From an uncultured delta proteobacterium (lineage in GTDB: Bacteria; Desulfobacterota; Desulfomonilia; Desulfomonilales; Desulfomonilaceae): a stretch of 64,000 nucleotides of DNA. Below are positions 1 to 64,000 of the stretch, piece after piece. The stretch covers positions 192,001 through 256,000 of the forward strand of contig CAWBKB010000006.1 of assembly GCA_963789265.1 (NCBI GenBank), in the 5' to 3' direction. Positions within the stretch are counted from its first letter, which is position 1. The number at the start of each line of letters is the position of its first letter. Below the pieces are notes generated by a model that did no database searches, was not told the DNA's origin, and was given only the letters and a program-made list of their open reading frames with translations. The position numbers and the translations under genes are program-made.

Positions 1-168
1 CTCGGCGTCTCTTACGCCATCTGGTCCGGTGTTGGTGTAGCGCTCGTTTCTTTGGCCGGTTGGGTACTCTATCATCAGTCGCTTGACGTAGCCGCGCTGG
101 TCGGTATCGGTCTCATCGTCGTGGGCGTAGCCGTTCTGAACATCTTTTCGAACGCGGTACCTCATTGA
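1..168 (+). CDS. SMR family (EmrE/QacE-like) small multidrug transporter, 3' part only
   Basis: Manual frame-1 translation LGVSYAIWSGVGVALVSLAGWVLYHQSLDVAALVGIGLIVVGVAVLNIFSNAVPH* contains the SMR YAIWSGVG motif; the gene begins before the window. Confidence 0.9.
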   Translation, partial: LGVSYAIWSGVGVALVSLAGWVLYHQSLDVAALVGIGLIVVGVAVLNIFSNAVPH

Positions 169-240
169 GCGGCAAGCCTGCCCTCCCTGTGATCTCATAC
201 CAATTCGCCGTCAAACAAATGACAATCTCGGCGAGGATAT

Positions 241-349
241 AGTGGGGCAGGCATCCTGCCTGCCATTCGTCACCCCGGACTTCGATCCGGGGTCCAGTCT
301 GGATGCCCGCGTGCGCGGGCATGACGACAGGCAAGATGCCTGTCCCACT
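241..349. repeat. Nested REP-like palindromic element (GTGG-ended outer hairpin with inner hairpins)
   Basis: agtggggcaggcatcctgcctg...caggcaagatgcctgtcccact arms; the same arm sequence recurs at 4015-4072, 25783-25842 and 32002-32061. Confidence 0.7.
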
Positions 350-482
350 AAAAATACAGTGTAACTTGTTTGAAAGCGAATCGGTGTCAGACACATTAAT
401 CTGTCGGAGCCTGAACGGCCAGGAAATAGTACCGATCGACTCAATCCACCATCAGGTCAAGCCGCGTGAGTCGTATTAGTTT

Positions 483-1187
483 TCAGCCGATTCTGGTGAG
501 CTGCGCTATGTAAGCGTATCTGCGGTACAGCGGTTTGACGGCCAGCCTGACCAGGCCAAACATTTCAAGCTCTCGGAAATACACCAATACCTCCGGCCGC
601 GGATGGACGTGAAAAAGGCCCAACCATCGTTTGAGACCGCCGGCAAACCATTTGGGGAGATCCCGCTGGTCCCAAAAATCCACAACCCACAGTGAGCGGC
701 CGATTTTAAGGTTAAGCAGGCCTCTGTCCAATGCGGATCTCCATTGCGGAATCATGGAAAGAGAATACGAAAAGAACACCGTGTCAAAGGGTTCCTCACT
801 GCCGAATACGGTCAGAGGGGAGAACTCTTCCGCCAAGCAGTATTCCAACCGGACCTGTTGCTGGATTCCGGCGCGGGTTACATTACTGCGTGCGCTCTTC
901 AGCATTTCGCTGGACGCATCAATGCCGAAAAGGTGAGTAGCGGGAAATCTACGGGCAAGGTATATGAGATTACGAGCAGTTCCGCAGCCGATTTCCAATA
1001 CTCGGTGACCATCTTTGACTTCCATCCTTTCGATCAACGCGTCCCTCCCGAGCAGGAAATACCGGCGACTCAGGTCGTATATGTGACGTTGATTGCGATA
1101 AACCCTATCCATGAGGTCGCCGTGGCCGTTCTCTGCAGCTTCCTTCGGCAAGGATGGGGACATGCGTATGGATTGTAATCGTGACAT
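483..1187 (-). CDS. btaB: SAM-dependent methyltransferase of betaine lipid (DGTS) synthesis
   Basis: MDRVYRNQRHIYDLSRRYFLLGRD N-terminus, VLEIGCGTARNL SAM motif, FSYSLSMIP and VVDF motifs; overlaps the btaA stop by 1 nt. Confidence 0.88.
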   Translation of the reverse strand: MSRLQSIRMSPSLPKEAAENGHGDLMDRVYRNQRHIYDLSRRYFLLGRDALIERMEVKDGHRVLEIGCGTARNLIYLARRFPATHLFGIDASSEMLKSARSNVTRAGIQQQVRLEYCLAEEFSPLTVFGSEEPFDTVFFSYSLSMIPQWRSALDRGLLNLKIGRSLWVVDFWDQRDLPKWFAGGLKRWLGLFHVHPRPEVLVYFRELEMFGLVRLAVKPLYRRYAYIAQLTRIG

Positions 1188-2419
1188 CAGTCCCTCATTT
1201 CGTACACGTGCAGGCCGCCGTAGATCGCCGATCGGTCCAGTCGAAACAGGTCAGATGAAAGCTTCTCCTTGTACTCGAAACATGCACGAAGTTCGGGTCT
1301 CAGAGTCCTTTCGACTACCGGCTCTGTACCTCCCGTGCGGAACATTATTCGGGAACCCGGCTGCCCGACACGGGCCACTTCGGTCCAGAGATCATTGATC
1401 TGATCGGCAGTCATCCAATCCTGGGCGTCGAGAAACACAAATCTGTTTAAGCTGCAATCCTGTTGCGTTCGTAGGAAGGCGGTCAGGGAGGAAAAATAGG
1501 TTCGAATCCGGTGGATATTAGATCTTAACACGAGAAAATAGTCTGCTTTTAAATAATCCGGTATGGCCCGCCGTTTGACAGTGTCATAGCATCGACCGAA
1601 GGCCTGCCATGCGAAATAGTTGTCCTCCAACGGGAACTCGCACAGTAGGCGCTTAATTCGAGCCTGATAGACGCTCAATAGATCGCGGCCCTCTTCAATC
1701 TTAATACGCTCGAGCTGTGCCGGCGGCACCCCAAGAGCGTGTAAAAAGAACGGCAATTTGGCAAGCATCTTTATCGGGAGACTATTGAGCACCGGCTCGC
1801 AATATTGCCGGTAAACTATTTCACGTTCTTCACGAGTGCCCACGGTCAGGAACTCACGGGTATTCACTTTCTTCATCCCGGCCAAGCCGTGGATAAAGCG
1901 AATAAACATTCCCATGGTACCAAAATTATAAAGGTTTTTCGCAAAATAGTCGATCCGGGGACCCAGGAACATTCGGCGAAGCCAGGAACCGCCTTCCCAA
2001 AACTGGCGAGTCTGGTCGTCCAGCCGGTCTCTCAGGTAGCGCACATAGTTGACTATATTCAACTCATCATTCGCGCAACCGAAGAACCGAAACAGATCCT
2101 CATGAGTCGGGAGATAGGTCACCGCGGCCAGTTTCAGCCGAGTAAGAGCGAGATGGCACGCATTTACGTCGACCGCGACAATCGATTGCGGCTGGACCGT
2201 CAGATAATTAAGTATGTTACAGCCCCCGCTGGAGATCATGAGGAGTCGGCTGTCCTGATCCAGCCGAAGCCCCTGGATGTCCACGCGCGGGTCCTCCCAG
2301 ATCTGGTTGTACACCAATCTATCAAACCAGAATGCAAAAAGGCGCTCGAGAGCCCCTTGCAATCTCCAGGGCTTCTTCTGAACCATGATATCGGCGAGTT
2401 CATCGCGAGTAGTTTTCAC
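1187..2419 (-). CDS. btaA: SAM:diacylglycerol 3-amino-3-carboxypropyl transferase (DUF3419)
   Basis: LVYNQIWEDPRVD, ISSGGCN, NYFAWQAFGR, FLDAQDWM and DRSAIYGG motifs typical of BtaA; adjacent to btaB. Confidence 0.92.
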   Translation of the reverse strand: MKTTRDELADIMVQKKPWRLQGALERLFAFWFDRLVYNQIWEDPRVDIQGLRLDQDSRLLMISSGGCNILNYLTVQPQSIVAVDVNACHLALTRLKLAAVTYLPTHEDLFRFFGCANDELNIVNYVRYLRDRLDDQTRQFWEGGSWLRRMFLGPRIDYFAKNLYNFGTMGMFIRFIHGLAGMKKVNTREFLTVGTREEREIVYRQYCEPVLNSLPIKMLAKLPFFLHALGVPPAQLERIKIEEGRDLLSVYQARIKRLLCEFPLEDNYFAWQAFGRCYDTVKRRAIPDYLKADYFLVLRSNIHRIRTYFSSLTAFLRTQQDCSLNRFVFLDAQDWMTADQINDLWTEVARVGQPGSRIMFRTGGTEPVVERTLRPELRACFEYKEKLSSDLFRLDRSAIYGGLHVYEMRD

Positions 2420-2756
2420 GTTGGTTTACACACCCCATACTAAAACACTAGTAGGACCGGCATCTTGCCGGTTGCTATCAATACATCTCATGGGAAGTGG
2501 GACCGTCCCGCGTTCCGCGGGATTGCCGGTCCTGACGTTTTCATGCTGAGTTGTAGCTCCCCGGCTACGGGAGTTTGTATTACTCACAAGCCGTCGATGA
2601 GGGCCTCCAAAAGTGTTATATACGGATCGTTAAAATTGAGTTAATGTTTCGGCAGAAATTGTTTAAAAAAATCGAAACCGTTCACTTGGCAAAGAAACTT
2701 GATTGACATCGCGGGTTGCGATTGTGGGGCGGACTTTCCAGTCCGCCATGTTTTTC

Positions 2757-2881
2757 TCGTTCCCTGGCTCTGCCTGGGAATGCCTAGCGCGAGGCTCTGC
2801 CTCGACTATGATAATGAAATAAAGGCAGTTTGCGGGCAGAGCCCGCGAGATATAGGTTCCCAGGCGGAGCCTGGGAACCAG
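2757..2881. repeat. REP-like inverted repeat element
   Basis: cgttccctggctctgcctgggaa ... ttcccaggcggagcctgggaacc arms with an internal hairpin. Confidence 0.65.
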
Positions 2882-3018
2882 AACTGTAGCGACTTTCGTA
2901 GCACGATCTCGACCAGTCTGCATTTTTGAGACAGTTTCTTCCAGTCCGCCATATTCACTTCATGATCTCGTCCAGGTCCTCCACACAATAATTGTCCGAT
3001 GAGAATTCGCCTCCCCGC

Positions 3019-3743
3019 TCATCTCCCCGCAAGAAACGGAAGAATCATGATACTTACAAAATCCTGTAGGAAATGCATGGTAATCGGCGCGACAAGGCTT
3101 TTGCGCCATACGTAAACGAAACCGAAGACCAGCCCCAGCGCGCTCACGGTAACCACACCGGCCACACCCTCGTAACCATGCCCAAGGGAAAAGATGAACG
3201 CGGAAAGCAGGACGCTCCAGAAACGTACTTCCGAAAATGTTCTTGAGCCGCAGTATCAAATATCCCCGGAAAATGCTCTCTTCGGTCAAAGCAACGGTGG
3301 TAACCAGGACTAAGGCTGCCACCATCTGCAAAGTTTGTGTACTCGGCTTGAGCAACTGCAGCGTCGTATGTGGAGCGGAGAGGCCCATCGTTATTAAGAT
3401 TTTCGCAAGAATATCAGCTCCGATGAACGTTGGGACGAAGAGGTACAACCCCTAAAAGGATGTCTCTCCAGATATTCCGCAACGTCCAGCCGATGCGGAG
3501 AACAGACTCCTTGTTACGCCACAAGAAGTAAAGAACCAGAGTGAGCAAAGAAAGATCACGCATCGTTGTGGCAACTGCCGCCATCATGAAGCTGACATTT
3601 CTCAGGCCGATCAAGAAGAAAGACTGAAACATAGACGGCCCGATCAAAAATAGAAAGACCCCAACCTCTATGAGCTGCTCACGCCTGTCGAATTGCGCTC
3701 CGTCGGTGTTTCCGGATCTAGTGTCCGCCGAATCTGTTTGCAT
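3019..3743 (-). CDS. CPBP (Abi/CAAX) family intramembrane metalloprotease, two apparent +1 frameshifts
   Basis: EESIFRGY, FSLGHGYEG and HFLQD motifs are spread over three frames. Removing one base at ~3442 and one at ~3222 (both beside GTAC) gives one ORF. Confidence 0.82.
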
Positions 3744-3969
3744 CTAGCCGCCGCCCGTAGACATTGGTGATTATGTCTCCATCTTGCCTTCTTGGAGTGC
3801 TCCAGGAACGGATATGGGAATTTCAAGGCACCTCCGACCCCAAAGAGCCGATTGTGGCTATGGGCAAGACCCAAGAGAGGCAAAACCTTCGTCATGTTTA
3901 ATAAGAAGCATCTCTTGCATATCGCTTCACGCCGATCCCGGTCAAGGGTAATCTATGAAAATGAGTGAT

Positions 3970-4160
3970 CCCTCAGTCACGTGCGATAAAAGATTGTCCT
4001 TGCGAGGAGCAAATAGTGGGACAGGCATCCTGCCTGTCTATTATGGACGACGGGCAGGATGCCCGTCCCACTGGCAATCTAAGCGGCGTTCAAGGAAAAA
4101 GATTGGTTCGCTTCGCTCGCAATGACAAGGGACAAAAGCTGCCCTGCATAAGTAAATGGT
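3970..4160. repeat. MITE-like palindromic element family A, long (nested) variant
   Basis: gattgtccttgcgaggagc...tcgcaatgac core with a ~60-bp GTGG hairpin inside; related copies at 11410, 25700, 31921 and 41718. Confidence 0.75.
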
Positions 4161-4473
4161 TACCCCTTTTTCCCTTTTTTAATGTCCTCTGCTTGAAAGG
4201 GGTGGTAAACTGCAAGCCTATCACACGGACATGACCGCACAGCTTCTTTGCTAGGGGGACGGGCTTTACCGCTGCAACGGAAGTCCGCGGAGTCGTGTTC
4301 AGACTCACCTGTTCTTGGCTGGGGGAGGAATGCGAACATTCTTCTGTCACATTTCATTCCGTCTTCCTACAAAGACATCATGAGGCCGAGGTTTAACCAC
4401 GGAAGCGGGGACAACATCCCGAATGAAGAATTAACCACAGAGGCACAGAGGACACGGAGAAACCCGTCAGATG

Positions 4474-4609
4474 GTAGGGCGCGGGTTTCAAACCCGCCCC
4501 TACATGCCGTCATGCCCCCATACGGGGGAACCAATTGTAGGGGCAGACCAATATGTCTGCCTTGGGCGGACACGCGGGGCCGCCCTGGGCGAATGCCATA
4601 CGCCCCTAC
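4474..4609. repeat. Cluster of GTAG-type REP hairpins
   Basis: gtagggcgcgggtttcaaacccgcccctac followed by gtaggggcagacc...cgcccctac; the family recurs at 23468, 39064, 48433 and 52260. Confidence 0.75.
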
Positions 4610-4781
4610 AACGTCCCGCTAATAAACGGACTTCGTTTTCGGCAACTTCTCCACATATCGTCCCTTGCCGAAACCCCGGAATTGATTTCGCCGACCCGCT
4701 TGGGTAACATGTCCTCGACAATCAAAGAAATTCGAAAGCTTTTCACACCGACCGAAACCTCGTTCCCAAGGGGTCACATCC

Positions 4782-6727
4782 ATGAAAATGCGAAATAACG
4801 ATCGAAAGCGTCCGGAAAAGCCGGCTATGGAACAAAGCAGCATGCTGATCAATCACGTGAAGTCGTCCCGAGCCCTTACATTGGGGGAGATTCCGTACCT
4901 CAGAGAGGGGAAAACATTCTATAAGAAACTTGTCGAACTCTCACCGGTGGGGATCTGTGTGGTAATTGAGGGCCGCCTGTGTTTCGGTAACCAAGCCATG
5001 GCGAGGACTCTGGGATTCACAGATCCTGAGGAGTTTATGGGTATGGATGTCTTACGTTTTGTACCTCAGCATTGTCGCAAGGCGATTGAGGCGCTTCTCA
5101 CTCACGACGCGGAAAAGGCCGGTTCGCACAACATCACTGAATTGGAGATGACCCGAAACGATGGCGCCACCATAGTAGCCGAGGTTATCAGTGCGCCGCT
5201 TTCCTATTATGGGTTCGAGGCCACTGAATTGATGGTAAGGGACATTTCCGATCTCAAGCGAACCGAGGCCCGTCGAGCGGAACTGGAACGTCTTGTGGGA
5301 GAGAGGACAGCCGAATTGGCTGCCAGAAACGAGCAGCTAATGTTGGAAATAGAAGAGCACAATAATGCCCGTCGAGCACTTCAGGAGGCTGAAGAACGAT
5401 TTAGGGTGATGGTGCATGCAGCTCCTGACCTTATTTTCACTAAAGATCACAAGCTTAGATATACCATGGTCAACCCTGCCACGGAAAAGCTCCACGGGCG
5501 CAAGGCATCTGAAATTGTAGGTCTTCGGGATGAAGAATTGCTCAGTCCGGAGGCGGCAAAACGAGTGAAGGCAACGGATCTCCGCGTACTCGGTGGGGAG
5601 ACCGTAGAAAATGAATACACGACCTCCATTAGAGGGGTTCCCTTCACTTTGCACGGTATCAGAGCCCCTTTGAAAGATGCTGACGGCAATATTTACGGTC
5701 TTTGCGGTATCCTTCGTAATACCACCGAACGAAAGTTCGTATCCGCTTCTCCGAAAGCGCCCGCAAGCATGGACTACCAGTCTCCGGCCATGAACTCCAT
5801 GCTGACCGAGGCCAAAATAGCCGCTGCATCCGACAGCACCGTTCTGCTGTTGGGAGAGAGCGGCAGCGGGAAAGACCACTTGGCCCGCTGGATCCACGAT
5901 CATTCGAAGAGGGCCAGTGGACCCTATTTCTCCATCAACTGCGCAGCCATAGCCAAGGAACTTGCAGAGTCGGAGCTTTTCGGCCACGAAGCCGGCGCAT
6001 TTACCGGTGCCCGGGGAGCGAGAAAGGGGCTGCTTCAGTTGGCTGAAGGCGGAACACTCTTGCTCAACGAGATCGGTGAGCTTCCCATATCGTTACAGGC
6101 CAAACTTCTCACATTTCTCGACACCAAGACGTTTCTCCGAGTGGGCGGCGAGCAGCACGTACGCGTCGATGCCCGAATTATAGCGGCTACACATAGAAAT
6201 CTCCTTGAGGAGATCGAAAAAGGACACTTTCTGTCGGCCTTGTACCATCGTTTGAACGTGTTAACAATAGAGGTTCCGCCCCTGAGAGAGAGAAAGGAAG
6301 ACATCCAATTGCTTGTTAAAAGCATACTGGCCGATCTTGCCGCTGAACTCCAGTTAGCTGAACCGCCGCAAGTAGATCCGGCTGGCATCGCGGAATCGGT
6401 ACCGGCACGATTGGCCGGGAAATGTGCGTGAACTTCGCAACGGTACTTGAACGGGCATTGATGCTCCGGGACGGCGGGTCGTTTAAAGTCAGCCTTTCCA
6501 AACCGAGACCGCGATATCAGGAGTGGATCTACAAGGCGACTTTCCCCTCCGGCCGTTCCCTTCATCACCTAACGGATGAATTGCGATATTGCGTTTGTGC
6601 GGAAGCCGTTCGTCGATCACGCGGGAGCAAGCACGATGCGGCGCGGCTTTTGAAGATATCACGTGGCGCGTTATATCGGTACATGAAGCGTTGGAAGGCT
6701 TCGCGCGAAATTGGAACATCAGATTAA
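4782..6727 (+). CDS. PAS-PAS sigma54-dependent enhancer-binding protein (AAA+ and Fis-type HTH), apparent +1 frameshift at ~6402
   Basis: Two PAS-like segments, Walker A GESGSGKD and GAFTGA loop. Removing one C after GTAC(6399) restores HDWPGNVRELRNVLERA and the HTH AARLLKISRGALYRYMK. Confidence 0.92.
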
Positions 6728-6813
6728 GTCGTCGCGCGAAATTGGAACAGAGCGCCTGTGGATAACCCCTTGATACTTTGAAATTTAACAGATCATGTTC
6801 CGATTTCGCGCGA
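6701..6813. promoter_or_regulatory. Putative enhancer (UAS) of the sigma54 activator: three 18-bp copies
   Basis: TCGCGCGAAATTGGAACA at 6701-6718 and 6732-6749, plus an inverted copy with one mismatch at 6796-6813, 110-220 bp upstream of the sigma54 promoter. Confidence 0.7.
6763..6775 (-). promoter_or_regulatory. Putative IHF binding site
   Basis: TAACCCCTTGATA is an exact reverse-complement match to WATCAANNNNTTR, within a sigma54 enhancer region. Confidence 0.55.
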
Positions 6814-6919
6814 ACAAGCGCCCCCACGACACGCGCATCCAACAACTCGCTGCTACAACCCAAATCTGTAACTTCTCATTATTGTGATAGATTCTTTACA
6901 AATTCACTAAGGTCATTTC

Positions 6920-6936
6920 TTGGCACGGAAAATGCT
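6920..6936 (+). promoter_or_regulatory. sigma54 (-24/-12) promoter
   Basis: TTGGCACGGAAAATGCT: GG(6922-23)-N10-GC(6934-35), directly downstream of an EBP gene. Confidence 0.85.
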
Positions 6937-7062
6937 CTAAAATGCCAATGTTGGAAGCCGGAAGGTCGCCACCGTCGTGACTTCCGACGTTAGGGTATCT
7001 GTCCTGCTGTCTTACAGGAGATGCAGTCGATCCGTTCAACAGCCAAACGTCCGGAGTGTCAA

Positions 7063-8037
7063 ATGGGAGTATTTGTCAAGACCTTCATGGAAATGACAAG
7101 GAAAGACCTTCAAATGGCGGGCGGTAAGGCGGCCAATCTTGGCGAGCTTACTCAGGCCGGGTTCGACGTGCCGCCCGGATTTTGCATTCTTAGCAAATCT
7201 TTAGACCATCACATCGAGTGCAACTCTTTAGACACCCGCATAAGTTCCATTGTAACCAAGTTCGATTATGAAGACTTCGCCCTGATGGAAGACAAGACGG
7301 CAGAGATACGCTCACTGATTGCGTCGGCCCCAATTCCCGATGACCTGAGTTCGGAACTCGTCGCTTCGATCGGAGAATTGGTCGGCCTCGACAACCCCTT
7401 TGTCGCAGTACGGTCATCGGTCGCGGTCAAAGACAGTGACATCTCTTCCTTTCCCGGCATGATGGACACCTTTCATTACGTGAAGGGGCACGCGGATATC
7501 ATCGAGCACGTGAAAATGTGTTGGGCTTCGCTATGGACGCTACGGGCCACGTTCAATCGAATGCACAAAGGCATAGATCACAAACTGGGCCTAATTGCGC
7601 CCATCATTCAGCGCATGGTTAATCCGGAAGCCGCGGGTATCTTGTTCACTGCCAACCCGATCACAGGCAATCGGGACGAGATGGTCATTGAATCGAACTG
7701 GGGGCTCGGAGAATCAGTGGTCTCAGGAAAGTCCATGAATGATTTCTTCCTGATCGACAAGTCCGACTTCACGATGAAAACCAAACAGATAGCCAAGAAG
7801 ACCCTCATGGTCTGTTTCGACAATGAAAAAGGGTGCGGACGCAAAGAACAAATGGTTTCGCCGGAGATGACAGGTGTTCCTACCATCCTGGACGATCAGG
7901 TGCGGCATTTGGCCGAGCTTGGTGTCAAAATCGAGGCATTGTTCGGGTTTCCCCAAGACATTGAATGGAGCTTCGAGAAAGAACAACTATTCGTGTTGCA
8001 AAGCAGAAACATAAGAACCTTGAAGCCTCGGGCGTGA
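7063..8037 (+). CDS. Stand-alone PEP-synthase/PPDK nucleotide-binding (ATP-grasp) subunit, phenylphosphate synthase beta-like
   Basis: GGKAANLGEL, AVRSS, WGLGESVVSG, PQDIEW and LQSR motifs; no His-carrier or pyruvate-binding domain. Alternative start 7021. Confidence 0.88.
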   Translation: MGVFVKTFMEMTRKDLQMAGGKAANLGELTQAGFDVPPGFCILSKSLDHHIECNSLDTRISSIVTKFDYEDFALMEDKTAEIRSLIASAPIPDDLSSELVASIGELVGLDNPFVAVRSSVAVKDSDISSFPGMMDTFHYVKGHADIIEHVKMCWASLWTLRATFNRMHKGIDHKLGLIAPIIQRMVNPEAAGILFTANPITGNRDEMVIESNWGLGESVVSGKSMNDFFLIDKSDFTMKTKQIAKKTLMVCFDNEKGCGRKEQMVSPEMTGVPTILDDQVRHLAELGVKIEALFGFPQDIEWSFEKEQLFVLQSRNIRTLKPRA

Positions 8038-8148
8038 AACAAGCTCATGCGTAATTTGGTTTGCAAAGAGTCTCTATTTTATCTCAAGGTTCACAACACA
8101 AATTTCGACCTGAAACCAAAAGGACACAAAACCTAGGAGGATTGCCAG

Positions 8149-9177
8149 ATGGGACAGAGAACCGTTGATGCGCACAATCACTTTTATCCCAAGGAATATC
8201 TTGATTATCTCGTCAGTAGGGGGTCCACTGAAACTCCTCATGCCAGGCATGACGGCGGTACCCATTATCGATGCTATTACAAGAACGTGGCTGTAGCTCA
8301 CATCGACCGCGCCGGGCATTTTGACCTGACGGAGAGAGTGAAAGATCTTGATGCCGGAGGACTTGATACTCAGCTTCTGAGCGTCACTATTCCCGGGCCT
8401 GAAACCCTGGAAAGGGACAAGGGCATATATTGGGCCATGAGATGCAATGACGCTTTGAAGAAAGCGATGGACGACTATCCCGGCCGTTTCTATTTCTTGG
8501 CGAGCCTGCCGTACCAGGATCCCGACGCCGCGTGCAAAGAGCTTGAACGATGCTACAAGATGGGTTGTAAGGGCATCCAAATGTTTTCGAATTTCAACGG
8601 GGAGCCCATTTTTCTGGAGAAGTATCACGGTATCTACGAATTGGCCAACAAGTGGGAACTTCCGATCCTCCTGCATCCGGCAGTGCCGATGACTGCCGAC
8701 GTGATGGATAAAGTTAAGGTACCTTACCAACTCTGGGGCTACACTCTCGACACAAGCTTGGCGGTGGTCAGTCTCATTTTTCAAGGCGTCATGGACAAGT
8801 ATCCGAATTTGAAATTAGTTCACGGGCACCTTGGTGGAATGATTCCCTATTTTGTGCGCAGGTTGCAGGATTCTTACAAAGGCTACGGCAAGGAATGGGG
8901 CATTGAGCTGAAGGAATCCCCGGACATAACTTACAAGACCAAGGTCTATCCGGATACTACCTCTTTCTATTTACCCGCAATGAAATGCTGCCTTGAGTGG
9001 ATAGGTGCAAGCCAAATGTGCGTAGGCACCGATTATGCTCACAGGGTCGGAGATCCGGAAGGCGCTATCAAGGCGGTAAAGGATCTTGGCGTTCAAGCGG
9101 GCCTCAGTCCGGAAGAGATCGACATGATTCTCGGCAAGAACCTGGAGAAGCTGTTCAAACTGCCGCCCATGCCTTAG
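8149..9177 (+). CDS. Amidohydrolase-2 family protein (ACMSD-like decarboxylase/hydratase fold)
   Basis: DAHNH metal motif, LLHP, HGHLGGMIPY and GTDYAH motifs; AGGAGG RBS. Confidence 0.85.
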   Translation: MGQRTVDAHNHFYPKEYLDYLVSRGSTETPHARHDGGTHYRCYYKNVAVAHIDRAGHFDLTERVKDLDAGGLDTQLLSVTIPGPETLERDKGIYWAMRCNDALKKAMDDYPGRFYFLASLPYQDPDAACKELERCYKMGCKGIQMFSNFNGEPIFLEKYHGIYELANKWELPILLHPAVPMTADVMDKVKVPYQLWGYTLDTSLAVVSLIFQGVMDKYPNLKLVHGHLGGMIPYFVRRLQDSYKGYGKEWGIELKESPDITYKTKVYPDTTSFYLPAMKCCLEWIGASQMCVGTDYAHRVGDPEGAIKAVKDLGVQAGLSPEEIDMILGKNLEKLFKLPPMP

Positions 9178-9493
9178 AAGACGATGGAGGTACAAAAAAC
9201 GTAAGCAGTTTTTTACCTCCTTCGATGGCAATCGTTCACCCGCAAAGAAAGATTCACCGCGGAGTGCGCCGAGATCGCAGAGGAAAGAATGGCTTAAACG
9301 GGCACCAAACACGTGTCCGGACCCATAGGCGTTAACTTAAGGCAATTTCGTTCCTTTTCAGGAGGTCCATGCAGGCCGAGGGCTATCAAAGTCCCCCTTT
9401 TGTAAAGGGGGATTTAGGGGGATTTTCAAGCAGTTATCCCAAAATCTCGTAGCCCCAGAGGCGTTAAAATAAGGCAACCCGTGCTACCTTATG

Positions 9494-9690
9494 AGCCCCA
9501 TAGGGGCGTCGAGATAGTAGCCCGGCAATTCATTGCCGGGTAGGCCGATAAACAGTGATTCAATCTTCGTCCCCGAGGGGCGCCCGAAGGATGCATCCTT
9601 CGGGCGCCCCTCGGGGACGAAGAAGGACCTCTTGGCGGTTCATCCCCGGCGATAAATCGCCGGGCTATTATCAGGATGTCCCTCCGGGAT
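9494..9690. repeat. Palindromic MITE/REP-like element
   Basis: tagcccggcaattcattgccggg ... ccccggcgataaatcgccgggcta arms around a central cgtccccgaggggcgcccgaaggatgcatccttcgggcgcccctcggggacg palindrome. Confidence 0.65.
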
Positions 9691-9945
9691 GAAGAGGACT
9701 TGAAGCTCATTTTAACGCTTATGGGGTCCGGACCCTCAGTCCGCCAGTGCAAATATTGCATTGTGATAGACTGGAGTCCCCCAAGGCTCGACATAAGCAA
9801 CCAACAGAGAAAATCACCTTCTCTGCGATCTCCACGGTGACCATTACCTCCGATGTTTAACGACCGTACGCCACTATCGCCGATCAGGAGCCTGGGATAA
9901 ATGCACGTGAATCGAGAGCCCCATGGGGAAACAGAGGTCCGGACC

Positions 9946-10678
9946 ATGGAGGTAAAGTGGTGCGGGTTTGACTACGGGCAATGCATTATGGAACCGGGTG
10001 GCTTGAGAAATCCGCTTGTTTTTGGGGACATTTACAAGGCATTGGGGCAGCCGGAACTTATCTCGGACAAGATTCGGAAGTATCGCATACTAAAAGAGAA
10101 GTACGGGTACGTACAGCGTCATTAAAGAAGGGCATCGAGGCGAGATCTACAGTTATGTCCTGGACAACGATCCGGAGGCCATCGAACTCTTCGGTCGAAA
10201 AGAACAGGAGCTGCTTCTCATAGGAGAAGGTTTGGAGCAAGCCCTCGCTTATCTTCAGCAGGCCGGCATTGAAGTGCAAGTTGTTTCGGAAATGAAGAAA
10301 ACTCTGGGACCGGTGGGGGCCGATGCTGTGTCTCGGTTCTTGAAAAGCAGGGGCCTGGTCAAGTATTTCAGAGAACTCGTCACGCCTCAGGGCAAGATCG
10401 ATTTGGAAACTGACTCCCTCGATCCCAAGTATGTAGGCTGCACAAAGCAAGAGGGGACACTCTATGAGGTTCTCGCCCGGGAACTCTCAAAACGGGGAAT
10501 TGAGCCTCACGAAGCTGTGATGGTGGGCGACAAACCTGAGACGGACATAAATCCCGCTCACGACCGGGGATTCAAAACAATACAATATAAAGGATTCATA
10601 GACCTGGGGGAATCAAAAGCGGACCTGGTCATCAATTCCTTTGAAGAGCTGACATCCATCCTGAAAAGGAAGGACTGA
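9946..10678 (+). CDS. HAD-superfamily hydrolase (putative phosphatase), apparent +1 frameshift at ~10106
   Basis: N-terminal WCGFDYGQC (motif I-like) and C-terminal MVGDKPETDINPA (motif IV). Removing one G before GTAC(10107) joins both parts. Confidence 0.78.
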
Positions 10679-10683
10679 GCATC

Positions 10684-11320
10684 ATGTTTAACGGAAAACC
10701 ATTGGCTCTTGTACTTGAATTTGAGGACGCTTCCAAAACCTCGGTCTCATTTGAGGCTCTTCCTGTACCAACTTCAGTGCGAACTCCTCAGGCAGCCCTT
10801 TGCCGGCAGGCCGCCTCGCGACTCTGTCGGCGACAAATTCGTCCTCATGGAATGGGCGGATGGATGGAAGGAAGTGGTTAAGGTCGCTGACACTTGCTCT
10901 GATATCGGTCGTTACTATGTTATTAACCGGCCTGAAGAGGTTGGGAGGCTGGCACTGCGCAACGGCGAAGGTTACCCCGAACTGGTTGAGGTCACCAGGA
11001 GACCATCGAACTTATCGAAAATAACCTTTTTGGACACATTCCGGCTGTCCCCCGGCCGTTCACTTAGAGAAGGGAAAAAGACGGATTGCTTTTTCGAGTT
11101 GACCGAAGTGGATAACTCCCTCGATCGAGCGGTGGAAGACCTGAAAAGAATACTGCAGGAGGAAAAAATAGATCCGAAAGATCTCAGGGGGAACGATTGG
11201 GGCGAGTTGCGGCAGCTATATGAACGTATACGGCGCAAAATGGGAATAGTCGTGGCGTACCGACAGCAAGACGTGTACGATTTCATTGCGCATCTCATCA
11301 AAAAGGCTGGTCTGCCTTGA
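10684..11320 (+). CDS. Hypothetical protein (~210 aa)
   Basis: 203-aa ORF 10709-11320 fills the operon gap. ATG 10684 joins it if one T before GTAC(10711) is removed. No family recognised. Confidence 0.6.
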
Positions 11321-11409
11321 CAATGGATGTTACCAATGAAGCCGTTCGGAACCGATATCGAGTGGAGAGACATAAGACGAGCGATAGCTTTCTTTTGCAC
11401 TGCATTGTG

Positions 11410-11549
11410 ACCATTCACTTACGCGTGGCAAAAGATTGTCATTGCGAGCAAAGCGAAGCAATCTTTTCCTTTAAACGCCGCTTAGATTGCTTCGTCGTTT
11501 GACTCCTCGCAATGACAAAGGACAGAATAGTCCTCGCGAAGTGAATGGT
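11410..11549. repeat. MITE-like element family A, short variant
   Basis: Terminal inverted repeats accattcacttacgcg ... cgcgaagtgaatggt around gtcattgcgagc...ctcgcaatgac. Confidence 0.8.
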
Positions 11550-11650
11550 TACCCCTGCTGCACACATTTTTGTGTATCTTTAGAGGAAGAATTCTTAAAA
11601 TGCCCTGACCCGCTTAAGAAAACCAGGGAAACGAGGAGGAGGTGAACGCT

Positions 11651-12781
11651 ATGAGGCTTTTCGAGCCCTACACTATTGGGAAGAAGCTTCAACTCAAAAA
11701 CCGTATCGTTATGCCGCCGGTGGTGACTCGTCTTGCCACGAGTGAAGGACACGTTACTGATAGCCTGATAGGAAGATACCTGCTGTATGGCAAAGGTGGA
11801 GCTGCGCTCGTGATTACGGAAGCCGTTTCCGTGAAGAAGCAGAAGAGCGGGCAACTCCTAAGATTGAATGACGATGAGTTCATCCCGGGGCTCAAGCAAT
11901 TGACCGATCGTGTTCACGCAGAGACCGACGCAAAGATCGCGCCTCAAATTATCCATTTTCTAAAAGTCGCTCGCAGCGGATATCGCCAAAAAGTCGAGGA
12001 TCTGTCAATCGAAGAGGTCAAAGAAATACCGCAACTGTTTGCTCAGGCAGCCTCTCGCGCGCGGCAAGCAGGGTTTGATGCAGTCGAGCTCCATTACGCC
12101 CACGCCTATACAATGGCATCGTTTCTTTCTCGCTACAACCGCAGAAAAGACGATTACGGCGGGTCACTGAAGAAACGTATTCACCTGGCTGAAGAAGTAG
12201 TCGAAACAACTCGCAAGGCAGTCGGAGACGATTTTGTGCTTGGGGCTCGAATCAATGGCGATGAGTTCACTCTTGGAGGAAACACGCTGGAGCAGTCCAG
12301 GAATATTGCGGTTAGGCTAGCTGAGTTGGGCCTCGATTACATAAGCGTTTCTGCAGGCGGGAAGTTTGAAGATGCGATCCACAAAGAAGGCGAGTCACTC
12401 GATCCATATACCGGATACAGCGGACGCCGAACCATGCCGCCTTCGTGGATGCCTGAAAAGGTAAATGTTTATTTGGCAGCCGACGTCAAGAGAACTCTCA
12501 ATGATGTCGGACACGGTACGACGATCATAACGGCCGGCAGGATTCCCACCGCGGAAGTAGCCGAAGGCGTACTCCGGAACAACGAGGCAGATCTGGTGGC
12601 CGTTGCAAGGCCGATTCTCGCGGATCCATACTGGCCGAACAAATACAGAGAAGGAAGAGAAAAGGACATTTTGAAATGCATCTACTGCAATAAATGTCGT
12701 GAGGCAGAGGGGGCTTTCGAAGAGGTTACTTGTTTTCAGTGGAAGAAGAAGGACGGAACAATCCAGATCCCTGCCCCCTAA
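11651..12781 (+). CDS. Old Yellow Enzyme family NADH:flavin oxidoreductase with C-terminal Fe-S motif
   Basis: LKNRIVMPP, AGFDAVELHYAHAY, NRRKDDYGGS, ARPILADP and CIYCNKC...C motifs. Alternative start 11642. Confidence 0.9.
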   Translation: MRLFEPYTIGKKLQLKNRIVMPPVVTRLATSEGHVTDSLIGRYLLYGKGGAALVITEAVSVKKQKSGQLLRLNDDEFIPGLKQLTDRVHAETDAKIAPQIIHFLKVARSGYRQKVEDLSIEEVKEIPQLFAQAASRARQAGFDAVELHYAHAYTMASFLSRYNRRKDDYGGSLKKRIHLAEEVVETTRKAVGDDFVLGARINGDEFTLGGNTLEQSRNIAVRLAELGLDYISVSAGGKFEDAIHKEGESLDPYTGYSGRRTMPPSWMPEKVNVYLAADVKRTLNDVGHGTTIITAGRIPTAEVAEGVLRNNEADLVAVARPILADPYWPNKYREGREKDILKCIYCNKCREAEGAFEEVTCFQWKKKDGTIQIPAP

Positions 12782-12857
12782 ACGGCGGGCGCCACACTCC
12801 TTGGTCGCGAATCTACGCCAATGTTGCTTATGCACGGCACATGGCAGAGGTGACACA

Positions 12858-14514
12858 GTGACGCTAGACGGTTTCATTCCCTACGACAGAAGAGCGGCCC
12901 GGCTCTATGACAAACGGAGATGGTGGCTCGGACTGACTCTCGGGGGCATGTTCGACAAAGTCAGTGACATATATCCCACTCAGGAAGCGCTGGTTGGAGG
13001 CGGCAAGCGATATACTTATGAGGAGCTTCGTGAGTGCGTCGATCGGATGGCATGGAGCCTACTGGAGACCGGTTTGCGGCCCGGCGACCGCGTCCTCCTT
13101 CAGCTTCCGAACTGGCCCGAGTTCGTGATTTCTTACTTTGCTTGCCAGAAAGCCGCGCTGATAATTGTATTGCTCACGGTGAATCATACGGCCAGGGAGA
13201 TATCGCATTTGGCCGACCTTACCCGACCAAGTGCCTGGATAGCCCCTGCCCAGTACCGGGGAACGGATTTTCGCGTCCGGTTTGAAGAAGTTCGGCAGAA
13301 ATACCCGGACCTGAAGGTCATCGCTGTCGGCGAAGAAGTGCTGGTAGGCTGTCTGCGTTATGACGATCTCTTCAACACCGGAGCGGACGTCGGAGAGATA
13401 CGGGCCTCCTTGGAAAGAGTATCTCCCGAGCCTACAGACGTGTGCCAGATTCTGCCTTCAGGCGGCACCACCGGACTTCCGAAAGGGGCTCCCCGGACTC
13501 ACAGCGATTATCTTTGCAATGTGGAGTACAAGTCTCGCGCCTGGCACCTGAACGTTACCGACACGTGCCTGGTGGCTGCGACTGTGGGCCACAACCTTGC
13601 TCTCTTAGTTTGCATCACCGGTCCTATTTTTCACGGCGCCAAAGTTGTCATGCTGGATTCCTCTTATCCACGGGATTTTTGCCAAATTGTGCAGGACGAG
13701 AAAGTCACGTGCACCGGCCTAGTTCCGACACTCATGAGCCGCATTGCGTCATTCGACCGACTTGCAGAGTACTGATCTGAGTTCACTTAACAGGATCTAT
13801 GTCGGCGCTGCTTACAGCTCTCCGGAACTGGTTCGGCAAGTCGAAGAAAAAATAGGTTGCCGATACATTAATGCATTCGGTATGGTCGAAGGTCCGTGCT
13901 CTCAAACTCGTCCGGATGCCCCAATGGAAATGCGGTGCGCAACCATTGGCCGTCCGGTTTGTCCTTACGACGAGTTGGTCACGCTGGACCTGGAAGGTAA
14001 GAGAACCGCTCCGGGTGTCGAGGGCGAACTTGCCGCCAAGGGACCCGGCATTTTCACCGGGTACCTTAACAATCCAAACGCGAACAAAGACGCATTTACT
14101 GCGGATGGGTATTTCAAAACCGGAGATCTCGCCGTCATCGACGAGGCCGGGATCATACGAATTACCGGTCGGATCAAGGACATTATCATCCGGGGAGGGG
14201 AAAACATTGCGGCCCAGGAAGTCGAAGAGCTTATCTCGTCGCATCCCCTTGTACAAACTGTTTCAGTGGTGGGGATGCCGCATGCTGATCTGGGCGAAGA
14301 TCTCTGTGCATACATACAGCCTGTTCCCGGAGCGACCATAACCCAGGCGCAGATCGTTGACCATTTGCAGAAGGTCGGGGCGTCACGGATATTCTTCCCG
14401 GCAAGAACCGAATTCGTGAATCAACTGCCCCTGACTGCAGCGGGCAAGGTGGATAAGAAGGTTCTTCGAGCGGAGATAGCCGAAAAACAAAGAGCCGAAG
14501 CAGAAGCGAAATGA
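12858..14514 (+). CDS. Aryl/acyl-CoA ligase (2,3-dihydroxybenzoate-AMP ligase-like), apparent +1 frameshift at ~13773
   Basis: SGGTTGLPKG, FGMVEG, FKTGDL, GRIKDIIIRGGENI and LPLTAAGKVDK motifs. Removing the T after GTAC(13769) gives EYDLSSLNRI. Confidence 0.9.
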
Positions 14515-14581
14515 GGTCTGTCAATATCAAGCCGGTTTTATCGTATTTCGAAATAGCTGCATGCATACGAGGAGATGGCCT

Positions 14582-15343
14582 ATGAGCATAAAGGGAAAGA
14601 CAGTTGTTGTGACTGGGGGCGCGAAGGGCATTGGCAGAGCCATTGGACTGCGTATGGCACGTGACGGCGCAAACGTCGGAATTCTAGACATTGACCACGC
14701 ACTGGCGGCCAAAACGGCGAAGGAGATCGAAGCGCTCAATGTCCGGGCCATGGCGGTCGAATGCGACGTGACTGACTACGCAAAGGTCAAGGCGGCAGTG
14801 GGGACGATTCAGAGGGAGTTTGGGAGTGTGGACATTCTCATCAATAATGCCGGAATTGACAAATCGCAGTTCTTCGTCGACACCGACGAGGCAGTCTGGG
14901 ACCGCTTCATATCCGTGAATTATAAGAGCTTCCTGAACGCGACCCACGCCTGTCTGCCGTACATGATGGAGCAAAAGGGCGGAGTTATTGTAAGCCTCGG
15001 TTCCGATGCCGGCAGAGTCGGGAATTCGGGTGAAGTTGTTTATTGCGGAACAAAGGCAGCCATCATGGCAAGCTCCAAAGCTCTCGCACGCGAACTGGCG
15101 AGATTCAACATCCGGGTGAATAGCGTCAGCCCCGGCCCTGTACAAACTGATCTTTTGTCCGGTCTGCACGAAGGAGAAAAAGGCCAAAGGATCATGGAGG
15201 CGGTAGCCAAGATGATTCCATTGAAACGACTGGGCCTTCCTGAAGATGTCGCGGATGTTGTGGCGTTTCTTGCCGGCGATGATGCACGCTATATGACCGG
15301 CCAGGTACTTAGCGTAGACGGCGGGCTGACAATGATAGGGTGA
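14582..15343 (+). CDS. SDR oxidoreductase, BadH-like hydroxyacyl-CoA dehydrogenase
   Basis: TGGAKGIG, NNAG, SDAGRVGNSGEVVYCGTK and VDGGLTMIG motifs. Confidence 0.85.
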   Translation: MSIKGKTVVVTGGAKGIGRAIGLRMARDGANVGILDIDHALAAKTAKEIEALNVRAMAVECDVTDYAKVKAAVGTIQREFGSVDILINNAGIDKSQFFVDTDEAVWDRFISVNYKSFLNATHACLPYMMEQKGGVIVSLGSDAGRVGNSGEVVYCGTKAAIMASSKALARELARFNIRVNSVSPGPVQTDLLSGLHEGEKGQRIMEAVAKMIPLKRLGLPEDVADVVAFLAGDDARYMTGQVLSVDGGLTMIG

Positions 15344-15363
15344 AAAAGGAAAGGAGCCGACTG

Positions 15364-16488
15364 ATGGATTTTACGCTTCCCGATCATATTCTTAAAATCA
15401 AACAGGAAACGCGAGACTGGGTTGAGAATGTTTTGAATCCATTGTCAGCGCCATTGGAAGAGGAAGAGAGAATCCCCGAGGAACTCGTGGAGGCACTAAA
15501 GAAAGGCCGCTTCTTCGGGCTTACCATTCCGAAACAGTATGGGGGCCAAGGCTGGAGCGCCGTTGAATGGTTCACTGTTCTCGAAGAAATGGCTAAGGCA
15601 TACGCGACCGTGCGCCTTATAGCTCACTGTATGAACGGACTTTTCTGGAGGCCTTTGCTTTACTTTGGCACCGAGGAACAAAAAAATAAATATTTGACCA
15701 AACTGGCCACCGGGGAAATTTGGGCGGCAAACAGCCTCACAGAGCCTGAGGCGGGCACTGGAAAAGACATCAATTCAAAAGCAGCCACGGATGGGGATTA
15801 TTATGTTCTAAACGGACGCAAATGGCTCATCTCGCTCTTCCCGGGCTACACGAAGCTGATTTACGCCTTTGCTGCCACTGAAGAAGGGATTACGTCATTT
15901 CTCGTTGACATTCCCGCCGAAGGTGTGACCCTCGCACCGATGAAGAAGATGATGGGATGCGTTGGACCGCGGCACTACAACGTAGTCTACAAGGACTGCC
16001 GAGTCCCCGCTTCAAGCATTTTAGGTGAGAAAGGCAAAGGCTTGGACGTTGCATTCGGGATGCTTCATCTCAGCCGAGTGTCCATTGCCTTTTGCTGCAT
16101 AGGTTTGGCCCAAAAGATGCTCGATCTATCGATCGCTTACGCGAAGCAGAGGAGTACGTTCGGTAAACTCCTTGTTCAGCGGCAAGCCATTCAGAATAAT
16201 ATCGCGCAAATGGGAACCGAGATTCAGGCCGCGCGGCTGCTTGCCTACGAAGCCGCGTGGAAGTTCGACCAGGGACAGGACATCATTACTGCCGCTGCCA
16301 TGGCAAAATTGTTTGCCGAACAGGTGGTCATCCGCGTGTCGGAAATGGCGCTGAGAATGCACGGCGGCATCGGATACACGAAAGCCTACCCTCTGGAACG
16401 GCATTTCCGAGATGTCCGGTCTTTTCACTTTGAGGAGGGTACCGAGGAAATTCAGAAACTTCTGATAGCAAGACAGCTACTTCGATGA
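15364..16488 (+). CDS. Acyl-CoA dehydrogenase
   Basis: LTEPEAG, LNGRKWLIS, RSTFGK, HGGIGY and EEGTEEIQ motifs. Confidence 0.93.
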   Translation: MDFTLPDHILKIKQETRDWVENVLNPLSAPLEEEERIPEELVEALKKGRFFGLTIPKQYGGQGWSAVEWFTVLEEMAKAYATVRLIAHCMNGLFWRPLLYFGTEEQKNKYLTKLATGEIWAANSLTEPEAGTGKDINSKAATDGDYYVLNGRKWLISLFPGYTKLIYAFAATEEGITSFLVDIPAEGVTLAPMKKMMGCVGPRHYNVVYKDCRVPASSILGEKGKGLDVAFGMLHLSRVSIAFCCIGLAQKMLDLSIAYAKQRSTFGKLLVQRQAIQNNIAQMGTEIQAARLLAYEAAWKFDQGQDIITAAAMAKLFAEQVVIRVSEMALRMHGGIGYTKAYPLERHFRDVRSFHFEEGTEEIQKLLIARQLLR

Positions 16489-16856
16489 TCGCAAAACGTG
16501 CGCACGCCCGGTCGCATGTAGCTGTGGTGGGTTGCCCGGGCCCGGAGATCGGCAATGTATGCCAAAAGCTCCACGATGAAATCAACGGCCGGGCCCGGAA
16601 TGCCGTATTCCAGCGCTCCGGCATCTTCCTTTGTCATGGAAAGACGCGGAACTCATTTTCTCCCATCTGTCAAGAGGCTGTCGCAAGACCCGCGCTATAT
16701 CGTGCAACTACGACAACGTAACAAGACTGTTCCATTCCGGAATTCTCCAAAGAAGGGGCTTGCAGTGGACGATTACCTTCCGAGAATGTTCCCTACTGAA
16801 CGAAGTTCGGATGATCGCTGAAGAGGACCCAATCAACTAAACGGAAAGGAGATGTC

Positions 16857-18146
16857 ATGAAGCCGAAAGACACTGGACGGAAAGAGGTAGGCAGACGGGA
16901 TTTCATCAAGACGGTGATGGCTGCCGGCGTCACTGTCGCAGGGATGCAGTTGTTACCCCAGACGTCGTTCGCGGCATCCAGGGGGTATATTCTGATCGGC
17001 CATCCAACCCCGGCCACCGGTCCACTTGCTGCCTTCGGAGAAACTTCCACATGGGCTGACAAGCTGGCTGCCAAAGAGATCAACAAGGACGGTGGCATAT
17101 TTATCAAGGACTTGGGCAAGAAGCTACCAATCAAAGTCAAATCCATGGACACGGAGAGCAATCCCACAAAAGCGGCTGAGGTTGCTTCCAAACTGATCCT
17201 GGAGGACAAGGTAGACCTTATGGTGGTCTTGCATACTCCGGACACGGTTAATCCGGTTGGCGCGATCTGCGAAAGGTATCAAGTCCCCTGCATTTCTGCG
17301 GCGGCCCCAATCGAACCCTGGTTGACCGGCGGACCCTACAAATGGACGTTCCACTACTTCTGGGGGTTGGGCGACATTATTACTGTCTTCACCGGCATGT
17401 GGAATGAATTCGCTGACAAGACCAACAAGGTGGTGGGAGGCTTCTGGCCCAATGACCCCGACGGCGCCGTGTGGGCCAAAGAGTTTGGCAAAAAACTCAA
17501 GGCCATGGGATACAAAGTCGTGGATGTGGGAAGATTCCCCTACGGAATGCAGGATTTCAGCAGTTTCATCAGCACCTGGCAAAAGGAAAAAGTTGAAATA
17601 TTGACGGGGGTGCCCATTCCGCCCGACTGGGCGACAGCCTGGCGGCAATGCCACCAGAAACAGTTTATTCCCAAAATTGCGACGATCGGTAAAGCCATTC
17701 TGTTCCCTGCCGCAGTTCAAGCCATTGGTGGAAATCTCGCCGAAGGCCTGTCTTCAGAAATCTGGTGGTCGCCGTGGCATCCTTTCAAGTCATCCTTGAC
17801 CGGAGTTTCCTGCAAAGGGCTTGCGGATCTGTGGACGAAAGAAACTTCCAGACAGTGGACTCAGCCCCTTGGTTTTGATTATGCAGCCTTTGAGATCGCG
17901 GCTGATGTGTTGAAAAGGGCTGCCTCTTTGGACAAAAAGAAGATCCGCGATGCGCTGGTTAAGACCGACCTGGACACGTTGGTGGGCCATATTAAATTCA
18001 ACGAGAAAAATTATGCTCTGACCCCATTGGTGGGCGGTCAATGGGTAAAAGGAAAGAAATGGCCCTGGGATCTCCAGATCGTTTATAATAAGGAGCATAC
18101 CAATATCCCGGTCACGGGAAAGATGTTGTTTCCTATCCCTCGATAA
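16857..18146 (+). CDS. Liv-type ABC substrate-binding protein with Tat signal
   Basis: GRRDFIK twin-arginine leader; periplasmic-binding-protein-6-like sequence; followed by livGFHM-like genes. Confidence 0.9.
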   Translation: MKPKDTGRKEVGRRDFIKTVMAAGVTVAGMQLLPQTSFAASRGYILIGHPTPATGPLAAFGETSTWADKLAAKEINKDGGIFIKDLGKKLPIKVKSMDTESNPTKAAEVASKLILEDKVDLMVVLHTPDTVNPVGAICERYQVPCISAAAPIEPWLTGGPYKWTFHYFWGLGDIITVFTGMWNEFADKTNKVVGGFWPNDPDGAVWAKEFGKKLKAMGYKVVDVGRFPYGMQDFSSFISTWQKEKVEILTGVPIPPDWATAWRQCHQKQFIPKIATIGKAILFPAAVQAIGGNLAEGLSSEIWWSPWHPFKSSLTGVSCKGLADLWTKETSRQWTQPLGFDYAAFEIAADVLKRAASLDKKKIRDALVKTDLDTLVGHIKFNEKNYALTPLVGGQWVKGKKWPWDLQIVYNKEHTNIPVTGKMLFPIPR

Positions 18147-18154
18147 CGAATATC

Positions 18155-18188
18155 TGAGGCTCTTCTTGATTCTTTGGGAAGAGCCTCA
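18155..18188 (+). terminator. Intercistronic stem-loop after the SBP gene
   Basis: tgaggctcttc...gaagagcctca perfect 11-bp stem with no U-tract. Confidence 0.5.
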
Positions 18189-18257
18189 TAGAAACCCGAA
18201 TGGAGTTATCTCTCCGACTCGCTTGGGGCATTCCATACACATAACCGGGACGAACCT

Positions 18258-18983
18258 ATGAGCCGCATTCTGACAGTTAATAGTCTTTATAAATCCTTCG
18301 GAAAAGTGGCAGCGGTAAACGATCTGAGATTCGAGGTGGATCGAGGGGAGATACTGGGCATAATCGGCCCCAATGGAGCGGGCAAGACCACCTTGTTTAA
18401 CCTCATATCCGGCGAGATCAAACCCGACCGGGGGAAAGTTGTATTCGACGGTGAAGATGTAACTAACGCGCACATGTACAAAAGATGCCGACAGGGCATA
18501 GCCCGGACCTATCAGATTCCCCGGCCCTTTCCGAACATGACCGTACTGGAAAACCTGTTGGTGGGCGCTACTTACGGCGCGGGAATGGGCCGCCGACAAT
18601 CCAAAGAGAAATGCGACCACATTCTGGAGAGAACCGGATTGGCCGGCAGAAGGGATGTCCGTGCCGGATCCTTACCGCTCTTGGATCGGAAGAGGCTGGA
18701 GTTGGCCAAGGCCCTGTCAACCGCACCGACTCTACTTTTAGTAGATGAAGTGGCGGGCGGACTCACTGAAGCGGAGGTGGAAGACGTCCTGGAAATCATT
18801 CGTTCAGTTCGGAAGGCTGGGGTTACCATACTCTGGGTGGAGCACATAGTCATGGCTATGCAAAAAGGCCCTGATCGGCTGCTGGTAATGGATTTCGGTC
18901 GAAACCTGTTTTGTGGCAAGCCCGATGAGGCCTTCAATTCGGAGGAAGTCCAGAAGGTCTATATGGGGACTGAGGAAGATTAA
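18258..18983 (+). CDS. Liv-type ABC ATP-binding protein (LivG-like)
   Basis: GPNGAGKTT Walker A, LLLVDE Walker B, WVEH. Confidence 0.93.
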   Translation: MSRILTVNSLYKSFGKVAAVNDLRFEVDRGEILGIIGPNGAGKTTLFNLISGEIKPDRGKVVFDGEDVTNAHMYKRCRQGIARTYQIPRPFPNMTVLENLLVGATYGAGMGRRQSKEKCDHILERTGLAGRRDVRAGSLPLLDRKRLELAKALSTAPTLLLVDEVAGGLTEAEVEDVLEIIRSVRKAGVTILWVEHIVMAMQKGPDRLLVMDFGRNLFCGKPDEAFNSEEVQKVYMGTEED

Positions 18984-19690
18984 TGGCCCTGCTGGAGATA
19001 CGGAATTTGGACGTTTTTCATGGGGAGTCCCGAGCCTTAACGAACATCGAGCTGGATGTCGAAAAAGGCCGGATCGTTTCCATATTGGGCGCTAATAGCG
19101 CCGGCAAGTCAACTCTCCTCATGACCGTCTGCGGACTCTTGAGGGCTAAGGCAGGCACCATCTGCTTCGACGGGAAGAGGATCGACGGTCTCGAGCCCTA
19201 TGAGATAGTCGACCTGGGAGTCGCTCTGGTCCCGGAAGGTCGGAAAGTGTTCTCGAGCCTGACCGTCCAAGAAAACCTGCTTATTGGATCTTACACTCCA
19301 AGGGCACGTAAAAAAAGGGATGAAACCATTGCGAGCGTGTTCGAGCTTTTTCCCATCCTCAAGATGAGGAGGCATCAGCAAGGCCCCAACCTGAGTGGTG
19401 GAGAGCAACAGATGCTGTCTATAGGCAGGGCTCTCATGTCGCGACCGAGTTTTCTCATCTTTGACGAGCTTTCTCTGGGGCTGACTCCGCTGGTGATCAA
19501 GGACCTTTACAAGGCTGTCAAAGAAATCAATCGGCGGGGTGTGACGGTAGTACTTGTGGAACAGGATGTGAAACGCAGCCTAAAGGTAGCAGACTTTGTC
19601 TACATTCTCCAAGAAGGCGCGATGGCACTGAAAGGCAATCCGCGATTCTTGTCCGAGGAGATTGTGAAGAGGGCCTACTTCGGTATTTGA
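18983..19690 (+). CDS. Liv-type ABC ATP-binding protein (LivF-like)
   Basis: GANSAGKST, VPEGRKVF and LSGGEQQM motifs. Confidence 0.93.
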   Translation: MALLEIRNLDVFHGESRALTNIELDVEKGRIVSILGANSAGKSTLLMTVCGLLRAKAGTICFDGKRIDGLEPYEIVDLGVALVPEGRKVFSSLTVQENLLIGSYTPRARKKRDETIASVFELFPILKMRRHQQGPNLSGGEQQMLSIGRALMSRPSFLIFDELSLGLTPLVIKDLYKAVKEINRRGVTVVLVEQDVKRSLKVADFVYILQEGAMALKGNPRFLSEEIVKRAYFGI

Positions 19691-19766
19691 ACTCCGGAGC
19701 CCGGACTTCGGCCACCGGACAAGCCGTTTTTTTTCGCAGCGGCACTGAGAAAAGAGTTAATACACG

Positions 19767-20630
19767 ATGTTGGAGTACCTGGAAGTGATTGTCAACGGCA
19801 TCTTGTTGGGTGGGCTGTATGCAACTGTGGGCATAGGGCTCTCCATGATCTTCGGAATCATGAGGCAGGTCAATCTGGCTCATGGCGAACTGATGATCCT
19901 TTCCGGCTATTTCAGTCTCCTGGTCATGCAGATATTGGGCATTCATCCTCTCTTGACCTTCTTCGCGGTTCTTCCCGCCATGTTTTTCTTCGGCTACGGG
20001 ATACAGGCATTTCTCTTGAACCGGGTTATGCACAGAGGCATGGAACCCTTCCTCATGATCTCATTCGGTCTCTCCATCATCATGCAGAATTCGATGCTGC
20101 TAATCTTTACTCCGGATGCCCGTACATTGGGGAGCAATCTGGCCGTCCAGAGCGTGGATGTGTTTGGTTACTTCCATCTGCCGGTGATTTATCTCGTCAA
20201 TTTCGGTGTGGCTCTCTTGATGCTGGTCTTGCTCCATCAGTTCATGAAAAGGACCTATCTCGGCTGGGCTATCAGCGCCGCGGCTGACGATCTCACCACT
20301 ACCAAACTTATGGGCATTGATCCCCAACGAGTCTACGCGCTGACCATGGGCATAGCGGCTGTCACTGCTGCCGTTTCAGGAATACTTGTCGGCGCGACTT
20401 TCACCTTTTACCCCCATTCCGGTACCCAGTACCTGATCACGGCTTTCGGCGTAGTCATTATCGGCGGCCTGGGAAGTCTACCGGGAACATTCTTGGGCGG
20501 CATGGTCCTCGGCGTCTCGCAGTTGATGGGCGGGCGTATCCTAGGTCCCGGATTTCAGACACTGAGCGGTTACCTCGTTCTGCTTGTTGTGTTGACCATA
20601 AGGCCTCAAGGAATACTTGGAAGGAGGTAA
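19767..20630 (+). CDS. Liv-type ABC permease (LivH-like)
   Basis: VNLAHGE, IIGGLGSLPG and RPQGILG motifs; hydrophobic. Confidence 0.93.
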   Translation: MLEYLEVIVNGILLGGLYATVGIGLSMIFGIMRQVNLAHGELMILSGYFSLLVMQILGIHPLLTFFAVLPAMFFFGYGIQAFLLNRVMHRGMEPFLMISFGLSIIMQNSMLLIFTPDARTLGSNLAVQSVDVFGYFHLPVIYLVNFGVALLMLVLLHQFMKRTYLGWAISAAADDLTTTKLMGIDPQRVYALTMGIAAVTAAVSGILVGATFTFYPHSGTQYLITAFGVVIIGGLGSLPGTFLGGMVLGVSQLMGGRILGPGFQTLSGYLVLLVVLTIRPQGILGRR

Positions 20631-20638
20631 CCTTCTGT

Positions 20639-21578
20639 ATGTCGGCAAACTCGATACGTGTGGCCGTGATGGTTCTTGCTGTGACAGCTCTGCTTACGCT
20701 TCCGGTTCTGGGCCTCTCGCTATGTTGTGAACGTTTGGTTGCTCATCTGTGTTTTCGCGGCCTTGGCATCCATGTGGAATCTGTTGGCCGGCTACTCGGG
20801 AATGGTTTCGCTCGGTCAGCAAATGTTTATCGGCTTGGGTGGATATACCCTGGCGGTATTGTCGCTGTACTATGGGATGCCGCTTTCATTGTCGGTTCTT
20901 CTCGGTGGGCTCATATCCACGATCCTGGCAGTAGTTATATCCATTCCGGTTTTCAGGATGAAAGGGGTATATTTCTCCATAGGGACTTGGGTCATTGCAG
21001 AGGCCTTAGGGATCTTTTTCAGCAACTGGGGTTACGTGAAATACGGAATGGGTTTGTTCATTCAGCCTGCATACAAAGTCTCCATGTCTGCCATTTACTA
21101 TGGCGCGGCCTTGCTGGCCATCGGATCGGTTGCTCTCGTCTACTGGTTGCTTCGTTCAAATTTAGGGATCGCCTTGATGGCCATCCGGGACGACGATGTG
21201 GCATCCCAGGCTATGGGCGTCAATATCTTTCGATGCAAGTTCATTTGCTTTCTCATTAGCGCTTTTGTGACAGGGACCGTAGCCGGAATATTGTATTTGA
21301 ACGCGGTATTCATTCAACCGTTTGACGCTTTCGGAATCGGTTGGACCGTGAAGCTGTTGTTTATAGTAATCATCGGAGGCATTGGAACCGTGGAAGGGCC
21401 GATTGTAGGCGCGGTAATCTTTGTGCTCCTCCAACAATACCTTTCGGAATACGTCGGATACAATCTCATCATCCTCGGTATAATCACCATTACTGCAGTT
21501 CTTTTCGCTCCCAGTGGCGTTGTGGGTGCCGTCCGGGAGAGGTACCGTCTTGAACTATTTCCGATTCGCCGTCAATAG
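20639..21578 (+). CDS. Liv-type ABC permease (LivM-like), apparent +1 frameshift at ~20705
   Basis: WNLLAGYSGMVSLGQ and IIGGIGTVEGP motifs. Removing one G in ccggttc joins ATG 20639 to the 20727 frame (PFWASRYVVNVW). Confidence 0.88.
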
Positions 21579-21630
21579 CCGCCGTCAGAAGTTACGTCTT
21601 TATCAATACACCTCAGAGGAGGGATCGAAA

Positions 21631-23353
21631 ATGATTGACAGAAGCATCTCGTCGATGAGAGCACTCAGACCCGACAGCAATTTCGACAAATCAATCTTTT
21701 GGTTTAGGGATGACCTCCATCAACCCTACACCATATCACCCATGGGCATGACTACTATACAGGCTCACCATGCCTGGGGCTATCATGTCGCCGCGGAGGT
21801 CACTAACCTCCCGCCTTCAAAGGGTGGGCATGTAAAAGTTTATAAAGGGAGGGTCTATATCGGATTTGCACTGATTGGCGATGTGGCGGAAATTGCCGAA
21901 CGAGAGCCGGAATTCACTAAATTGATCGAATACTGTCTGGGCCATTGGGATGATTACTATCAAAAGCATATAAAAGAAGTCATCTCAAATTTGGACACAC
22001 TTAACGGTGTCGATACCGATAAATTATTGCTGCCGCATCTGTTGGAGCACTTAAAACGCGCGGAAATATTAGATAGACGAAATTGGGAAATTCATTTCTG
22101 CCTAATGTATCCCGCGGACGCGGTCTATTTTACTTTCGAGGACTATTGCAAAAAGCATGGCCTGGAAGAAAAAGATTTCGTGAACATGCTCAGAGGCTTC
22201 GATAGCATCGCCACACAGACTGATGAGGAGATGTGGAACCTTGCTAAATTTGGAGAGGAGTGTGGCATAAAGGATTTGTTGTCCTACACGAACTCGGAAG
22301 AGTTATTGGAAGAACTAAAGAAGCACTCCGAGGCCAGGCCCTGGCTGGACAAATTTTATCGTTTCCTCAACATTTACGGCAATCGAGTAGTGGCTGCTCA
22401 CCTCGACGTCACTACTCCAACCTGGATTGAAGACCCTACTCCTGTTCTGGATACGATAAAAGGCTATTACAATCGGATCGAGGGCGGCTGGGATTTCTTT
22501 GAATCCAAGCAGCAAATTCGGGACGATAGAAGCAAGACGATCGCTGAATTTGAGGCCCGCTTGAATGACGATGCGGAGAAGGAGAACTTCAGGCAATTGC
22601 TCAAAGCGGCCCAGGGGGTCTATGCCTTCCAGGAAGATCATGGTTTCTATATAGACCAGGGTTCGACCGCCGCTTTGCGAAATGCCATCATCGGTTGCGG
22701 AAAGAGGCTGTTCCGACGAAAACTTATCGACCAGGTAGATGATGTTTGCTATCTTACCTACCCGGAACTAGTGGAGATTATGGAGGCTCTGGTCTACAAC
22801 GAAAAAGTTGCCAAGTATCACTACGGGGCACTGGTTCCGAATCTCATCAAGGAGAGGAAGGAAGACGCCCGGATGGCCACCGACTCGGATGCGCCTCTAA
22901 CTTTTGGAAATGTTCCTGAGAAGATGACCGATCCTATTGGCATTAAAGTGTTTGGGATCATTGATGAGATATTGCATCCCAAAGGAGAACGTAACATCGA
23001 AGAGAGACTGGAAGGCTTCCCCGGGTCTCCGGGCATTGTCGAAGGCCCCGCGAAAGTCATAATGGATTACAAGGATTTTCAGAAGGTGAAAGCTGGAGAG
23101 ATTTTGGTATGCCCCTACACTGGAACTGCCTGGACACCGCTTTTTGTGAAAATCGGCGGTGTTGTCACGGACACGGGCGGTATGCTGACCCACGCGGCCA
23201 TTGCCGCACGAGAGGTACAATATACCCGCTGTTGTGGGTACCTGGAATGCGACCAGATCGATAAACGACGGCGACATCATAAGGATTGACGGCAATGTGG
23301 GAATTGTCGAGGTAATAAAAAGAGCAGCGGCACAGGAGAAGGCAGACGCCTAA
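21631..23353 (+). CDS. PEP-utilising enzyme: substrate-binding domain plus phospho-His swivel domain (phenylphosphate synthase alpha-like), apparent +1 frameshift at ~23214
   Basis: GSPGIVEGPA, AWTPLF and GGMLTHAAIAARE (catalytic His). Removing one G before GTAC(23215) gives EYNIPAVVGT...IRIDGNVGIV, stop at 23351-23353. Confidence 0.88.
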
Positions 23354-23449
23354 TCCCACGACCCGCGGGATTTCCAACGGGAGGGGCATACCAAACTGGC
23401 TCAGGAGTGATCGGCGCAGAGGCCGGTTTGGACTCTCGCGTTTCCCTCG

Positions 23450-23522
23450 GACTCGGATCCAGGGATGGTAGGGGCGACCGGCGGGTCGCCCAGGGCGAAT
23501 GCCATTCGCCCCTACAGTTTTC
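23450..23522. repeat. GTAG-type double REP hairpin
   Basis: Near-identical inverted copy of 52311-52383. Confidence 0.75.
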
Positions 23523-23549
23523 CGGCGGTCCGCAAACATTGAGGTATGT

Positions 23550-24080
23550 ATGCCATTGTATGAATTTGAGGGGAAAATACCCCGGCTTGACCCGCAAGCG
23601 TTTGTTCACCCATTGGCTGTGCTTATTGGAGACGTGATAATTGAAGCTGGGTGTTATGTCGGCGCGGGCGCTGTGCTCCGAGGTGACATCGGTTCCGTGA
23701 GAGTCGGAAAGGGATCTAATGTCCAAGAGAATTGTGTTGTCCATACGTTTCCCGATAAAGCAACCACCATCCATCCGAATGCACATGTCGGACATGGATG
23801 CATACTCCACGGATGTGAGATCTGTTCCAACGTGCTCGTGGGCATGGGATCAATCGTAGGCGACGACGTCAAGATCAACTCCCGTTGCATCATAGGCGCG
23901 GGAAGCTTCGTTGAATTCGGGACTGAAATTCCGCCTGAAAGCGTAGCCGTGGGTTCACCGGCAAGAGTGGTCAAGCCCGCGGGGCCGGAGCATCTCAAAA
24001 GAATTGCGGATGGCCTAGCAATTTACCAGGAGCTTACAAGACGCTACCTCAAATCATTTAAACTCGCGTCGTGTGGTTAG
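23550..24080 (+). CDS. Gamma-carbonic-anhydrase family hexapeptide-repeat protein (PaaY/CaiE-like)
   Basis: AFVHPLAVLIGDV, LRGDIG, NVQENCVVH and HVGHGCILHGC motifs. Confidence 0.9.
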   Translation: MPLYEFEGKIPRLDPQAFVHPLAVLIGDVIIEAGCYVGAGAVLRGDIGSVRVGKGSNVQENCVVHTFPDKATTIHPNAHVGHGCILHGCEICSNVLVGMGSIVGDDVKINSRCIIGAGSFVEFGTEIPPESVAVGSPARVVKPAGPEHLKRIADGLAIYQELTRRYLKSFKLASCG

Positions 24081-24429
24081 GATGCGAAACGGGGCGACGG
24101 CAAACCAATCAAGATTGACCGCAGAGTGCGCAGAGAACGCAGAGAAAAATGAAAGCTTATTCAGCATCATGAAAGCCAAAACCGAGTACAGTCAATTCCG
24201 TAGGATGTGGTGAATCCCACGGCACGAGGGATGAACCGTATCTGTCGCGTCTCTATCGCCCTTGAACCACGCGGCTGAGTTTTTCGCGACCGATGCGGTT
24301 CGCTTGGCTCACCACATCCTACAAAACTGTGCTCCACCGGATAGACGTGCACGCAAATAGAATTCTCCGCGATTTCTGCGTCCTTCGCGGTGAAGCATTG
24401 CTATTTGAGAGAAAGAGAGTGAAATAACC

Positions 24430-24912
24430 ATGTCCCAACCGAAAAACACTGAAAAGAAGAGAATTCTTGCGGTGGACGACGAGCCGGACGTCATCGAAGT
24501 TATCCAGGAACAACTTGAGGATTACACTGTCGCCCCAGCTACAAGCTTCGAATCGGCTCATAAGCTCATATTGGCTGAACATTTCGATCTTGCGATCCTG
24601 GACATCATGGGCGTTAACGGCTTCGCCCTGCTCGATACATGCGCGGTGCGGAGGCTGCCGGCTGCTATGCTCACTGCCCACGCGCTCAATATCGCGAGCA
24701 TCAATCTCGCGATTAAACTCGGAGCGGTTTCCTTTTTGCCCAAGGATGAACTAGCCAGAATAAATGAGTACGTGGCGGAAATTTTCGAGTGTCTTGCAGA
24801 GGGCAAGACCCATTGGGCGAAGCTTTTTGAAAGATTGGAGCCCCTGTTCAGGGAGAGGCTGGGAGTTGAGTGGAAGCATTTTGGAAACCAATCCTATCCG
24901 CTCACATTTTAA
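24430..24912 (+). CDS. Single receiver-domain response regulator with short C-terminal extension
   Basis: ILAVDDE, ILDIMG (phospho-acceptor Asp), MLTAH and LPK motifs; no kinase gene nearby. Confidence 0.88.
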   Translation: MSQPKNTEKKRILAVDDEPDVIEVIQEQLEDYTVAPATSFESAHKLILAEHFDLAILDIMGVNGFALLDTCAVRRLPAAMLTAHALNIASINLAIKLGAVSFLPKDELARINEYVAEIFECLAEGKTHWAKLFERLEPLFRERLGVEWKHFGNQSYPLTF

Positions 24913-25009
24913 TGATCAGGCATCACATCCTGTAAGGTCAATCTTCCGATTTGTTGACACCACCTGGAGCCGGGCGTAATATCGATTCCCGTACCTTCAG
25001 GAGCATTTC

Positions 25010-25663
25010 GTGCCGGTTTCAGCCACTTTTCTACAACTTGAGGGGCGTAAGCGTCAGAGGATCGTGTCCGCGGCTCTCAGCGAGTTCGCCAATGAGGGAT
25101 ATGCCGGCGCATCTCTCAACACAATTGTGAAAAAAATCGGAATATCCAAGGGCTCGCTATTCAATTATTTTATGGACAAACGCGGGCTGTTCATGTTCGT
25201 GTTCGAGCAAGCTTTAGAGCTTGTGAAAAACTATCTCAGAAGTGTCAGAGACGAAACTGCCGACGAAGATCTTTTCACACGCATAGAAAAACATCTGTTG
25301 GCCGGAGTGGACTTTATCCGCTCCAACCCGCGTGTATACAAGATCTACCTGCGGGTGCTGTATGAAAGCGGCTTGCCCGATCGAAACATCCTCATCAAAT
25401 CAGTCCGCCGGCTCTCCATTGAGTATCTGACCGAATTCCTTGATGTTGCCAGGAGCCGAGGGGAGGTTGGCCCCGACATAGAGGTGAATGAGGCGGCTTT
25501 CGTCATGGAGGCCGTTTTGGAGGGCTTCCTCCAAGCCTACGGCGTTCAACATCTGGACGCTGGTTTGGGCTTGTACAAAGCTTCGGACGAAGATGTCAGA
25601 CGTTGGGCTCACGGCGTAGTCCGCCTCCTGAAGCATGGTCTTGTCGGTCCGGCAGAAAATTAA
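25010..25663 (+). CDS. TetR/AcrR family regulator
   Basis: EFANEGYAGASLNTIVKKIGISKGSLFNYF HTH. Confidence 0.92.
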   Translation: MPVSATFLQLEGRKRQRIVSAALSEFANEGYAGASLNTIVKKIGISKGSLFNYFMDKRGLFMFVFEQALELVKNYLRSVRDETADEDLFTRIEKHLLAGVDFIRSNPRVYKIYLRVLYESGLPDRNILIKSVRRLSIEYLTEFLDVARSRGEVGPDIEVNEAAFVMEAVLEGFLQAYGVQHLDAGLGLYKASDEDVRRWAHGVVRLLKHGLVGPAEN

Positions 25664-25699
25664 AGGAATCTTCAGTTACGCAGGGGAATAGTCGGTTCC

Positions 25700-25886
25700 C
25701 TGTCATTGAGGGGAGCGCATGGTGGGACAGTCCTGCTCCTCGCGGGAAAGCAATCTTTTCCTTTGAACCCCGCTTAGATTGCCAGTGGGACGGGCATCTT
25801 GCCCGTCGTCCATAATAGACAGGCAAGATGCCTGTCCGACTATTTGCTCCTCGCAATGACAATCTTTCACCGCTCGTAAATGAATG
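25700..25886. repeat. MITE-like element family A, long variant
   Basis: Shares gcaatcttttcctttgaaccccgcttagattgccagtgggacggg...ctcctcgcaatgac with 31970-32079. Confidence 0.75.
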
Positions 25887-26011
25887 CTCGCCTTGTCGGG
25901 ATGAGTCTCGTCGCCCCGTTCGCCGGCTGCGAAATTTTATGCACAATTTTTGTAACGGTTCACAGTGGGGAACGCAGAGGCCGTAGAGCGGACCAGTCGT
26001 CGTTTGGACGA

Positions 26012-26221
26012 TTATCGGCCCAGGATTTCCCTGGCAATAGTAACCTTCTCAATCTCCTTGGTGCCTTCGTATATTTCCACGATCTTGGCGTCTCGGTAAA
26101 AGCGTTCCACGTCGTATTCGTCCATATATCCGTATCCTCCATGGAGTTGGATCGCTTCATCGGTGACTCGGACAGCAGCCTCTATTATTTGTCTTTGGTC
26201 ATCGGTGAGTGAGTAGTCCAC
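26012..26221 (-). pseudogene. Acyl-CoA dehydrogenase remnant with a large in-frame internal deletion (69 aa)
   Basis: AGGAGG RBS and GTG start; the ACAD-type N-terminus DYSLTDDQRQI is joined directly to the C-terminus EAAVRVTDEAIQLHGGYGY...IYEGTKEIEK. Confidence 0.85.
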
Positions 26222-26255
26222 TGGGTGCCTCCTAACACGAACAACGTGAAGTTTC

Positions 26256-26387
26256 ATACTGATCGGTCGGTATTTTTGATGCCGGATGGGCTCTTGTCAA
26301 GGTAAAACAGTGTAGTGGTACTAACAGAAAAAACTTGACACAGCGGGCCATTAGAGCCTACCGTGGTTCATACCAACCGTTCAGTAT
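26256..26387. promoter_or_regulatory. Divergent promoter region with two TetR-type operators
   Basis: ATACTGATCGGTCGGTAT (26256-73) and ATACCAACCGTTCAGTAT (26370-87) match at 16/18 positions in inverted orientation; TTGACA on the minus (26295-300) and plus (26335-40) strands. Confidence 0.72.
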
Positions 26388-26403
26388 CCACCACGGGCCG
26401 ACA

Positions 26404-26997
26404 ATGAAGCGAACCGGTAATACGGAACAAAGGATTATTCAGGCCGCACTCCAGATCTTTGTCCGCAACGGGTACCACGGAACGTCCGTCGCCGAAATCA
26501 CTCGGAAAGTAGGGCTCACCAAGGGCGCTCTTTACTCCCACTTCAGCGGAAAGGGGGAACTCCTATTACGGATTATTGATGAATACAAATCTCGCTTTAT
26601 TGGCGGAATGGCTCGAGCTCTGGCGGAATGTTCGGGCGATGCTCTGGATCGGATTCACGCGGTATTCAGCTTTAACTCCAGATTCGCTCTGGAAAACCAG
26701 GATATGTGCGTATTCTTGACCTTTATCGCAACCGAGTTGAATGCCGATGTGGATTTCGAACCCGCTCTGAAGAGTGTTTACATAGAATACCGGAAGATCA
26801 TCGGTGCGGTTGTCCGAGAGGGAATACGACAGCGAATTTTCAAGAAAGATCTGGATCCTGAAATCGCAGCTTTGACTTTCATTGCGTTGCATGATGGTGC
26901 GCTTCATCAATGGGTGCTTAACAGAAACCATTTGGATGGGGAGTTGTACGTCCGAACGTATCGTGAAATCTTTCTAAAGGGGCTGTTGAAGCAGTGA
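26404..26997 (+). CDS. TetR/AcrR family regulator
   Basis: FVRNGYHGTSVAEITRKVGLTKGALYSHFSGK HTH. Confidence 0.93.
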   Translation: MKRTGNTEQRIIQAALQIFVRNGYHGTSVAEITRKVGLTKGALYSHFSGKGELLLRIIDEYKSRFIGGMARALAECSGDALDRIHAVFSFNSRFALENQDMCVFLTFIATELNADVDFEPALKSVYIEYRKIIGAVVREGIRQRIFKKDLDPEIAALTFIALHDGALHQWVLNRNHLDGELYVRTYREIFLKGLLKQ

Positions 26998-27160
26998 ATA
27001 TCCGCCGTGAGAAATCGGCTAACGCTCGACTTGGACAAGGGAAATCCCTCCCCCGGGATCTGGTAGGATTTTAACCGCCTCCCTCGGAGTGTCTCGCGGA
27101 CACCCCGGACTGAGGGCTTCATGCTTTACGTTTATAGATTGATAGTGAGGTCAAACGGCC

Positions 27161-28334
27161 ATGGATGAAGTGGTCTTGACGAGTGCGCTGAGAACTGCGC
27201 AAGGCGATTTTGGTGGCACGCTAAAGAGCTTGCCCGTGACGGAATTGGCCCGGCTGGTGATAGAAGAGGTAGTCAAAGGACTGGACAGTGCCTCGACCAT
27301 AGACAAAGTGATTTTCGGCAATTGTTTTTCCCCTCTGGAACAGAACGTTGCCCGTTTTTCAGCATATCAGGCCGGCGTCCCGGAGCATGTGCCCGGATTC
27401 ACGATCAATGGCGCGTGCGGCTCCTCAATGCAGGCAGTCATCAGTGCCGCACAGGCCGTGCAATGTGGCGAGGCGGAGGTGGTGCTCGCAGGCGGGGCTG
27501 AGAGCATGAGCAATGCCCCGTACATAATGGAATCGGCTCGATGGGGCCAGCGAATCAGGCACCTCCAAGCGTACCGATCTGCTTTGGAAAGCAATGCAGG
27601 AGTGCCCGATTGGTGTCGGGATGGGTTTGACCGCAGAGAATCTGGCTGAAAAGTACGGGATATCACGCGAAGAACAGGATGCTTTCGCGGTCCAGAGCCA
27701 TCAGAAAGCAGCACGGGCCATTCAAGAGGAAAAATTCAATACAGAGATCATCCCTGTTCCCGTCACGAGACCGAAGAAGGAGCCGATCCTTTTCGATACC
27801 GACGAACACGTCAGGCCGGATGTTTCTATCGAAAAGTTGGCCAAGCTACCGGCTGCATTCAAGAAAGACGGTACGGTTACAGCGGGAAACGCATGCGGCA
27901 TGAATGATGCCGCCGCGGCCGTGATTGTTACCGGCCCGAAAAAAGCTCGGGAACTGGGTTTGGCACCTCTGATGCGAATTAGGGGTTACCGTGTGGTGGG
28001 GGTGGACCCGAATATCATGGGCATCGGTCCGGTGCCGGCCATACGTGGCGCCCTCGTGAACTCAGGCCTCGAACTCGGCGATATAGATCGTTTTGAAATC
28101 AACGAGGCTTTTGCCGCACAGTATCTCGCATGCGAACGAGAGCTTGGCCTGGACCGATCCAAAGTCAACGTTTATGGTAGTGGAATAGCTTTGGGGCATC
28201 CTGTAGGTGCAACCGGTTGCCGGCTACTGGTAACGCTTTTCCACGAGATGATTGCCGATAACCTCACCCTCGGTGTAGCTTCTCTGTGCGCAGGCGGAGG
28301 AATGGGTTTTGCGGTGGTGCTGGAGCGCGTGTAG
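27161..28334 (+). CDS. Thiolase (acetyl-CoA C-acyltransferase), apparent +1 frameshift at ~27575
   Basis: NGACGSS, NEAFAAQ, GHPVGATG and LCAGGG motifs. Removing one C after GTAC(27571) gives QAYDLLWKAMQE. Confidence 0.92.
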
Positions 28335-28438
28335 CCGCATGTCGCTGTCAGGCCGCTCCCTTTAGTGGACTCCGGTCCCGACTGCCGGGGCCGAAAGTCG
28401 ATACACCGCATTCCCCTTGTAGACCGGGAACAGGCTCC

Positions 28439-29234
28439 ATGCTCAAGGTCAAGAATATTCAGGTGGTCTACAATAATGTGATCATGGTTCTGAAAGGGAT
28501 TTCTCTGGAAGTCCCGGAAGGGAAAGCTGTGGCCCTACTCGGAGCCAATGCGGCCGGTAAGACCACCACACTCAAGGCCATAAGCGGCATCCTAAGATTT
28601 CAAAATGGTGAACTGGAAGAAGGGGACATTGAGTTCATGGGCCGATCGATCGCAGATGAGGACCCTGACTTAATTGTAAGAGCCGGCATTTGTCTTGTCC
28701 CGGAAGGCCGGCGGGTGTTCGACGATCTTAGCGTGATGGAGAATCTTTGGATCGGGGCCCATACACGCCGAGACCGAGGTGCGATAAGGCAGGATCTTGA
28801 AATGGTCATGGACTATTTCCCGCAGCTTCGCCGCCGGCACTTGCAACAGGCCCTTCTTCTCAGCGGAGGCGAGCAGCAGATGCTCGCGATCGGCCGGGCT
28901 TTAATGTCTCACCCCAAGTTGCTCATGCTCGACGAGCCGTCGCTGGGTCTTGCTCCTATGCTCGTCAAAGAGATCTTTGAAATACTAAGGCGTATCAACA
29001 AGGAACAGAATACCTCGATCCTGTTGGTGGAACAAAATGCGAACGCAGCTCTGAACTTCGCCGAGTACCGGATACATTATGGAGAACGGAAAGATAGTCC
29101 TGGACGGCCCCTCCGACCGACTGCTCGAAAATCAAGACGTAAGAGAATTTTACCTCGGCGTGACCGAGGATCTTGAGAGAAAAAGATATTCCGACGTCAA
29201 ACACTACAAACGGCGCAAACGTTGGCTTTCTTGA
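28439..29234 (+). CDS. Liv-type ABC ATP-binding protein (LivF-like), apparent +1 frameshift at ~29069
   Basis: GANAAGKTT and LSGGEQQM motifs. Removing one C after GTAC(29065) gives EYGYIMENG...FYLG...YKRRKRWLS*. Confidence 0.9.
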
Positions 29235-29240
29235 CGGATC

Positions 29241-30008
29241 ATGCTGAACATGGAACTCCTGGAGATTAAAGCGCTTTCGCTTCACTTTGGCGGAATCACC
29301 GCTCTCTCGGACCTCGATATGGTGGTCAAAGAAGGGCATATTCACGCGGTGATCGGCCCCAACGGTGCGGGAAAGACTTCTTTGTTCAACTGCATTAGCG
29401 GCGTTTACCATCCCTCCTTGGGTGACATACTCATTCGCGGAGAAAGTATCTCCCATCTGCGCCCTCATCAGATCGCCGAAAGGGGTATTGCTCGCACGTT
29501 TCAGAATATCGAACTGTTCAGCAACATGAGTGTGATAGACAACCTGTTGCTGGGGTGTCACGTTCGCATGACTTCAGGGCCGCTCTCCTGCGCATTCTTC
29601 TTCGGTAAGGCGGTCAATCAGGAGGTGGAAAAGAGGCTGCACGTGGAGGAAATTATAGATTTTCTCGAGATTGAGAAAGTCCGTAAGAAGATGGTCGGCA
29701 CTTTACCCTACGGAATACAGAAAAGGGTTGAGATCGGGCGGGCGTTAGCAATGAACCCCAGGGTTCTCCTTTTGGATGAGCCGGTGGCTGGAATGAACGT
29801 TGAAGAAACTGAAGATATAGCTCGCTTCATACTGGATATTAAGGAGGAGAAAGGGATCACCGTCATTATGGTGGAACACGACATGGGCGTCGTCATGGAT
29901 GTTGCCGATAAGGTAACCGTCCTCGACTTCGGTTGCAAGATTGGAGAAGGAACTCCGGCTCAAGTGCAGTCGAATCCCGAGGTGATCGCAGCTTATCTGG
30001 GTGGGTAA
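29241..30008 (+). CDS. Liv-type ABC ATP-binding protein (LivG-like)
   Basis: GPNGAGKTS, ARTFQN, LLDEP and VEHDM motifs. Confidence 0.93.
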   Translation: MLNMELLEIKALSLHFGGITALSDLDMVVKEGHIHAVIGPNGAGKTSLFNCISGVYHPSLGDILIRGESISHLRPHQIAERGIARTFQNIELFSNMSVIDNLLLGCHVRMTSGPLSCAFFFGKAVNQEVEKRLHVEEIIDFLEIEKVRKKMVGTLPYGIQKRVEIGRALAMNPRVLLLDEPVAGMNVEETEDIARFILDIKEEKGITVIMVEHDMGVVMDVADKVTVLDFGCKIGEGTPAQVQSNPEVIAAYLGG

Positions 30009-30033
30009 CCGAAAGGATTCGAAGGAATCGATC

Positions 30034-31830
30034 ATGGATGCCGACACCTTACCCAAACTTTTCGCCAGAAACAGGAAGCTTTATTCCGGCAAGGTGGCCC
30101 TCAGAGAAAAAGATCTCGGTATCTGGCAGCGCACCACCTGGGAAGATTACTGGTATCACGTGTGCTTCTTTGCCCTCGGGCTTCGTGAGCTTGGCCTGAA
30201 GCGCGGCGACAAGCTCTCAATTCTCGGAGACAACTGCCGGGAGTGGCTATACGCGGATCTGGCCACCCAGTGCTCCTCTGCAATATCCATCGGTATATAC
30301 CCCACGGATGTGTCCTCTCAGGTCCAATACGTTCTGGACAACTCCGAATCCAGCTTCGTTGTGGCAAAAGACCAGGAACAAGTGGACAAAATCCTGGAGG
30401 CGAAAGATAGCTTGCCCGGACTCAAAAACATCATAGTTGTAGATATGAAGGGTCTCCGCAGGTACAAGGAGCCTATGATTATAAGCTTCAAAGAAGTCCA
30501 AGCTCGCGGCAAGAGCCTTCACGAACGAGAGCCGCATCTATTTGACGAGTTGGTAAACGGCACCAGGGCAGAGGACGTGGCCATTATCGTCTACACGTCA
30601 GGTACCACGGGTAAGCCCAAAGGAGCCATGATCAGCCATAAGAATATCCTGGCCATGATTAGGGGCCTGGCACAAGTGCTGACCTTCAGCCCCAGTGATT
30701 CCTTTGTGTCGGTTTTGCCGCTTTGTCACGTCGCCGAGCGTATGTTTTCCCTTATTTTTCCCATGTGGGCCGGCTGTACAGTGAATTTTGCGGAAAGTGT
30801 CGCCACGCTGCAGGACGATCTCGCGGAGATTTCTCCCACTGCATTTCTGAGCGTGCCTCGAATTTGGGAGAAGATGCATTCAGGCATCATGATACGGATG
30901 CAGGATTCAGGCTTTTTCAAGCGTTGTATCTTCTCGGCAATGATGCCCATCGGCATGCGGGTGGCCGAATTGAAACTGCAAGAGAAATCTGTGCCGCCAC
31001 ACTGGAAGATACTCTATGGGCTGGCTTACCTGCTCCTCTTCAGGCCGTTGATGAACCACTTGGGTCTCTTGGAAGCTCACATATTCGTCAGTGGGGCTGC
31101 TCCGCTCTCGCCTGATCTGACGAAATTCTACCATGCCATAGGAATCCCGGTTCGAGAAGCTTATGGCATGACAGAAGCGACCGGCATCTCATTCATGCCT
31201 AGAAATGGCGAAATAAAGATCGGTTGGGTAGGGAAGCCGATACCGGGTGTGGAGTTCAAGATAGCAGACGATGGAGAAATCCTCCTGCGAGGTGATTCCA
31301 TCTTTGAAGGCTATTACGGTAACCCGGCCGCGACCCAAGGCGCCATCATTGACGGCTGGCTTCATACCGGCGATGTCGGCGAGGTGCGCGGGGACGGAAA
31401 CCTGCGGATCACAGATCGGAAGAAAGATATCATTATCACTGCCGGAGGCAAAAATATTGCACCGTCGGAGTTGGAGAACAGACTCAAGTTTAGCCCTTAC
31501 GTCAAGGAAGCCATTGTAATTGGCGATCGGCGCAAGTATTTGACGTGCCTGATCCAGATTGAACTTGAGAACGTGGAACACTGGGCCCAAATTAATCGAA
31601 TCCCGTACACAAACTATAAGAGCCTCGCTACGCATCCGGAGGTGTATAAACTAATTCAGTCGGAAGTGGACAAGGCCAACAGCAACTTCGCCAGGGTTGA
31701 AACCGTGAAGAGATTTACCATCCTTGACAAAGAACTGGATCAAGATGACGAAGAACTGACAGCTACGATGAAAGTGAAGCGAGCCATTGTAGAGAAGAAG
31801 TTTAGGGATCTCATTGAGTCGATGTACTAG
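30034..31830 (+). CDS. Long-chain acyl-CoA synthetase (FadD-like) embedded in an ABC operon
   Basis: YTSGTTGKPKG, YGMTE, WLHTGDVG and DRKKDIIITAGGKNIAP motifs. Confidence 0.93.
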   Translation: MDADTLPKLFARNRKLYSGKVALREKDLGIWQRTTWEDYWYHVCFFALGLRELGLKRGDKLSILGDNCREWLYADLATQCSSAISIGIYPTDVSSQVQYVLDNSESSFVVAKDQEQVDKILEAKDSLPGLKNIIVVDMKGLRRYKEPMIISFKEVQARGKSLHEREPHLFDELVNGTRAEDVAIIVYTSGTTGKPKGAMISHKNILAMIRGLAQVLTFSPSDSFVSVLPLCHVAERMFSLIFPMWAGCTVNFAESVATLQDDLAEISPTAFLSVPRIWEKMHSGIMIRMQDSGFFKRCIFSAMMPIGMRVAELKLQEKSVPPHWKILYGLAYLLLFRPLMNHLGLLEAHIFVSGAAPLSPDLTKFYHAIGIPVREAYGMTEATGISFMPRNGEIKIGWVGKPIPGVEFKIADDGEILLRGDSIFEGYYGNPAATQGAIIDGWLHTGDVGEVRGDGNLRITDRKKDIIITAGGKNIAPSELENRLKFSPYVKEAIVIGDRRKYLTCLIQIELENVEHWAQINRIPYTNYKSLATHPEVYKLIQSEVDKANSNFARVETVKRFTILDKELDQDDEELTATMKVKRAIVEKKFRDLIESMY

Positions 31831-31920
31831 TGGGAGCGAGAGTTAGAATTTTTGCCTCCGATACGTGGCTAAACCGGAAAGAGAGCGCCCGGCAACAAAC
31901 GACCGGCGTGTGAAAGAGCG

Positions 31921-32113
31921 ATCATTCACTTACGAGAGGTTAAAGATTGTCATTGCGAGCGCAGCGAAGCAATCTCTTCCTTTGAACCCCGCTTAGATTG
32001 CCAGTGGGACGGGCATCCTGCCCGTCGTCCATAATAGACAGGCAGGATGCCTGTCCCACTGTTTGCTCCTCGCAATGACATGAGAAAGAAAGTTCACCGC
32101 GTAAGTAAATGGT
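31921..32113. repeat. MITE-like element family A, long variant
   Basis: atcattcacttacg ... cgcgtaagtaaatggt ends; inner 60-bp hairpin at 32002-32061. Confidence 0.8.
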
Positions 32114-32135
32114 TGCGTGAAAGGAGTCTAACCAC

Positions 32136-33026
32136 TTGCCTGAAGGGGTACTTTACTTCTTGCAGCTTGTTATTTCCGGCCTCGCAGTGGGAAGCTTATA
32201 TGCGCTGGTCGCTCTAGGTTTCGTCCTGGTTTACAAGGCCACGGACATCCTTAACTTCGCACACGGTGAAGCGATGCTGCTGGGCGCGCTGGTTTGTTAT
32301 GCGCTAATAGTGTCGGGTGTTCCATTCTTCTGGGCGGTCGTGATGACCTGCGCGATCGCTTTGATCATGGGTCTGATCACTGAGCGCCTCGTGCTCAGGC
32401 CCATGATCGGAGAACCGCAATTTGCAGTGGTTATGGTCACTATAGGGCTCTCCATATTCTTGCGGAGCGTCGCGGGAATTATCTTCGGGCACGACAACAA
32501 AGTTTTCCCGGCCCCGTTTGCCCAAGGGGCACTGAATTTTAAGGGGTTGGTCCTGTCACATGCTCATCTCTGGGCGATGGCTGTATCCGTGGTAATGGTG
32601 ATTCTGTTCTTTCTTTTCTTTAGGTATTCACGCGTGGGACTCTCCATGCGCGGGGTGGCCAACGACCAGGATACGGCCATGTTGATGGGCATCAGCGTCA
32701 AGAGAGTGTTTGCACTTGCCTGGGGCATTTCATTCGCCATCGCCGGCGTTGCCGGGATCTTCCTGGCCAGCGTGATGGTGCTGAACATCGCTCTGAGCCT
32801 GGTGGCCATCAAAGCATTTCCCGCTGTCATACTGGGAGGGCTGGAAAGCATTCCCGGGGCCATTATCGGTGGATTCGTGATAGGAGTGGTCGAGACTTTG
32901 GCGGGGGGCTATTTAGAGCAAACCTTGCCGGGTGTGACAGACGTGACATCTTTTGTCGTCCTCTTCCTGGTTCTTATGATTAGGCCGTACGGCCTTTTTG
33001 GCAAAGAGGAACTGGAACGGGTTTAG
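32136..33026 (+). CDS. Liv-type ABC permease (LivH-like)
   Basis: ILNFAHGE, ILGGLESIPG and RPYGLFG motifs. Confidence 0.93.
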   Translation: MPEGVLYFLQLVISGLAVGSLYALVALGFVLVYKATDILNFAHGEAMLLGALVCYALIVSGVPFFWAVVMTCAIALIMGLITERLVLRPMIGEPQFAVVMVTIGLSIFLRSVAGIIFGHDNKVFPAPFAQGALNFKGLVLSHAHLWAMAVSVVMVILFFLFFRYSRVGLSMRGVANDQDTAMLMGISVKRVFALAWGISFAIAGVAGIFLASVMVLNIALSLVAIKAFPAVILGGLESIPGAIIGGFVIGVVETLAGGYLEQTLPGVTDVTSFVVLFLVLMIRPYGLFGKEELERV

Positions 33027-33076
33027 GCCGAGCCGAGCCAACCTGGCGGCCTGCCCATTCATCCGGAAGGAATCCA

Positions 33077-34123
33077 ATGAGAAGCAAGACCTTCAGGGAG
33101 TCCTATCGGGAAGATATAAGAATCTTCCAAACTATCTGGGTGAAGTTCTGCCTTGCTTTGTTCATTGTCGTTCTTCTGTCCGTACCATTTTGGGCCGATC
33201 CTTATATTGTGTACATGATCAACACTTCGGGGATAGCCATCATTGCCGCCATGGGATTGAATATTCTCACGGGTCTTACCGGACAAATATCCTTGGGGCA
33301 CGCGGCCTTTGTAGCCCTTGGGGCCTACACTTCGGCAATACTTGCCACCAGGCTGAATATGCCTTTTTGGCTCACGATTCCCAGCGGAGGAGTTGTGGCT
33401 GCATTCTTCGGCACTCTTCTGGGATTCCCCTGTCTTCGTCTGAAGGGTCTGTACCTGGCTATGGCCACGATGTCATTCGGCGTAGTAGTCGAATACGCCG
33501 TGACGCATTTGGACTCGCTGACTATGGGAGTACGCGGAATCTCGGTTCCTCCTCCGACGATATTTGGCTTCACTCTTGATGACCCGTCCCGGTTGTTCTA
33601 TGTCACGATCTTCTTTGTGGGCTTGCTGACCATAGCCGCCAAGAATATCGCCAGAACCAGATTGGGCCGGGCGTTTGTGGCGATCCGCGATCGGGATGTG
33701 GCAGCCGGCGTGATCGGTGTGAATTTGACAAAATATAAAGTAATGGCCTTTGCGATAGCCGCGTTTTACGGCGGCGTGGCCGGTGGCCTCTATTCTTATT
33801 CCACGGGATATCTGAACCCTGAGAGTTTCACGCTTCTGCTCTCCATAGAATACATAGCCATGATAATCATAGGCGGCCTGGGCTCGATCCTCGGGTCGAT
33901 TTTGGGGGCTGTGTTTCTCACGGTTACGCCTGACATTATAAAAAGTATCGCGGACTTCGCGGGCCAACATATCGTATTCCTCCAAGGCCGGTACGACGAA
34001 GAATGGAACGTAGCCGCGTTCGGCCTTCTCATAATGATCTTCTTAATCGTCGAACCGACGGGTCTCAACGGCATCTGGTCGCGCATTAAGACCAGCTTCA
34101 GGAACTGGCCCTTCACTTACTGA
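33077..34123 (+). CDS. Liv-type ABC permease (LivM-like)
   Basis: LNILTGLTGQISLGH, LRLKGLYLA and IIGGLGS motifs. Confidence 0.93.
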   Translation: MRSKTFRESYREDIRIFQTIWVKFCLALFIVVLLSVPFWADPYIVYMINTSGIAIIAAMGLNILTGLTGQISLGHAAFVALGAYTSAILATRLNMPFWLTIPSGGVVAAFFGTLLGFPCLRLKGLYLAMATMSFGVVVEYAVTHLDSLTMGVRGISVPPPTIFGFTLDDPSRLFYVTIFFVGLLTIAAKNIARTRLGRAFVAIRDRDVAAGVIGVNLTKYKVMAFAIAAFYGGVAGGLYSYSTGYLNPESFTLLLSIEYIAMIIIGGLGSILGSILGAVFLTVTPDIIKSIADFAGQHIVFLQGRYDEEWNVAAFGLLIMIFLIVEPTGLNGIWSRIKTSFRNWPFTY

Positions 34124-34202
34124 AATGCAGCTCACATTGGTTTGGTCGGAAGATAGCGGTCCCGCAGTGAATGAACCATCGAACTTCAAGGAGGAAGGTA
34201 GA

Positions 34203-35408
34203 ATGAACGGCAAGAGGAGCTGGGCAGTAGTTGCATTCCTGGTGATCTGTCTCGGGGTGTTGTGCGCTGCGAACGCGCTGGCTCAAGCCCGAGGTGTTAC
34301 CAAAAACACCATTAAAATTGGTAATATCCTTGTCAAGACGGGGCCGGTAGCGGCCCTCGGGCTTCCCGACGGATGGGGTATGCAAGACGTCTTCAACTCG
34401 ATCAACGAAAAAGGAGGAATAAACGGGCGCAAGATAGAGTGGATTTGGGAGGATGACCAGTTCAAGACACCCTTGGCCATCGCCGCGTTCAACAAGTTGA
34501 TCTATCGTGACAAGGTGCTGGGCATAGTAACCTGCGGGGGGACACCGCAGACCATAGCGCTAATGGATTTGATCAACAAAGACAAGGTGGTCAATATTCC
34601 TAACGCTCTCGCGGATGAAATGTACAAACCGTACAAGCCTTATATATTTATCCTGGGAGCTACATACGAAACTCAGATCCAACTCATGTTCGACTACATT
34701 ATGCACGATTTGAAGGCAAAGAACCCGAGAATTGCCGTGGTCTACGCTGAGACCGAATTCGGTAAGAAAGGTCTGGAGGCCGCAAAGAAACGAGCCAAGC
34801 AGTACGGAATCAAATTGGTTTCAGAACTGGTTCTCAATATCGGCTCGGTGGATGCCAGCTCGCAGGTGTTATCACTGAAGAAAGACAATGTGGACTATGT
34901 AATAACCTGCAATCTCGTTCCCCCTATCATCACGCTTCTCAAAACCGCCCAAAAATACGACTATTGGCCGATGACCTTCGGCATAAACTGGTCTTGCGAC
35001 AATGCAGTTGTAAGGGCTTGCAAGAGCGCTGCCAAGAATTACATTGGCGTAAATTTTGTCGGCGGATGGCACGACGATGCTGCCGGCATGAAACGGGTGA
35101 GAGAATTGGCCAAGAAGAACGGCCGCGACCCCGACAAGATGCTGACGTCACTTTACACTCACGGCGCAGCCACCGCTATCGTGTATGCCGAAGGGCTGAA
35201 ACGTGCGGGGAAAAACCTCACTCCCGATTCTTTCAAAGGCGCCCTGGAGACCCTCAAAGACTTTGACACCGGCGGGGTAGTTCCTCCTGTGACTTTCACA
35301 TCGACCAGTCACGCGCCCAGCCCTATTTCACGGCTTTATCGTGCAGATCCGACCAAAGGGGCCATGATACCCGTAACAGGCTGGAGGAAGCCGATGGAGA
35401 TGAAATAG
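34203..35408 (+). CDS. Liv-type ABC substrate-binding protein, copy 1
   Basis: Sec-type signal peptide; INEKGGINGRKI motif. Confidence 0.92.
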   Translation: MNGKRSWAVVAFLVICLGVLCAANALAQARGVTKNTIKIGNILVKTGPVAALGLPDGWGMQDVFNSINEKGGINGRKIEWIWEDDQFKTPLAIAAFNKLIYRDKVLGIVTCGGTPQTIALMDLINKDKVVNIPNALADEMYKPYKPYIFILGATYETQIQLMFDYIMHDLKAKNPRIAVVYAETEFGKKGLEAAKKRAKQYGIKLVSELVLNIGSVDASSQVLSLKKDNVDYVITCNLVPPIITLLKTAQKYDYWPMTFGINWSCDNAVVRACKSAAKNYIGVNFVGGWHDDAAGMKRVRELAKKNGRDPDKMLTSLYTHGAATAIVYAEGLKRAGKNLTPDSFKGALETLKDFDTGGVVPPVTFTSTSHAPSPISRLYRADPTKGAMIPVTGWRKPMEMK

Positions 35409-35566
35409 GGAAGGGCCTATTGCAATTGTTTATAGTATTATCAATTGAATGTGCCTGCGCACAGGCGTCTCATCGCGGCGCCCCATTGCCCAAGGTAAGG
35501 ACTAATCGGCCTTTTTCGTTCTGTAACAATGGATAATCCGCCAATACTTTGAGAAGGGAGAGAACG

Positions 35567-36773
35567 ATGAACCGTAAGCGGAATCTGGCACTAATTGGAT
35601 TCTTCATAATCTGTCTTGGACTCATGTCGGTCACGACTGCGTTTTCTGAAGTCCGGGGCGTCAGCAAGGACAAAATCGAGTTAGGTATGATCCTTGTGAA
35701 AACCGGGCCGGTGGCGGCCCTCGGGCTCCCCGACGGTTGGGGAGTACAAGATGTAATCTCCTCGATCAACCAGGAAGGAGGGATCGCCGGAAGGAAGATA
35801 GATTTCATTTGGGAAGACGATCAGTGGAAAACCCCTCTGGCCATCTCCGCATTCAACAAGCTGATTTACCGTGACAAAGTGCTGGGGATAGTCACCATCG
35901 CCGGCACGGCACAGAATATCGCGCTAATGGATCAGATCGACAAGGATAAGGTGGTTACTATTCCGGACGCTCTGGCGACGGAATTCTACAAACCCTACAA
36001 ACCTTATATATTCGTGCTGGGCGCTACCTACGAAACTCAGGTCAAGCTCATGTTCGACTACATTATGAAAGACCTGAAGGTAAAGAACCCGAGAATAGGC
36101 GTGGTTTATGCTGAGACTGAGTTCGGCAAGAAAGGCCTCGAAGCGGCTCGGAAGAGAGCAAAGCAGTACGGCTTGAAGCTGGTTTCCGAAGTGGTTCTTA
36201 ACACCTGCGCGGTGGATGCCAGCTCACAAGTGCTGTCGCTGAAAAAAGACCATGTGGACTACGTGGTGACTTGCAATCTGGCCCCGTCGACCATTACGTT
36301 CCTAAAAACCGCCGAAAAGTACCGAGTATCGGCCCACGACTTTCGGCGTAAACTGGGCTTGCGACAATGTAGTCGTAAAGGCCTGCGGGGCTGCGGCGAA
36401 GAATTACATAGGTGTAAATTTCGTCGGCGGATGGACGGATGACAGTCCGGGCATGAAGCGAGTCCGAGCACTGGCGAAGAAAAATGGTCGTGATCCTGAC
36501 AAGATGCTTACTTCGCTGTACATACACGGCGTAGCAATGGCCACCGTATACGCTGAAGGACTGAAGCGGGCAGGCAAAGATCTGACTTCGGATTCGTTCA
36601 AAAAGGCCCTGGAGACCCTCAAAGACTTCGACACCGGGGGTATGATTCCTCCTATAACCTTCACATCAACCAGTCACGCGCCAAGCCCTCTTGCGCGACT
36701 TTATCGCGCGGACCCGGACAAAGGCGCTATGATACCGATAACAGGCTGGAGGAAGCCCTTGGATTTGAAATAG
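35567..36773 (+). CDS. Liv-type ABC substrate-binding protein, tandem paralogue, apparent +1 frameshift at ~36323
   Basis: Colinear with copy 1. Removing one C after GTAC(36319) gives KYEYRPTTFGVNWACD, matching KYDYWPMTFGINWSCD in copy 1. Confidence 0.9.
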
Positions 36774-36937
36774 CTGCGCCGAATGACTAGTGTGCAAGTG
36801 CGAACCACGGCAAGAAATCGGCCCCAAAAGGCTCGGCATCGAGGAAACAGATCCACTGTTGCCGACTCGCCGAATTCGTTCGATTCAGAGGTGTCGGCAC
36901 AGGTCATGACAGACTGTGCCTTCACTCTCTTCCGAGG

Positions 36938-37735
36938 TCATTTTCCTTCCCACCGGGGCTTTCTCTTCTCCGCGAAAGCCCTGGGACCTTCGGTATAATC
37001 ATGCGTATGCGGCAGAAGTTCTTGAATGGAATATCTTCTTCTGAGAAAGGCTTCTTCGAGCGGATAACTCATTCCCTCCAGGGCGCACTGCTTAATTGCT
37101 CGGATGGATAGGGGCGCACACGCTAGAATAGCGGAGATCCACTTCTCGACCGCAGGCATCAATTCCTTCGCAGGAGCGACTTCATTTACGAGGCCCAGGG
37201 AATATGCTTCCTGAGCAGTGATCCGTTTGCACGTCATCATCATGCCCATGGCCAATTTGAGAGGTATGTGTCGGGGAAGTCTATGTACGCCGCCGGCACC
37301 CGGGATTAGACCTACGGAGGCTTCAGGGAGTCCAAAGGTGGCATGATCCGCGGCTATAACGATGTCCGAAGCCAACACAATCTCAAATCCGCCTCCCAGG
37401 GCATATCCGTTCACGGCCGCAATAATTGGTTTGTAGCAGTCGAAACGTGTGGTGATTCCGCCGAATCCCCCTTTACCGACCAGTCTGTACTCCTTGGCAA
37501 TGCGCTCTCCACCCACCTGAGCCTGATATTTCAGATCATTCCCCGCTGAGAAAGCGCGCTCGCCTGCACCCGTTATCACTGCAATCCAGCAAGAAGGGTC
37601 CTTGTCGAAATCATCAAAGGCATCACCGAGTTCTCTACTCGTGGCAGGATGTATTGCATTCATGACTTCCGGTCGGTTAACGGTCACGTATGCGACTCGA
37701 TCCTTCTTTTCATAAGTAATGTATTCGTAGTCCAT
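36938..37735 (-). CDS. Enoyl-CoA hydratase (crotonase, CaiD-like)
   Basis: AFSAGNDLK, NGYALGGGFE, FGLPE and EGPRAFAEKR motifs. Confidence 0.93.
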   Translation of the reverse strand: MDYEYITYEKKDRVAYVTVNRPEVMNAIHPATSRELGDAFDDFDKDPSCWIAVITGAGERAFSAGNDLKYQAQVGGERIAKEYRLVGKGGFGGITTRFDCYKPIIAAVNGYALGGGFEIVLASDIVIAADHATFGLPEASVGLIPGAGGVHRLPRHIPLKLAMGMMMTCKRITAQEAYSLGLVNEVAPAKELMPAVEKWISAILACAPLSIRAIKQCALEGMSYPLEEAFLRRRYSIQELLPHTHDYTEGPRAFAEKRKPRWEGK

Positions 37736-37845
37736 CTCTCTCCTCTCGTAAAGTTCAGGTAAAACGTCACAACATTTTGCGGGGGTATCAAGGATCGTAT
37801 CGCCCCTCCGATAGGATATAAGACCCCCAAGAGCTGTGGAATGAT

Positions 37846-37870
37846 TCTATTTTATAAGTATATATGTCAA
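37846..37870 (-). promoter_or_regulatory. Putative PadR operator (degenerate) abutting TTGACA, upstream of the crotonase gene
   Basis: TCTATTT-tataa-GTATATA followed by TGTCAA. Confidence 0.55.
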
Positions 37871-38223
37871 GCGAAAAATCCCGCATCACACCAATCGACC
37901 CGCAAACGGCGTAATGTCAAGATCATAGGCCAGTCAGGGCCTCCGGGGCAGTCACTCCCAGGCATAGCCCGTGATCGAAAAAACGAATAATTACCGATAT
38001 GGCGTCTTTCCGCCCCGCGTATCAGCGGGGGCCATCGCAGCCGACTACTTTTCTGTATGCATTCAGTTACAGCCGGAATTTGCGGGTGGCTTCGTGGGGT
38101 GGGCTTTCTAGCCCGCCATTGAACAGCGCTTTGCCCGGCAGGCTGGAAAGCCTGCCCCACAAGACTGAATGGTTACACTTTTCTCTGTATTTTCCTTGAC
38201 CGCTCCCTTTGCGTATCTTATAA

Positions 38224-38242
38224 TATATATATCGAACATATC
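38224..38242 (+). promoter_or_regulatory. Putative PadR autoregulatory operator
   Basis: TATATAT-atcga-ACATATC, 26 bp before the padR-like ATG. Confidence 0.6.
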
Positions 38243-38268
38243 AAATGATTGCAGTGGATTGGATCAAC

Positions 38269-38844
38269 ATGTCCATTAAATATGCTATCCTCGGCCTACT
38301 TCATTACAAAAATATGTACGGATATGAGATCAAGAACCACATCGAAGAAAACTTTGCCTTCATGTGGACGGTCAATTACGGACAGATTTATACCAGCTTG
38401 AAGAACTTGACGGACGAGGGTCTAATCAAGCTCGATGAGGTGGTTCCATCCGAAAGCGGGGCGCCTCATAAGAAACTTTATTCGCTGACTCAGAAGGGGA
38501 GGGATGAATTCAAGAAGTGGATGAAGACTTCTCCTGAAAAGAAGATGATTCTCCGAGATCCCTTCATGATGCAATTCATCTTCTTCGGGTTTGTAGAGGC
38601 GGAAGACGCAGTCAAGTTCATCGATGAGCAAATTGAGACCTATGAAATGGAACTTGCGAGCAAGAAGGAGGACTGGCTTCGGTGGAAGGATAGAGGCATC
38701 TACGTCTCATTAGCAAGAGAACTGGGAATTAACTACAGAGAACTATACTTGAACTGGCTTTACAAAACGCGGCACATAATTAGGGCTTCGACGGCCAAAG
38801 ACTCAACTTTGAAAAAAAGACGTAAGTCTGCGAGAAACAAGTAG
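38269..38844 (+). CDS. PadR family regulator (with C-terminal AphA-like domain)
   Basis: KYAILGLL, YGYEIK, GQIYTSL and KKLYSLTQKGR motifs. Confidence 0.93.
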   Translation: MSIKYAILGLLHYKNMYGYEIKNHIEENFAFMWTVNYGQIYTSLKNLTDEGLIKLDEVVPSESGAPHKKLYSLTQKGRDEFKKWMKTSPEKKMILRDPFMMQFIFFGFVEAEDAVKFIDEQIETYEMELASKKEDWLRWKDRGIYVSLARELGINYRELYLNWLYKTRHIIRASTAKDSTLKKRRKSARNK

Positions 38845-39151
38845 ACAGATCCTCTATCAGGCAGACTAAGATTGTCTTCTATATCCGGATTTGGCGCACA
38901 CTTACCCGCACACTTCCCACAAAATACTTTCAATTCAAATCTGTTCAAATCGAAATCCGGTTGGTTTAAGCAGAGTCTTGTTGCGTTCCGGTGCCGTAAT
39001 CTATTTGGGAATTGTGCACTTGATATACCTGGTTTCGCCACTTTCCACTCTCGCCAGGTTTTTGTAGGAGTGGGTTTGAAACCCACCCCTACCATTGGAA
39101 TGGTTAATCTCACGAAAAGTCCGGGAATGACGTTCCGACGGGGGGTATTTC

Positions 39152-39180
39152 TTGACATATATACAATCAACATATATTAA
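39152..39180 (+). promoter_or_regulatory. sigma70-type promoter with putative PadR operator
   Basis: TTGACA(39152-57) immediately followed by TATATAC-aatca-ACATATA. Confidence 0.7.
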
Positions 39181-39335
39181 ATAGTCTAAGTCCCGCGGCC
39201 GCTGAGCCATGCCCGCCTGTCGGCGTGACGACACGCCACACTGCGGCTGCGGTCCGTCAATCTTTCTCATGTCTCACCGCCCGGCTTATCACCTGCGGGC
39301 AGGCAGGCAGAAAGGAAAGAAGGAGGAGAAATCCA

Positions 39336-40454
39336 ATGGCCGAATTTACATTAGACGAAGATCGGAAGCAGATCCAGGACATGATGCACAAATTTGCCGA
39401 AAAGGAACTAAGGCCCATTGCAAGATCTTGCGATGAAAAGGATGAGCTGCCGGCCGATCTTCTAGAGAAGGTTTGGCAGTTGGGGTTCTGTCCAAACATC
39501 ATCCCTGAAAAATTCGGAGGATACGAGACGGGCCGTTCTGCCCTCACCGCAGCAATCATGGTCGAAGAGCTGGCTTGGGGCGACGTGGCCCTGACAGTCG
39601 GTGCCCTTTCGCCGTTGTTGATGGCGGTACCTGTTCTCGAATTTGGAACTGACGAGCAAAAGAAAGAATGGCTGCCGAAGTTCTGCGGGGAGAAGTTTTA
39701 CCCGGCTACTGCGGCCCTAATGGAGCCCAGGATCACGTTTGAACCGACCATTTTGCAGGCCACCGTGGAGATGCACAAAGACGTTATGGTTCTGAACGGG
39801 GCCAAGTGCATGGTACCGCTGGCCGAGCGGGCCGAGCGGGCCGAGCAAATCTTGGTGTATGCCACAGCGGCCAAAGGGTCCGGAGTGGCCGCCATCGAAG
39901 CAATTATCGTGGACAGGAACACACCCGGTGTATTGATCGGCGAACGGGAGAAACACATGGGCCTGAAGCCGTTACCTCTCTTTCCGGTAAATTTCAAGGA
40001 GGTTGAGGTTCCCAGATTGCGGCGACTTGGGGGAGATGCTGGCATCAACTTCATGAGATTGCTCAATCTTTCCCGGGCCAATCTCTGTGCTATGGCGGTT
40101 GGGATTTCCCGAGCGTCGAACGAATATGCCATCAAATACGCCAAAGAACGGCTTGCTTTTGGAGAGCCGGTGGCTAGCAGACAGGCCGTGGCCTGGATGC
40201 TGGGCGAATCGGCCATCGAGGTGGCGGGAATGAGGCTGCTGGCATGGCGGGCTGCATGGCGTTTGGACGGTAATGAAGATGCTACGCGCGAAGCCGGTCT
40301 AGCCAAAATGTACTGTGCGGAAAAGACGATGCTGATAACAGACTACGGAGTCCAGGTGTTGGGAGGGCATGGTTACATTCGTGAACATCCGGTGGAATTG
40401 TATTTCAGGAACGGTCGTGCCTTTGATGTAATGGAAGGAACCGCCATCGGCTGA
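39336..40454 (+). CDS. Acyl-CoA dehydrogenase family protein (FadE24-like, short C-terminus)
   Basis: EELAWGD, LNGAKCMVP, ERLAFGEP and VLGGHGYIREHPVE motifs; ends VMEGTAIG*. Confidence 0.88.
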   Translation: MAEFTLDEDRKQIQDMMHKFAEKELRPIARSCDEKDELPADLLEKVWQLGFCPNIIPEKFGGYETGRSALTAAIMVEELAWGDVALTVGALSPLLMAVPVLEFGTDEQKKEWLPKFCGEKFYPATAALMEPRITFEPTILQATVEMHKDVMVLNGAKCMVPLAERAERAEQILVYATAAKGSGVAAIEAIIVDRNTPGVLIGEREKHMGLKPLPLFPVNFKEVEVPRLRRLGGDAGINFMRLLNLSRANLCAMAVGISRASNEYAIKYAKERLAFGEPVASRQAVAWMLGESAIEVAGMRLLAWRAAWRLDGNEDATREAGLAKMYCAEKTMLITDYGVQVLGGHGYIREHPVELYFRNGRAFDVMEGTAIG

Positions 40455-40532
40455 TTCGAAGGAAATCTCAGCCCGAATTGCATGCTCACAACTTACAGCA
40501 TAGCTTGAAGGCTTTGGAACAACGGAGGAAGT

Positions 40533-41708
40533 ATGATTGATTTTTCATTTACGGCAAAGACGTTGAAGGCAAAGAAGTTGGCGCATGCGTCGGGGGAGTA
40601 CTTGCGCAGCATTTCCCGTTACTACGACGAGCATGAACATCAGGAACTGAAAGCCGACGAGATACAGCACATAAGAAATAACGAAAGAGCCGTTCTGGCC
40701 GCATTGTCCGAGCCAGGGGAGGGTGATGGTCCATTCCTGACCTCCATAGTCTTGAGTGAAGAACGGTCCATGGGGGATCCCACCATACCGAAGACAGTCT
40801 CCAATGTCGGCCTAGGGAATGCCGCAATCAGAGCCGTCGCTACACCGGAGCAGAAAGCACGCTTCGAGCACCTTTTTTGCGCTATGGCCATCACCGAGAC
40901 AGGTTGCGGTTCCGACACCGCTGCCGTGTCCACTACGGCCAAGCTTGACCCGGAAACCAAAGAATGGGTTCTGAACGGCGAGAAGATCTTCGTGACCTCA
41001 GGGAAACGTTGCGATGCGGTCGTGGTCTGGGCCACACTTGAAAAGAGCAAAGGCCGAGCGGCTATTAAAAGTTTTGTGGTTGAAAAATTTCGAAAGGGCA
41101 TAACCGTAACAAAACTGGAAGACAAGTTGGGAATCAGAGTATCGGATACCGCGGCGATCGTCCTGGATGATTGCCGCATTCCCTACGATAACATCCTCGG
41201 TTCACCGGATATTAAAGAAGCCAGGGGCGGACAGGCAGGTGTTTTGGCGACCTTTGATGCCACGAGACCCGCTGTGGCCATTCAAGCCATCGGCGTGGCC
41301 AGGGCTGCTCTGGAATTCACTAAGGGCAAATTGGAGGAAGTCGGATATACCTTTCCCTACGACAGGGGCATTCACTCTCTGAGTGCCGTTCAGAAGGAAG
41401 TGTTGGATATGGAGGCTAACCTCGATGTGGCTCGGCTTCTTGTCTGGCAATCTGCCTCAATGCTCGACAAGCGGGTGAGAAACAGCCTGGCTTCCTCAAT
41501 GGGAAAGGCCAAAGCCGGCAAAGCGGCAACTCAGGTCTGCCGGAGATGTGTGGCTCTTCTCGGACCTCTAGGTTACTCGCGTGAATGGCTGGTCGAGAAA
41601 TGGATGCGTGATTGCAAGATCAATGACATTTTTGAAGGAACAGGCCAGATTCAGATGCTGGTGGTCTGCCGCCAGATCCTGGGATTTACTCGGGAGCAGT
41701 TAAAGTGA
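40533..41708 (+). CDS. Acyl-CoA dehydrogenase (FadE23-like)
   Basis: AMAITETGCGSD, LNGEKIFVT, KLGIRVSDTA and DIFEGTGQIQ motifs. Confidence 0.9.
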   Translation: MIDFSFTAKTLKAKKLAHASGEYLRSISRYYDEHEHQELKADEIQHIRNNERAVLAALSEPGEGDGPFLTSIVLSEERSMGDPTIPKTVSNVGLGNAAIRAVATPEQKARFEHLFCAMAITETGCGSDTAAVSTTAKLDPETKEWVLNGEKIFVTSGKRCDAVVVWATLEKSKGRAAIKSFVVEKFRKGITVTKLEDKLGIRVSDTAAIVLDDCRIPYDNILGSPDIKEARGGQAGVLATFDATRPAVAIQAIGVARAALEFTKGKLEEVGYTFPYDRGIHSLSAVQKEVLDMEANLDVARLLVWQSASMLDKRVRNSLASSMGKAKAGKAATQVCRRCVALLGPLGYSREWLVEKWMRDCKINDIFEGTGQIQMLVVCRQILGFTREQLK

Positions 41709-41717
41709 CGATAGTGA

Positions 41718-41856
41718 GCATCCACTTACGCGCGGGAAGGGATTGTCATTGCGAGCGAAGCGAAGCAATCTTTTCCTTTAAACGCCGCTTAGATTGCTTC
41801 GTCGTTTCACTCCTCGCAATGACAAGGGTAAAAGCTGCCTCGCGTAAGTGAATGGT
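41718..41856. repeat. MITE-like element family A, short variant
   Basis: Near-identical core to 11410-11549; right end cgcgtaagtgaatggt. Confidence 0.8.
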
Positions 41857-42033
41857 TGCTGACGATAGACTCTTTTCCTAGTAATAGCTTTTCTCGAACA
41901 GTAATTGCCGATTCAGAAAATGCGGTGCACCAAATTGTTAAAAGTCTTTGCCGGAAAGGTCCGGAAAAACCGGCTTTTTTCAAAAAGCGGGTTTTCCGGT
42001 GTTTCGGACAGAAACTTTTGAGATTTGGTCTAA

Positions 42034-42801
42034 TTACTTCCAACCACTTCGAGCCCCACGACCCATTCCCAGAGGCCCGGCGGGCCAATTGAACCCGGTC
42101 ATCATCACATTGTCCACGTCTTCGGCCGTGGCTATGCCCTCCTTAACGATTTTCATCGCTTCCCGCCTCAGGGCTCTGTATATACGGTTACCAACAAAGC
42201 CGGTATCACCGGGAACGTCCTTGACCTTCACCGTCAATTTGCCCAACCTCCGACCAAACTCCATCATAATCTCAACCACCTCTGGAAGGGCTTCTGCGGT
42301 CCAGATTACCTCACACCCCTTCATAAGACTCGCCGGGCTGAAGAAGTGCATACCAACAAAGCGGTCCCTACGAGTGGTAGCCGCAGCCAGATCCACGATG
42401 GTAAAGAACGAGGTATTGCTCGCGAAAATTGCTTCTCTCTTCACGATATTGTCCATTTCCCCTATAACCTTGAGCTTCAGGCCCTTATCCTCCAGGGCGC
42501 CGGCCGCTCCGCCGATTGCCTCGATCAAAATGTCTACGTCTTGCATATCCTCGACTTTGCTGGTGGCGGTAAACAGTGTCATCGCCCCTTCAACCTGATC
42601 CTGAGTCAACTTGCCTCGCTTAACACCGCTTTCCAGGCCGAAGCGCCCATTTAGGATACCGTCCTTTGCTTTGGCGGCACGCTCATCCGTCAGATCACGG
42701 CAAATGACTTTATAACCGGCCAAAATTGCACACTGGCTAATCCCTTGTCCCATCACACCGCCACCGAGCACTCCGATCTTCCTGATGTCGTCAATGTTCA
42801 T
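42034..42801 (-). CDS. 3-hydroxyacyl-CoA dehydrogenase
   Basis: GGGVMGQG, ASNTS, GMHFFSP and GFVGNR motifs. Confidence 0.9.
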   Translation of the reverse strand: MNIDDIRKIGVLGGGVMGQGISQCAILAGYKVICRDLTDERAAKAKDGILNGRFGLESGVKRGKLTQDQVEGAMTLFTATSKVEDMQDVDILIEAIGGAAGALEDKGLKLKVIGEMDNIVKREAIFASNTSFFTIVDLAAATTRRDRFVGMHFFSPASLMKGCEVIWTAEALPEVVEIMMEFGRRLGKLTVKVKDVPGDTGFVGNRIYRALRREAMKIVKEGIATAEDVDNVMMTGFNWPAGPLGMGRGARSGWK

Positions 42802-42888
42802 TCTTGCTCTCCTTTTTCTCGTATCGTGTTCAACATCCTGATGGTTGTGGTTTTGCCTGAGCCGTTGGGTCCCTAGAAGGCAAACATC

Positions 42889-43665
42889 TCACCTTGCGCA
42901 ACTTCGATTGATCGTGTCGAGAAAGGTTTGGACGGCTTCCATGAATGCCTCCGGTTGATCTATATTAACCGCGTGGCCTGCGGCCGGGATGACCGCCTTG
43001 CACGCTCCGGGAATTTTTGACGCCATGTAATCGGCTGCGGCCAAAAAAGGCTTGTCATCGGCGCCGACAACAATCAATGAGGGAACTTTGATTTCGGGTA
43101 GAGATCTGATGACACGTGCGTCGCGCTGGGTCAGCATGCCTCGAGCCGCATGTACCAGTCCTTCGGCCGAGCGGTGTTTTGCCTTAGCCCGCTCTCGACT
43201 GGCGGACTTAAGAGCCGCAATGCCTTCCCTTTCAAAGAGAGCGGCAAGTTCGAGCGCACGTTTATTCCATGCCTTCCTTGCCTCATCCTTCTTGAACCCC
43301 GGCCCGGTGTCGATGATCAGAAGCGCACTGCCCCTGTTCGGATGCGCGAGATAGTAGGCGAGCGACATATACCCGCCAAGAGACAGTCCACCGACGATTG
43401 CATGATCGGCTCCAATATGATCGAGGATTGCGTCCATGTCCGCTACAGTCAATGCTTCGCTGTAAGCGGTTGGGTCTTCCGGGTAATCGGAATGGCCGTG
43501 ACCGCGCATATCCCAAATAACAACGGTATGGTTCTTTGACAATGCCTCAATCTGGCCCTGCCACATGTCGCAAGTGGCCGAAAACCCATGGGTGAGCAAA
43601 AGAACGGGGCCCTTGCCGTGCACCTCAAAATAGATATCAACTCCGTTTCGATTCAGTTTTGGCAT
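42889..43665 (-). CDS. Alpha/beta hydrolase
   Basis: THGF, DMRGHG, GLSLGG nucleophile elbow, AGH. Confidence 0.9.
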   Translation of the reverse strand: MPKLNRNGVDIYFEVHGKGPVLLLTHGFSATCDMWQGQIEALSKNHTVVIWDMRGHGHSDYPEDPTAYSEALTVADMDAILDHIGADHAIVGGLSLGGYMSLAYYLAHPNRGSALLIIDTGPGFKKDEARKAWNKRALELAALFEREGIAALKSASRERAKAKHRSAEGLVHAARGMLTQRDARVIRSLPEIKVPSLIVVGADDKPFLAAADYMASKIPGACKAVIPAAGHAVNIDQPEAFMEAVQTFLDTINRSCAR

Positions 43666-43904
43666 AGCGATTAGCCCCGTATGATGAAGATTACGTCATC
43701 TACAGTGGTTCCCGAAAAATTGTCGTCATACGCAATGCCGGCCAGGCAGCACCTGATTTAGATTGGTGGGACAGGCTTCTAGCCTGTCGTCATGCCCGCG
43801 TACGCGGGCATTCGGTAGGACCGGCCTCCGTGCCGGTCGTTCATTGGCCGCCGGGCGGGGACGCCGGCACCCAAATACACGACCGTATTTCTGCAACCCA
43901 GTAC

Positions 43905-45212
43905 TTAGCTCAAGGCCTCGAGGACGGTGCTGATACCTTGGCCGGCTCCAATACACTGGGTGGCAAGGCCGTATCGTTTGTTGCTGCGGCGCAGCTCCTT
44001 GGCCAAGGTCATGACCAAACGGGCTCCGGTTGCCCCCAGAGGATGGCCGATGCCCAGGGAGCCGCCGTTTACGTTGACCTTTTCTTCCGGGATACCGAGC
44101 TCCTTCAGTGATGGAATCACCTGGGCGGCAAAAGCCTCATTGAATTCCACCCGGTCGATCCGATCCGCTGTAATACCCGCGTGTTTCAAGGCTCGATGTG
44201 TGGCCGGAATCGGTCCTAAGCCCATGATCTGCCCTTTGACCCCTCCCACACCGATGCCTACAATTCGTGCCAGGGGCGAAAGGCCGAGTTTCACGGCCAA
44301 GTCTTCCGCCATGATCAGAAGAGCGGATGCTCCACTATTGGTGGGGCATGAGTTTCCCGCTGTAATATGAATCGGCTTATTACAATAGCTGACAATACCT
44401 TTGATCGGCGGCAGCCTGGCCAAGGTCTCCATGTTGGCATCGGGCCTGATACATTCATCGCGGTCAAAAACGACCATTTCACCCTTTTCCTCCGGAACCC
44501 ATTCCTTCTTCTCGTTGAAAACGGGCTTCTCGACCTCCATCGGGATCACTTCGTCCTTGTATATCCCCGCTGCATAGGCCGAGGCTAATTTTTGATGGCT
44601 TCGTACGGTAAAGGCGTCGAGTTCCTCTCGGGTAAGGTCGTACATATCCACAACGTTTTGGGCGGTTTGAGGCATCTGCATCAATGCAGGGGCATCAAGA
44701 ATCTTGTCCGGGATGGGCACGGAAAAGTATTTGTCGTGATCGTGAGCCATGTCTCGCTGGAGTTTCGATTTCTCGAAAATGCGTTTGTTCGGCCCGGTCA
44801 CGCGGGTTGGATTAGGCTCTTCGGGTCTCCCCGCGATTATGCTGCGTGTCATTCGTTCCACCCCCAAAGCGATGCCGCAATCCGTGGCACCAACCATGAT
44901 GGCCATAGCAATCCTCTGCATTGTCTCCATGGAAGAACCGCACTGCCGGTTGGAATGAAAATTAGTTGTTTCAGCCGGCAACCCGGCAAGACGGGAAATG
45001 CCTCCCAGTGTGGCCAGATCTCGGTTACCGCCGGAATTACCTATGCCGAAATCTTCAATCATAGTCGGTTTCACCTTGGGATTTCTTTCCATGAGAACAC
45101 GGACGACCTTGGCAGCCACTTCATCCAGGCGAGTGGCCTCGAACATGCCTCTGCCTCCCCAGGAAAATGGCGACCGGACACCATCGACGATAACCGCATG
45201 TCTAAGTTTCAC
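43905..45212 (-). CDS. Thiolase family protein
   Basis: NRQCGSS, NEAFAAQ, GHPLGATG and QCIGAGQG motifs. Confidence 0.92.
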   Translation of the reverse strand: MKLRHAVIVDGVRSPFSWGGRGMFEATRLDEVAAKVVRVLMERNPKVKPTMIEDFGIGNSGGNRDLATLGGISRLAGLPAETTNFHSNRQCGSSMETMQRIAMAIMVGATDCGIALGVERMTRSIIAGRPEEPNPTRVTGPNKRIFEKSKLQRDMAHDHDKYFSVPIPDKILDAPALMQMPQTAQNVVDMYDLTREELDAFTVRSHQKLASAYAAGIYKDEVIPMEVEKPVFNEKKEWVPEEKGEMVVFDRDECIRPDANMETLARLPPIKGIVSYCNKPIHITAGNSCPTNSGASALLIMAEDLAVKLGLSPLARIVGIGVGGVKGQIMGLGPIPATHRALKHAGITADRIDRVEFNEAFAAQVIPSLKELGIPEEKVNVNGGSLGIGHPLGATGARLVMTLAKELRRSNKRYGLATQCIGAGQGISTVLEALS

Positions 45213-45242
45213 GTAGCTTCACCTTTCTATTCGCGGATGCTC

Positions 45243-46409
45243 TTATCTCTGGTTAAAGCGTCTTCCCAGCATGGCCGAAGCGATGTTTATGCGTTGCATC
45301 TGCGCTGTTCCTCCGGCCAGAGGCCAGCCGCGGCTGTCCCGTAACATCCGCTCAATGGGATATTCCGTGGAATATCCATACCCTCCGAAAACCTGCATCG
45401 CCATGTCGGTGACCTCCTTGGCCATTTCATTGGCGAAGCATTTGGCCACGGATGATTCGAACACCGACGGCAATCCAATTCCGGCATTGCACGCGGCACG
45501 ATAGATCAGCAGTCTGGCGGCCTCGACCTTCATGGCCATGTCCGCCAACAGGAACTGAATGGCTTGAAATTCACAGATAGGTTTGCCAAAAGCTGTTCGC
45601 TCCTGTGAGTACTTCTTGGCTGCTTCCAATGCGCCCCAGGCGATACCGAGCGACTGCGTGGCATTCCCGCAGCGTTCCACGTCAAATGCCTGCATTAATC
45701 TTGCGAAACCGCCTTCAGGAATGACCAAATTCTCCTTGGGGACTCGGCAGTCATCAAAGATCAGGTCGCAACTGTGCGCTCCGCGAAGCCCCATGAATTG
45801 CTCCTGTTTTCCGAAGGTGAATCCCGGCATCCCTTTTTCGGCCACAATTCCGCCGATTCCCTTGTGCCCTTTCCGATCGCTAAATCGGGCATAAACCATG
45901 TACCAATCCGAGGCTCCTCCTCCGGAAATAAATCTTTTCCGGCCGTTGAGCACATAGTGATCTCCGTCAAGGACTGCACGCGTCGTCAAGTCAGTCAGCG
46001 CGGATCCCACGCCGGGCTCTGTCATGGCTACAGACATAAACTTCTCACCGCGGGCACACGGAGGGATGAATCGTTGCTTCTGTTCTTCCGTGGCGAATTT
46101 TTCCACCACACGGATCGGTCCAAGACTGCTCTCAAATACCGGGCCGGATGCCCTCGACGTGACGCGCGCCAGCTCTTCCATTGCCAGAACTGCATAAATC
46201 GCGGGTAGTCCATGACCGCCGTACTGCTCCGGGAGCGTAATACCCAGCAATCCCAGCTCTCTGTATTCATCAAGAAGGTTCCCTCGTTGCGGCGAAAAAG
46301 GGTCTTCTCTCATTTCCCAAACCTCCACCAGTGGAGCAATTCGAGCATCTGCAAAATCGTGCACCGTCTGCTTGAACATTTTTTGTTCGTCCGTCAGTTG
46401 AAAATCCAT
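45243..46409 (-). CDS. Acyl-CoA dehydrogenase
   Basis: MTEPGVGS, LNGRKRFIS and FGGYGYS motifs. The C-terminal EG is replaced by GG (LAGGTAQ); FDVERCG could supply an isovaleryl/LCAD-type catalytic Glu. Confidence 0.92.
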   Translation of the reverse strand: MDFQLTDEQKMFKQTVHDFADARIAPLVEVWEMREDPFSPQRGNLLDEYRELGLLGITLPEQYGGHGLPAIYAVLAMEELARVTSRASGPVFESSLGPIRVVEKFATEEQKQRFIPPCARGEKFMSVAMTEPGVGSALTDLTTRAVLDGDHYVLNGRKRFISGGGASDWYMVYARFSDRKGHKGIGGIVAEKGMPGFTFGKQEQFMGLRGAHSCDLIFDDCRVPKENLVIPEGGFARLMQAFDVERCGNATQSLGIAWGALEAAKKYSQERTAFGKPICEFQAIQFLLADMAMKVEAARLLIYRAACNAGIGLPSVFESSVAKCFANEMAKEVTDMAMQVFGGYGYSTEYPIERMLRDSRGWPLAGGTAQMQRINIASAMLGRRFNQR

Positions 46410-46436
46410 TTTCTCGCTCCTTTTTGGGTAATGATT

Positions 46437-48098
46437 TCAGATACTATTGGAAAATTGTTCGATGAGTTCGTTCTTCATCACCTTTCCGCCCGGATTGGTA
46501 GGCAATTCCGACAAAAAAAAGACCGTTTGAGGAATTTTATAAGAGGCCAATTGATCTATACAGTATTCCCGTATTTCTTCCAGCGTAATTTTCCTATTGC
46601 CCGGTTTGGGAACGACCGCACACGCGACAATGCTTCCCATGACCGGATCGGGCAATCCAAATACCGCAACATCCAAAATCTTAGGATGTAGGTGCAGAAC
46701 GTTTTCGACCTCGACCGGGTAGACGTTTTCCCCTCCACGGTTAATCATCTCCCGGTTGCGGCCTACCAGGTAGATGAATCCGTCTTGGTCCCGAAAGGCC
46801 ATGTCACCGGTATAAAACCATCCCTGCCGATAAACTTTCGCGGTTTCTTCGGGCGCTTTGTAATAGCCTTTGGTAACCAGGGCTCCTCGGACCGCTAATT
46901 CGCCCACCATGTTCGGGCCCAATTCCCGGCCGCTGAAAGGATCGACGATTCTAACTTCGCTGCACGAAGTCGGTTTGCCCACAGATTTAGGATGATATTC
47001 CACATACATATCCGGAAGCGCGCTAATGGATGGCGCTTCGGTCATTCCATATCCGTTCCTAAGACGTGCAGACGGGAAGATCTGCCTGAGATCTTTTATT
47101 AGGTCCGGGGCCATAGGGGCCGCACCGAAGCCGAGCCTTCTGACGCTGTCTACTTTGGACCCGCGAATGGCTGTCTTATTGAGAAGCAACCAATACATCG
47201 TGGGAGTTCCGGTCAATCCATAGATTTCTCCACGGTTAATCATCTCCATAATTTCTTGAGGATTGAATACAGGGAGCAGAATACTGCCTCGGCCGAGAAA
47301 TACTCCTGCCACCAGTTGCTCTATGGCCATGATATGGAAAAGAGGAGCGACAATTAGCAGATATTCATCTTTGGGCAACTCCGGGATATCTCTGCCTTCG
47401 GCGGCCGCCTGGGCCAGACCTTGAGAAATAATGGCCCCGGACCTGAAGGCGCAGGTGATGATGTTGCGATGAGTGAGCATTACTCCTTTCGGAGTTCCGG
47501 AGGTCCCGGAGGTGAAAAGAATGAAAGCAGTATCATCTTCGGAAATGTCGGCAAGCGAACATGCTTTGTCTCCTTTGGGGAGATTCATCCTCCAGTTATC
47601 CTCGAGCACAAACTGCTCGAAGTTAAGGTCCTCTGGGGGGATCTCTCGCACTTTTGACGACATTATCGGGGAAGACAGCAATATCTTCAGATCGGAAAAC
47701 TGAAGCTGTCTTTTCATCTCAGGTGATGCCAAGCGACTATTGAAAATCACCGCTATAGCGCCCAGATTCTGTATGGCCCAGAAGGAGATGACAAAACGGA
47801 TGGAATTCTCCATCAGTATTCCTACATGGTCACCTCTACCGACAAGTGCGCGTTCTTTGAGGTGCGCAGCCAGGCCCACGGCCGTTTCCTCGGCTTGTCC
47901 GAAGGTGAGCCGATCCGTGCCTTCGATCAGATAAATCTCGTCTCTATACGCATCGACGGCTTTAAGAAACATTTCCCACAGATTTCGGAAGCGGTTCTTG
48001 AAAGTTTCTATGGGATAACCTTCGACCTCGACGGTTTCAGTTGAAAAATCATCGATCAACATGCTGCTAACCCTTTCCCAGGCTTTCTCTCTATCCAT
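46437..48098 (-). CDS. Acyl-CoA synthetase (AMP-forming)
   Basis: FTSGTSGTPKG, GYGMTE, YTGD and RGGENVYP motifs. Confidence 0.92.
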   Translation of the reverse strand: MDREKAWERVSSMLIDDFSTETVEVEGYPIETFKNRFRNLWEMFLKAVDAYRDEIYLIEGTDRLTFGQAEETAVGLAAHLKERALVGRGDHVGILMENSIRFVISFWAIQNLGAIAVIFNSRLASPEMKRQLQFSDLKILLSSPIMSSKVREIPPEDLNFEQFVLEDNWRMNLPKGDKACSLADISEDDTAFILFTSGTSGTPKGVMLTHRNIITCAFRSGAIISQGLAQAAAEGRDIPELPKDEYLLIVAPLFHIMAIEQLVAGVFLGRGSILLPVFNPQEIMEMINRGEIYGLTGTPTMYWLLLNKTAIRGSKVDSVRRLGFGAAPMAPDLIKDLRQIFPSARLRNGYGMTEAPSISALPDMYVEYHPKSVGKPTSCSEVRIVDPFSGRELGPNMVGELAVRGALVTKGYYKAPEETAKVYRQGWFYTGDMAFRDQDGFIYLVGRNREMINRGGENVYPVEVENVLHLHPKILDVAVFGLPDPVMGSIVACAVVPKPGNRKITLEEIREYCIDQLASYKIPQTVFFLSELPTNPGGKVMKNELIEQFSNSI

Positions 48099-48235
48099 TG
48101 AAGAACAGTATTGATTGAAGGTTCGCCGTCCGTTAGCTCCTTTTAGGGTATTCCGGCTCTTGCACCGACGGAAGTAAGTTCGGGTTGCACTTCCGGCGAT
48201 CCGGGGACCTCACACCGGAAATATCTTCCAATTTA

Positions 48236-48260
48236 TATATGTCCAAAGTATATATGTCAA
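48236..48260 (-). promoter_or_regulatory. Putative PadR operator abutting TTGACA, upstream of the ligase-ACAD-thiolase operon
   Basis: TATATGT-ccaaa-GTATATA followed by TGTCAA. Confidence 0.72.
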
Positions 48261-48525
48261 GACAAAATTATCCGGGAAGACTGCTCCCTTCACCCTGCAA
48301 TGGAGCCAAAAACACAAAACTGGAATTCGTGGCTGATAAAAGAGGTCAGGGAGGCAGGCCCCAAAACGACGAAGCATCGACTGAAATCTCAGCCGGTTTT
48401 CGCCCGAGACGTTGCTCCCGCTTGCCGGTTAGGTAGGGGCGGGTTTGAAACCCGCCCCTATCAGCTTTCTCCCCTCTTATCGAGGGGAGAAGAGCGATTT
48501 TCCGTGCTGGTGAAATCAGAGTACC

Positions 48526-48969
48526 GGGGTCAAGTCTTGGATTTTGCAGCAGAAGACCGCAGCATATATGGACTCCATTACTCCACCGTGAGGAGGACGG
48601 TGCTCACGACGGGATGTAAGTCAAGAGACAAGAACTGACGCCTAAATAGTTGAAAATCCCTATTTTGCCCCGAAGAGATAATCCTCAGATTACGCAGATG
48701 TCACAGATTTTTTGGGCATCTGCGCCATCTGTGGATTATTTATTTCTTCGCGCTCTCCAATGCCTCCAACCGTGCGCCCAGGTTCTCCAATTGTTGCTGC
48801 TGCTCGGCATTTTTCCGCTCAGCCTTCATCAGCGTCGCATGCGGGCGGAGCATGTTGGGGTCAGGCTCGTTTTTGCTGCAGAAGATCGCAGCATATATGG
48901 ACTCCATTACTGCACCATGAGCAGGATCGTGCGGGGCGAAAGGAAAAAGCCAAGAAACAAGACCTGACC
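48526..48969. repeat. Two direct copies of a ~115-bp element with inverted ends
   Basis: 48526-48642 and 48857-48969 share gcagaagaYcgcagcatatatggactccattact; ends ggggtcaRg ... caagaMctgac. Confidence 0.75.
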
Positions 48970-48982
48970 GCTCACCTGGAAC

Positions 48983-50401
48983 CTACTGTGACGGCCATGA
49001 GGCTTCGGCGCCGATCTTGTCTCTCATCTTTCCTCTCGCCAGAGAAGCGAAAATGCCGAGAATGCACAGCACTGCGCATACGGTGAAGACGGAATCGACA
49101 CTCTTCAAGAACGCGGGGTACACTTCAGGGGTTATCGGTCTCCGGCCCATGGTGAGCGAAAACGCGAGGGTGGCAATACCCATGCTGAACATTTGTCCCA
49201 GCATACGCATGGAGCCCACCACGCCTGATGCCAGACCGTAAAATTTTCTGTCTACGGAACTCATAATCGCGTTCATATTGGGTGAAGAAAAGAGGCCAAA
49301 CCCGAATCCGATTATGACTAGATTCGATACGATGTACATCAGGCTGGTCTTGAAGCCTAAGAATATCAACCCCAATAGGCCCACCGCGGTAAGGGCCATT
49401 CCGGCTGACGCAATCTTTTGAGGCTCTATTCTGTCTGAAAGCTTGCCCGCGATTGGTGAAAATACGGCCATCGTTATGGGTTGAACAATCAGCACCAGTC
49501 CGGCCGTGCTTGGGTCAAAATTTTTAATGTACTGCAAATATAGGCTCAGAACGAACGTAATGGCGAACGTGGCACTATAGTTTATCAACGCGGCAAGGCT
49601 CGAGAACGCAAAGGCTCTGTTCGTCGTAAACAGCCTGATGTCGAGAACAGGTGAGTCGGTCCTGAGTTCCCACCAGGCGAATAGAGCCAAGAAAGCGATC
49701 CCCAAACACAACAGAACCACGATCATGACCGAAGGCGGGCCTGAAAGCCCGAGCATGATTAGCGTGATGGCGACCCCGTAACAAAGAGAACCCGGCAGGT
49801 CCAATTTTTCACCCTTGGCATCGGCCCATTCCGATTTCAATTTGGTTACGGCCAGATAGGTTGTTACCACACCTAGCGGAACCATGAGCCCAAATACGCT
49901 TCGCCACCCGTAAGCCTGAGTCAGGACTCCCCCGAAAAAGGGACCTACAGATAAGCCGATGTAAACTGCCGCCACTATGATCCCAATGGCTTTACCTCTT
50001 TCGGATGCCGGAAACACAGATGCCGCAATGGCAATGCCCGTGGCGAAAATCATAGCGCTGCCCAGCCCCTGGATTACTCTGAACAGGATTAACATAGGCG
50101 CGTTCAGGGCCAATGCAGACAAAAGCGATGAAAACGTGAACACCGAGATGCCTATGACGTAGACTTTTTTTCGTCCAAAGATGTCGCTTGCTTTCCCGAA
50201 CGGCACCAGGAAAATCGCCGTCGAGAGGAGATATGAGGTTGCAAGCCACGCAAGCAGGACGGCGTCGATGTGGAACTCCTTTTGAATGGCCGGAAAGGCC
50301 ACATTCACCGATGACGCCATCAGGGGAGTCAACAGAGAACTCGCAGTTGCTACAAAAAGAACGGCTCGTTTTGAAGATTGATCGGTCATGAAATTCTTCA
50401 C
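48983..50401 (-). CDS. MFS transporter, DHA2 (EmrB/QacA-like)
   Basis: GKASDIFGRKK motif A, FRVIQGLGSA and GKLSDRI motifs; strongly hydrophobic. Confidence 0.92.
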   Translation of the reverse strand: MKNFMTDQSSKRAVLFVATASSLLTPLMASSVNVAFPAIQKEFHIDAVLLAWLATSYLLSTAIFLVPFGKASDIFGRKKVYVIGISVFTFSSLLSALALNAPMLILFRVIQGLGSAMIFATGIAIAASVFPASERGKAIGIIVAAVYIGLSVGPFFGGVLTQAYGWRSVFGLMVPLGVVTTYLAVTKLKSEWADAKGEKLDLPGSLCYGVAITLIMLGLSGPPSVMIVVLLCLGIAFLALFAWWELRTDSPVLDIRLFTTNRAFAFSSLAALINYSATFAITFVLSLYLQYIKNFDPSTAGLVLIVQPITMAVFSPIAGKLSDRIEPQKIASAGMALTAVGLLGLIFLGFKTSLMYIVSNLVIIGFGFGLFSSPNMNAIMSSVDRKFYGLASGVVGSMRMLGQMFSMGIATLAFSLTMGRRPITPEVYPAFLKSVDSVFTVCAVLCILGIFASLARGKMRDKIGAEASWPSQ

Positions 50402-50694
50402 TTGTCCGGTTCACCGGAACCGGTAGCTTGGCAAACAGGTTTAGTGAGTTGAGAATCCTGGTATTACAAATTCAACCGAAGCACAGGTGCGAACCAAAAG
50501 GTCACAATTGCTTGGGCCCGGAGCCGGCCACAGTGAGGACAGGCAGATAATGCTCTCATCCGATGGTAGCCGGTTAGGATAGCGAGTCTTCTGATTGCCA
50601 CATGGAACGCAATTGTGGGCAAAGCCCGATGCATCTCTGCGCAGAATTACTTAAAATCAAAGGGGCAAGTCTGCTCTTGACCCCTTTATAATAG

Positions 50695-51200
50695 TCAACT
50701 CTCTGATCCCCTTCCAACCCGTGAATCCTTCCCTTCTCTACAGCGGAGCATACCTATTCCCTTCCAGGTCATCACCACTTCGCGATTCTGGTTCAATGCC
50801 TCGACGTATGAGCGAATTGTCCCTTGACCGGGTTTCGAGCGAGAAAGCCTGGACTCAAGAACCGTGACTCGGACCGAAAGTGTGTCACCGGGGCGGGGCG
50901 GAAAGGCTTGCGCCAACGCAATTCGTCTACACCTGGCGAGCCTAGACTGGCAACCCGTGAGACATAATGGTCGACCAGAAGCCGCATGCACAGGCTCGCG
51001 GTATGCCAACCGCTGGCGATTAATCCGCCAAAGGCCGACTGCTTCGCCTTCTCCGGATCCATGTGAAACCGTTGTGGATCGAAGCGCCGGGCAAATTCGA
51101 TAATTTCGTTTTTCTGAACCGTAACGGATCCGAACTCATGAACGGATCCAGGCAGATAATCCTCGAAATAACGATCTTGTAATGGAGTCTTGAATTTCAT
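50695..51200 (-). pseudogene. MaoC-family dehydratase, frameshifted by a 5-bp duplication
   Basis: [16 protein letters not shown] and [10 protein letters not shown] motifs. [10 protein letters not shown] continues in another frame after a duplicated CGCCC at ~50888-50901. Confidence 0.7.
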
Positions 51201-51555
51201 AGCAATACCGACACTCCCTTACCCTTTGATTTTGATCTCAAAGTTTGACAGCAGTAGTTCGGAGAAAGCCGGTCGAAGACCGGTGCACTTGACTTCAATT
51301 TGTCATATAACAATTTATGAGACAATAGTTGAATGGCCAAAATGTTAGTCAACAACTCTGCCAAAGAATGGTACGAAATTATTCACTTGGCAAAGTATGC
51401 GGCTGTCATTGCGAGGGCGCAAGCCCGTGGCAATCTACGAAGCAGCAGAAACAGATTGCTTCGTCATTTCATTCCTCGCAATGACCCTGCTCTTACGTTA
51501 ACTTATTTGGCAAGGCATAGTTCCGAAATGGTATTACGAGGGAGGTCATAGAAAA

Positions 51556-52191
51556 ATGAAATTAATAGTCTTTGGCGCCACCGGCAGACTCGGTAGCAGG
51601 ATCGTCAAGGAGGCTCTAGAGCGGGGGCATCAGGTCACAGCCGTCGTGCGTGATGCGACCCGCCTTCAAGACTCGCATGAGCGCCTGACAGCAGTGATCG
51701 GCGATGTCCGGGATGCTCCGAGCGTCGCCGCGGCTGTGAAGGGCCAGGATGCCGTGATCAGCGCAGTCGGGCCCACCGGCGACAGCGCGCCGGAGCTTGT
51801 TGTGGAAGCTGCTCGCGCGCTTATCGACGGACTGACTCAAGCAGGTGTCCGCCGACTGGTAGTAGGGGGAGGGGCCGGCAGCCTTGAGGTTTCGCCCGGG
51901 GTCCAACTCGTGGATACACCGGATTTTCCGAAAGAGTGGCTTGACATAGCTCTTGCTCATCGGGATGCGCTGGACGTGATACGAGCGGCTGACCTCGACT
52001 GGACTTACATAAGCCCCGCAGCTTTCCTTCAGCCGGGTGAACGAACCGGCAAGTATCGCATCGGTACCGACCAACTGCTCACCGATGAAAAGGGGGAGAG
52101 CCGCATCTCGATGGAAGACCTGGCAATCGCGTTTCTTGACGAGGTGGAAAAGCCGTGCTTTGTACGCCGCCGCATGACTGCTGCGTACTGA
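51556..52191 (+). CDS. NAD(P)-binding oxidoreductase (YwnB/biliverdin reductase B-like)
   Basis: FGATGRLG, GGAGSL, DWTYISP and SRISMEDLA motifs. Confidence 0.9.
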   Translation: MKLIVFGATGRLGSRIVKEALERGHQVTAVVRDATRLQDSHERLTAVIGDVRDAPSVAAAVKGQDAVISAVGPTGDSAPELVVEAARALIDGLTQAGVRRLVVGGGAGSLEVSPGVQLVDTPDFPKEWLDIALAHRDALDVIRAADLDWTYISPAAFLQPGERTGKYRIGTDQLLTDEKGESRISMEDLAIAFLDEVEKPCFVRRRMTAAY

Positions 52192-52259
52192 TACCGCCGC
52201 CCTTACAGAGAACTAGTTCTATACCGATTCGCCGACAGGCAAGTGGCACCATATTTCTG

Positions 52260-52383
52260 GTAGGGGCGGGTTTGAAACCCGCCCCTACATGTCGCCATGC
52301 TCGCAAACGCGGGGAACTGTAGGGGCGAATGGCATTCGCCCAGGGCGACCGCCGGTCGCCCCTACCATCCCTGGATCGGAGTC
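52260..52383. repeat. GTAG-type REP cluster between convergent genes
   Basis: gtaggggcgggtttgaaacccgcccctac plus a double hairpin gtaggggcgaatggcattcgccc...cgcccctac. Confidence 0.78.
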
Positions 52384-52532
52384 CGGGGTGACGACAGCCG
52401 ATAAGCTCTCAGACCCGCAACACATTATCCGACACAAGACACCGTATTTAGGAAATCGGGTACTTAGCGTTCCAAGAATTGATTGTGATGAGATTGGCGG
52501 GAGTGCTTGCCTGAACCTCAAGCTTCGGCAAT

Positions 52533-53507
52533 TCAAAGGGAAGATTGGAGCACCACGTATGAATTGTTGTCCAAGAACAATGACTTTGGCGTTTGATTAT
52601 CTGCTTCTTCGCCCGAGAACAGGACTCTGAGAAATGCCTTTGCCACGCGGGAAGGCCTGCTGTCCTTTTTCATCACCACGTCTATGGGTAGCGTAAGCGG
52701 ACCTTCTCTAAGCGGAATAGCTCGAAGGGAGCCTTTAGCCAGATCCGCGGCCACTCCCATTCGAGGCAGGAACGCGACAGCTCTTGACATTTTCACTAGT
52801 TCTTTCATGAAGTCCACATTGCTTGTTTCAACGAACACCGAAGGTACAATTCCCCGCTCTTTAAGTGCTGCTTCAACAACTCGCCTGACCCCCGATCCCA
52901 CTTCCCGCAATATCAGTTCTTGTCCTTTGAGATCTTCAATGGAAACCGTCGGCTTGCGGCACAACTTGTGCCCAGCCGCGGCCAAAAAGACGAGTTCGTC
53001 TTGAATGAACGGTATTATCTTCAAACTCGGGGTATAATCAACCCTCCCCACGATTGCCAGTTCGTTCAGGTTCTCCAAAACGCCCCGAACCATGTCCGCC
53101 GAGCTGCCTTCGTTCACCTGAATCTGTACCTTGGGAAATGATTCCCGAAATCTCGGGATGTAGCGGGCCAGAAGAAATCGCACCAGCGGCTTAGTACTGC
53201 CTATTCTCAGAATTGCCGGTAAAGCCGACTCAGGATGACTGAGAAGTTCGTCGGCTTCTTCCACCAGCCCGAATAGTCTCTTGGTGATCGTATGCAGCCT
53301 TTTGCCGCATTCAGTCAATTCAAGCTTTTTCTTCCCCCTTACAAACAGTAGTGTATCGTATCTCATTTCCAGTGCCTTGATTTGAGCACTTACGCCGGGC
53401 TGGGTGATGAACAATTGCTCGGCGGCACGGGAAACACTTCCACAATTGGCTGCGAAGTGGAAGGCTCTGAGCTGGTTCAGACTCAGGTCGATTCCCATGC
53501 CTAACAC
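52533..53507 (-). CDS. LysR family regulator (CysL/CmpR-like)
   Basis: SVSRAAEQLFITQPGVSAQIKALE HTH; ILREVGSGVR motif. Confidence 0.93.
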   Translation of the reverse strand: MLGMGIDLSLNQLRAFHFAANCGSVSRAAEQLFITQPGVSAQIKALEMRYDTLLFVRGKKKLELTECGKRLHTITKRLFGLVEEADELLSHPESALPAILRIGSTKPLVRFLLARYIPRFRESFPKVQIQVNEGSSADMVRGVLENLNELAIVGRVDYTPSLKIIPFIQDELVFLAAAGHKLCRKPTVSIEDLKGQELILREVGSGVRRVVEAALKERGIVPSVFVETSNVDFMKELVKMSRAVAFLPRMGVAADLAKGSLRAIPLREGPLTLPIDVVMKKDSRPSRVAKAFLRVLFSGEEADNQTPKSLFLDNNSYVVLQSSL

Positions 53508-53520
53508 CTTGGGGGGAGAT

Positions 53521-53556
53521 ATAACTTTTTTTTATATATTCATAAAATTAAGTGAT
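53521..53556. promoter_or_regulatory. Two LysR T-N11-A boxes in the divergent promoter
   Basis: ATAA-N7-TTAT (53521-35) and ATAA-N7-TGAT (53542-56). Confidence 0.62.
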
Positions 53557-53707
53557 TTGACATGCAAAGCTGAATCCCGTAACCCTGATCTTGAAGTGAA
53601 AATCTCCTCGTCGGAACACTGTTCACCGAATAAACCATTCTACAACAACTGCCTCTTCTCGTCAAAAACGCATTTGGCCTTCGGCCGAAAACAAGGAGGA
53701 TACATAG

Positions 53708-55333
53708 ATGGCTGAAGAATACGATGGCATAATCATCGGCGCCGGACCGAACGGATTAACTGTAGCCGCGTATCTGGCCAAAGCCGGTTTGAAGATTCTC
53801 GTACTGGAAAGGAGATTTGAAGCAGGAGGTGGGCTGGCCACCGAGCAAGTCACTTTGCCGGGCTTTCTCCACAATACCCACGCCGTCTATATGCCCATGG
53901 TCGATTATGCCCCGCCTCTAACAGATTTCAGCGAATACTTGACTCAAGACTACGACCTGAAATTCGTATTTCCGCCGCTGGTCATGGCCATGCCGTTTGC
54001 AGACGGTTCTTCCCTTTGTCTCTATCAGGATATTGAAAAGACCTGTAAATCAATTGCCCAGTTCTCCAGCAAGGATGCTGAAACCTACAGGAAGATTGCC
54101 GACCGCTACAGAGTCCTGACGGAAGATTTCCTCGGGCCTGCCACGTACGAAGAGGCCAAACCGGCCTTCGAGCAGATGGTTACCCTCCAACAAACCGATG
54201 TGGGGCGGGAGATCACCGAAATGACGGAAAAGACTCCACGGGAAATCATCGACACTCTGTTCGAGAACGACAGGGTAAGATGTCTCTTTCTATACCTCTC
54301 TTGCATGTGGGGCCTGAACTACGATCTGGAGGGAGTGAGCTATCTTGTTCCGCTGCTCATCAACCGTGCGATAAACTATCGTTTGGTTGTCGGCGGCTCT
54401 CACCATCTTGCCCATCTCTTCACGAAGGTGCTCTATCGGAATCGCGGCATGATCATCTCACCGGTAACTTTGAAGAGAGTTATCGTGAAGGACGGAACTG
54501 CGGTCGGCGTCGAGTTGGAGGATGGAACTGTTTACAGGGCAGGTAAATTCGTGGCCAGCAGTCTCGACCCTTATCAGACATTTCTAAAGTATGTCGGCCC
54601 GGAAAACCTGGAGGACCGATTCGTTACTCGGATCAACGACTGGAGATGGGAATCTTCCAGTTTCTTTCACGTCCATCTTGCTCTGAACGGTCGCCCGAGA
54701 TTCAAAGCGGCATCGGCCAATCCCGATTTGGACAACGCCTTGATTACCGTGGTCGGATACGAGACCGAGGAAAACCTCATCCGGCACTATGATGCAATCC
54801 ACAAGGGCGAGCTTTCCCCGGCTGGCTTCAACTGCTGCTTTCCTTCAATTCACGATCCTAAACAGGCTCCCGCGGGTAAGAATACGGCACTGATCTCGCT
54901 GCACGCCCCGCATGACCTCAAAGAGGGCGGTGCCGAGCGCTGGTATCGAATCAGGCAACAGGAAGCGACCCGATGCATCGATCTCCTGCGGGAGTACGCG
55001 GACGGTCTTGGGCCGGAAAATATACTCTGGCGCTATATAACAACACCTCTGGACATCGGAAACAAGTTCGCGGACATGGTCAAGGGATCGTACAAACAAG
55101 GAGCCTACTTGCCACTACAGATGGGATACCTCCGTCCCAACGAAGACTGCTCCCAACACGCCACCCCGATTAAGAATCTTTACGTTTGCGGAGCCAGTAC
55201 CTTCCCGGGTGGGCTCATCACCTTCGGTCCCGGATACAACGCCGCCAACAAAATTGCAGCGGATTTGGGTCTGAATCGGTGGTGGAGTGAAGCGGAGTGC
55301 GTTCTCAAGGCCAAGGCCAGAGGAACGTTATAG
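53708..55333 (+). CDS. Phytoene-desaturase-like (PYROXD2-type) FAD oxidoreductase, subunit 1
   Basis: IIGAGPNG Rossmann motif, [14 protein letters not shown] and [17 protein letters not shown] motifs. Confidence 0.88.
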
Positions 55334-55343
55334 GAGACGAATC

Positions 55344-55604
55344 ATGAAGGTCAATTCGACGGGTTTGGGTAAAACGACGATGGTGGCCAGCTTCGCCCAC
55401 CTCGAGAAAGTGAACGGCGAGCCGGGCGGAGCCATGAGACTGAACATAGAGGCTACGGAGCCCGTTCACTGGTCCATCAAGGCCACGGTCGGAGGTGACG
55501 ATCTGAGGAGGTTCGCACGTCTCATGTTGAAGCCTTCAATTCTTTTCCATGTCCTGTGGCTGCTGTGCTTCGGGAAAAAGCTGACTCCGCCGGAGCCCCA
55601 TTAA
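55344..55604 (+). CDS. Small hypothetical protein (86 aa) with hydrophobic C-terminus
   Basis: AGGAG RBS; MKVNSTGLGKTTMV...ILFHVLWLLCFG; fits tightly between two flavoprotein genes. Confidence 0.75.
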   Translation: MKVNSTGLGKTTMVASFAHLEKVNGEPGGAMRLNIEATEPVHWSIKATVGGDDLRRFARLMLKPSILFHVLWLLCFGKKLTPPEPH

Positions 55605-55640
55605 CAGGCCCCGCTTTCGACGAGAATAGGAGGTTTCTCC

Positions 55641-57307
55641 ATGGCTGAAAAAGCGTATGACGCAATCGTGGTCGGTGGTGGCCATCATGGAACGATCATA
55701 GCCTGCTATCTCCAACATGCAGGCATGCAAACCGTTATTTTTGAGAGACAGCACGAATTGGGCGGAGGAGCCTGCGGTGAAGCTCTGCCTTTGCCCGGTT
55801 TTTTCTGCAGAATCCCTGTGCACATTTTACCAGATTCTACGGACACCCTTCGTATGAAGATTTCAGACTGAAGGAAAAGGGCCTCGTTTACATTTATCCC
55901 GACCAGGGTGAAGGGATGATATACGACGACGGCGTGAGCTTCCTGGGTTACAACGCTTGGAGGGTTGTCGATGCGGACACAGGGAGGGCAGAGTTCGACG
56001 AAAAGAGCGCACAGAAAACAATCGACCAGATCGCCCGCTTCTCCCAGAGAGACGCGGACACTGCCTACGAACTCCTGAATACCTACCGCAATAAGTGGCG
56101 GGACAGCTTCAATGAGTGGAAATTCAATCCTCCAACTCCTTGGGGTGTTCCTGATGCGTTTGAGCGGCTCATCAACGATCCTGATGTTCCGATACCTCCG
56201 GAGTACCAGTTCTACACCTCCCAACAAGTTGCGTACGATCTCTTTGAAAGCGATTACTTGCGGACGCTCTTCATGAGGTCCTGCATGACCTCAAGCGGCA
56301 TTTTCCCCAACGATTGCATCGGAATCTATTGGACTCTGCACACGCTGGGTTTAATCCTCTCCTGGGAGCCCGCGGCCATAGCAATAGGAGGCACACACGC
56401 CATAACCCACGCGCTTCAACGAGCCTTCAGCTCGATGGGCGGGGAGTTCGTAGTTGAAACCCCGGTGGAAAGGGCAATCATCGAAAATGGAAAAGCGGTG
56501 GGGGTCAAGCTGGCCGACGGCCGCGAAATCGCCGCAAGAAAAGTCGTGGTAAGCGATCTCAACACTCCTCAGACATTGCTTCAGCTCATTGGTGAGGAGC
56601 ATCTGTCATGGAAGATCGCCAACAGGGCCAGGAATGTCCTCTTCAACAGGGCCCAGCTCTTCTGGGGAAATTTTGCGCTCCACGAGCTTCCCGCGTACAC
56701 GGCCGCCAAAGACAATCCTGAGATCGGCCTGCCCCCCAGGCTGAACTGGGGACCCAAAGACGCGGATTATTTTGCTACTCGCCATCAGGCCGAGATTTTC
56801 GTGAAGGGCATCCCCGAAAAGCTCGTCTGCATTGTCGCTCCTGACAGCATTTGGGACAGAACCAGAGCCCCTGAAGGGAAACATACCATACTCATCGAAC
56901 AGTTCACCGCACCCTATCGTTTTTTCAATGACAACGAATGGCTGAAAATGAAGAGGGACATTGTCAAGATTATGCTTGAGCAGTGGTCCTGGTACGCTCC
57001 CAACATGACCGAGGACAACCTCATTGAAGCGCACATTACCACCCCTATGGACGTGCAGATGCGCAACATCAACATGCCGCAGGGTGGTTGGAGCATGGAG
57101 GATACGATCGGCTCGCAGTTCGGGCGCATGAGGCCGTTTCCCGAGATAGCCAATTACCGCCTGCCTGTGCAGAATCTCTACATCGCCTCTGCCGCCACTC
57201 ATTCCGGTCCGGGGATAGGAAAGGGCAGTAGCTACAATTGCTTTAAGGTCATAGCGGAAGATTTCGGTCTACCCAAGATCTGGGAACAAAAGGGAAGGCC
57301 CTACTGA
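55641..57307 (+). CDS. Phytoene-desaturase-like FAD oxidoreductase, subunit 2, frameshift in a T6 run at ~55800
   Basis: VVGGGHHG and ELGGG motifs. After the shift LQNPCAHF... runs into ORF 55916, which carries GGTHAITHAL and LPVQNLYIASA. Confidence 0.85.
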
Positions 57308-57320
57308 TCGGGAGGAAACT

Positions 57321-58077
57321 ATGGGGCGGCTTGACGGTCGTGTGGCCATTGTCACCGGTGCCGGCAAAGGATTGGGCAAGGCCTTTTGCGTAAGACTCGC
57401 TCAGGAGGGCGCAGACATAGTCGCTGTGACGCGAGCGGATGCCGACGGCCTGGAAAATACCGGAAAGGAGGTGAGAGCTCTCGGCAGAGAAGTGTTGCTT
57501 AGCATGGTGGACGTCTCCAGCGAAGAAGACACTCTTAGAATGGCGCGGGAGGTGTCCAACCGGTTCGGGCGAATAGATATCCTGGTGAACAATGCCGCGT
57601 GTTACTGACGGGGTCACCAGAAAGCCTTTCACCGAAATATCCGTCGCAGATTGGGATAAGATGATGGCTGTGAACGTACGAGGCCCTTGGCTTTGTGCTC
57701 GAGCTGTGTTTCCTGCCATGAAACAATCCGGAAAAGGGAAGATCATAAACCTTGCATCTGAAGTCTTCTTCACCGGTTCACACGGATTCGCTCATTACGT
57801 GTCGTCAAAGGGCGGTGTCGTCGGCTTGACCCGGGCCTTGGCCGTAGAGTTGGGACCTCACGGAATATGTGTGAATGCAGTGGCTCCGGGGTATACCGAT
57901 ACAGAGGCGAGTCGGACAATTGCCGAAGTAAACAAGTATGACACGAGCAAAACCCCACTCAAAAGACTGGAGAAACCGGAAGACGTGGTGGGGATCGTAG
58001 CCTTTCTGGCTTCTGACGAAAGTGACTTCATAACGGGCCAAACTATGCTGGTGGATGGAGGGAGAGCCATGCACTGA
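57321..58077 (+). CDS. SDR oxidoreductase, apparent +1 frameshift at ~57603
   Basis: TGAGKGLG and NNAA in the first frame; HYVSSK, NAVAPG and VDGG in the second. Confidence 0.87.
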
Positions 58078-58300
58078 CAAGGACAAGCACGTCCCCGCGC
58101 AGAGGGTCGCTTACTCCTCTTCCGCTTTTTCACGAAGCTGTCTCGAAAAGCGGGCTTTCCTCTTGCGGCTCTCCCTACCTCGAACTCTTTGACAGGCCCT
58201 CCTCCGCGCGAGGCTGCCCATATAGTCAGATGGTTTCGGAAACCTCAGGTTAATCAGTTACACCCATTTCCCATACGTCCGCACAGAGGAGGAGCTAATC

Positions 58301-59983
58301 ATGAAGGTTTACGATGTGGTGCCCGGCTTGGAATTCGACCCTGAACACGATTTGGCCCAGTCTCCCGCGTGGTTCCTGGACGGAACCCATTCCGTTCCCC
58401 CCTGGACCCCCATGTTTGGGTGGTTCTGGATCAATTTCTGCAGACACGGCATGCAGTACGGCGCCCAAGAGTTGTCTCTGCCCACGGTCAAGGGCTGGGA
58501 CTGGCGCTTTATGAACGGTGGCGGCTATCTCACGCTTCTTCTGGTAAAGAGCGAGGAGGAGAAACAGAGGAGAGAAGCTCAATTCAAGAAGGCCATATTA
58601 CCATTCATCCAGGATTATGACGGGATGTGGAACGGCTTTGTCAAGGAAATCCTCGGGCGGTACGAGTCGCTAAAGTCACTGGACTTGGACAAAGCCACCA
58701 GTACCGAGCTTCTGGACAATTTCGAACAGACCATCAACACCTGCCGGCGCATGTGGGAAATCCACATGTACATGATGTACGGCACTTATACCGCTTACAT
58801 TCTCTTTGAAAACATGTGCCGTGAACTCGCCGGAATCGACGACACATCGCCTGTCTTCCACAGCGTTGTTTCAGGATTCGATAACAAAGTTTTCCAGGTT
58901 GATCGCCGACTCTGGGAATTTTCCAGACGAGCGGACGCTGACGGACTGTCTAATGTGTTCACGAAGAACGAAGCTCCGGAAATCAGGGGAAAACTGGAAG
59001 AGTCTGAAAAAGGAAAAGCATTCCTAAACGATTTTATGGCGTTCATGAACGAGGACGGCTGGCGTATGCAGCGCATGTCCGAGATCAACCTGCCGACCTG
59101 GGTGGAAGATCCCACACCTGCGCTGGGAATGGTAAAGCAGTTCATCCTCAAGGGAGGTTCGTTCAATCTCGATCAAGAACGCCAAAAGTTAAGCATCAGT
59201 CGCGAGGCGGCAGAAAAGGAGGTGTTGACCAAAGTCCCTCTCCAGCAGCGAGGATGGTTTGAGCAGTTAATGCGTCTTGCTCAAAAGAGCGGCATTTTCA
59301 GCGAGGAGCACGATCACTACCTGGATCTCTACACGCACGCCATGATCCGGCGCAGCGCTTTGGGGCTCGGGCGGCGGTTCGTTCAGGTCGGAGCCCTGGA
59401 CGATCCCGAAGACGTATTCTTCTTGATACCGGATGAGATTCGTCGTGCAGGTATAGCACCGGACCAATTCGACCTTCGATATATTGTGGAACGCAGGAAG
59501 GCGGACTGGGAGGAGTGGCAAAAGAAACCGAATCCTCCGGCGATTCTCAGGGAGGGATTCGACCTGGATCAAGCTATGGCGGTTCTCGTCAAATCCAACG
59601 ATCCCATTGCTCTGAAGGTGGTCGTAGGTGCCATGCCGCAGGTGCGTCCTGAATTGAAGGCCGACCTGTACGGAACCTGCGGCTCACCGGGAGTGGCCGA
59701 AGGTACGGCCCGGGTGATCCTGAGCGAGGACGAGCTTTACCTGGTGCAGGAAAACGACATTTTGGTCGCGGCGAGCACTTCTCCGAGCTGGACACCGGTC
59801 TTCTCCATGATCAAGGGCGTGGTGGTGGATCGCGGGGCAAGCTTGTCCCACGCTGCCATCGTGGGAAGAGAATACGGGATACCCGTTGTCATGAATGTCT
59901 TCGAAGGGACCGCCAAGATAAAGTCCGGCCAAAGGATCAAGGTGGATGCCAACATGGGCGCCGTATATGTTCTGGACAAGTGA
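58301..59983 (+). CDS. PEP-utilising enzyme, phenylphosphate synthase alpha-like subunit
   Basis: WFLDGTHSVPPWTPMFGW, GSPGVAEGTA, SWTPVF and GASLSHAAIVGREYGIP motifs. Confidence 0.9.
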   Translation: MKVYDVVPGLEFDPEHDLAQSPAWFLDGTHSVPPWTPMFGWFWINFCRHGMQYGAQELSLPTVKGWDWRFMNGGGYLTLLLVKSEEEKQRREAQFKKAILPFIQDYDGMWNGFVKEILGRYESLKSLDLDKATSTELLDNFEQTINTCRRMWEIHMYMMYGTYTAYILFENMCRELAGIDDTSPVFHSVVSGFDNKVFQVDRRLWEFSRRADADGLSNVFTKNEAPEIRGKLEESEKGKAFLNDFMAFMNEDGWRMQRMSEINLPTWVEDPTPALGMVKQFILKGGSFNLDQERQKLSISREAAEKEVLTKVPLQQRGWFEQLMRLAQKSGIFSEEHDHYLDLYTHAMIRRSALGLGRRFVQVGALDDPEDVFFLIPDEIRRAGIAPDQFDLRYIVERRKADWEEWQKKPNPPAILREGFDLDQAMAVLVKSNDPIALKVVVGAMPQVRPELKADLYGTCGSPGVAEGTARVILSEDELYLVQENDILVAASTSPSWTPVFSMIKGVVVDRGASLSHAAIVGREYGIPVVMNVFEGTAKIKSGQRIKVDANMGAVYVLDK

Positions 59984-60061
59984 GCAACCTTTAGCATAAG
60001 CGGGCACCGGGTTTTGGGCGTTTCCCGGTGCCCTGCCGCCACAGAAGGAGAGGGGACTCCG

Positions 60062-61084
60062 ATGCCGGAACAATGGATTTACTGGTTCGAAGAGTTGGGA
60101 AGCGAACATAATAATCTGGTGGGGAAAAAATGTGCCAATCTTGGGGAACTCACCAAGCTTGGATTACGGGTTCCGCCGGGTTTTGCCATATCGGTGGACG
60201 GGTATGAGAAGTTCATGGCCGAAACCGGAGCCGGTACCGAAATCAGACGTTACGTGCAGAGTAAGCGGGATCTCTTGACACACGTGGACCGACAGGTGGA
60301 GGCAGGTCGTGAAATCAGAGGGATTATCGAATCGAAGAAGATGCCTTCCCAAATGAGGGACGAGATCCATCGTAGATACGAATTTCTCTGCGGACGGGCG
60401 GGGATGCCCGATCTGCCGGTCGCAGTGCGATCCAGCGGTGCGGTGAGCATGCCCGGCCAGATGGAGACCTTTCTGAACGTCAAAGGTAAGGCTGACGTAA
60501 TCGAAAAAGTTATCCGAGTTTGGGGCAGTGCTTTCACCACCCGCGCCATTGCCTTCCGCTTGGAAAAAGGGATGGAAGTGGAAAAGGCCCCGATTGGGGT
60601 CGCGGTGCTCAAAATGGTCAATGCAAAATGTGCCGGAGTGGCGTTGACCGTGTTACCGACCACAGGCGATATGAGCAAAATAATCGTTGAAGGAAATTGG
60701 GGTCTTGGTGAGAGCGTGGTCAGCGGGGAGATGACTCCGGATCAATTTATCGTAGACAAGGCCTGCGGTGAGTTCGAGTGCACCGTGAACACCAAAAAGA
60801 AAATGATCTGCCGACATACGTCGGGTACTCAGGTGGTTCAGGTGCCCAAGGAGAGGCAATGCCGGCCTTGTCTTGAACCCGAGGAACTACAAGAGATAGC
60901 TCGCATTGCAAAACAGGTTGAATCTCACTTCGACCTGCCCCAGGACATGGAATGGGTCATAGACGAAGATCTCGGATTTCCTGAAAGCATTCTATGGGTG
61001 CAGACCCGACCGGCCAAATACTCAATGAAAACTAATGAATCCGAGTACCTGGCAGAACTCATGTCTCGTGTCTTCAAGGTGTGA
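60062..61084 (+). CDS. PEP-synthase nucleotide-binding subunit, phenylphosphate synthase beta-like
   Basis: VGKKCANLGEL, AVRSSG, PGQMETFLNV, NWGLGESVVSG and QDMEW motifs. Confidence 0.9.
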   Translation: MPEQWIYWFEELGSEHNNLVGKKCANLGELTKLGLRVPPGFAISVDGYEKFMAETGAGTEIRRYVQSKRDLLTHVDRQVEAGREIRGIIESKKMPSQMRDEIHRRYEFLCGRAGMPDLPVAVRSSGAVSMPGQMETFLNVKGKADVIEKVIRVWGSAFTTRAIAFRLEKGMEVEKAPIGVAVLKMVNAKCAGVALTVLPTTGDMSKIIVEGNWGLGESVVSGEMTPDQFIVDKACGEFECTVNTKKKMICRHTSGTQVVQVPKERQCRPCLEPEELQEIARIAKQVESHFDLPQDMEWVIDEDLGFPESILWVQTRPAKYSMKTNESEYLAELMSRVFKV

Positions 61085-61109
61085 ACGGTGCCCTTGTGAG
61101 GAGGATCTC

Positions 61110-61769
61110 ATGACCATCCTTTTTACCCAGTCCTGGGACGTGATTCCGGGAAAATTCGATGAATACTCCGAGTTCATGACGAACGAATATAATCCTTCCC
61201 TCGAGAGTCTGGGAATCAATCTGCTGGGGGGGTACTACGTTGCAGTCGGTCAAGGCCCGAGAATCAAAGCGGTTGCTTCTGTAGAGGAACACGATTACCT
61301 GCGAAAGATCTTGGCCACCGATGCGTACTGGATTATATATTCCAAACTCATGAGCTTTGTATCCGAATACTACAGCAAACTGTGGGTATCCACAGGCCGA
61401 CTGCTTGAGGAGCCTTACAGGATTCAAACCAGCGCCTGGAAGTTCAATCAGTACTACAATATAGTTCCAGGAACGGAACAAGAGCATTATCACTTCGTCA
61501 AAGAGGAATGCATTCCGGGGATGAAGGAATTGAAGGTGCCCATAACCGGAACATGGAGGCTGGCAATCGGCAACGGTCCCACAATCTTGGGTGAATGCAG
61601 CGCCCGTAGCATTGTGGAAATTGCCACGGCCATTGACACTTCAGATTTCAGGCGATTGATCCGCAGAATGAAGAAAAATTATGCCACACATTTCAGCAGC
61701 AAAATACTGGCGCCTACCGGAAGAATCGAAATTCCGTTCTTCATGAAAGAGATGATGAAAGGATTTTAA
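61110..61769 (+). CDS. Hypothetical protein, probably two tandem dimeric alpha/beta-barrel (NIPSNAP-like) domains
   Basis: Internal repeat: FTQSWDVIPGK...GGYYVAVGQGP versus FNQYYNIVPGT...GTWRLAIGNGP; GAGGAGG RBS. Confidence 0.65.
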   Translation: MTILFTQSWDVIPGKFDEYSEFMTNEYNPSLESLGINLLGGYYVAVGQGPRIKAVASVEEHDYLRKILATDAYWIIYSKLMSFVSEYYSKLWVSTGRLLEEPYRIQTSAWKFNQYYNIVPGTEQEHYHFVKEECIPGMKELKVPITGTWRLAIGNGPTILGECSARSIVEIATAIDTSDFRRLIRRMKKNYATHFSSKILAPTGRIEIPFFMKEMMKGF

Positions 61770-61771
61770 CC

Positions 61772-62092
61772 ATGTATGTGCGTATGACTTTTTTCAAAGT
61801 AAAGGACGGGAAAATGGATGCCCTCCGCGATCTTTATAACAAGGATGTCATCTCGGCCCACAAGAATCACAAAGGTATAAGGTTCGTGCACCTCTTGGAA
61901 TGTCTGGACGACAAAAATGAAGGAATATCCGTCACCGCATGGGATACGAAAGCTGACCTGGATGCATACGAGGCAAGCGGCGATTATGGGAGACTGCGCG
62001 GTCTATTCAACGAAATGTACAGCGCCGAGCCCGGGCTCAAGTCCTATGAGGTCACCGCAAGTTCCGAGCCGATCCTTTTAAGAATGTTCTGA
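61772..62092 (+). CDS. ABM (antibiotic biosynthesis monooxygenase-like) dimeric alpha/beta-barrel protein
   Basis: MYVRMTFFKVKDGK...KGIR...ISVTAWDT...YEV pattern, 106 aa. Confidence 0.72.
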   Translation: MYVRMTFFKVKDGKMDALRDLYNKDVISAHKNHKGIRFVHLLECLDDKNEGISVTAWDTKADLDAYEASGDYGRLRGLFNEMYSAEPGLKSYEVTASSEPILLRMF

Positions 62093-62117
62093 TCCGGAAT
62101 AAAGACAGGGAACACTT

Positions 62118-64000
62118 ATGAAAGAGGTAAACTTCACCCTGAACGGTACTCCTCAAACCGTGCTCGCGGAAGACGATCTGGTGCTTCTAGACTTTTTGCG
62201 AGAAGAGAAAGGATTGACGGGGACGAAGCAATCCTGCGATCGCCAAGGGCAATGTGGGGCCTGCACGGTAATCGTCAACAAGAAGGCCGTCCGTTCTTGT
62301 CTAACTCGGGTTGCGAGCCTGAGTGGCGCTGAAGTCATATCTATAGAAGGACTGGGCACTCCGGACAATCCGCATCTCATTCAAAAGGCGTTTGCTCTCA
62401 GCGGAGCCATTCAATGCGGTTTTTGCACTCCAGGGATGATTATGGCGTCGAAGGCCCTCTTGGACCGTGATCCCGATCCGGATACCGACATCATCAAGAA
62501 GGCCCTGTCTCATAATCTCTGTCGATGTACCGGCTACAAGAAGATTATCGATGCGGTCAAGCTCGCGGGTAGGCTGCTGCGCGGGGAAATCCGGCCCGAC
62601 GATCTGTATCCTGATGCAAACGAGGGGATGATAGGAGTCTCGTTGCCTCGTCCTACTGCCTTGCTTTTGGCAACTGGCAAGGCTCTTTTTACGGCGGACA
62701 TAAAGATGGAAGGGGTACTCGAGCTTGCAGCCGTGCGCTCACCTCATGCGCACGCCTTGATAAAATCCATCGACACATCGCGGGCCGAGGCGGTCCCGGG
62801 TGTAGTGTGCGTAATTAACGCCAAGGACATCAAGGGAACCAATCGGCTTAGAGAAGATCAACCCGTTCTTTGCGATTACAAAGTTCACGTGATGGGCGAC
62901 GCTGTCGCAGCCGTGATTGCCGACACCAAACAGAGTGCTCTGGAAGGCGCACAAGCTGTCGCGGTCGAATACGAACCCTTGTCGGAAATTCGCACGCCGG
63001 AAGAAGCCGTGGACGCCGGCAGTCCCCAAGTTCATGAAGGGACTGAAAATCTTTGCTACACCCATCCCCAGATCAAAGGGGACGCACAAACGGCGTTGGC
63101 AAATTCTCACTCGGTGGTGGAAGCACAGTTCTCGACTCAGCTTATCCATCAGTCGCCGCTGGAACCGGAAGCCTCTTTGGCGTATTTCGAAGCCGACCCG
63201 GACGGCGATGAGCCTCAACTGGTGGTAGTCGGCCGAAGCATCAACATCCATTACCACTTGAAAGTCCTGCAAGATGCTCTGGGATGGGAGAATATGCGGT
63301 ATGAGCAGGCTTTCATCGGCGGGCAGTTCGGAATTAAGATGGACATCACTGCCGAAGGGTTAGCAGCCGCAGCGGCTCTTCACGTACGACGTCCGGTAAG
63401 ATATGTTTGCAGCCTCACCGAGTCCATGTGGATAACTACCAAACGGCACCCATTCGACATGAAGGTGCAACTCGGAGCCGATCGTGACGGGAAGCTCACC
63501 GGTTACTCGATTGAGTTCACTGTTGAAAACGGGGCATACGTTTCAGCGGGCAAATCGGTTATTAATCGCGCCCTGTATATGTTGAGCGGCTCGTATCATA
63601 TACCCCACGTACACGCAATGGCGAGCCTCGTCTACACCAACAATGCGTGGGGAGGAGCCGCCCGAGGAGCGGGACCGCCTCAAGTAAATTTCGCCCTTGA
63701 GTCTGTCATGGAACTCTTGGCGGCCAAGCTGGATTTGGATCCTCTGGAATTTCGCCTCATGAATTCCCTGGAGCCCGGCCAATCTATCTCTACAGGCCAG
63801 GTGGTGGATGAATGGCCGTATGCCGTATGCCTTGAGACCCTCAGAAAACACTATGAGAGAGCTCGGAGAGATTGTGCCTCGGCCCGCGAAGGTCGATTCA
63901 GGCGAGGAGTGGGACTCGCGGGAGGAAGCTTCGGAATTGGCAGGGGCGGTCCGGACCGCTCTCAGGTAGCCGTGGAACTCATGCCTGACGGTGGCCTCAC
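62118..64000 (+). CDS. Xanthine-oxidase-family molybdoenzyme, fused 2x[2Fe-2S] and Mo-pterin domains (aldehyde oxidoreductase-like); runs off the window
   Basis: Absent from the ORF track because no stop is reached. Manual translation gives SCDRQGQCGAC, QCGFCTPG, NLCRCTGY, GGQFGIK and ARGAGPPQ, all in the frame of ATG 62118. Confidence 0.92.
   Translation, partial: MKEVNFTLNGTPQTVLAEDDLVLLDFLREEKGLTGTKQSCDRQGQCGACTVIVNKKAVRSCLTRVASLSGAEVISIEGLGTPDNPHLIQKAFALSGAIQCGFCTPGMIMASKALLDRDPDPDTDIIKKALSHNLCRCTGYKKIIDAVKLAGRLLRGEIRPDDLYPDANEGMIGVSLPRPTALLLATGKALFTADIKMEGVLELAAVRSPHAHALIKSIDTSRAEAVPGVVCVINAKDIKGTNRLREDQPVLCDYKVHVMGDAVAAVIADTKQSALEGAQAVAVEYEPLSEIRTPEEAVDAGSPQVHEGTENLCYTHPQIKGDAQTALANSHSVVEAQFSTQLIHQSPLEPEASLAYFEADPDGDEPQLVVVGRSINIHYHLKVLQDALGWENMRYEQAFIGGQFGIKMDITAEGLAAAAALHVRRPVRYVCSLTESMWITTKRHPFDMKVQLGADRDGKLTGYSIEFTVENGAYVSAGKSVINRALYMLSGSYHIPHVHAMASLVYTNNAWGGAARGAGPPQVNFALESVMELLAAKLDLDPLEFRLMNSLEPGQSISTGQVVDEWPYAVCLETLRKHYERARRDCASAREGRFRRGVGLAGGSFGIGRGGPDRSQVAVELMPDGGL

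Follow-up and report, generated by a model that had tools for sequence, protein, structure and literature searches.

Within the window (the whole 64,000-nt stretch of DNA that was analysed), positions 7063–24080 of the + strand carry a run of dikinase and catabolic genes whose content and order, as originally predicted, were confirmed by ORF calling, Pfam and NCBIfam. The genes and neighbouring features are:

4782–6727, + strand: sigma54 enhancer-binding protein with two PAS domains, an AAA+ sigma54-interaction domain and HTH_8 (Pfam); in two reading frames in the window, with breaks at 6397 and 6442
6921–6936, + strand: sigma54-type −24/−12 element, TGGCACGGAAAATGCT, with one mismatch to TGGCAC-N5-TTGCW
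7063–8037, + strand: PpsB-like ATP-grasp (PPDK_N) subunit of a two-component small-molecule dikinase (PF01326, E 5.7e-81)
8149–9177, + strand: Amidohydrolase_2 protein, ACMSD/LigW decarboxylase branch by sequence (PF04909, 104.8 bits, E 9e-30)
9324–9727, no strand assigned: inserted palindromic repeat element, non-coding, at a gap relative to genome G001
9901–10678, + strand: atypical HAD-superfamily protein, 258 aa (Pfam), with motif I D-x-G-x-C/T; extra base at 10105
10675–11320, + strand: unk216, 216 aa, of no known family, predicted partner of the HAD protein; extra base at 10764
11642–12781, + strand: OYE-family FMN protein (Oxidored_FMN, PF00724)
12858–14514, + strand: aryl-acid CoA ligase/adenylating enzyme of DhbE/salicylate-AMP ligase type (Pfam AMP-binding); extra base at 13773
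14582–15343, + strand: short-chain dehydrogenase (SDR), best family match BadH-like (Pfam)
15340–16488, + strand: acyl-CoA dehydrogenase, ACAD (Pfam)
16857–21578, + strand: five-gene Liv-type ABC importer (Pfam), comprising the binding protein (16857–18146), ATPases (18258–18983 and 18983–19690) and permeases (19767–20630 and about 20640–21578, the second broken at about 20700)
21631–23338, + strand: PpsA-like subunit with phospho-His swivel domain (PF00391), motif GGMLTHAAIAARE; extra base at 23214
23499–24080, + strand: hexapeptide-repeat protein, PaaY/CaiE/gamma-carbonic-anhydrase-like (Pfam)
24430–24912, + strand: single-domain response-regulator receiver protein (PF00072)

Several NCBIfam matches fell under the family cut-offs: TIGR03206 (BadH) for the SDR (265.5 bits, cut-off 431.2), AcrC as top match for the ACAD (291 bits), and PaaY, CaiE and gamma-CA for the hexapeptide protein (179.6, 164.8 and 139.5 bits). 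The PpsA-like subunit gave PRK08296-type matches. Pfam detected no UbiD gene in the cluster, as had been claimed, and no biotin enzyme or Mo hydroxylase there either; both UbiD matches of the genome are on contig C3. The inserted element (~400 bp), with a perfect 60-nt palindrome at 9564–9623, has 122 blastn matches genome-wide. Homologues of the receiver protein lie between the ppsB-like and amidohydrolase genes in four loci (L024, L028, L061, L068) and, in L050 and on C1, are neighbours of Pps genes; it is a recurrent companion of PpsB-like genes.

The operon is best read as being under sigma54 control: an activator gene and a −24/−12 element precede it, and the sigma54 link drawn earlier is supported. 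The element lies 127 nt 5′ of the ATG at 7063 and is unchanged in G001, where the activator orthologue is an unbroken protein of 647 aa; the Desulfocarbo gene is preceded by TGGCATCCTCATTGCA, and elements resembling that of the window occur in L024 and L068. The patterns used found no such element in seven other loci, and across the whole window the pattern occurs at the level of chance (30 matches, 30.06 expected), two of the 30 being single-mismatch matches.

Seven genes in the window are frame-broken by single extra bases, at the sites given above, which the first reading of this DNA overlooked. The breaks are most likely assembly errors, because all 17 of 17 genes are open in G001 (same genus), six of the seven insertions that break genes are no more than 7 nt from a GTAC, and contigs of two public runs (X1 and X2, both from study P1), which report four of the break sites, have one base fewer at 10105, 13773, 20706 and 23214. 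That the breaks are genuine and the array a decaying set of pseudogenes, as seven broken genes and the lack of any report on 6397, 6442 and 10764 in the X1/X2 contigs might suggest, is very improbable in view of this clustering at a single 4-mer and the four corrected sites, of other split genes elsewhere in the window, and of proteins that are 80–96% identical to those of G001 and otherwise undamaged.

The gene order is repeated in six other genomes in which the whole cluster was read (G001, G062, G366, G314, G257 and Desulfocarbo indianensis), which excludes chance juxtaposition as the origin of the arrangement. Synteny spans at least three families, and PpsA-like orthologues with at least 60% identity number at least 120 among the matches listed; the cluster is an intact operon, widely conserved in anaerobic bacteria. 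The PaaY-like gene follows the PpsA-like gene in G001, G366, G314, G257 and L034. The ABC importer is missing in Desulfocarbo and G035, the PpsA-like gene comes directly after the ACAD gene in L008 and L011, and the importer is apparently an accessory module. Compact loci (L084, L094, L095, L100) have the order ppsB, amidohydrolase, HAD, unk216, ppsA, then OYE and ligase, and four others (L029, L061, L066, L068) have a second amidohydrolase_2 paralogue after the ACAD. We found no characterised pathway matching the cluster in the literature searched, and to that extent the expectation that it would match none holds.

Although ~13.6 kb separates the two dikinase genes (7063 and 21631), our analyses support the earlier view that they encode a cognate pair. 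The subunits co-occur wherever both cluster ends are readable, the trees of the PpsA-like and PpsB-like proteins both recover one clade of 13 loci with the paralogues outside and have the pairs G000/G001, G314/G366 and L076/L083 in common, and the pairwise identities of the two subunits correlate (r = 0.93, over 153 non-independent pairs). PpsA-like genes and split PpsB-like genes do number four each in the genome, and partner choice is not structurally obvious because HpeH and HpeI do not assemble into a stable complex, as described in part of PMC12167813; yet that the two genes each pair with another paralogue is hardly credible, given that the three remaining pairs each sit beside their own partner, that the two book-end genes are inherited together wherever both ends could be read, and that the trees are congruent. 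The PpsB-like protein is 90% identical to its G001 counterpart, the PpsA-like protein shares only some 29% identity with the canonical PpsA that the genome has on C3, and the catalytic His motif of the PpsA-like subunit is conserved in the alignment. Paralogous Pps pairs of the same genome adjoin xanthine-dehydrogenase-type Mo hydroxylases.

The HAD and unk216 genes form a fixed pair, a new observation, with HAD directly upstream of unk216 in 62 of 64 metagenomic loci (which are non-independent, L068 and L069 apparently being one stretch). unk216 had no match in Pfam, NCBIfam or PDB, has 72 representatives in 1.84 billion proteins, and its model (pLDDT 93.5) gave no match in a fold search, while that of the HAD protein (pLDDT 86.9) matched HAD-IA folds with TM 0.60–0.65. 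Structure prediction supports binding of the two: the complex scored 0.71 (best control, 0.01), a level that 116 of 157 solved complexes attained, as did 2 of 215 mismatched pairs, with at least 81% of contacts in common between runs and a partner pLDDT of at least 84, and the predicted interface includes the invariant residues R79, Y80, R91 and P101 of unk216 and R36 of the HAD protein. Gly replaces the second Asp of HAD motif I in 28 of 28 aligned sequences; the protein is hence not a canonical phosphatase, and the HAD dephosphorylation that had been predicted is, as plain hydrolysis, not a safe assumption. In loci with enough flank (n = 35), the pair adjoins amidohydrolase_2 (25) or UbiD (6) but never both, a further new observation; in L050, the order is UbiD / HAD, unk216, an unknown gene, PpsA, PpsB, UbiD. 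The other four of the 35 have no carboxylase gene nearby, and in L056 and L059 the pair lies beside ubiE-type methyltransferase and trpD genes; it may therefore have a more general role.

The amidohydrolase, present in single copy in the genome, has solved relatives with E values from 8.4e-30 to 1e-15, the closest chains being LigW (8.4e-30) and ACMSD (2e-27), and its HxH, His, His and Asp residues and two Arg align with those of ACMSD, so that the aligned metal and catalytic residues of the ortho-decarboxylases are retained. Sequence comparison supports placing it among the decarboxylases, alongside LigW, ACMSD and gamma-resorcylate decarboxylase. It had been assigned '(de)carboxylation or hydration'; the branch agrees with the former, and we propose it as a carboxylase, an option favoured because HAD-unk216 partners UbiD carboxylases in other loci. 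AHS ortho-decarboxylases chelate the free phenolate, and an aryl phosphate is therefore not an obvious substrate; the scheme below would require on-enzyme dephosphorylation or a second free hydroxyl. Reversible ortho-decarboxylases do carboxylate phenols ortho to the hydroxyl, against an unfavourable equilibrium (described in part of PMC6644310).

The best PDB matches of the ligase, DhbE (3.7e-89) and 5wm2 (4.6e-89), and its retained HN motif agree with the predicted CoA-activating ligase and specify the DhbE/salicylate-AMP type. This type is weak evidence for an ortho-hydroxy acid, because the phenol cluster of D. anilini, whose product is 4-hydroxybenzoate, also has a DhbE-like ligase, of unclear role (in the part of PMC6114531 consulted). 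The OYE protein corresponds to the N-terminal half of FadH/BaiCD (NCBIfam matches over positions 1–344 to 1–358 of 642–645-long profiles) and has a C-terminal CxxCxxCx11C motif, the four Cys being invariant in 28 of 28 homologues; it has no FAD/NAD(P)H domain, and would therefore need an external low-potential donor.

Our preferred reading, held tentatively and with slightly less than even confidence, is that an aryl phosphate is carboxylated in the ortho position at the expense of ATP and that the product is then activated with CoA and reduced by the OYE; the conserved core is best read as a five-part 'activate and carboxylate' module. The dikinase pair would convert a phenolic, possibly enolic, substrate to its phosphate ester (ATP to AMP + Pi), and the amidohydrolase and the HAD-unk216 heterodimer would between them dephosphorylate the ester and introduce a carboxyl group into the ring, ortho either to the hydroxyl so released or to one next to it. 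This would amount to a biological Kolbe-Schmitt reaction powered by ATP, in which amidohydrolase_2 does what the UbiD subunits do in phenylphosphate carboxylase. The ligase would then form a 2-hydroxyaroyl-CoA, and the FMN/[4Fe-4S] OYE, the BadH-like SDR and the ACAD would move the thioester toward central metabolism, with the importer, the PaaY/gamma-CA-like protein and the receiver protein as accessories. Hydroquinone to gentisate is one candidate conversion. Of the pathway first suggested, the dikinase pair, the sigma54 link, the absence of UbiD and the ligase type are supported, HAD dephosphorylation by plain hydrolysis is unsafe, and beta-oxidation is weakened because the conserved core has neither enoyl-CoA hydratase nor thiolase. 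To our knowledge, ATP-activated phenol carboxylation by an amidohydrolase_2-type enzyme is not known in nature, and the scheme, if true, would represent a new type of phosphorylation-linked aromatic carboxylation operon. Against it, the importer with its Liv-type binding protein, where it occurs, would suit an anionic substrate that already carries a carboxyl group, for which decarboxylation fits better.

A different use of the phosphate, as a protecting or handle group like that of CreHI/CreD and Hpe, appears less likely. Here, an aromatic acid would be imported and phosphorylated by the dikinase at a phenolic hydroxyl, the amidohydrolase would catalyse the reaction that it favours, be it as decarboxylase, hydratase or C-C/lactone hydrolase, and the ligase, OYE, SDR and ACAD would use phosphorylated intermediates until HAD-unk216 removed the phosphate last. 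CreHI and HpeHI are precedents in which later enzymes accept phosphorylated intermediates only (in the portions of PMC12167813 and PMC9618137 available), decarboxylation is the favoured AHS direction (PMC6644310, likewise in part), the amidohydrolases ThnN and BamU are candidate ring hydrolases of anaerobic aromatic clusters (part of PMC12016498), and both the importer with its Liv-type binding protein, found in most cluster versions, and the second amidohydrolase_2 paralogue 3′ of the ACAD would fit. However, the way in which amidohydrolase_2 and UbiD alternate next to HAD-unk216 in PpsAB settings is indicative of a common carboxylase slot, the compact gene order suggests that its first five members act jointly in the first steps, and Desulfocarbo and G035 do without the importer. 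More doubtful still is a substrate other than a phenol, such as an N-heterocyclic lactam, a hydroxypyridine/quinolinone or an alicyclic beta-dicarbonyl enol, from which the dikinase would make a lactim or enol phosphate, the OYE reduce a ring C=C, and the amidohydrolase open or decarboxylate the ring to give the acid for CoA activation. The ACMSD/IDCase branch includes enzymes acting on N-heterocycles, OYE, amidohydrolase, ligase, ACAD and SDR suit a reduce, open and beta-oxidise logic, and the genome's paralogous Pps pairs have Mo hydroxylase neighbours; but this cluster has none, its ligase is nearest to hydroxybenzoate-activating enzymes, and the characterised two-component dikinases of the subfamily all act on phenolic hydroxyls, as stated in part of PMC12167813.

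One of the closest known systems is the phenylphosphate system, PpsAB(C) + PpcABCD of Thauera aromatica, Geobacter and Desulfatiglans anilini, which likewise has a two-component dikinase with phospho-His and ATP-grasp subunits, carboxylation coupled to phosphate loss, a HAD-type protein (the delta subunit required by the Thauera carboxylase, in the part of PMC6114531 consulted), CoA ligation next, an anaerobic setting and sigma54-type control, and sister loci such as L050 join HAD-unk216 with UbiD and PpsAB. The cluster differs in having an ACMSD-family amidohydrolase_2 in place of UbiD subunits, a dikinase distant from the canonical PpsA on C3 with widely separated genes, a 258-aa HAD protein with D-x-G rather than an 18-kDa delta subunit, an extra partner of novel fold, no CBS-type PpsC, and an expected ortho, not para, regiochemistry. 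The Hpe/Acv pathway of Rhodococcus rhodochrous GD02 and Sphingobium SYK-6, overlooked in the original prediction, is the nearest known scheme with the same kinase, carboxylase, HAD phosphatase and CoA synthetase logic: HpeHI kinase, a carboxylase acting on the phosphorylated intermediate, NagD-like HpeD and an AMP-forming CoA synthetase (according to part of PMC9618137). Its carboxylase is biotin-dependent and works on an acetyl side chain, its hosts are aerobes and it continues with a beta-ketoacyl-CoA hydrolase, whereas the cluster has a metal-dependent ring (de)carboxylase as candidate, no biotin enzyme, and continues with OYE, SDR and ACAD. In the CreHI-CreD 4-cresol pathway of Corynebacterium glutamicum, a two-component dikinase likewise starts phenol catabolism and a phosphohydrolase acts later (parts of PMC12167813 and PMC9618137), but the pathway is aerobic, with P450-dependent methyl oxidation and without carboxylation, CoA ligase or OYE.

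The AHS ortho-decarboxylases (LigW/ACMSD branch) have the HxH/His/His/Asp set of the 8149–9177 protein and catalyse reversible ortho-carboxylation, but known members are stand-alone catabolic decarboxylases whose carboxylation requires 2–3 M bicarbonate in vitro, and the literature searched, mainly as listings, with PMC6849830 and PMC6644310 consulted, yielded none with a dikinase, HAD partner or aryl-phosphate substrate. Finally, the hydroquinone pathway of Desulfococcus sp. Hy5 and Syntrophus gentianae (hydroquinone to gentisate, gentisyl-CoA and benzoyl-CoA), whose enzymes a 2013 review (PMC3727088, seen in part) called uncharacterised, resembles our scheme in carboxylation ortho to a hydroxyl, CoA-ester formation from a 2-hydroxy acid, oxygen-sensitive reductive processing and sulfate-reducing Desulfobacterota hosts, and the cluster is a tentative candidate for the genes of that pathway.

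From 4.8 to 24.9 kb of the window, in a source genome of 6.06 Mb in 9 contigs, every gene lies on the + strand, and ORF, Pfam and NCBIfam calls bore out the gene content and order that the original prediction had given for 7063-24080. The features are:

4782-6727, + strand, sigma54 enhancer-binding protein with two PAS domains (PF00158, E 2.5e-62)
7063-8037, + strand, PPDK_N ATP-grasp protein, PpsB-like (PF01326, E 5.7e-81, residues 32-335 of ORF 7021-8037)
8149-9177, + strand, amidohydrolase_2 (PF04909, 104.8 bits, cut-off 26.4)
9901-10678, + strand, HAD protein
10675-11320, + strand, unk216, a 216-aa protein without Pfam or NCBIfam match
11642-12781, + strand, Oxidored_FMN protein of 379 aa, old yellow enzyme (OYE)
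12858-14514, + strand, AMP-binding ligase
14582-15343, + strand, short-chain dehydrogenase (SDR)
15340-16488, + strand, acyl-CoA dehydrogenase (ACAD)
16857-21578, + strand, Liv-type ABC importer
21631-23338, + strand, PEP-utilizers swivel-domain protein, PpsA-like
23499-24080, + strand, hexapeptide PaaY-like protein
24430-24912, + strand, single-domain receiver protein

The cluster had also been predicted to be sigma54-driven, and this link held: the enhancer-binding protein gene (4782-6727) is adjacent, and a putative -24 GG/-12 GC element, TGGCACGGAAAATGCT (TGGCAC-N5-ATGC), occupies the correct intergenic gap at 6921-6936 and is unchanged in G001, a same-genus genome with every cluster gene intact. 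The -24/-12 pattern occurs at chance level window-wide (30 matches against 30.06 expected), the 6921-6936 element being one of only two single-mismatch matches among the 30, and the patterns used found no such element upstream of ppsB-like in the further genomes G062, G366 and G314 or in L034, L084, L094 and L100 (L-numbers are loci from metagenomic or contig scans). The predicted lack of a UbiD carboxylase was likewise confirmed, with no PF01977 match among the cluster proteins and both UbiD matches of the genome on contig C3.

The activator, HAD, unk216, ligase, second permease and PpsA-like genes each span two frames in the window. In G001, contig C14 is colinear with the window at 87-89% nucleotide identity and its 17 genes are all open. 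Against this contig, the window carries one surplus base at each of 6397, 6442, 10105, 10764, 13773, ~20700 and 23214, with GTAC no more than 7 nt away from six of these seven gene-breaking bases; the remaining five of the 12 uncompensated indels are in or at two spacers (18172-18201 and 20629). Contigs from two public sequencing runs of one study, X1 and X2, match the window otherwise and agree with each other, each omitting one base at 10105, 13773, 20706 and 23214, which brings back the G001 frame; at a depth of 2-5 every site is backed by one contig per run, and 6397, 6442 and 10764 are outside what these contigs reported. Given the open G001 genes, the GTAC clustering of the breaks and the X1 and X2 contigs without the extra bases, we rejected decaying pseudogenes, a reading with very little probability left. 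The extra bases look like a systematic consensus error of the assembly, perhaps linked to a methylation motif. Because further genes are split elsewhere in the window (a thiolase, a binding protein, a 3HCDH and an SDR; split-gene spans at 27161-28334, 35549-36442, 42034-42801 and 57592-58077), the frame problem is suggested to be assembly-wide, and gene calls from the source genome will be fragmented. The frame breaks being most probably artefacts, the intact G001 proteins were taken for further analysis. Repeats are also present: a palindromic one of ~400 bp (9324-9727), absent there in G001, is inserted between the amidohydrolase and HAD genes, has ~120 partial copies in the genome (122 blastn matches) and contains a nested palindrome of ~270 bp and a perfect 60-nt palindrome at 9564-9623, and a second intergenic family (11367-11563, element ~145 bp) has 167 matches in the genome.

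The PpsB-like protein is a separate ATP-grasp (PPDK_N) component of ~35-40 kDa, as in two-component dikinases, and the PpsA-like protein is the larger, swivel-domain component. The intact G001 PpsA-like ortholog matches positions 2-72 of the 72 in the swivel domain PF00391, and the catalytic His motif of PpsA-like, GGMLTHAAIAARE, is conserved and aligns with the His of the paralogs (the window copy is interrupted by the extra base at 23214 that the X1 and X2 contigs omit). Among 60 related genomes, three carry a PpsA-like ortholog of at least 72% identity. A phylum-wide sample of 400 genomes gave matches at E <= 1e-150 (75-79% identity) in four, one of them G360 (Desulfocarbo indianensis), and the genome-contig scan gave four loci, Desulfocarbo indianensis SCBM among them. 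Wherever both ends are readable (G001, G062, G366, G314, G257 and Desulfocarbo), the cluster starts with the best PpsB-like gene and ends with the PpsA-like gene, in the same order, with all genes identically ordered in G366, G314 and G257; Desulfocarbo is without the ABC genes, ACAD being followed by PpsA-like, a junction also present on a short contig of genome G035. Trees of 18 loci, including the three other Pps pairs of the source genome, yielded for both subunits (PpsB in a quick version) the same 13-locus clade, apart from those three pairs, and had three terminal (sister) pairs in common. Pairwise identities of the two subunits, which have co-evolved, correlate with r = 0.93 (153 non-independent pairs); L086 is discordant between the trees. 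The idea that the book-end subunits are a cognate pair is upheld by this co-location and the matching trees, and it is hardly credible that they are non-cognate. Congruent phylogenies of the two components are reported for the dikinase family in the accessible part of PMC9618137, and that of PMC12167813 describes PpsAB, CreHI and HpeHI as a family of two-component small-molecule dikinases with the same mechanism, HpeH and HpeI forming no stable complex. Activity in this family requires both components and consists in phosphorylation of a phenolic hydroxyl, with ATP converted to AMP + Pi.

In total, PpsA-like and split PpsB-like genes number four each in the genome. The second pair is adjacent in the window at 58.3-61.1 kb (58301-59983 and 60014-61084, within 53708-64000), neighboured by an FAD amine-oxidase-like protein, an SDR, two unknown proteins and a xanthine-dehydrogenase-type Mo enzyme, and probably represents another dikinase-initiated pathway. 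The third, adjacent on C3 between the two UbiD genes, is of the canonical phenol type and is flanked by UPF0261 genes (G000:C3:978001-979194 and 987983-989170), and the fourth, a paralogous set on contig C1 (G000:C1:1862000-1882000, L019), has 11 kb between PpsA and PpsB, with a DDE transposase in the gap. The single-domain receiver protein of ~160 aa recurs beside PpsB-like genes at amidohydrolase-type and UbiD-type loci alike (window 24430-24912; L024, L028, L061, L068, L050; L019:19476-19973).

In 1.84 billion proteins, unk216 has just 72 representative relatives at an E of 0.001 or lower, and its structural model is confident (pLDDT 93.5, pTM 0.88). Searches found no Pfam or NCBIfam family, nothing below E 0.9 by sequence in the PDB, no usable feature match in the ESM Atlas (structure rows at TM 0.33 or less), no Foldseek match against the PDB at E 0.001 or better (query TM at most 0.20) and a best Z of 4.6 in a wide VIA-align run, Z 5 being reached by 0 of 48,161 chains; these negatives prove neither a new fold nor a lack of relatives. 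Its assignment as PpsC, which is AcuB/CBS-like according to the accessible text of PMC6114531, was rejected, unk216 having no CBS match. Of 80 metagenomic loci surveyed from a scan with the unk216 alignment, 64 extend 400 nt or more upstream of the unk216 gene, and in 62 of these the gap between the end of the upstream HAD gene and unk216 does not exceed 60 nt; the two G001 genes overlap by 4 nt. The predicted HAD-unk216 complex, from alignments of both families, scored 0.71 (runs 0.74, 0.70 and 0.71; best of three controls 0.01), a level that 116 of the 157 solved complexes and 2 of the 215 mismatched pairs attain; contacts agree between runs to 81% or more, the partners have pLDDT values of 84 or higher, and the predicted interface is built from residues invariant in both families. 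We know of no complex resembling it, so a score owed to an already solved structure seems unlikely, and the model supports binding of unk216 by the HAD.

The HAD itself has a Rossmannoid fold with cap (model pLDDT 86.9), its best Foldseek matches being HAD-IA proteins (2hoq, E 2.3e-11, TM 0.60/0.65). Motifs II (T134), III (K182) and IV (G-D210-K..D215) are present, and motif I reads D24-F/Y-G26-Q-C/T (D-x-G-x-C/T) instead of the canonical D-x-D-x-T/V, with Gly26 invariant in 28 of 28 aligned sequences. The second Asp of motif I is the general acid/base in HAD phosphatases; the cluster HAD keeps the nucleophile Asp and is without this second one. Judged from these residues, it may accept the phosphoryl group of substrates with a good leaving group, aryl phosphates for instance, and not be a plain phosphatase. 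In L056 (7379-9765) and L059 (1852-4221), HAD-unk216 lies beside trpD and a divergent ubiE/COQ5-type methyltransferase, and neither a carboxylase nor a dikinase is near, a context from which a function beyond aromatic catabolism may be suspected for some lineages.

The gene next to HAD-unk216 alternates between amidohydrolase_2 and UbiD. At the 35 HAD-unk216 loci with enough flank, the metagenomic ones not being independent, the neighbour is amidohydrolase_2 in 25, UbiD instead in six, both in none and neither in four (L056 and L059, with the ubiE-type methyltransferase and trpD; L046, with UPF0261; L099, with a distant PpsA); UbiD was seen at three shorter loci as well. Locus L050 (UbiD on one side of the pair, then HAD, unk216, an unknown protein, PpsA, PpsB, UbiD, receiver and UPF0261), is a phenylphosphate-type system employing the same HAD-unk216 pair. 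The order in the compact loci L084, L094, L095 and L100 (ppsB, amidohydrolase, HAD, unk216 and ppsA, then OYE and ligase) defines a five-gene core of dikinase, amidohydrolase and HAD-unk216, within which the OYE, ligase, SDR, ACAD and ABC block is inserted in the lineage of the window. UPF0261 proteins recur beside Pps/UbiD/HAD-unk216 loci (L037, L046, L050, L052, L053, L055, L086), and L029, L061, L066 and L068 have, after ACAD, a further amidohydrolase_2 paralog that shares 38-42% identity with the first and is absent from the source genome.

Amidohydrolase_2 is of the ACMSD decarboxylase type: its PF04909 match is above cut-off and its nearest solved relatives in the PDB are LigW (8.4e-30) and ACMSD (2e-27), then gamma-resorcylate, 2,3-DHB and salicylate decarboxylases. 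Aligned with human ACMSD, it matches DAHNH, HP, GH-GG and GTDY plus two Arg and a Trp, and keeps the HxH, His, His and Asp positions, which we take to be the metal ligands (HxH, His, Asp) and the catalytic His. Such ortho-decarboxylases of the amidohydrolase superfamily (AHS) catalyse reversible ortho-(de)carboxylation of phenols, with carboxylation disfavoured; used for CO2 fixation in vitro, they require 2-3 M bicarbonate, and phenylphosphate carboxylase relies instead on ATP-dependent phosphorylation (accessible text of PMC6644310).

The ligase, with AMP-binding and AMP-binding_C domains, resembles aryl-acid adenylating enzymes: DhbE (3.7e-89) and salicylate-AMP ligase (4.6e-89) are nearest in the PDB, ahead of a group at 1e-80 to 1e-72, and an H-N motif, presumably the acid-pocket motif of such enzymes, reads HNLALL (HNYPLS and HNFALA in the relatives); it falls below every NCBIfam equivalog cut-off. 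This ligase type is a soft clue, since the phenol cluster of D. anilini also has a DhbE-like ligase, induced and of unknown role in the accessible text of PMC6114531. The OYE has an FMN barrel and a CxxCxxCx11C motif whose four Cys are invariant in 28 of 28 homologs. Ending at 379 aa, it matches only the first half of NCBIfam profiles 642-645 positions long and must draw electrons from another protein because it is without the FAD/NAD(P)H C-terminal half of FadH/BaiCD/NCR-type enzymes. The SDR is best against BadH and the ACAD against AcrC/cyclohexanecarboxyl-CoA-type families, all below NCBIfam cut-offs, and the conserved core has no hydratase and no thiolase. PDB matches of the Liv-type binding protein are weak (best 3.8e-10), to amino-acid and aromatic-acid binders.

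The cluster is a real, intact and widespread operon, its module being widespread in anoxic metagenomes and the cluster itself readable in the cultured strain Desulfocarbo indianensis SCBM, with an ortholog listed for Desulfosarcina ovata. It plausibly represents a new form of phosphorylation-initiated aromatic catabolism, in which both the type of carboxylase and a protein family would be new. Our leading scheme, to which we give slightly less than even chances, is an ATP-driven sequence from dikinase through carboxylation to CoA ligation, whose chemical steps, amidohydrolase direction and substrate we infer. The dikinase would phosphorylate a phenolic substrate, HAD-unk216 and the amidohydrolase would act together, removing the phosphate and carboxylating the ring at a position ortho to a hydroxyl, and the ligase would form a CoA ester, a thioester then processed by OYE, SDR and ACAD. 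Speaking against this scheme, AHS decarboxylases require a free phenolate, the ABC importer suggests an acid substrate, four loci hold HAD-unk216 alone and the metagenomic loci are non-independent. The phosphate could instead be a protecting group and the amidohydrolase a catabolic decarboxylase or hydrolase, an option that we think rather unlikely, though less so than a heterocycle or enol as substrate, which is doubtful beside the aryl-acid features of the ligase.

To our knowledge, every phosphorylation-dependent phenol carboxylation described so far uses a UbiD-type or biotin-type carboxylase. If the dikinase-carboxylation-ligation scheme is true, the known mechanisms would be joined by another, a metal-dependent carboxylase type that has HAD and novel-fold partners of its own, the cluster would supply candidate genes for orphan pathways such as that of hydroquinone and possibly other phenolics, and natural ATP coupling of AHS decarboxylases would show biocatalysis a route to drive CO2 fixation. 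The scheme is directly testable, as the module is widespread and present in cultured Desulfocarbo indianensis SCBM. In its fullest version, which is a long shot, the cluster would perform a natural ATP-driven Kolbe-Schmitt reaction: aryl phosphate made by the dikinase would feed a three-part carboxylase (ACMSD-family metal enzyme, phosphoryl-taking D-x-G HAD and novel-fold subunit) giving an ortho-hydroxy acid without prFMN/UbiD, a ferredoxin-type FMN/[4Fe-4S] OYE would dearomatise or dehydroxylate 2-hydroxyaroyl-CoA without benzoyl-CoA reductase, and a gene set would be in hand for orphan routes of sulfate reducers, for instance the one from hydroquinone via gentisate to gentisyl-CoA.

No description of the cluster was found in the literature searched, most subscription journals and supplements lying outside its coverage, and the supplementary kinase trees of PMC9618137 (Figs S3, S4) and the supplements of PMC12167813 may already hold a clade with these kinases. 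The cluster would work like Pps/Ppc of Thauera yet is not a member, having no UbiD gene and no UbiD-family alpha and beta subunits among its proteins; the HAD-like delta subunit that Ppc needs to use the phosphate ester is an 18-kDa, KdsC-like protein (accessible text of PMC6114531), and the HAD of the cluster, which is conserved, has 258 aa and D-x-G. According to the same text, the carboxylation step in sulfate and iron reducers has resisted demonstration. It would also resemble the Hpe pathway, in which a kinase is followed by a carboxylase, a HAD phosphatase and a CoA synthetase in turn (accessible text of PMC9618137), but it is no member there either, no biotin carboxylase, carboxyltransferase or BCCP domain of the Hpe/Acv biotin-dependent carboxylase HpeCBA occurring among its proteins. 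In the anaerobic route from hydroquinone through gentisate to gentisyl-CoA, carboxylase and dehydroxylase were 'uncharacterized' according to the accessible part of a 2013 review (PMC3727088); this route fits the predicted ortho chemistry, and the cluster is a candidate gene set for it.

Follow-up and report, generated by a model that had tools for sequence, protein, structure and literature searches.

A LysR-governed operon shared by many uncultured anaerobic bacteria probably oxidises the methyl side group of a phosphate-tagged, phenol-like compound to the acid without oxygen

Oxidation of a methyl group is known from routes with and without molecular oxygen. Limonene dehydrogenase CtmAB converts an allylic methyl group to an alcohol, and an alcohol dehydrogenase and an aldehyde dehydrogenase then give the acid. 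CtmA and CtmB share 27% identity, and the two subunits of the sterol delta-24-desaturase 26%. The characterised two-component kinases PpsAB, CreHI and HpeHI phosphorylate phenolic hydroxyls. The Cre route, reportedly described by Du et al. 2016, relies on an oxygen-dependent P450 (CreJEF) and on an NAD aldehyde dehydrogenase, with CreD as its phosphatase. Here, a locus with parts resembling these systems was analysed in a DNA stretch of 64,000 nucleotides, referred to as the window, from an uncultured bacterium of the Desulfomonilaceae (contig CAWBKB010000006.1, positions 192,001 to 256,000). A literature search found no paper on this route or gene set, in agreement with an earlier note on this DNA that called the pathway undescribed.

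Gene content, promoter region and intactness of the operon

The ORF listing and Pfam/NCBIfam scans confirmed the nine same-strand genes and the divergent LysR gene of the earlier note (Table 1). The nine include a conserved 86-aa ORF between the flavoprotein genes that was absent from its account. The tight spacing described there holds for most of the operon, with gaps of 2-78 nt and the sole exception of 223 nt between the SDR and kinase genes. Beyond the window, the Mo enzyme gene is followed by a TusE/DsrC-like gene, a frameshifted class-V aminotransferase gene (NifS-like) and a 124-aa ORF; a DMSO-reductase-family Mo enzyme and an IS1595 transposase lie further along the same stretch. UbiD, CoA ligase and phosphatase genes were not found in the contig downstream of the window, and scanning of the window and the downstream contig placed no phosphatase or ETF gene in the window's operon. 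Beta-oxidation-type genes were present in the window upstream of the operon.

Table 1. Features of the operon and its upstream region (window positions)
Feature	Position	Strand	Evidence or remark
LysR-family regulator, 324 aa from GTG (ATG 9 nt inside)	52533..53507	-	PF00126 3e-19, PF03466 2.5e-44
LysR-type box 1, dyad ATAAC-N-TTAT, T-N11-A at 53522-53534	53521..53535	.	symmetry and alignment
LysR-type box 2, dyad T-N11-A	53556..53568	.	overlaps TTGACA -35-like hexamer 53557-53562
Flavoprotein 1 (alpha-like subunit), CrtI/COG1233 fold, 541 aa	53708..55333	+	Pfam NAD_binding_8, Amino_oxidase
Conserved 86-aa ORF between flavoprotein genes	55344..55604	+	tblastn
Flavoprotein 2 (beta-like subunit), two frames at T-run 55799-804	55641..57307	+	ORF and relatives
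Short-chain dehydrogenase/reductase (SDR), two frames near 57598-57607	57321..58077	+	adh_short
Kinase component 1 (PpsA/CreH/HpeH-like), 560 aa	58301..59983	+	PF00391 5.4e-22
Kinase component 2 (PpsB/CreI/HpeI-like ATP-grasp)	60062..61084	+	PF01326 (PPDK_N) 1.6e-84; start from relatives
Tandem ferredoxin-like alpha+beta barrel protein, 219 aa	61110..61769	+	AF2 pLDDT 86.6
ABM-family single alpha+beta barrel protein, 106 aa	61772..62092	+	PF03992 1.2e-11
MOP-type Mo enzyme, 2x[2Fe-2S] and Mo domains, without FAD domain	62118..64000	+	leaves the window

The bare T-N11-A motif occurs at chance level in the 200-nt intergenic region, with 18 matches observed against 16.8 expected. Dyad symmetry was present in two of the 18, and these are the boxes listed in Table 1. 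When 12 upstream regions were aligned, the blocks holding these boxes proved unchanged or almost unchanged, which bears out the two boxes of the earlier note as conserved dyads. In box 1, five of six flanking pairs are symmetric and the core columns are unchanged in 12/12 aligned regions. The block TTTGACATG of box 2 is likewise unchanged in all 12 sequences, and the palindrome TTGACATGTCAA occurs in most relatives. The LysR protein would govern the operon via these two boxes. A divergent LysR gene (at least 45% identity) was found in 27 of the 58 loci having at least 6.2 kb of upstream sequence.

In this assembly, a frame change interrupts the genes of both flavoprotein 2 and the SDR, a feature absent from the earlier note. 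The flavoprotein 2 orthologues inspected are unbroken ORFs of 553-561 aa (one cut by a contig end) and carry GF[LI]QNPCAH. The SDR halves match positions 1-86 (N half) and 89-191 (C half) of adh_short and share one frame in relatives. Contigs of sequencing runs X1, X3 and X4 lack two letters at 55799, which restores the flavoprotein 2 frame, and one letter is missing at 57607 in X3 and X4. X1, of which 29/33 contigs are at least 99% alike, has no coverage of the SDR site, so the SDR frameshift could be real. Among relatives, split genes are confined to loci sharing one isolate-name prefix (9/21 versus 0/59). The frameshifts in both genes are most likely assembly errors, and the operon was taken as intact on this basis. 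A decayed copy without function, in which the breaks in flavoprotein 2, the SDR and the NifS-like gene would be genuine and contig C1 of the same genome would have taken over the function, is very unlikely. The occurrence of three split genes in some 14 kb, the downstream IS1595 transposase, the uncovered SDR site and a paralogous set on C1, where a kinase pair, MOP-type enzyme, flavoprotein and SDR co-occur, would fit such decay; the X1 contigs without the two extra letters, the restriction of splits to one name prefix and the remaining operon genes, open and 80-98% identical to relatives, speak against it. Split genes are also present elsewhere in the window, which again counts against decay.

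The split kinase and its barrel companions

From its sequence, the split kinase is assigned to the two-component phenol dikinases (PpsAB, CreHI, HpeHI), among which it would form a separate clade with a 219-residue double-barrel companion. Component 1 comprises a substrate-binding region and a C-terminal phosphohistidine swivel domain with the motif SLSHAAIV, in agreement with the His motif reported for PpsA, CreH and HpeH. Residues 226-559 matched rifampin phosphotransferase 5fbs with 1.1e-26. Component 2 matched the stand-alone PDB chain 9goj (387 aa) with 2.2e-52. The separate ATP-grasp and swivel components, together with the His motif, support the phenylphosphate-synthase-type kinase proposed earlier. 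Relatives of component 1 form at least 120 clusters, those listed being 80-90% identical. Among the loci with room (enough flanking sequence to show the gene), 69 of 71 have component 2 behind component 1. The hydroxyphenylethanone kinases HpeHI and AcvAB of Rhodococcus and Sphingobium have the same two-component, rifampin phosphotransferase-related build with the catalytic His near the C terminus. In these aerobes a biotin carboxylase and a phosphatase follow, whereas no carboxylase is present here.

The 219-aa barrel protein was present behind the kinase genes in 61/66 loci with room. Its best Foldseek matches were two-domain 'putative monooxygenase' structures (3f44, 3mcs, 2pgc) and coproheme decarboxylase folds, at TM 0.58-0.65 and about 10% identity; Pfam gave just one sub-threshold NIPSNAP match. 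Cofactor-free alpha+beta barrels often catalyse lyase- or isomerase-type reactions. The gene of the ABM barrel was present in 24/64 loci with room.

Two-component architecture and the PpsA-then-PpsB gene order are shared with PpsABC of Thauera aromatica and other phenol degraders, where phenylphosphate carboxylase completes the system, and the component sizes also agree. Canonical activation of phenol or aniline, by phenylphosphate synthase and UbiD-type carboxylation, is nevertheless hardly credible at this locus and already refuted by gene content. UbiD/ppc genes just downstream, which the earlier note had named as the sign of such a route, were looked for and no UbiD gene occurs within 20 kb downstream of the operon. 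PpsC carries CBS domains; the third gene here encodes the alpha+beta barrel protein instead. The genome's only two UbiD-family genes are on contig C3, one of them for a phenylphosphate carboxylase beta subunit (580 bits versus a cutoff of 469) beside a canonical PpsA/PpsB pair, with UbiX also there. The C3 PpsA passes its cutoff (967 bits versus 723), whereas component 1 of the window kinase fails the PRK08296 family cutoffs passed by this paralogue, its best model of that family giving 218 versus 578. Identity between the window kinase and the C3 paralogue is 26% for component 1 and 37% for component 2.

The flavoprotein pair and the molybdenum enzyme

The flavoproteins are adjacent CrtI-fold paralogues with 25% identity over 489 aa. 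In fold, motif and pair identity, they resemble the CtmAB/sterol delta-24-desaturase family, which would allow oxygen-free C-H oxidation. Flavoprotein 1 carries the covalent-flavin motif GFLHNTHA, and the family consensus, as given in PMC11061730, is kept in 31/31 of its orthologues. Its scores with carotenoid enzyme models were far below the cutoffs (CrtO 184 bits versus 1000, crtI_fam 82 versus 238), which was counted for the CtmAB-like reading. Flavoprotein 2 has a Cys at the position of the flavin-bearing His of the family consensus. The 86-aa ORF was detected by tblastn in 31 loci with 42-98% identity, in every case between the two flavoprotein genes. It had no Pfam or NCBIfam match and its AF2 model was poor (pLDDT 65.8). 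A ring desaturase function did not seem to suit the pair, whose CtmAB/delta-24-desaturase hallmarks point to allylic C-H oxidation. The role of ring oxidisers or desaturases that the earlier note gave to the flavoproteins and the SDR was not supported, nor was its order of steps.

Past the end of the window, the contig completes the Mo enzyme at 888 aa, with the domains Fer2, Fer2_2, Ald_Xan_dh_C, MoCoBD_1 and MoCoBD_2. Judged by this architecture, it is a MOP-type aldehyde oxidoreductase. The enzyme of Desulfovibrio gigas (NF045668) is also a single polypeptide with two [2Fe-2S] and Mo domains and no FAD domain. The match to this model covered positions 4-904 of 905; it differs from the D. 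gigas type in its score of 752 bits, below the cutoff of 1100, and in the TusE/DsrC-like and NifS-like genes behind it. Of the loci with room, 11/54 have the Mo enzyme gene (at least 50% identity), 8/51 the TusE-like gene and 7/50 the NifS-like gene. No Mo enzyme was seen in the part of the alphaproteobacterial loci that was covered. Two relatives, L012 and L064, the two annotated at this place, encode a tungsten AOR there. Together with the MOP architecture, this makes an aldehyde-to-acid step likely.

The earlier note had a ring oxidised or desaturated, the kinase acting on the new hydroxyl and the Mo enzyme hydroxylating the phospho-intermediate, for instance an N-heterocycle. Its precedent is real: in Ensifer adhaerens HP1, PEP-utilizing and PPDK-like proteins (orf9/orf10) are essential to the Mo hydroxylase HpdA acting on 3-hydroxypyridine, and the paralogous set on C1 repeats the association of kinase pair and MOP-type enzyme. 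The scheme is still improbable. HpdA is built of separate MCD, FAD, [Fe-S] and SRPBCC components, the last three having no separate form here, and a Pfam scan found no SRPBCC or CODH-type FAD subunit in the operon. The full-length match to the aldehyde oxidoreductase model, the tungsten AOR substitutes, the minority of loci with the Mo enzyme and the CtmAB-family hallmarks of the flavoproteins also speak against this scheme, and for the Mo enzyme an aldehyde-to-acid reaction is a better fit than hydroxylation of an N-heterocycle or a phospho-intermediate.

A candidate pathway and its relation to known systems

Conservation of the gene set elsewhere, a test set beforehand, was borne out by synteny counts. 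Where a locus extends 6 kb or more upstream and at least 9 kb downstream, a flavoprotein 2-type gene is close to the kinase in 39 of 41 cases, and the SDR was present in 62/77 loci. The module occurs in Desulfobacterota and Alphaproteobacteria (Roseiarcus, L082), with ETF and a membrane Fe-S oxidoreductase.

We tentatively favour oxygen-independent oxidation of a methyl (or alkyl) group on a hydroxylated, most likely phenolic compound, with the hydroxyl held as a phosphate ester, as a counterpart of the Cre pathway. The family assignments are the established part, and from them we infer the chemistry throughout. The two-component dikinase would phosphorylate the hydroxyl with ATP via the swivel-domain phosphohistidine, and the 219-aa double-barrel protein may aid it. 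The CtmAB-like flavoenzyme, formed by the two flavoproteins together with the 86-aa protein, would then use water to turn an allylic or benzylic methyl group into the alcohol. The SDR would oxidise the alcohol to the aldehyde and the MOP-type Mo enzyme the aldehyde to the acid, with the adjacent TusE/DsrC-like and NifS-like genes probably serving the Mo enzyme cofactor. The phosphate would be removed by a phosphatase encoded elsewhere; candidates in relatives are ARMT1-like proteins (L012 and L064) and an HD-domain protein (L082) within the cluster, and a HAD protein that adjoins a second kinase in L042.

Several points count against this proposal. Phosphorylation of a phenol should hinder rather than ease hydride abstraction from a para-methyl group, which leaves the chemistry of the flavoenzyme step on an aryl phosphate unproven. 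The characterised flavoenzyme relatives act on terpene and sterol only, with no aromatics among their substrates. The Cys of flavoprotein 2, the lack of a phosphatase or ETF gene in the operon and the sub-cutoff score of the Mo enzyme are further points, and the MOP, TusE-like and NifS-like genes join the core in a minority of loci.

A pathway for a terpenoid, isoprenoid or sterol alcohol would suit the flavoenzyme, acting on an allylic position as CtmAB and the delta-24-desaturase, both of which work on a terpene or sterol side chain. The dikinase would phosphorylate an unreactive, e.g. tertiary, hydroxyl for elimination, as in the 25-hydroxysteroid kinase/lyase system; phosphorylation followed by elimination is a known anaerobic device. 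The barrel proteins would be the lyase or isomerase, giving a role to an otherwise unexplained kinase partner, the SDR and Mo enzyme would complete oxidation to the acid, and the upstream beta-oxidation-type genes would fit. This reading is unlikely, as the characterised two-component dikinases named in the literature consulted act on phenols, and the hydratases, lyases and CoA ligases familiar from terpene or sterol routes have no gene in the operon.

The favoured phenolic reading shares features with described systems. CtmAB of Castellaniella defragrans, with GeoA/GeoB, and the delta-24-desaturase of Sterolibacterium denitrificans are likewise CrtI-fold pairs of heterodimer type with low mutual identity and an N-terminal covalent-flavin motif, and in the CtmAB route, as in the one proposed here, a methyl group is oxidised without oxygen and carried on through alcohol and aldehyde to the acid. 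The ferredoxin/reductase pair CtmEF of the limonene system has no equivalent at this locus, which differs further in the 86-aa ORF between the subunit genes, the coupling to a kinase and the Cys in place of the flavin-bearing His. Like the 4-cresol (Cre) pathway of Corynebacterium glutamicum, the operon would pair a kinase (CreHI there) with methyl oxidation on an aryl phosphate and later dephosphorylation, and in both the same gene cluster would also supply dehydrogenation of the alcohol and conversion of the aldehyde to the acid. The window's operon differs from Cre in having no phosphatase and in its hosts, strict anaerobes going by the record names. The corresponding Cre parts would be replaced here by a CtmAB-like flavoenzyme, a Mo (or W) aldehyde oxidoreductase and the double-barrel protein.

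Gene order, reading frames and the LysR intergenic region

Nine plus-strand genes lay divergent from a LysR regulator gene and extended past the window end at position 64000. Downstream of the Mo enzyme followed, in order, genes for a TusE/DsrC-like protein, a NifS-like class-V aminotransferase, a 124-aa ORF, a DMSO-reductase-family Mo enzyme and an IS1595 transposase. Neither UbiD nor a CoA ligase or phosphatase was encoded in the 20 kb downstream. P450 and phosphatase genes were absent from the operon and the same 20 kb, and phosphatase-type genes were found in relatives only.

Positions of the operon genes and of other features mentioned in the text. Bare coordinates are window positions, the window being G000:C6:192001-256000; G000 is the source genome, C1, C3 and C6 are its contigs and L-numbers are related or neighbouring loci.
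Feature	Position	Strand	Remark
LysR regulator gene	52533-53507	-	ORF listing and family scans
Dyad-symmetric T-N11-A box	53522-53534		
Dyad-symmetric T-N11-A box	53556-53568		overlaps TTGACA hexamer
Flavoprotein 1	53708-55333	+	ORF listing and family scans
86-aa ORF between flavoprotein genes	55344-55604	+	
Flavoprotein 2	55641-57307	+	frame change inside, at T-run 55799-55804
Flavoprotein 2 motif GFLQNPCAH	55790-55830		
SDR	57321-58077	+	frame change inside, near 57598-57607
Kinase component 1, 560 aa	58301-59983	+	C-terminal PEP-utilizers swivel domain
Kinase component 2, PPDK_N ATP-grasp	60062-61084	+	start placed from relatives
219-aa barrel protein	61110-61769	+	NIPSNAP match sub-threshold only
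ABM protein	61772-62092	+	
2x[2Fe-2S]+Mo enzyme (MOP-type)	62118 onward	+	888 aa once read past window
PPDK_N protein, distant kinase pair	7021-8037		
591-aa PEP-utilizers protein, distant kinase pair	21514-23289		
AMP-binding CoA-ligase fragment	13442-14514 (fragment at 13744-14514)		split or truncated
Thiolase	27161-28334		split or truncated
Periplasmic binding protein	35549-36773		split or truncated
MOP-type, TusE/DsrC-like, NifS-like triad	L005:118-4306 (C6:254118-258306)		
Second copy of triad	G000:C1:1441796-1445943		
DMSO-reductase-family Mo enzyme	L005:4576-7955 (C6:258576-261955)		IS1595 transposase next
C1 cluster L086	G000:C1:1863001-1883000		
Canonical phenol locus L087	G000:C3:975001-990000		
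Second barrel-protein copy in relatives	L014:754-1500; L015:3171-3900; L016:3432-4100	LysR strand	approximate

The triad of MOP-type enzyme, TusE/DsrC-like protein and NifS-like desulfurase adjoined the operon in several relatives, and a second copy was present on contig C1 (72%, 66% and ~80% identity). It may serve specifically to relay sulfur to the Mo cofactor. The DMSO-reductase-family enzyme, cytoplasmic-looking with 672 aa, had formate dehydrogenase alpha as its best model (229 bits, cutoff 666) and was matched in only one of 80 related loci, L085 (89% identical). A more distant kinase pair was also present in the window, with its genes ~13 kb apart. It was 33% (PPDK_N) and 28% (PEP-utilizers) identical to the pair of the operon and was accompanied by genes for an amidohydrolase_2, an OYE-type reductase, a CoA-ligase, an SDR, an acyl-CoA dehydrogenase and ABC transporters.

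Flavoprotein 2, the SDR and the downstream NifS-like gene were each split by a frame change, the NifS-like split lying ~1.7 kb past the window end. Matching contigs of sequencing run X1, at least 99% alike in 29 of 33 cases, lacked two letters at 55799, as did those of runs X3 and X4, which are more distant. The absence of these letters restored the frame, which then read ...PGFLQNPCAHF.... At position 57607, one letter was absent in X3 and X4, and X1 gave no cover. Among the listed ORFs of relatives, those of flavoprotein 2 were open throughout with 553-561 aa, except for a single ORF truncated at a contig end, and in relatives the SDR halves shared one frame. Among 80 related loci, splits occurred in 9 of the 21 with one shared isolate-name prefix in the record title versus none of the 59 others. 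The frameshift in flavoprotein 2 is very probably an assembly error, and the one in the SDR is probably of the same kind. A thiolase, a periplasmic binding protein and a CoA-ligase fragment elsewhere in the window were also split or truncated, which suggests assembly-wide indel errors.

The bare T-N11-A pattern occurred 18 times in the 200-nt intergenic region, with 16.8 expected, and was thus at chance level. Two occurrences were dyad-symmetric, and both lay inside invariant or near-invariant blocks of an alignment of 12 upstream regions. The box at the TTGACA hexamer formed the palindrome TTGACATGTCAA in most relatives. Dyad symmetry and conservation therefore uphold the two LysR boxes proposed in the earlier note.

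Conservation of the gene set in related genomes

Kinase component 1 had 1217 relatives at E ≤0.001 among 8000 candidates scored. Among the 120 matches listed, identities were 80-90% and the hosts named were Desulfomonilaceae, Desulfomonile tiedjei, Thermodesulfobacteriota, Syntrophobacteraceae and others. One protein, attributed to the cultured Desulfomonile tiedjei, was 87% identical to kinase component 1. In species-representative genomes, 180 of 207 candidate stretches encoded a relative. Gene frequencies were taken from 80 of these 180 stretches, counting for each gene only the loci with enough flank. The ATP-grasp partner was present in 69 of 71 loci, the barrel protein in 61 of 66, the SDR in 62 of 77 and a flavoprotein of type 2 in 39 of 41. 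Flavoprotein 1 (31/61), LysR (27/58) and ABM (24/64) were less frequent, followed by MOP (11/54) and the TusE-like (8/51) and NifS-like (7/50) proteins. The 86-aa ORF was found in 31 loci, each time between the two flavoprotein genes. In the host family, a match at E ≤1e-150 was present in 39 of 70 genomes (22 of 36 high-quality genomes; 17 of 26 genera), so that the trait is common but patchy.

Several loci showed variant compositions. L042 and L047 combined SDR, kinase and barrel protein with a membrane Fe-S/CCG oxidoreductase, EtfA/B and a single flavoprotein of type 2, and L042 also held MOP. L012 and L064 comprised one or more flavoproteins, SDR, a tungsten-type AOR, kinase, barrel protein and an ARMT1-like phosphatase. 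The Roseiarcus locus L082 encoded TetR, a flavoprotein of type 2, EtfB/A, a membrane oxidoreductase, kinase, barrel protein, SDR and an HD-domain protein. Judged by gene content, the recurring module is the kinase, the barrel protein, a predicted CtmAB-type flavoprotein and the SDR. It is frequently accompanied by an aldehyde oxidoreductase, of Mo or W type, and by a phosphatase-type protein. The earlier view of a conserved gene set was borne out.

A paralogous set on contig C1, interrupted by a transposase, was 41% and 50% identical to the operon in the kinase components, 38% in MOP, 50% in the flavoprotein and 71% in the SDR. This paralogous cluster, L086, held genes for an MFS transporter, two acyl-CoA-dehydrogenase-like proteins, kinase component 1, an isochorismatase, a MOP-type enzyme, a DDE transposase, a flavoprotein devoid of the flavin motif, an SDR and kinase component 2. 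In three close relatives, a second barrel-protein copy (76-79% identical) was located beyond LysR on the LysR strand. No second copy was detected in the source genome by tblastn with the barrel-protein sequence.

Family assignment of the enzymes

Flavoproteins 1 and 2 were adjacent, had the CrtI/COG1233 fold and shared 25% identity over 489 aa, as in the CtmAB family. The source papers give 27% identity between CtmA and CtmB (PMC4109377) and 26% between the delta-24-SD subunits, along with an N-terminal covalent-flavin consensus G-F-L/R-X-N/S-T/L-H-A with the flavin-bearing His (PMC11061730). Flavoprotein 1 carried the motif GFLHNTHA, which was kept in 31 of 31 orthologues. At the His position, flavoproteins of type 2 had Cys (GF[LI]QNPCAH) in 30 of the 35 sequences with a recognisable motif. 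The remaining five, all alphaproteobacterial, had His (GFRQNPHAH). The Cys may bind the flavin in place of His, or this subunit may not be flavinylated. Fold, mutual identity and the motif of flavoprotein 1 suggest membership of the CtmAB / delta-24-SD family. Names for flavoprotein 1 in the protein atlas were limited to the generic 'phytoene desaturase family'. Matches to crtI_fam and CrtO were partial and far under the carotenoid-enzyme cutoffs, and carotenoid biosynthesis was rejected on these scores. A benzene-linked flavoprotein of a 2026 paper belongs to the glycolate-oxidase / VAO family and was set aside as not relevant. The AF2 model of the 86-aa ORF was poor (pLDDT 65.8).

Kinase component 2 matched PF01326 (1.6e-84, profile positions 2-322 of 328) and the stand-alone 387-aa ATP-grasp PDB chain 9goj (2.2e-52). 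In component 1, PF00391 was found at residues 483-553 of 560; the translation reads GASLSHAAIVGRE, and H517 was invariant in 28 sequences. A separate ATP-grasp component and a C-terminal swivel with a His motif are the marks of two-component dikinases. According to PMC12167813, their catalytic His is part of a GGxT(S/C)HAA-type motif no more than ~50 residues from the C terminus, and PpsAB, CreHI and HpeHI form a two-component subfamily phosphorylating phenols. The motif SLSHAA of component 1 resembles the one given there for PpsA and CreH. Kinases of this type have a substrate-binding region homologous to the rifampin-binding domain; residues 226-559 of component 1 aligned in phmmer to 553-867 of rifampin phosphotransferase 5fbs (E 1.1e-26), and residues 1-225 were unmatched.

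With the PRK08296-type NCBIfam models, component 1 reached at best 218 bits against a cutoff of 578. A paralogue on contig C3 passed its cutoff (967 vs 723 bits) and was accompanied by UbiX, PpsB and phenylphosphate carboxylase beta (580, cutoff 469). The canonical phenol locus is thus located elsewhere in the genome, and the window kinase belongs to a different clade. In that locus, L087, LysR was divergent from UbiX, a 131-aa ORF, PpsA, PpsB, the carboxylase beta subunit and a CoA ligase; a menaquinone-type UbiD and a UbiA-like prenyltransferase lay on the other side. The genome held two matches to the UbiD family (PF01977), both on C3 and neither adjoining the operon. Canonical phenol carboxylation was rejected for the operon, as the earlier note had supposed, because no UbiD lay within 20 kb downstream, the phenylphosphate carboxylase locus was on C3 and the kinase scored under the family cutoff.

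The third subunit of phenylphosphate synthase, PpsC, has two CBS domains. The barrel protein was rejected as a PpsC homologue because its AF2 model (pLDDT 86.6) showed a tandem ferredoxin-like barrel. Its best PDB matches were two-domain 'putative monooxygenases' and coproheme decarboxylases at ~10% identity, and these matches to the modelled structure indicate a fold, not a function. A complex prediction of component 1 (residues 1-450), component 2 and the barrel protein scored 0.00 and carries no weight either way.

The Mo enzyme combined Fer2, Fer2_2, Ald_Xan_dh_C, MoCoBD_1 and MoCoBD_2 in one 888-aa protein with no FAD domain, which is the MOP architecture. It aligned over the full length of the aldehyde oxidoreductase model NF045668, with 752 bits against a cutoff of 1100. 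The HpdA-type Mo hydroxylase, as described in the literature, has its own separate FAD (CODH-type) and SRPBCC components, whereas neither was found in the operon or the downstream stretch. Xanthine-oxidase-family Mo genes were unusually numerous in the genome, with 35 matches to the model for 4-hydroxybenzoyl-CoA reductase alpha, none of which exceeded the cutoff.

Proposed route and comparison with known pathways

A five-step scheme is the simplest one employing every conserved part, all steps being proposals built on the family assignments. The kinase would phosphorylate a hydroxyl (step 1), and the flavoenzyme would oxidise an allylic or benzylic methyl group without O2, as CtmAB does on limonene (step 2). 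The SDR would convert the alcohol to the aldehyde (step 3), MOP or AOR would oxidise the aldehyde to the acid (step 4) and the phosphate would be removed (step 5). Tentatively, a three-part CtmAB-type enzyme of His-motif subunit, Cys-motif subunit and 86-aa partner might hydroxylate, without O2, the methyl group of a phenol previously phosphorylated by the dedicated trio of kinase components and barrel protein; we regard this specific reading as possible but rather doubtful. The weak points of the five-step scheme are a hydride abstraction adjacent to an aryl phosphate and an operon with no phosphatase and no ETF genes. The precedents of the flavoenzyme family act on terpenes and sterols, which keeps alive a terpenoid alcohol as substrate instead of a phenol. 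The earlier note was judged right in considering the gene set oxygen-independent. Methyl oxidation on a phosphate ester agrees better with the evidence than the sequence proposed there, in which ring desaturation is followed by phosphorylation of the new hydroxyl and Mo hydroxylation.

No description of the gene combination was found in the literature searched, a coverage without most subscription-journal articles, and the earlier view of it as apparently undescribed held. If methyl oxidation of a phosphorylated phenol is correct, anaerobes would own a 'phosphorylate first' route for the methyl oxidation of phenolics that uses neither O2, fumarate addition nor a PCMH-type flavocytochrome. The small CtmAB / delta-24-SD family would reach beyond terpenes and sterols to aromatic substrates, and a widespread kinase clade (180 of 207 stretches; 39 of 70 host-family genomes) would gain a role. 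Cresols closed to quinone-methide chemistry, such as m-cresol, would become oxidisable by anaerobes. The anaerobic conversion of the m-cresol methyl group to 3-hydroxybenzoate was reported decades ago, the enzyme not being identified then. For enzymology, the gene set provides clear targets, and it could be used to mark alkylphenol turnover in anoxic soil, sediment and groundwater.

The Cre cluster encodes the P450 methyl hydroxylase CreJEF and a CreD-type phosphatase, and the operon differs from it in having neither a CreJEF-like P450 nor a CreD-type phosphatase. The five-step scheme parallels the Cre route, of which the kinase step is documented in the literature.
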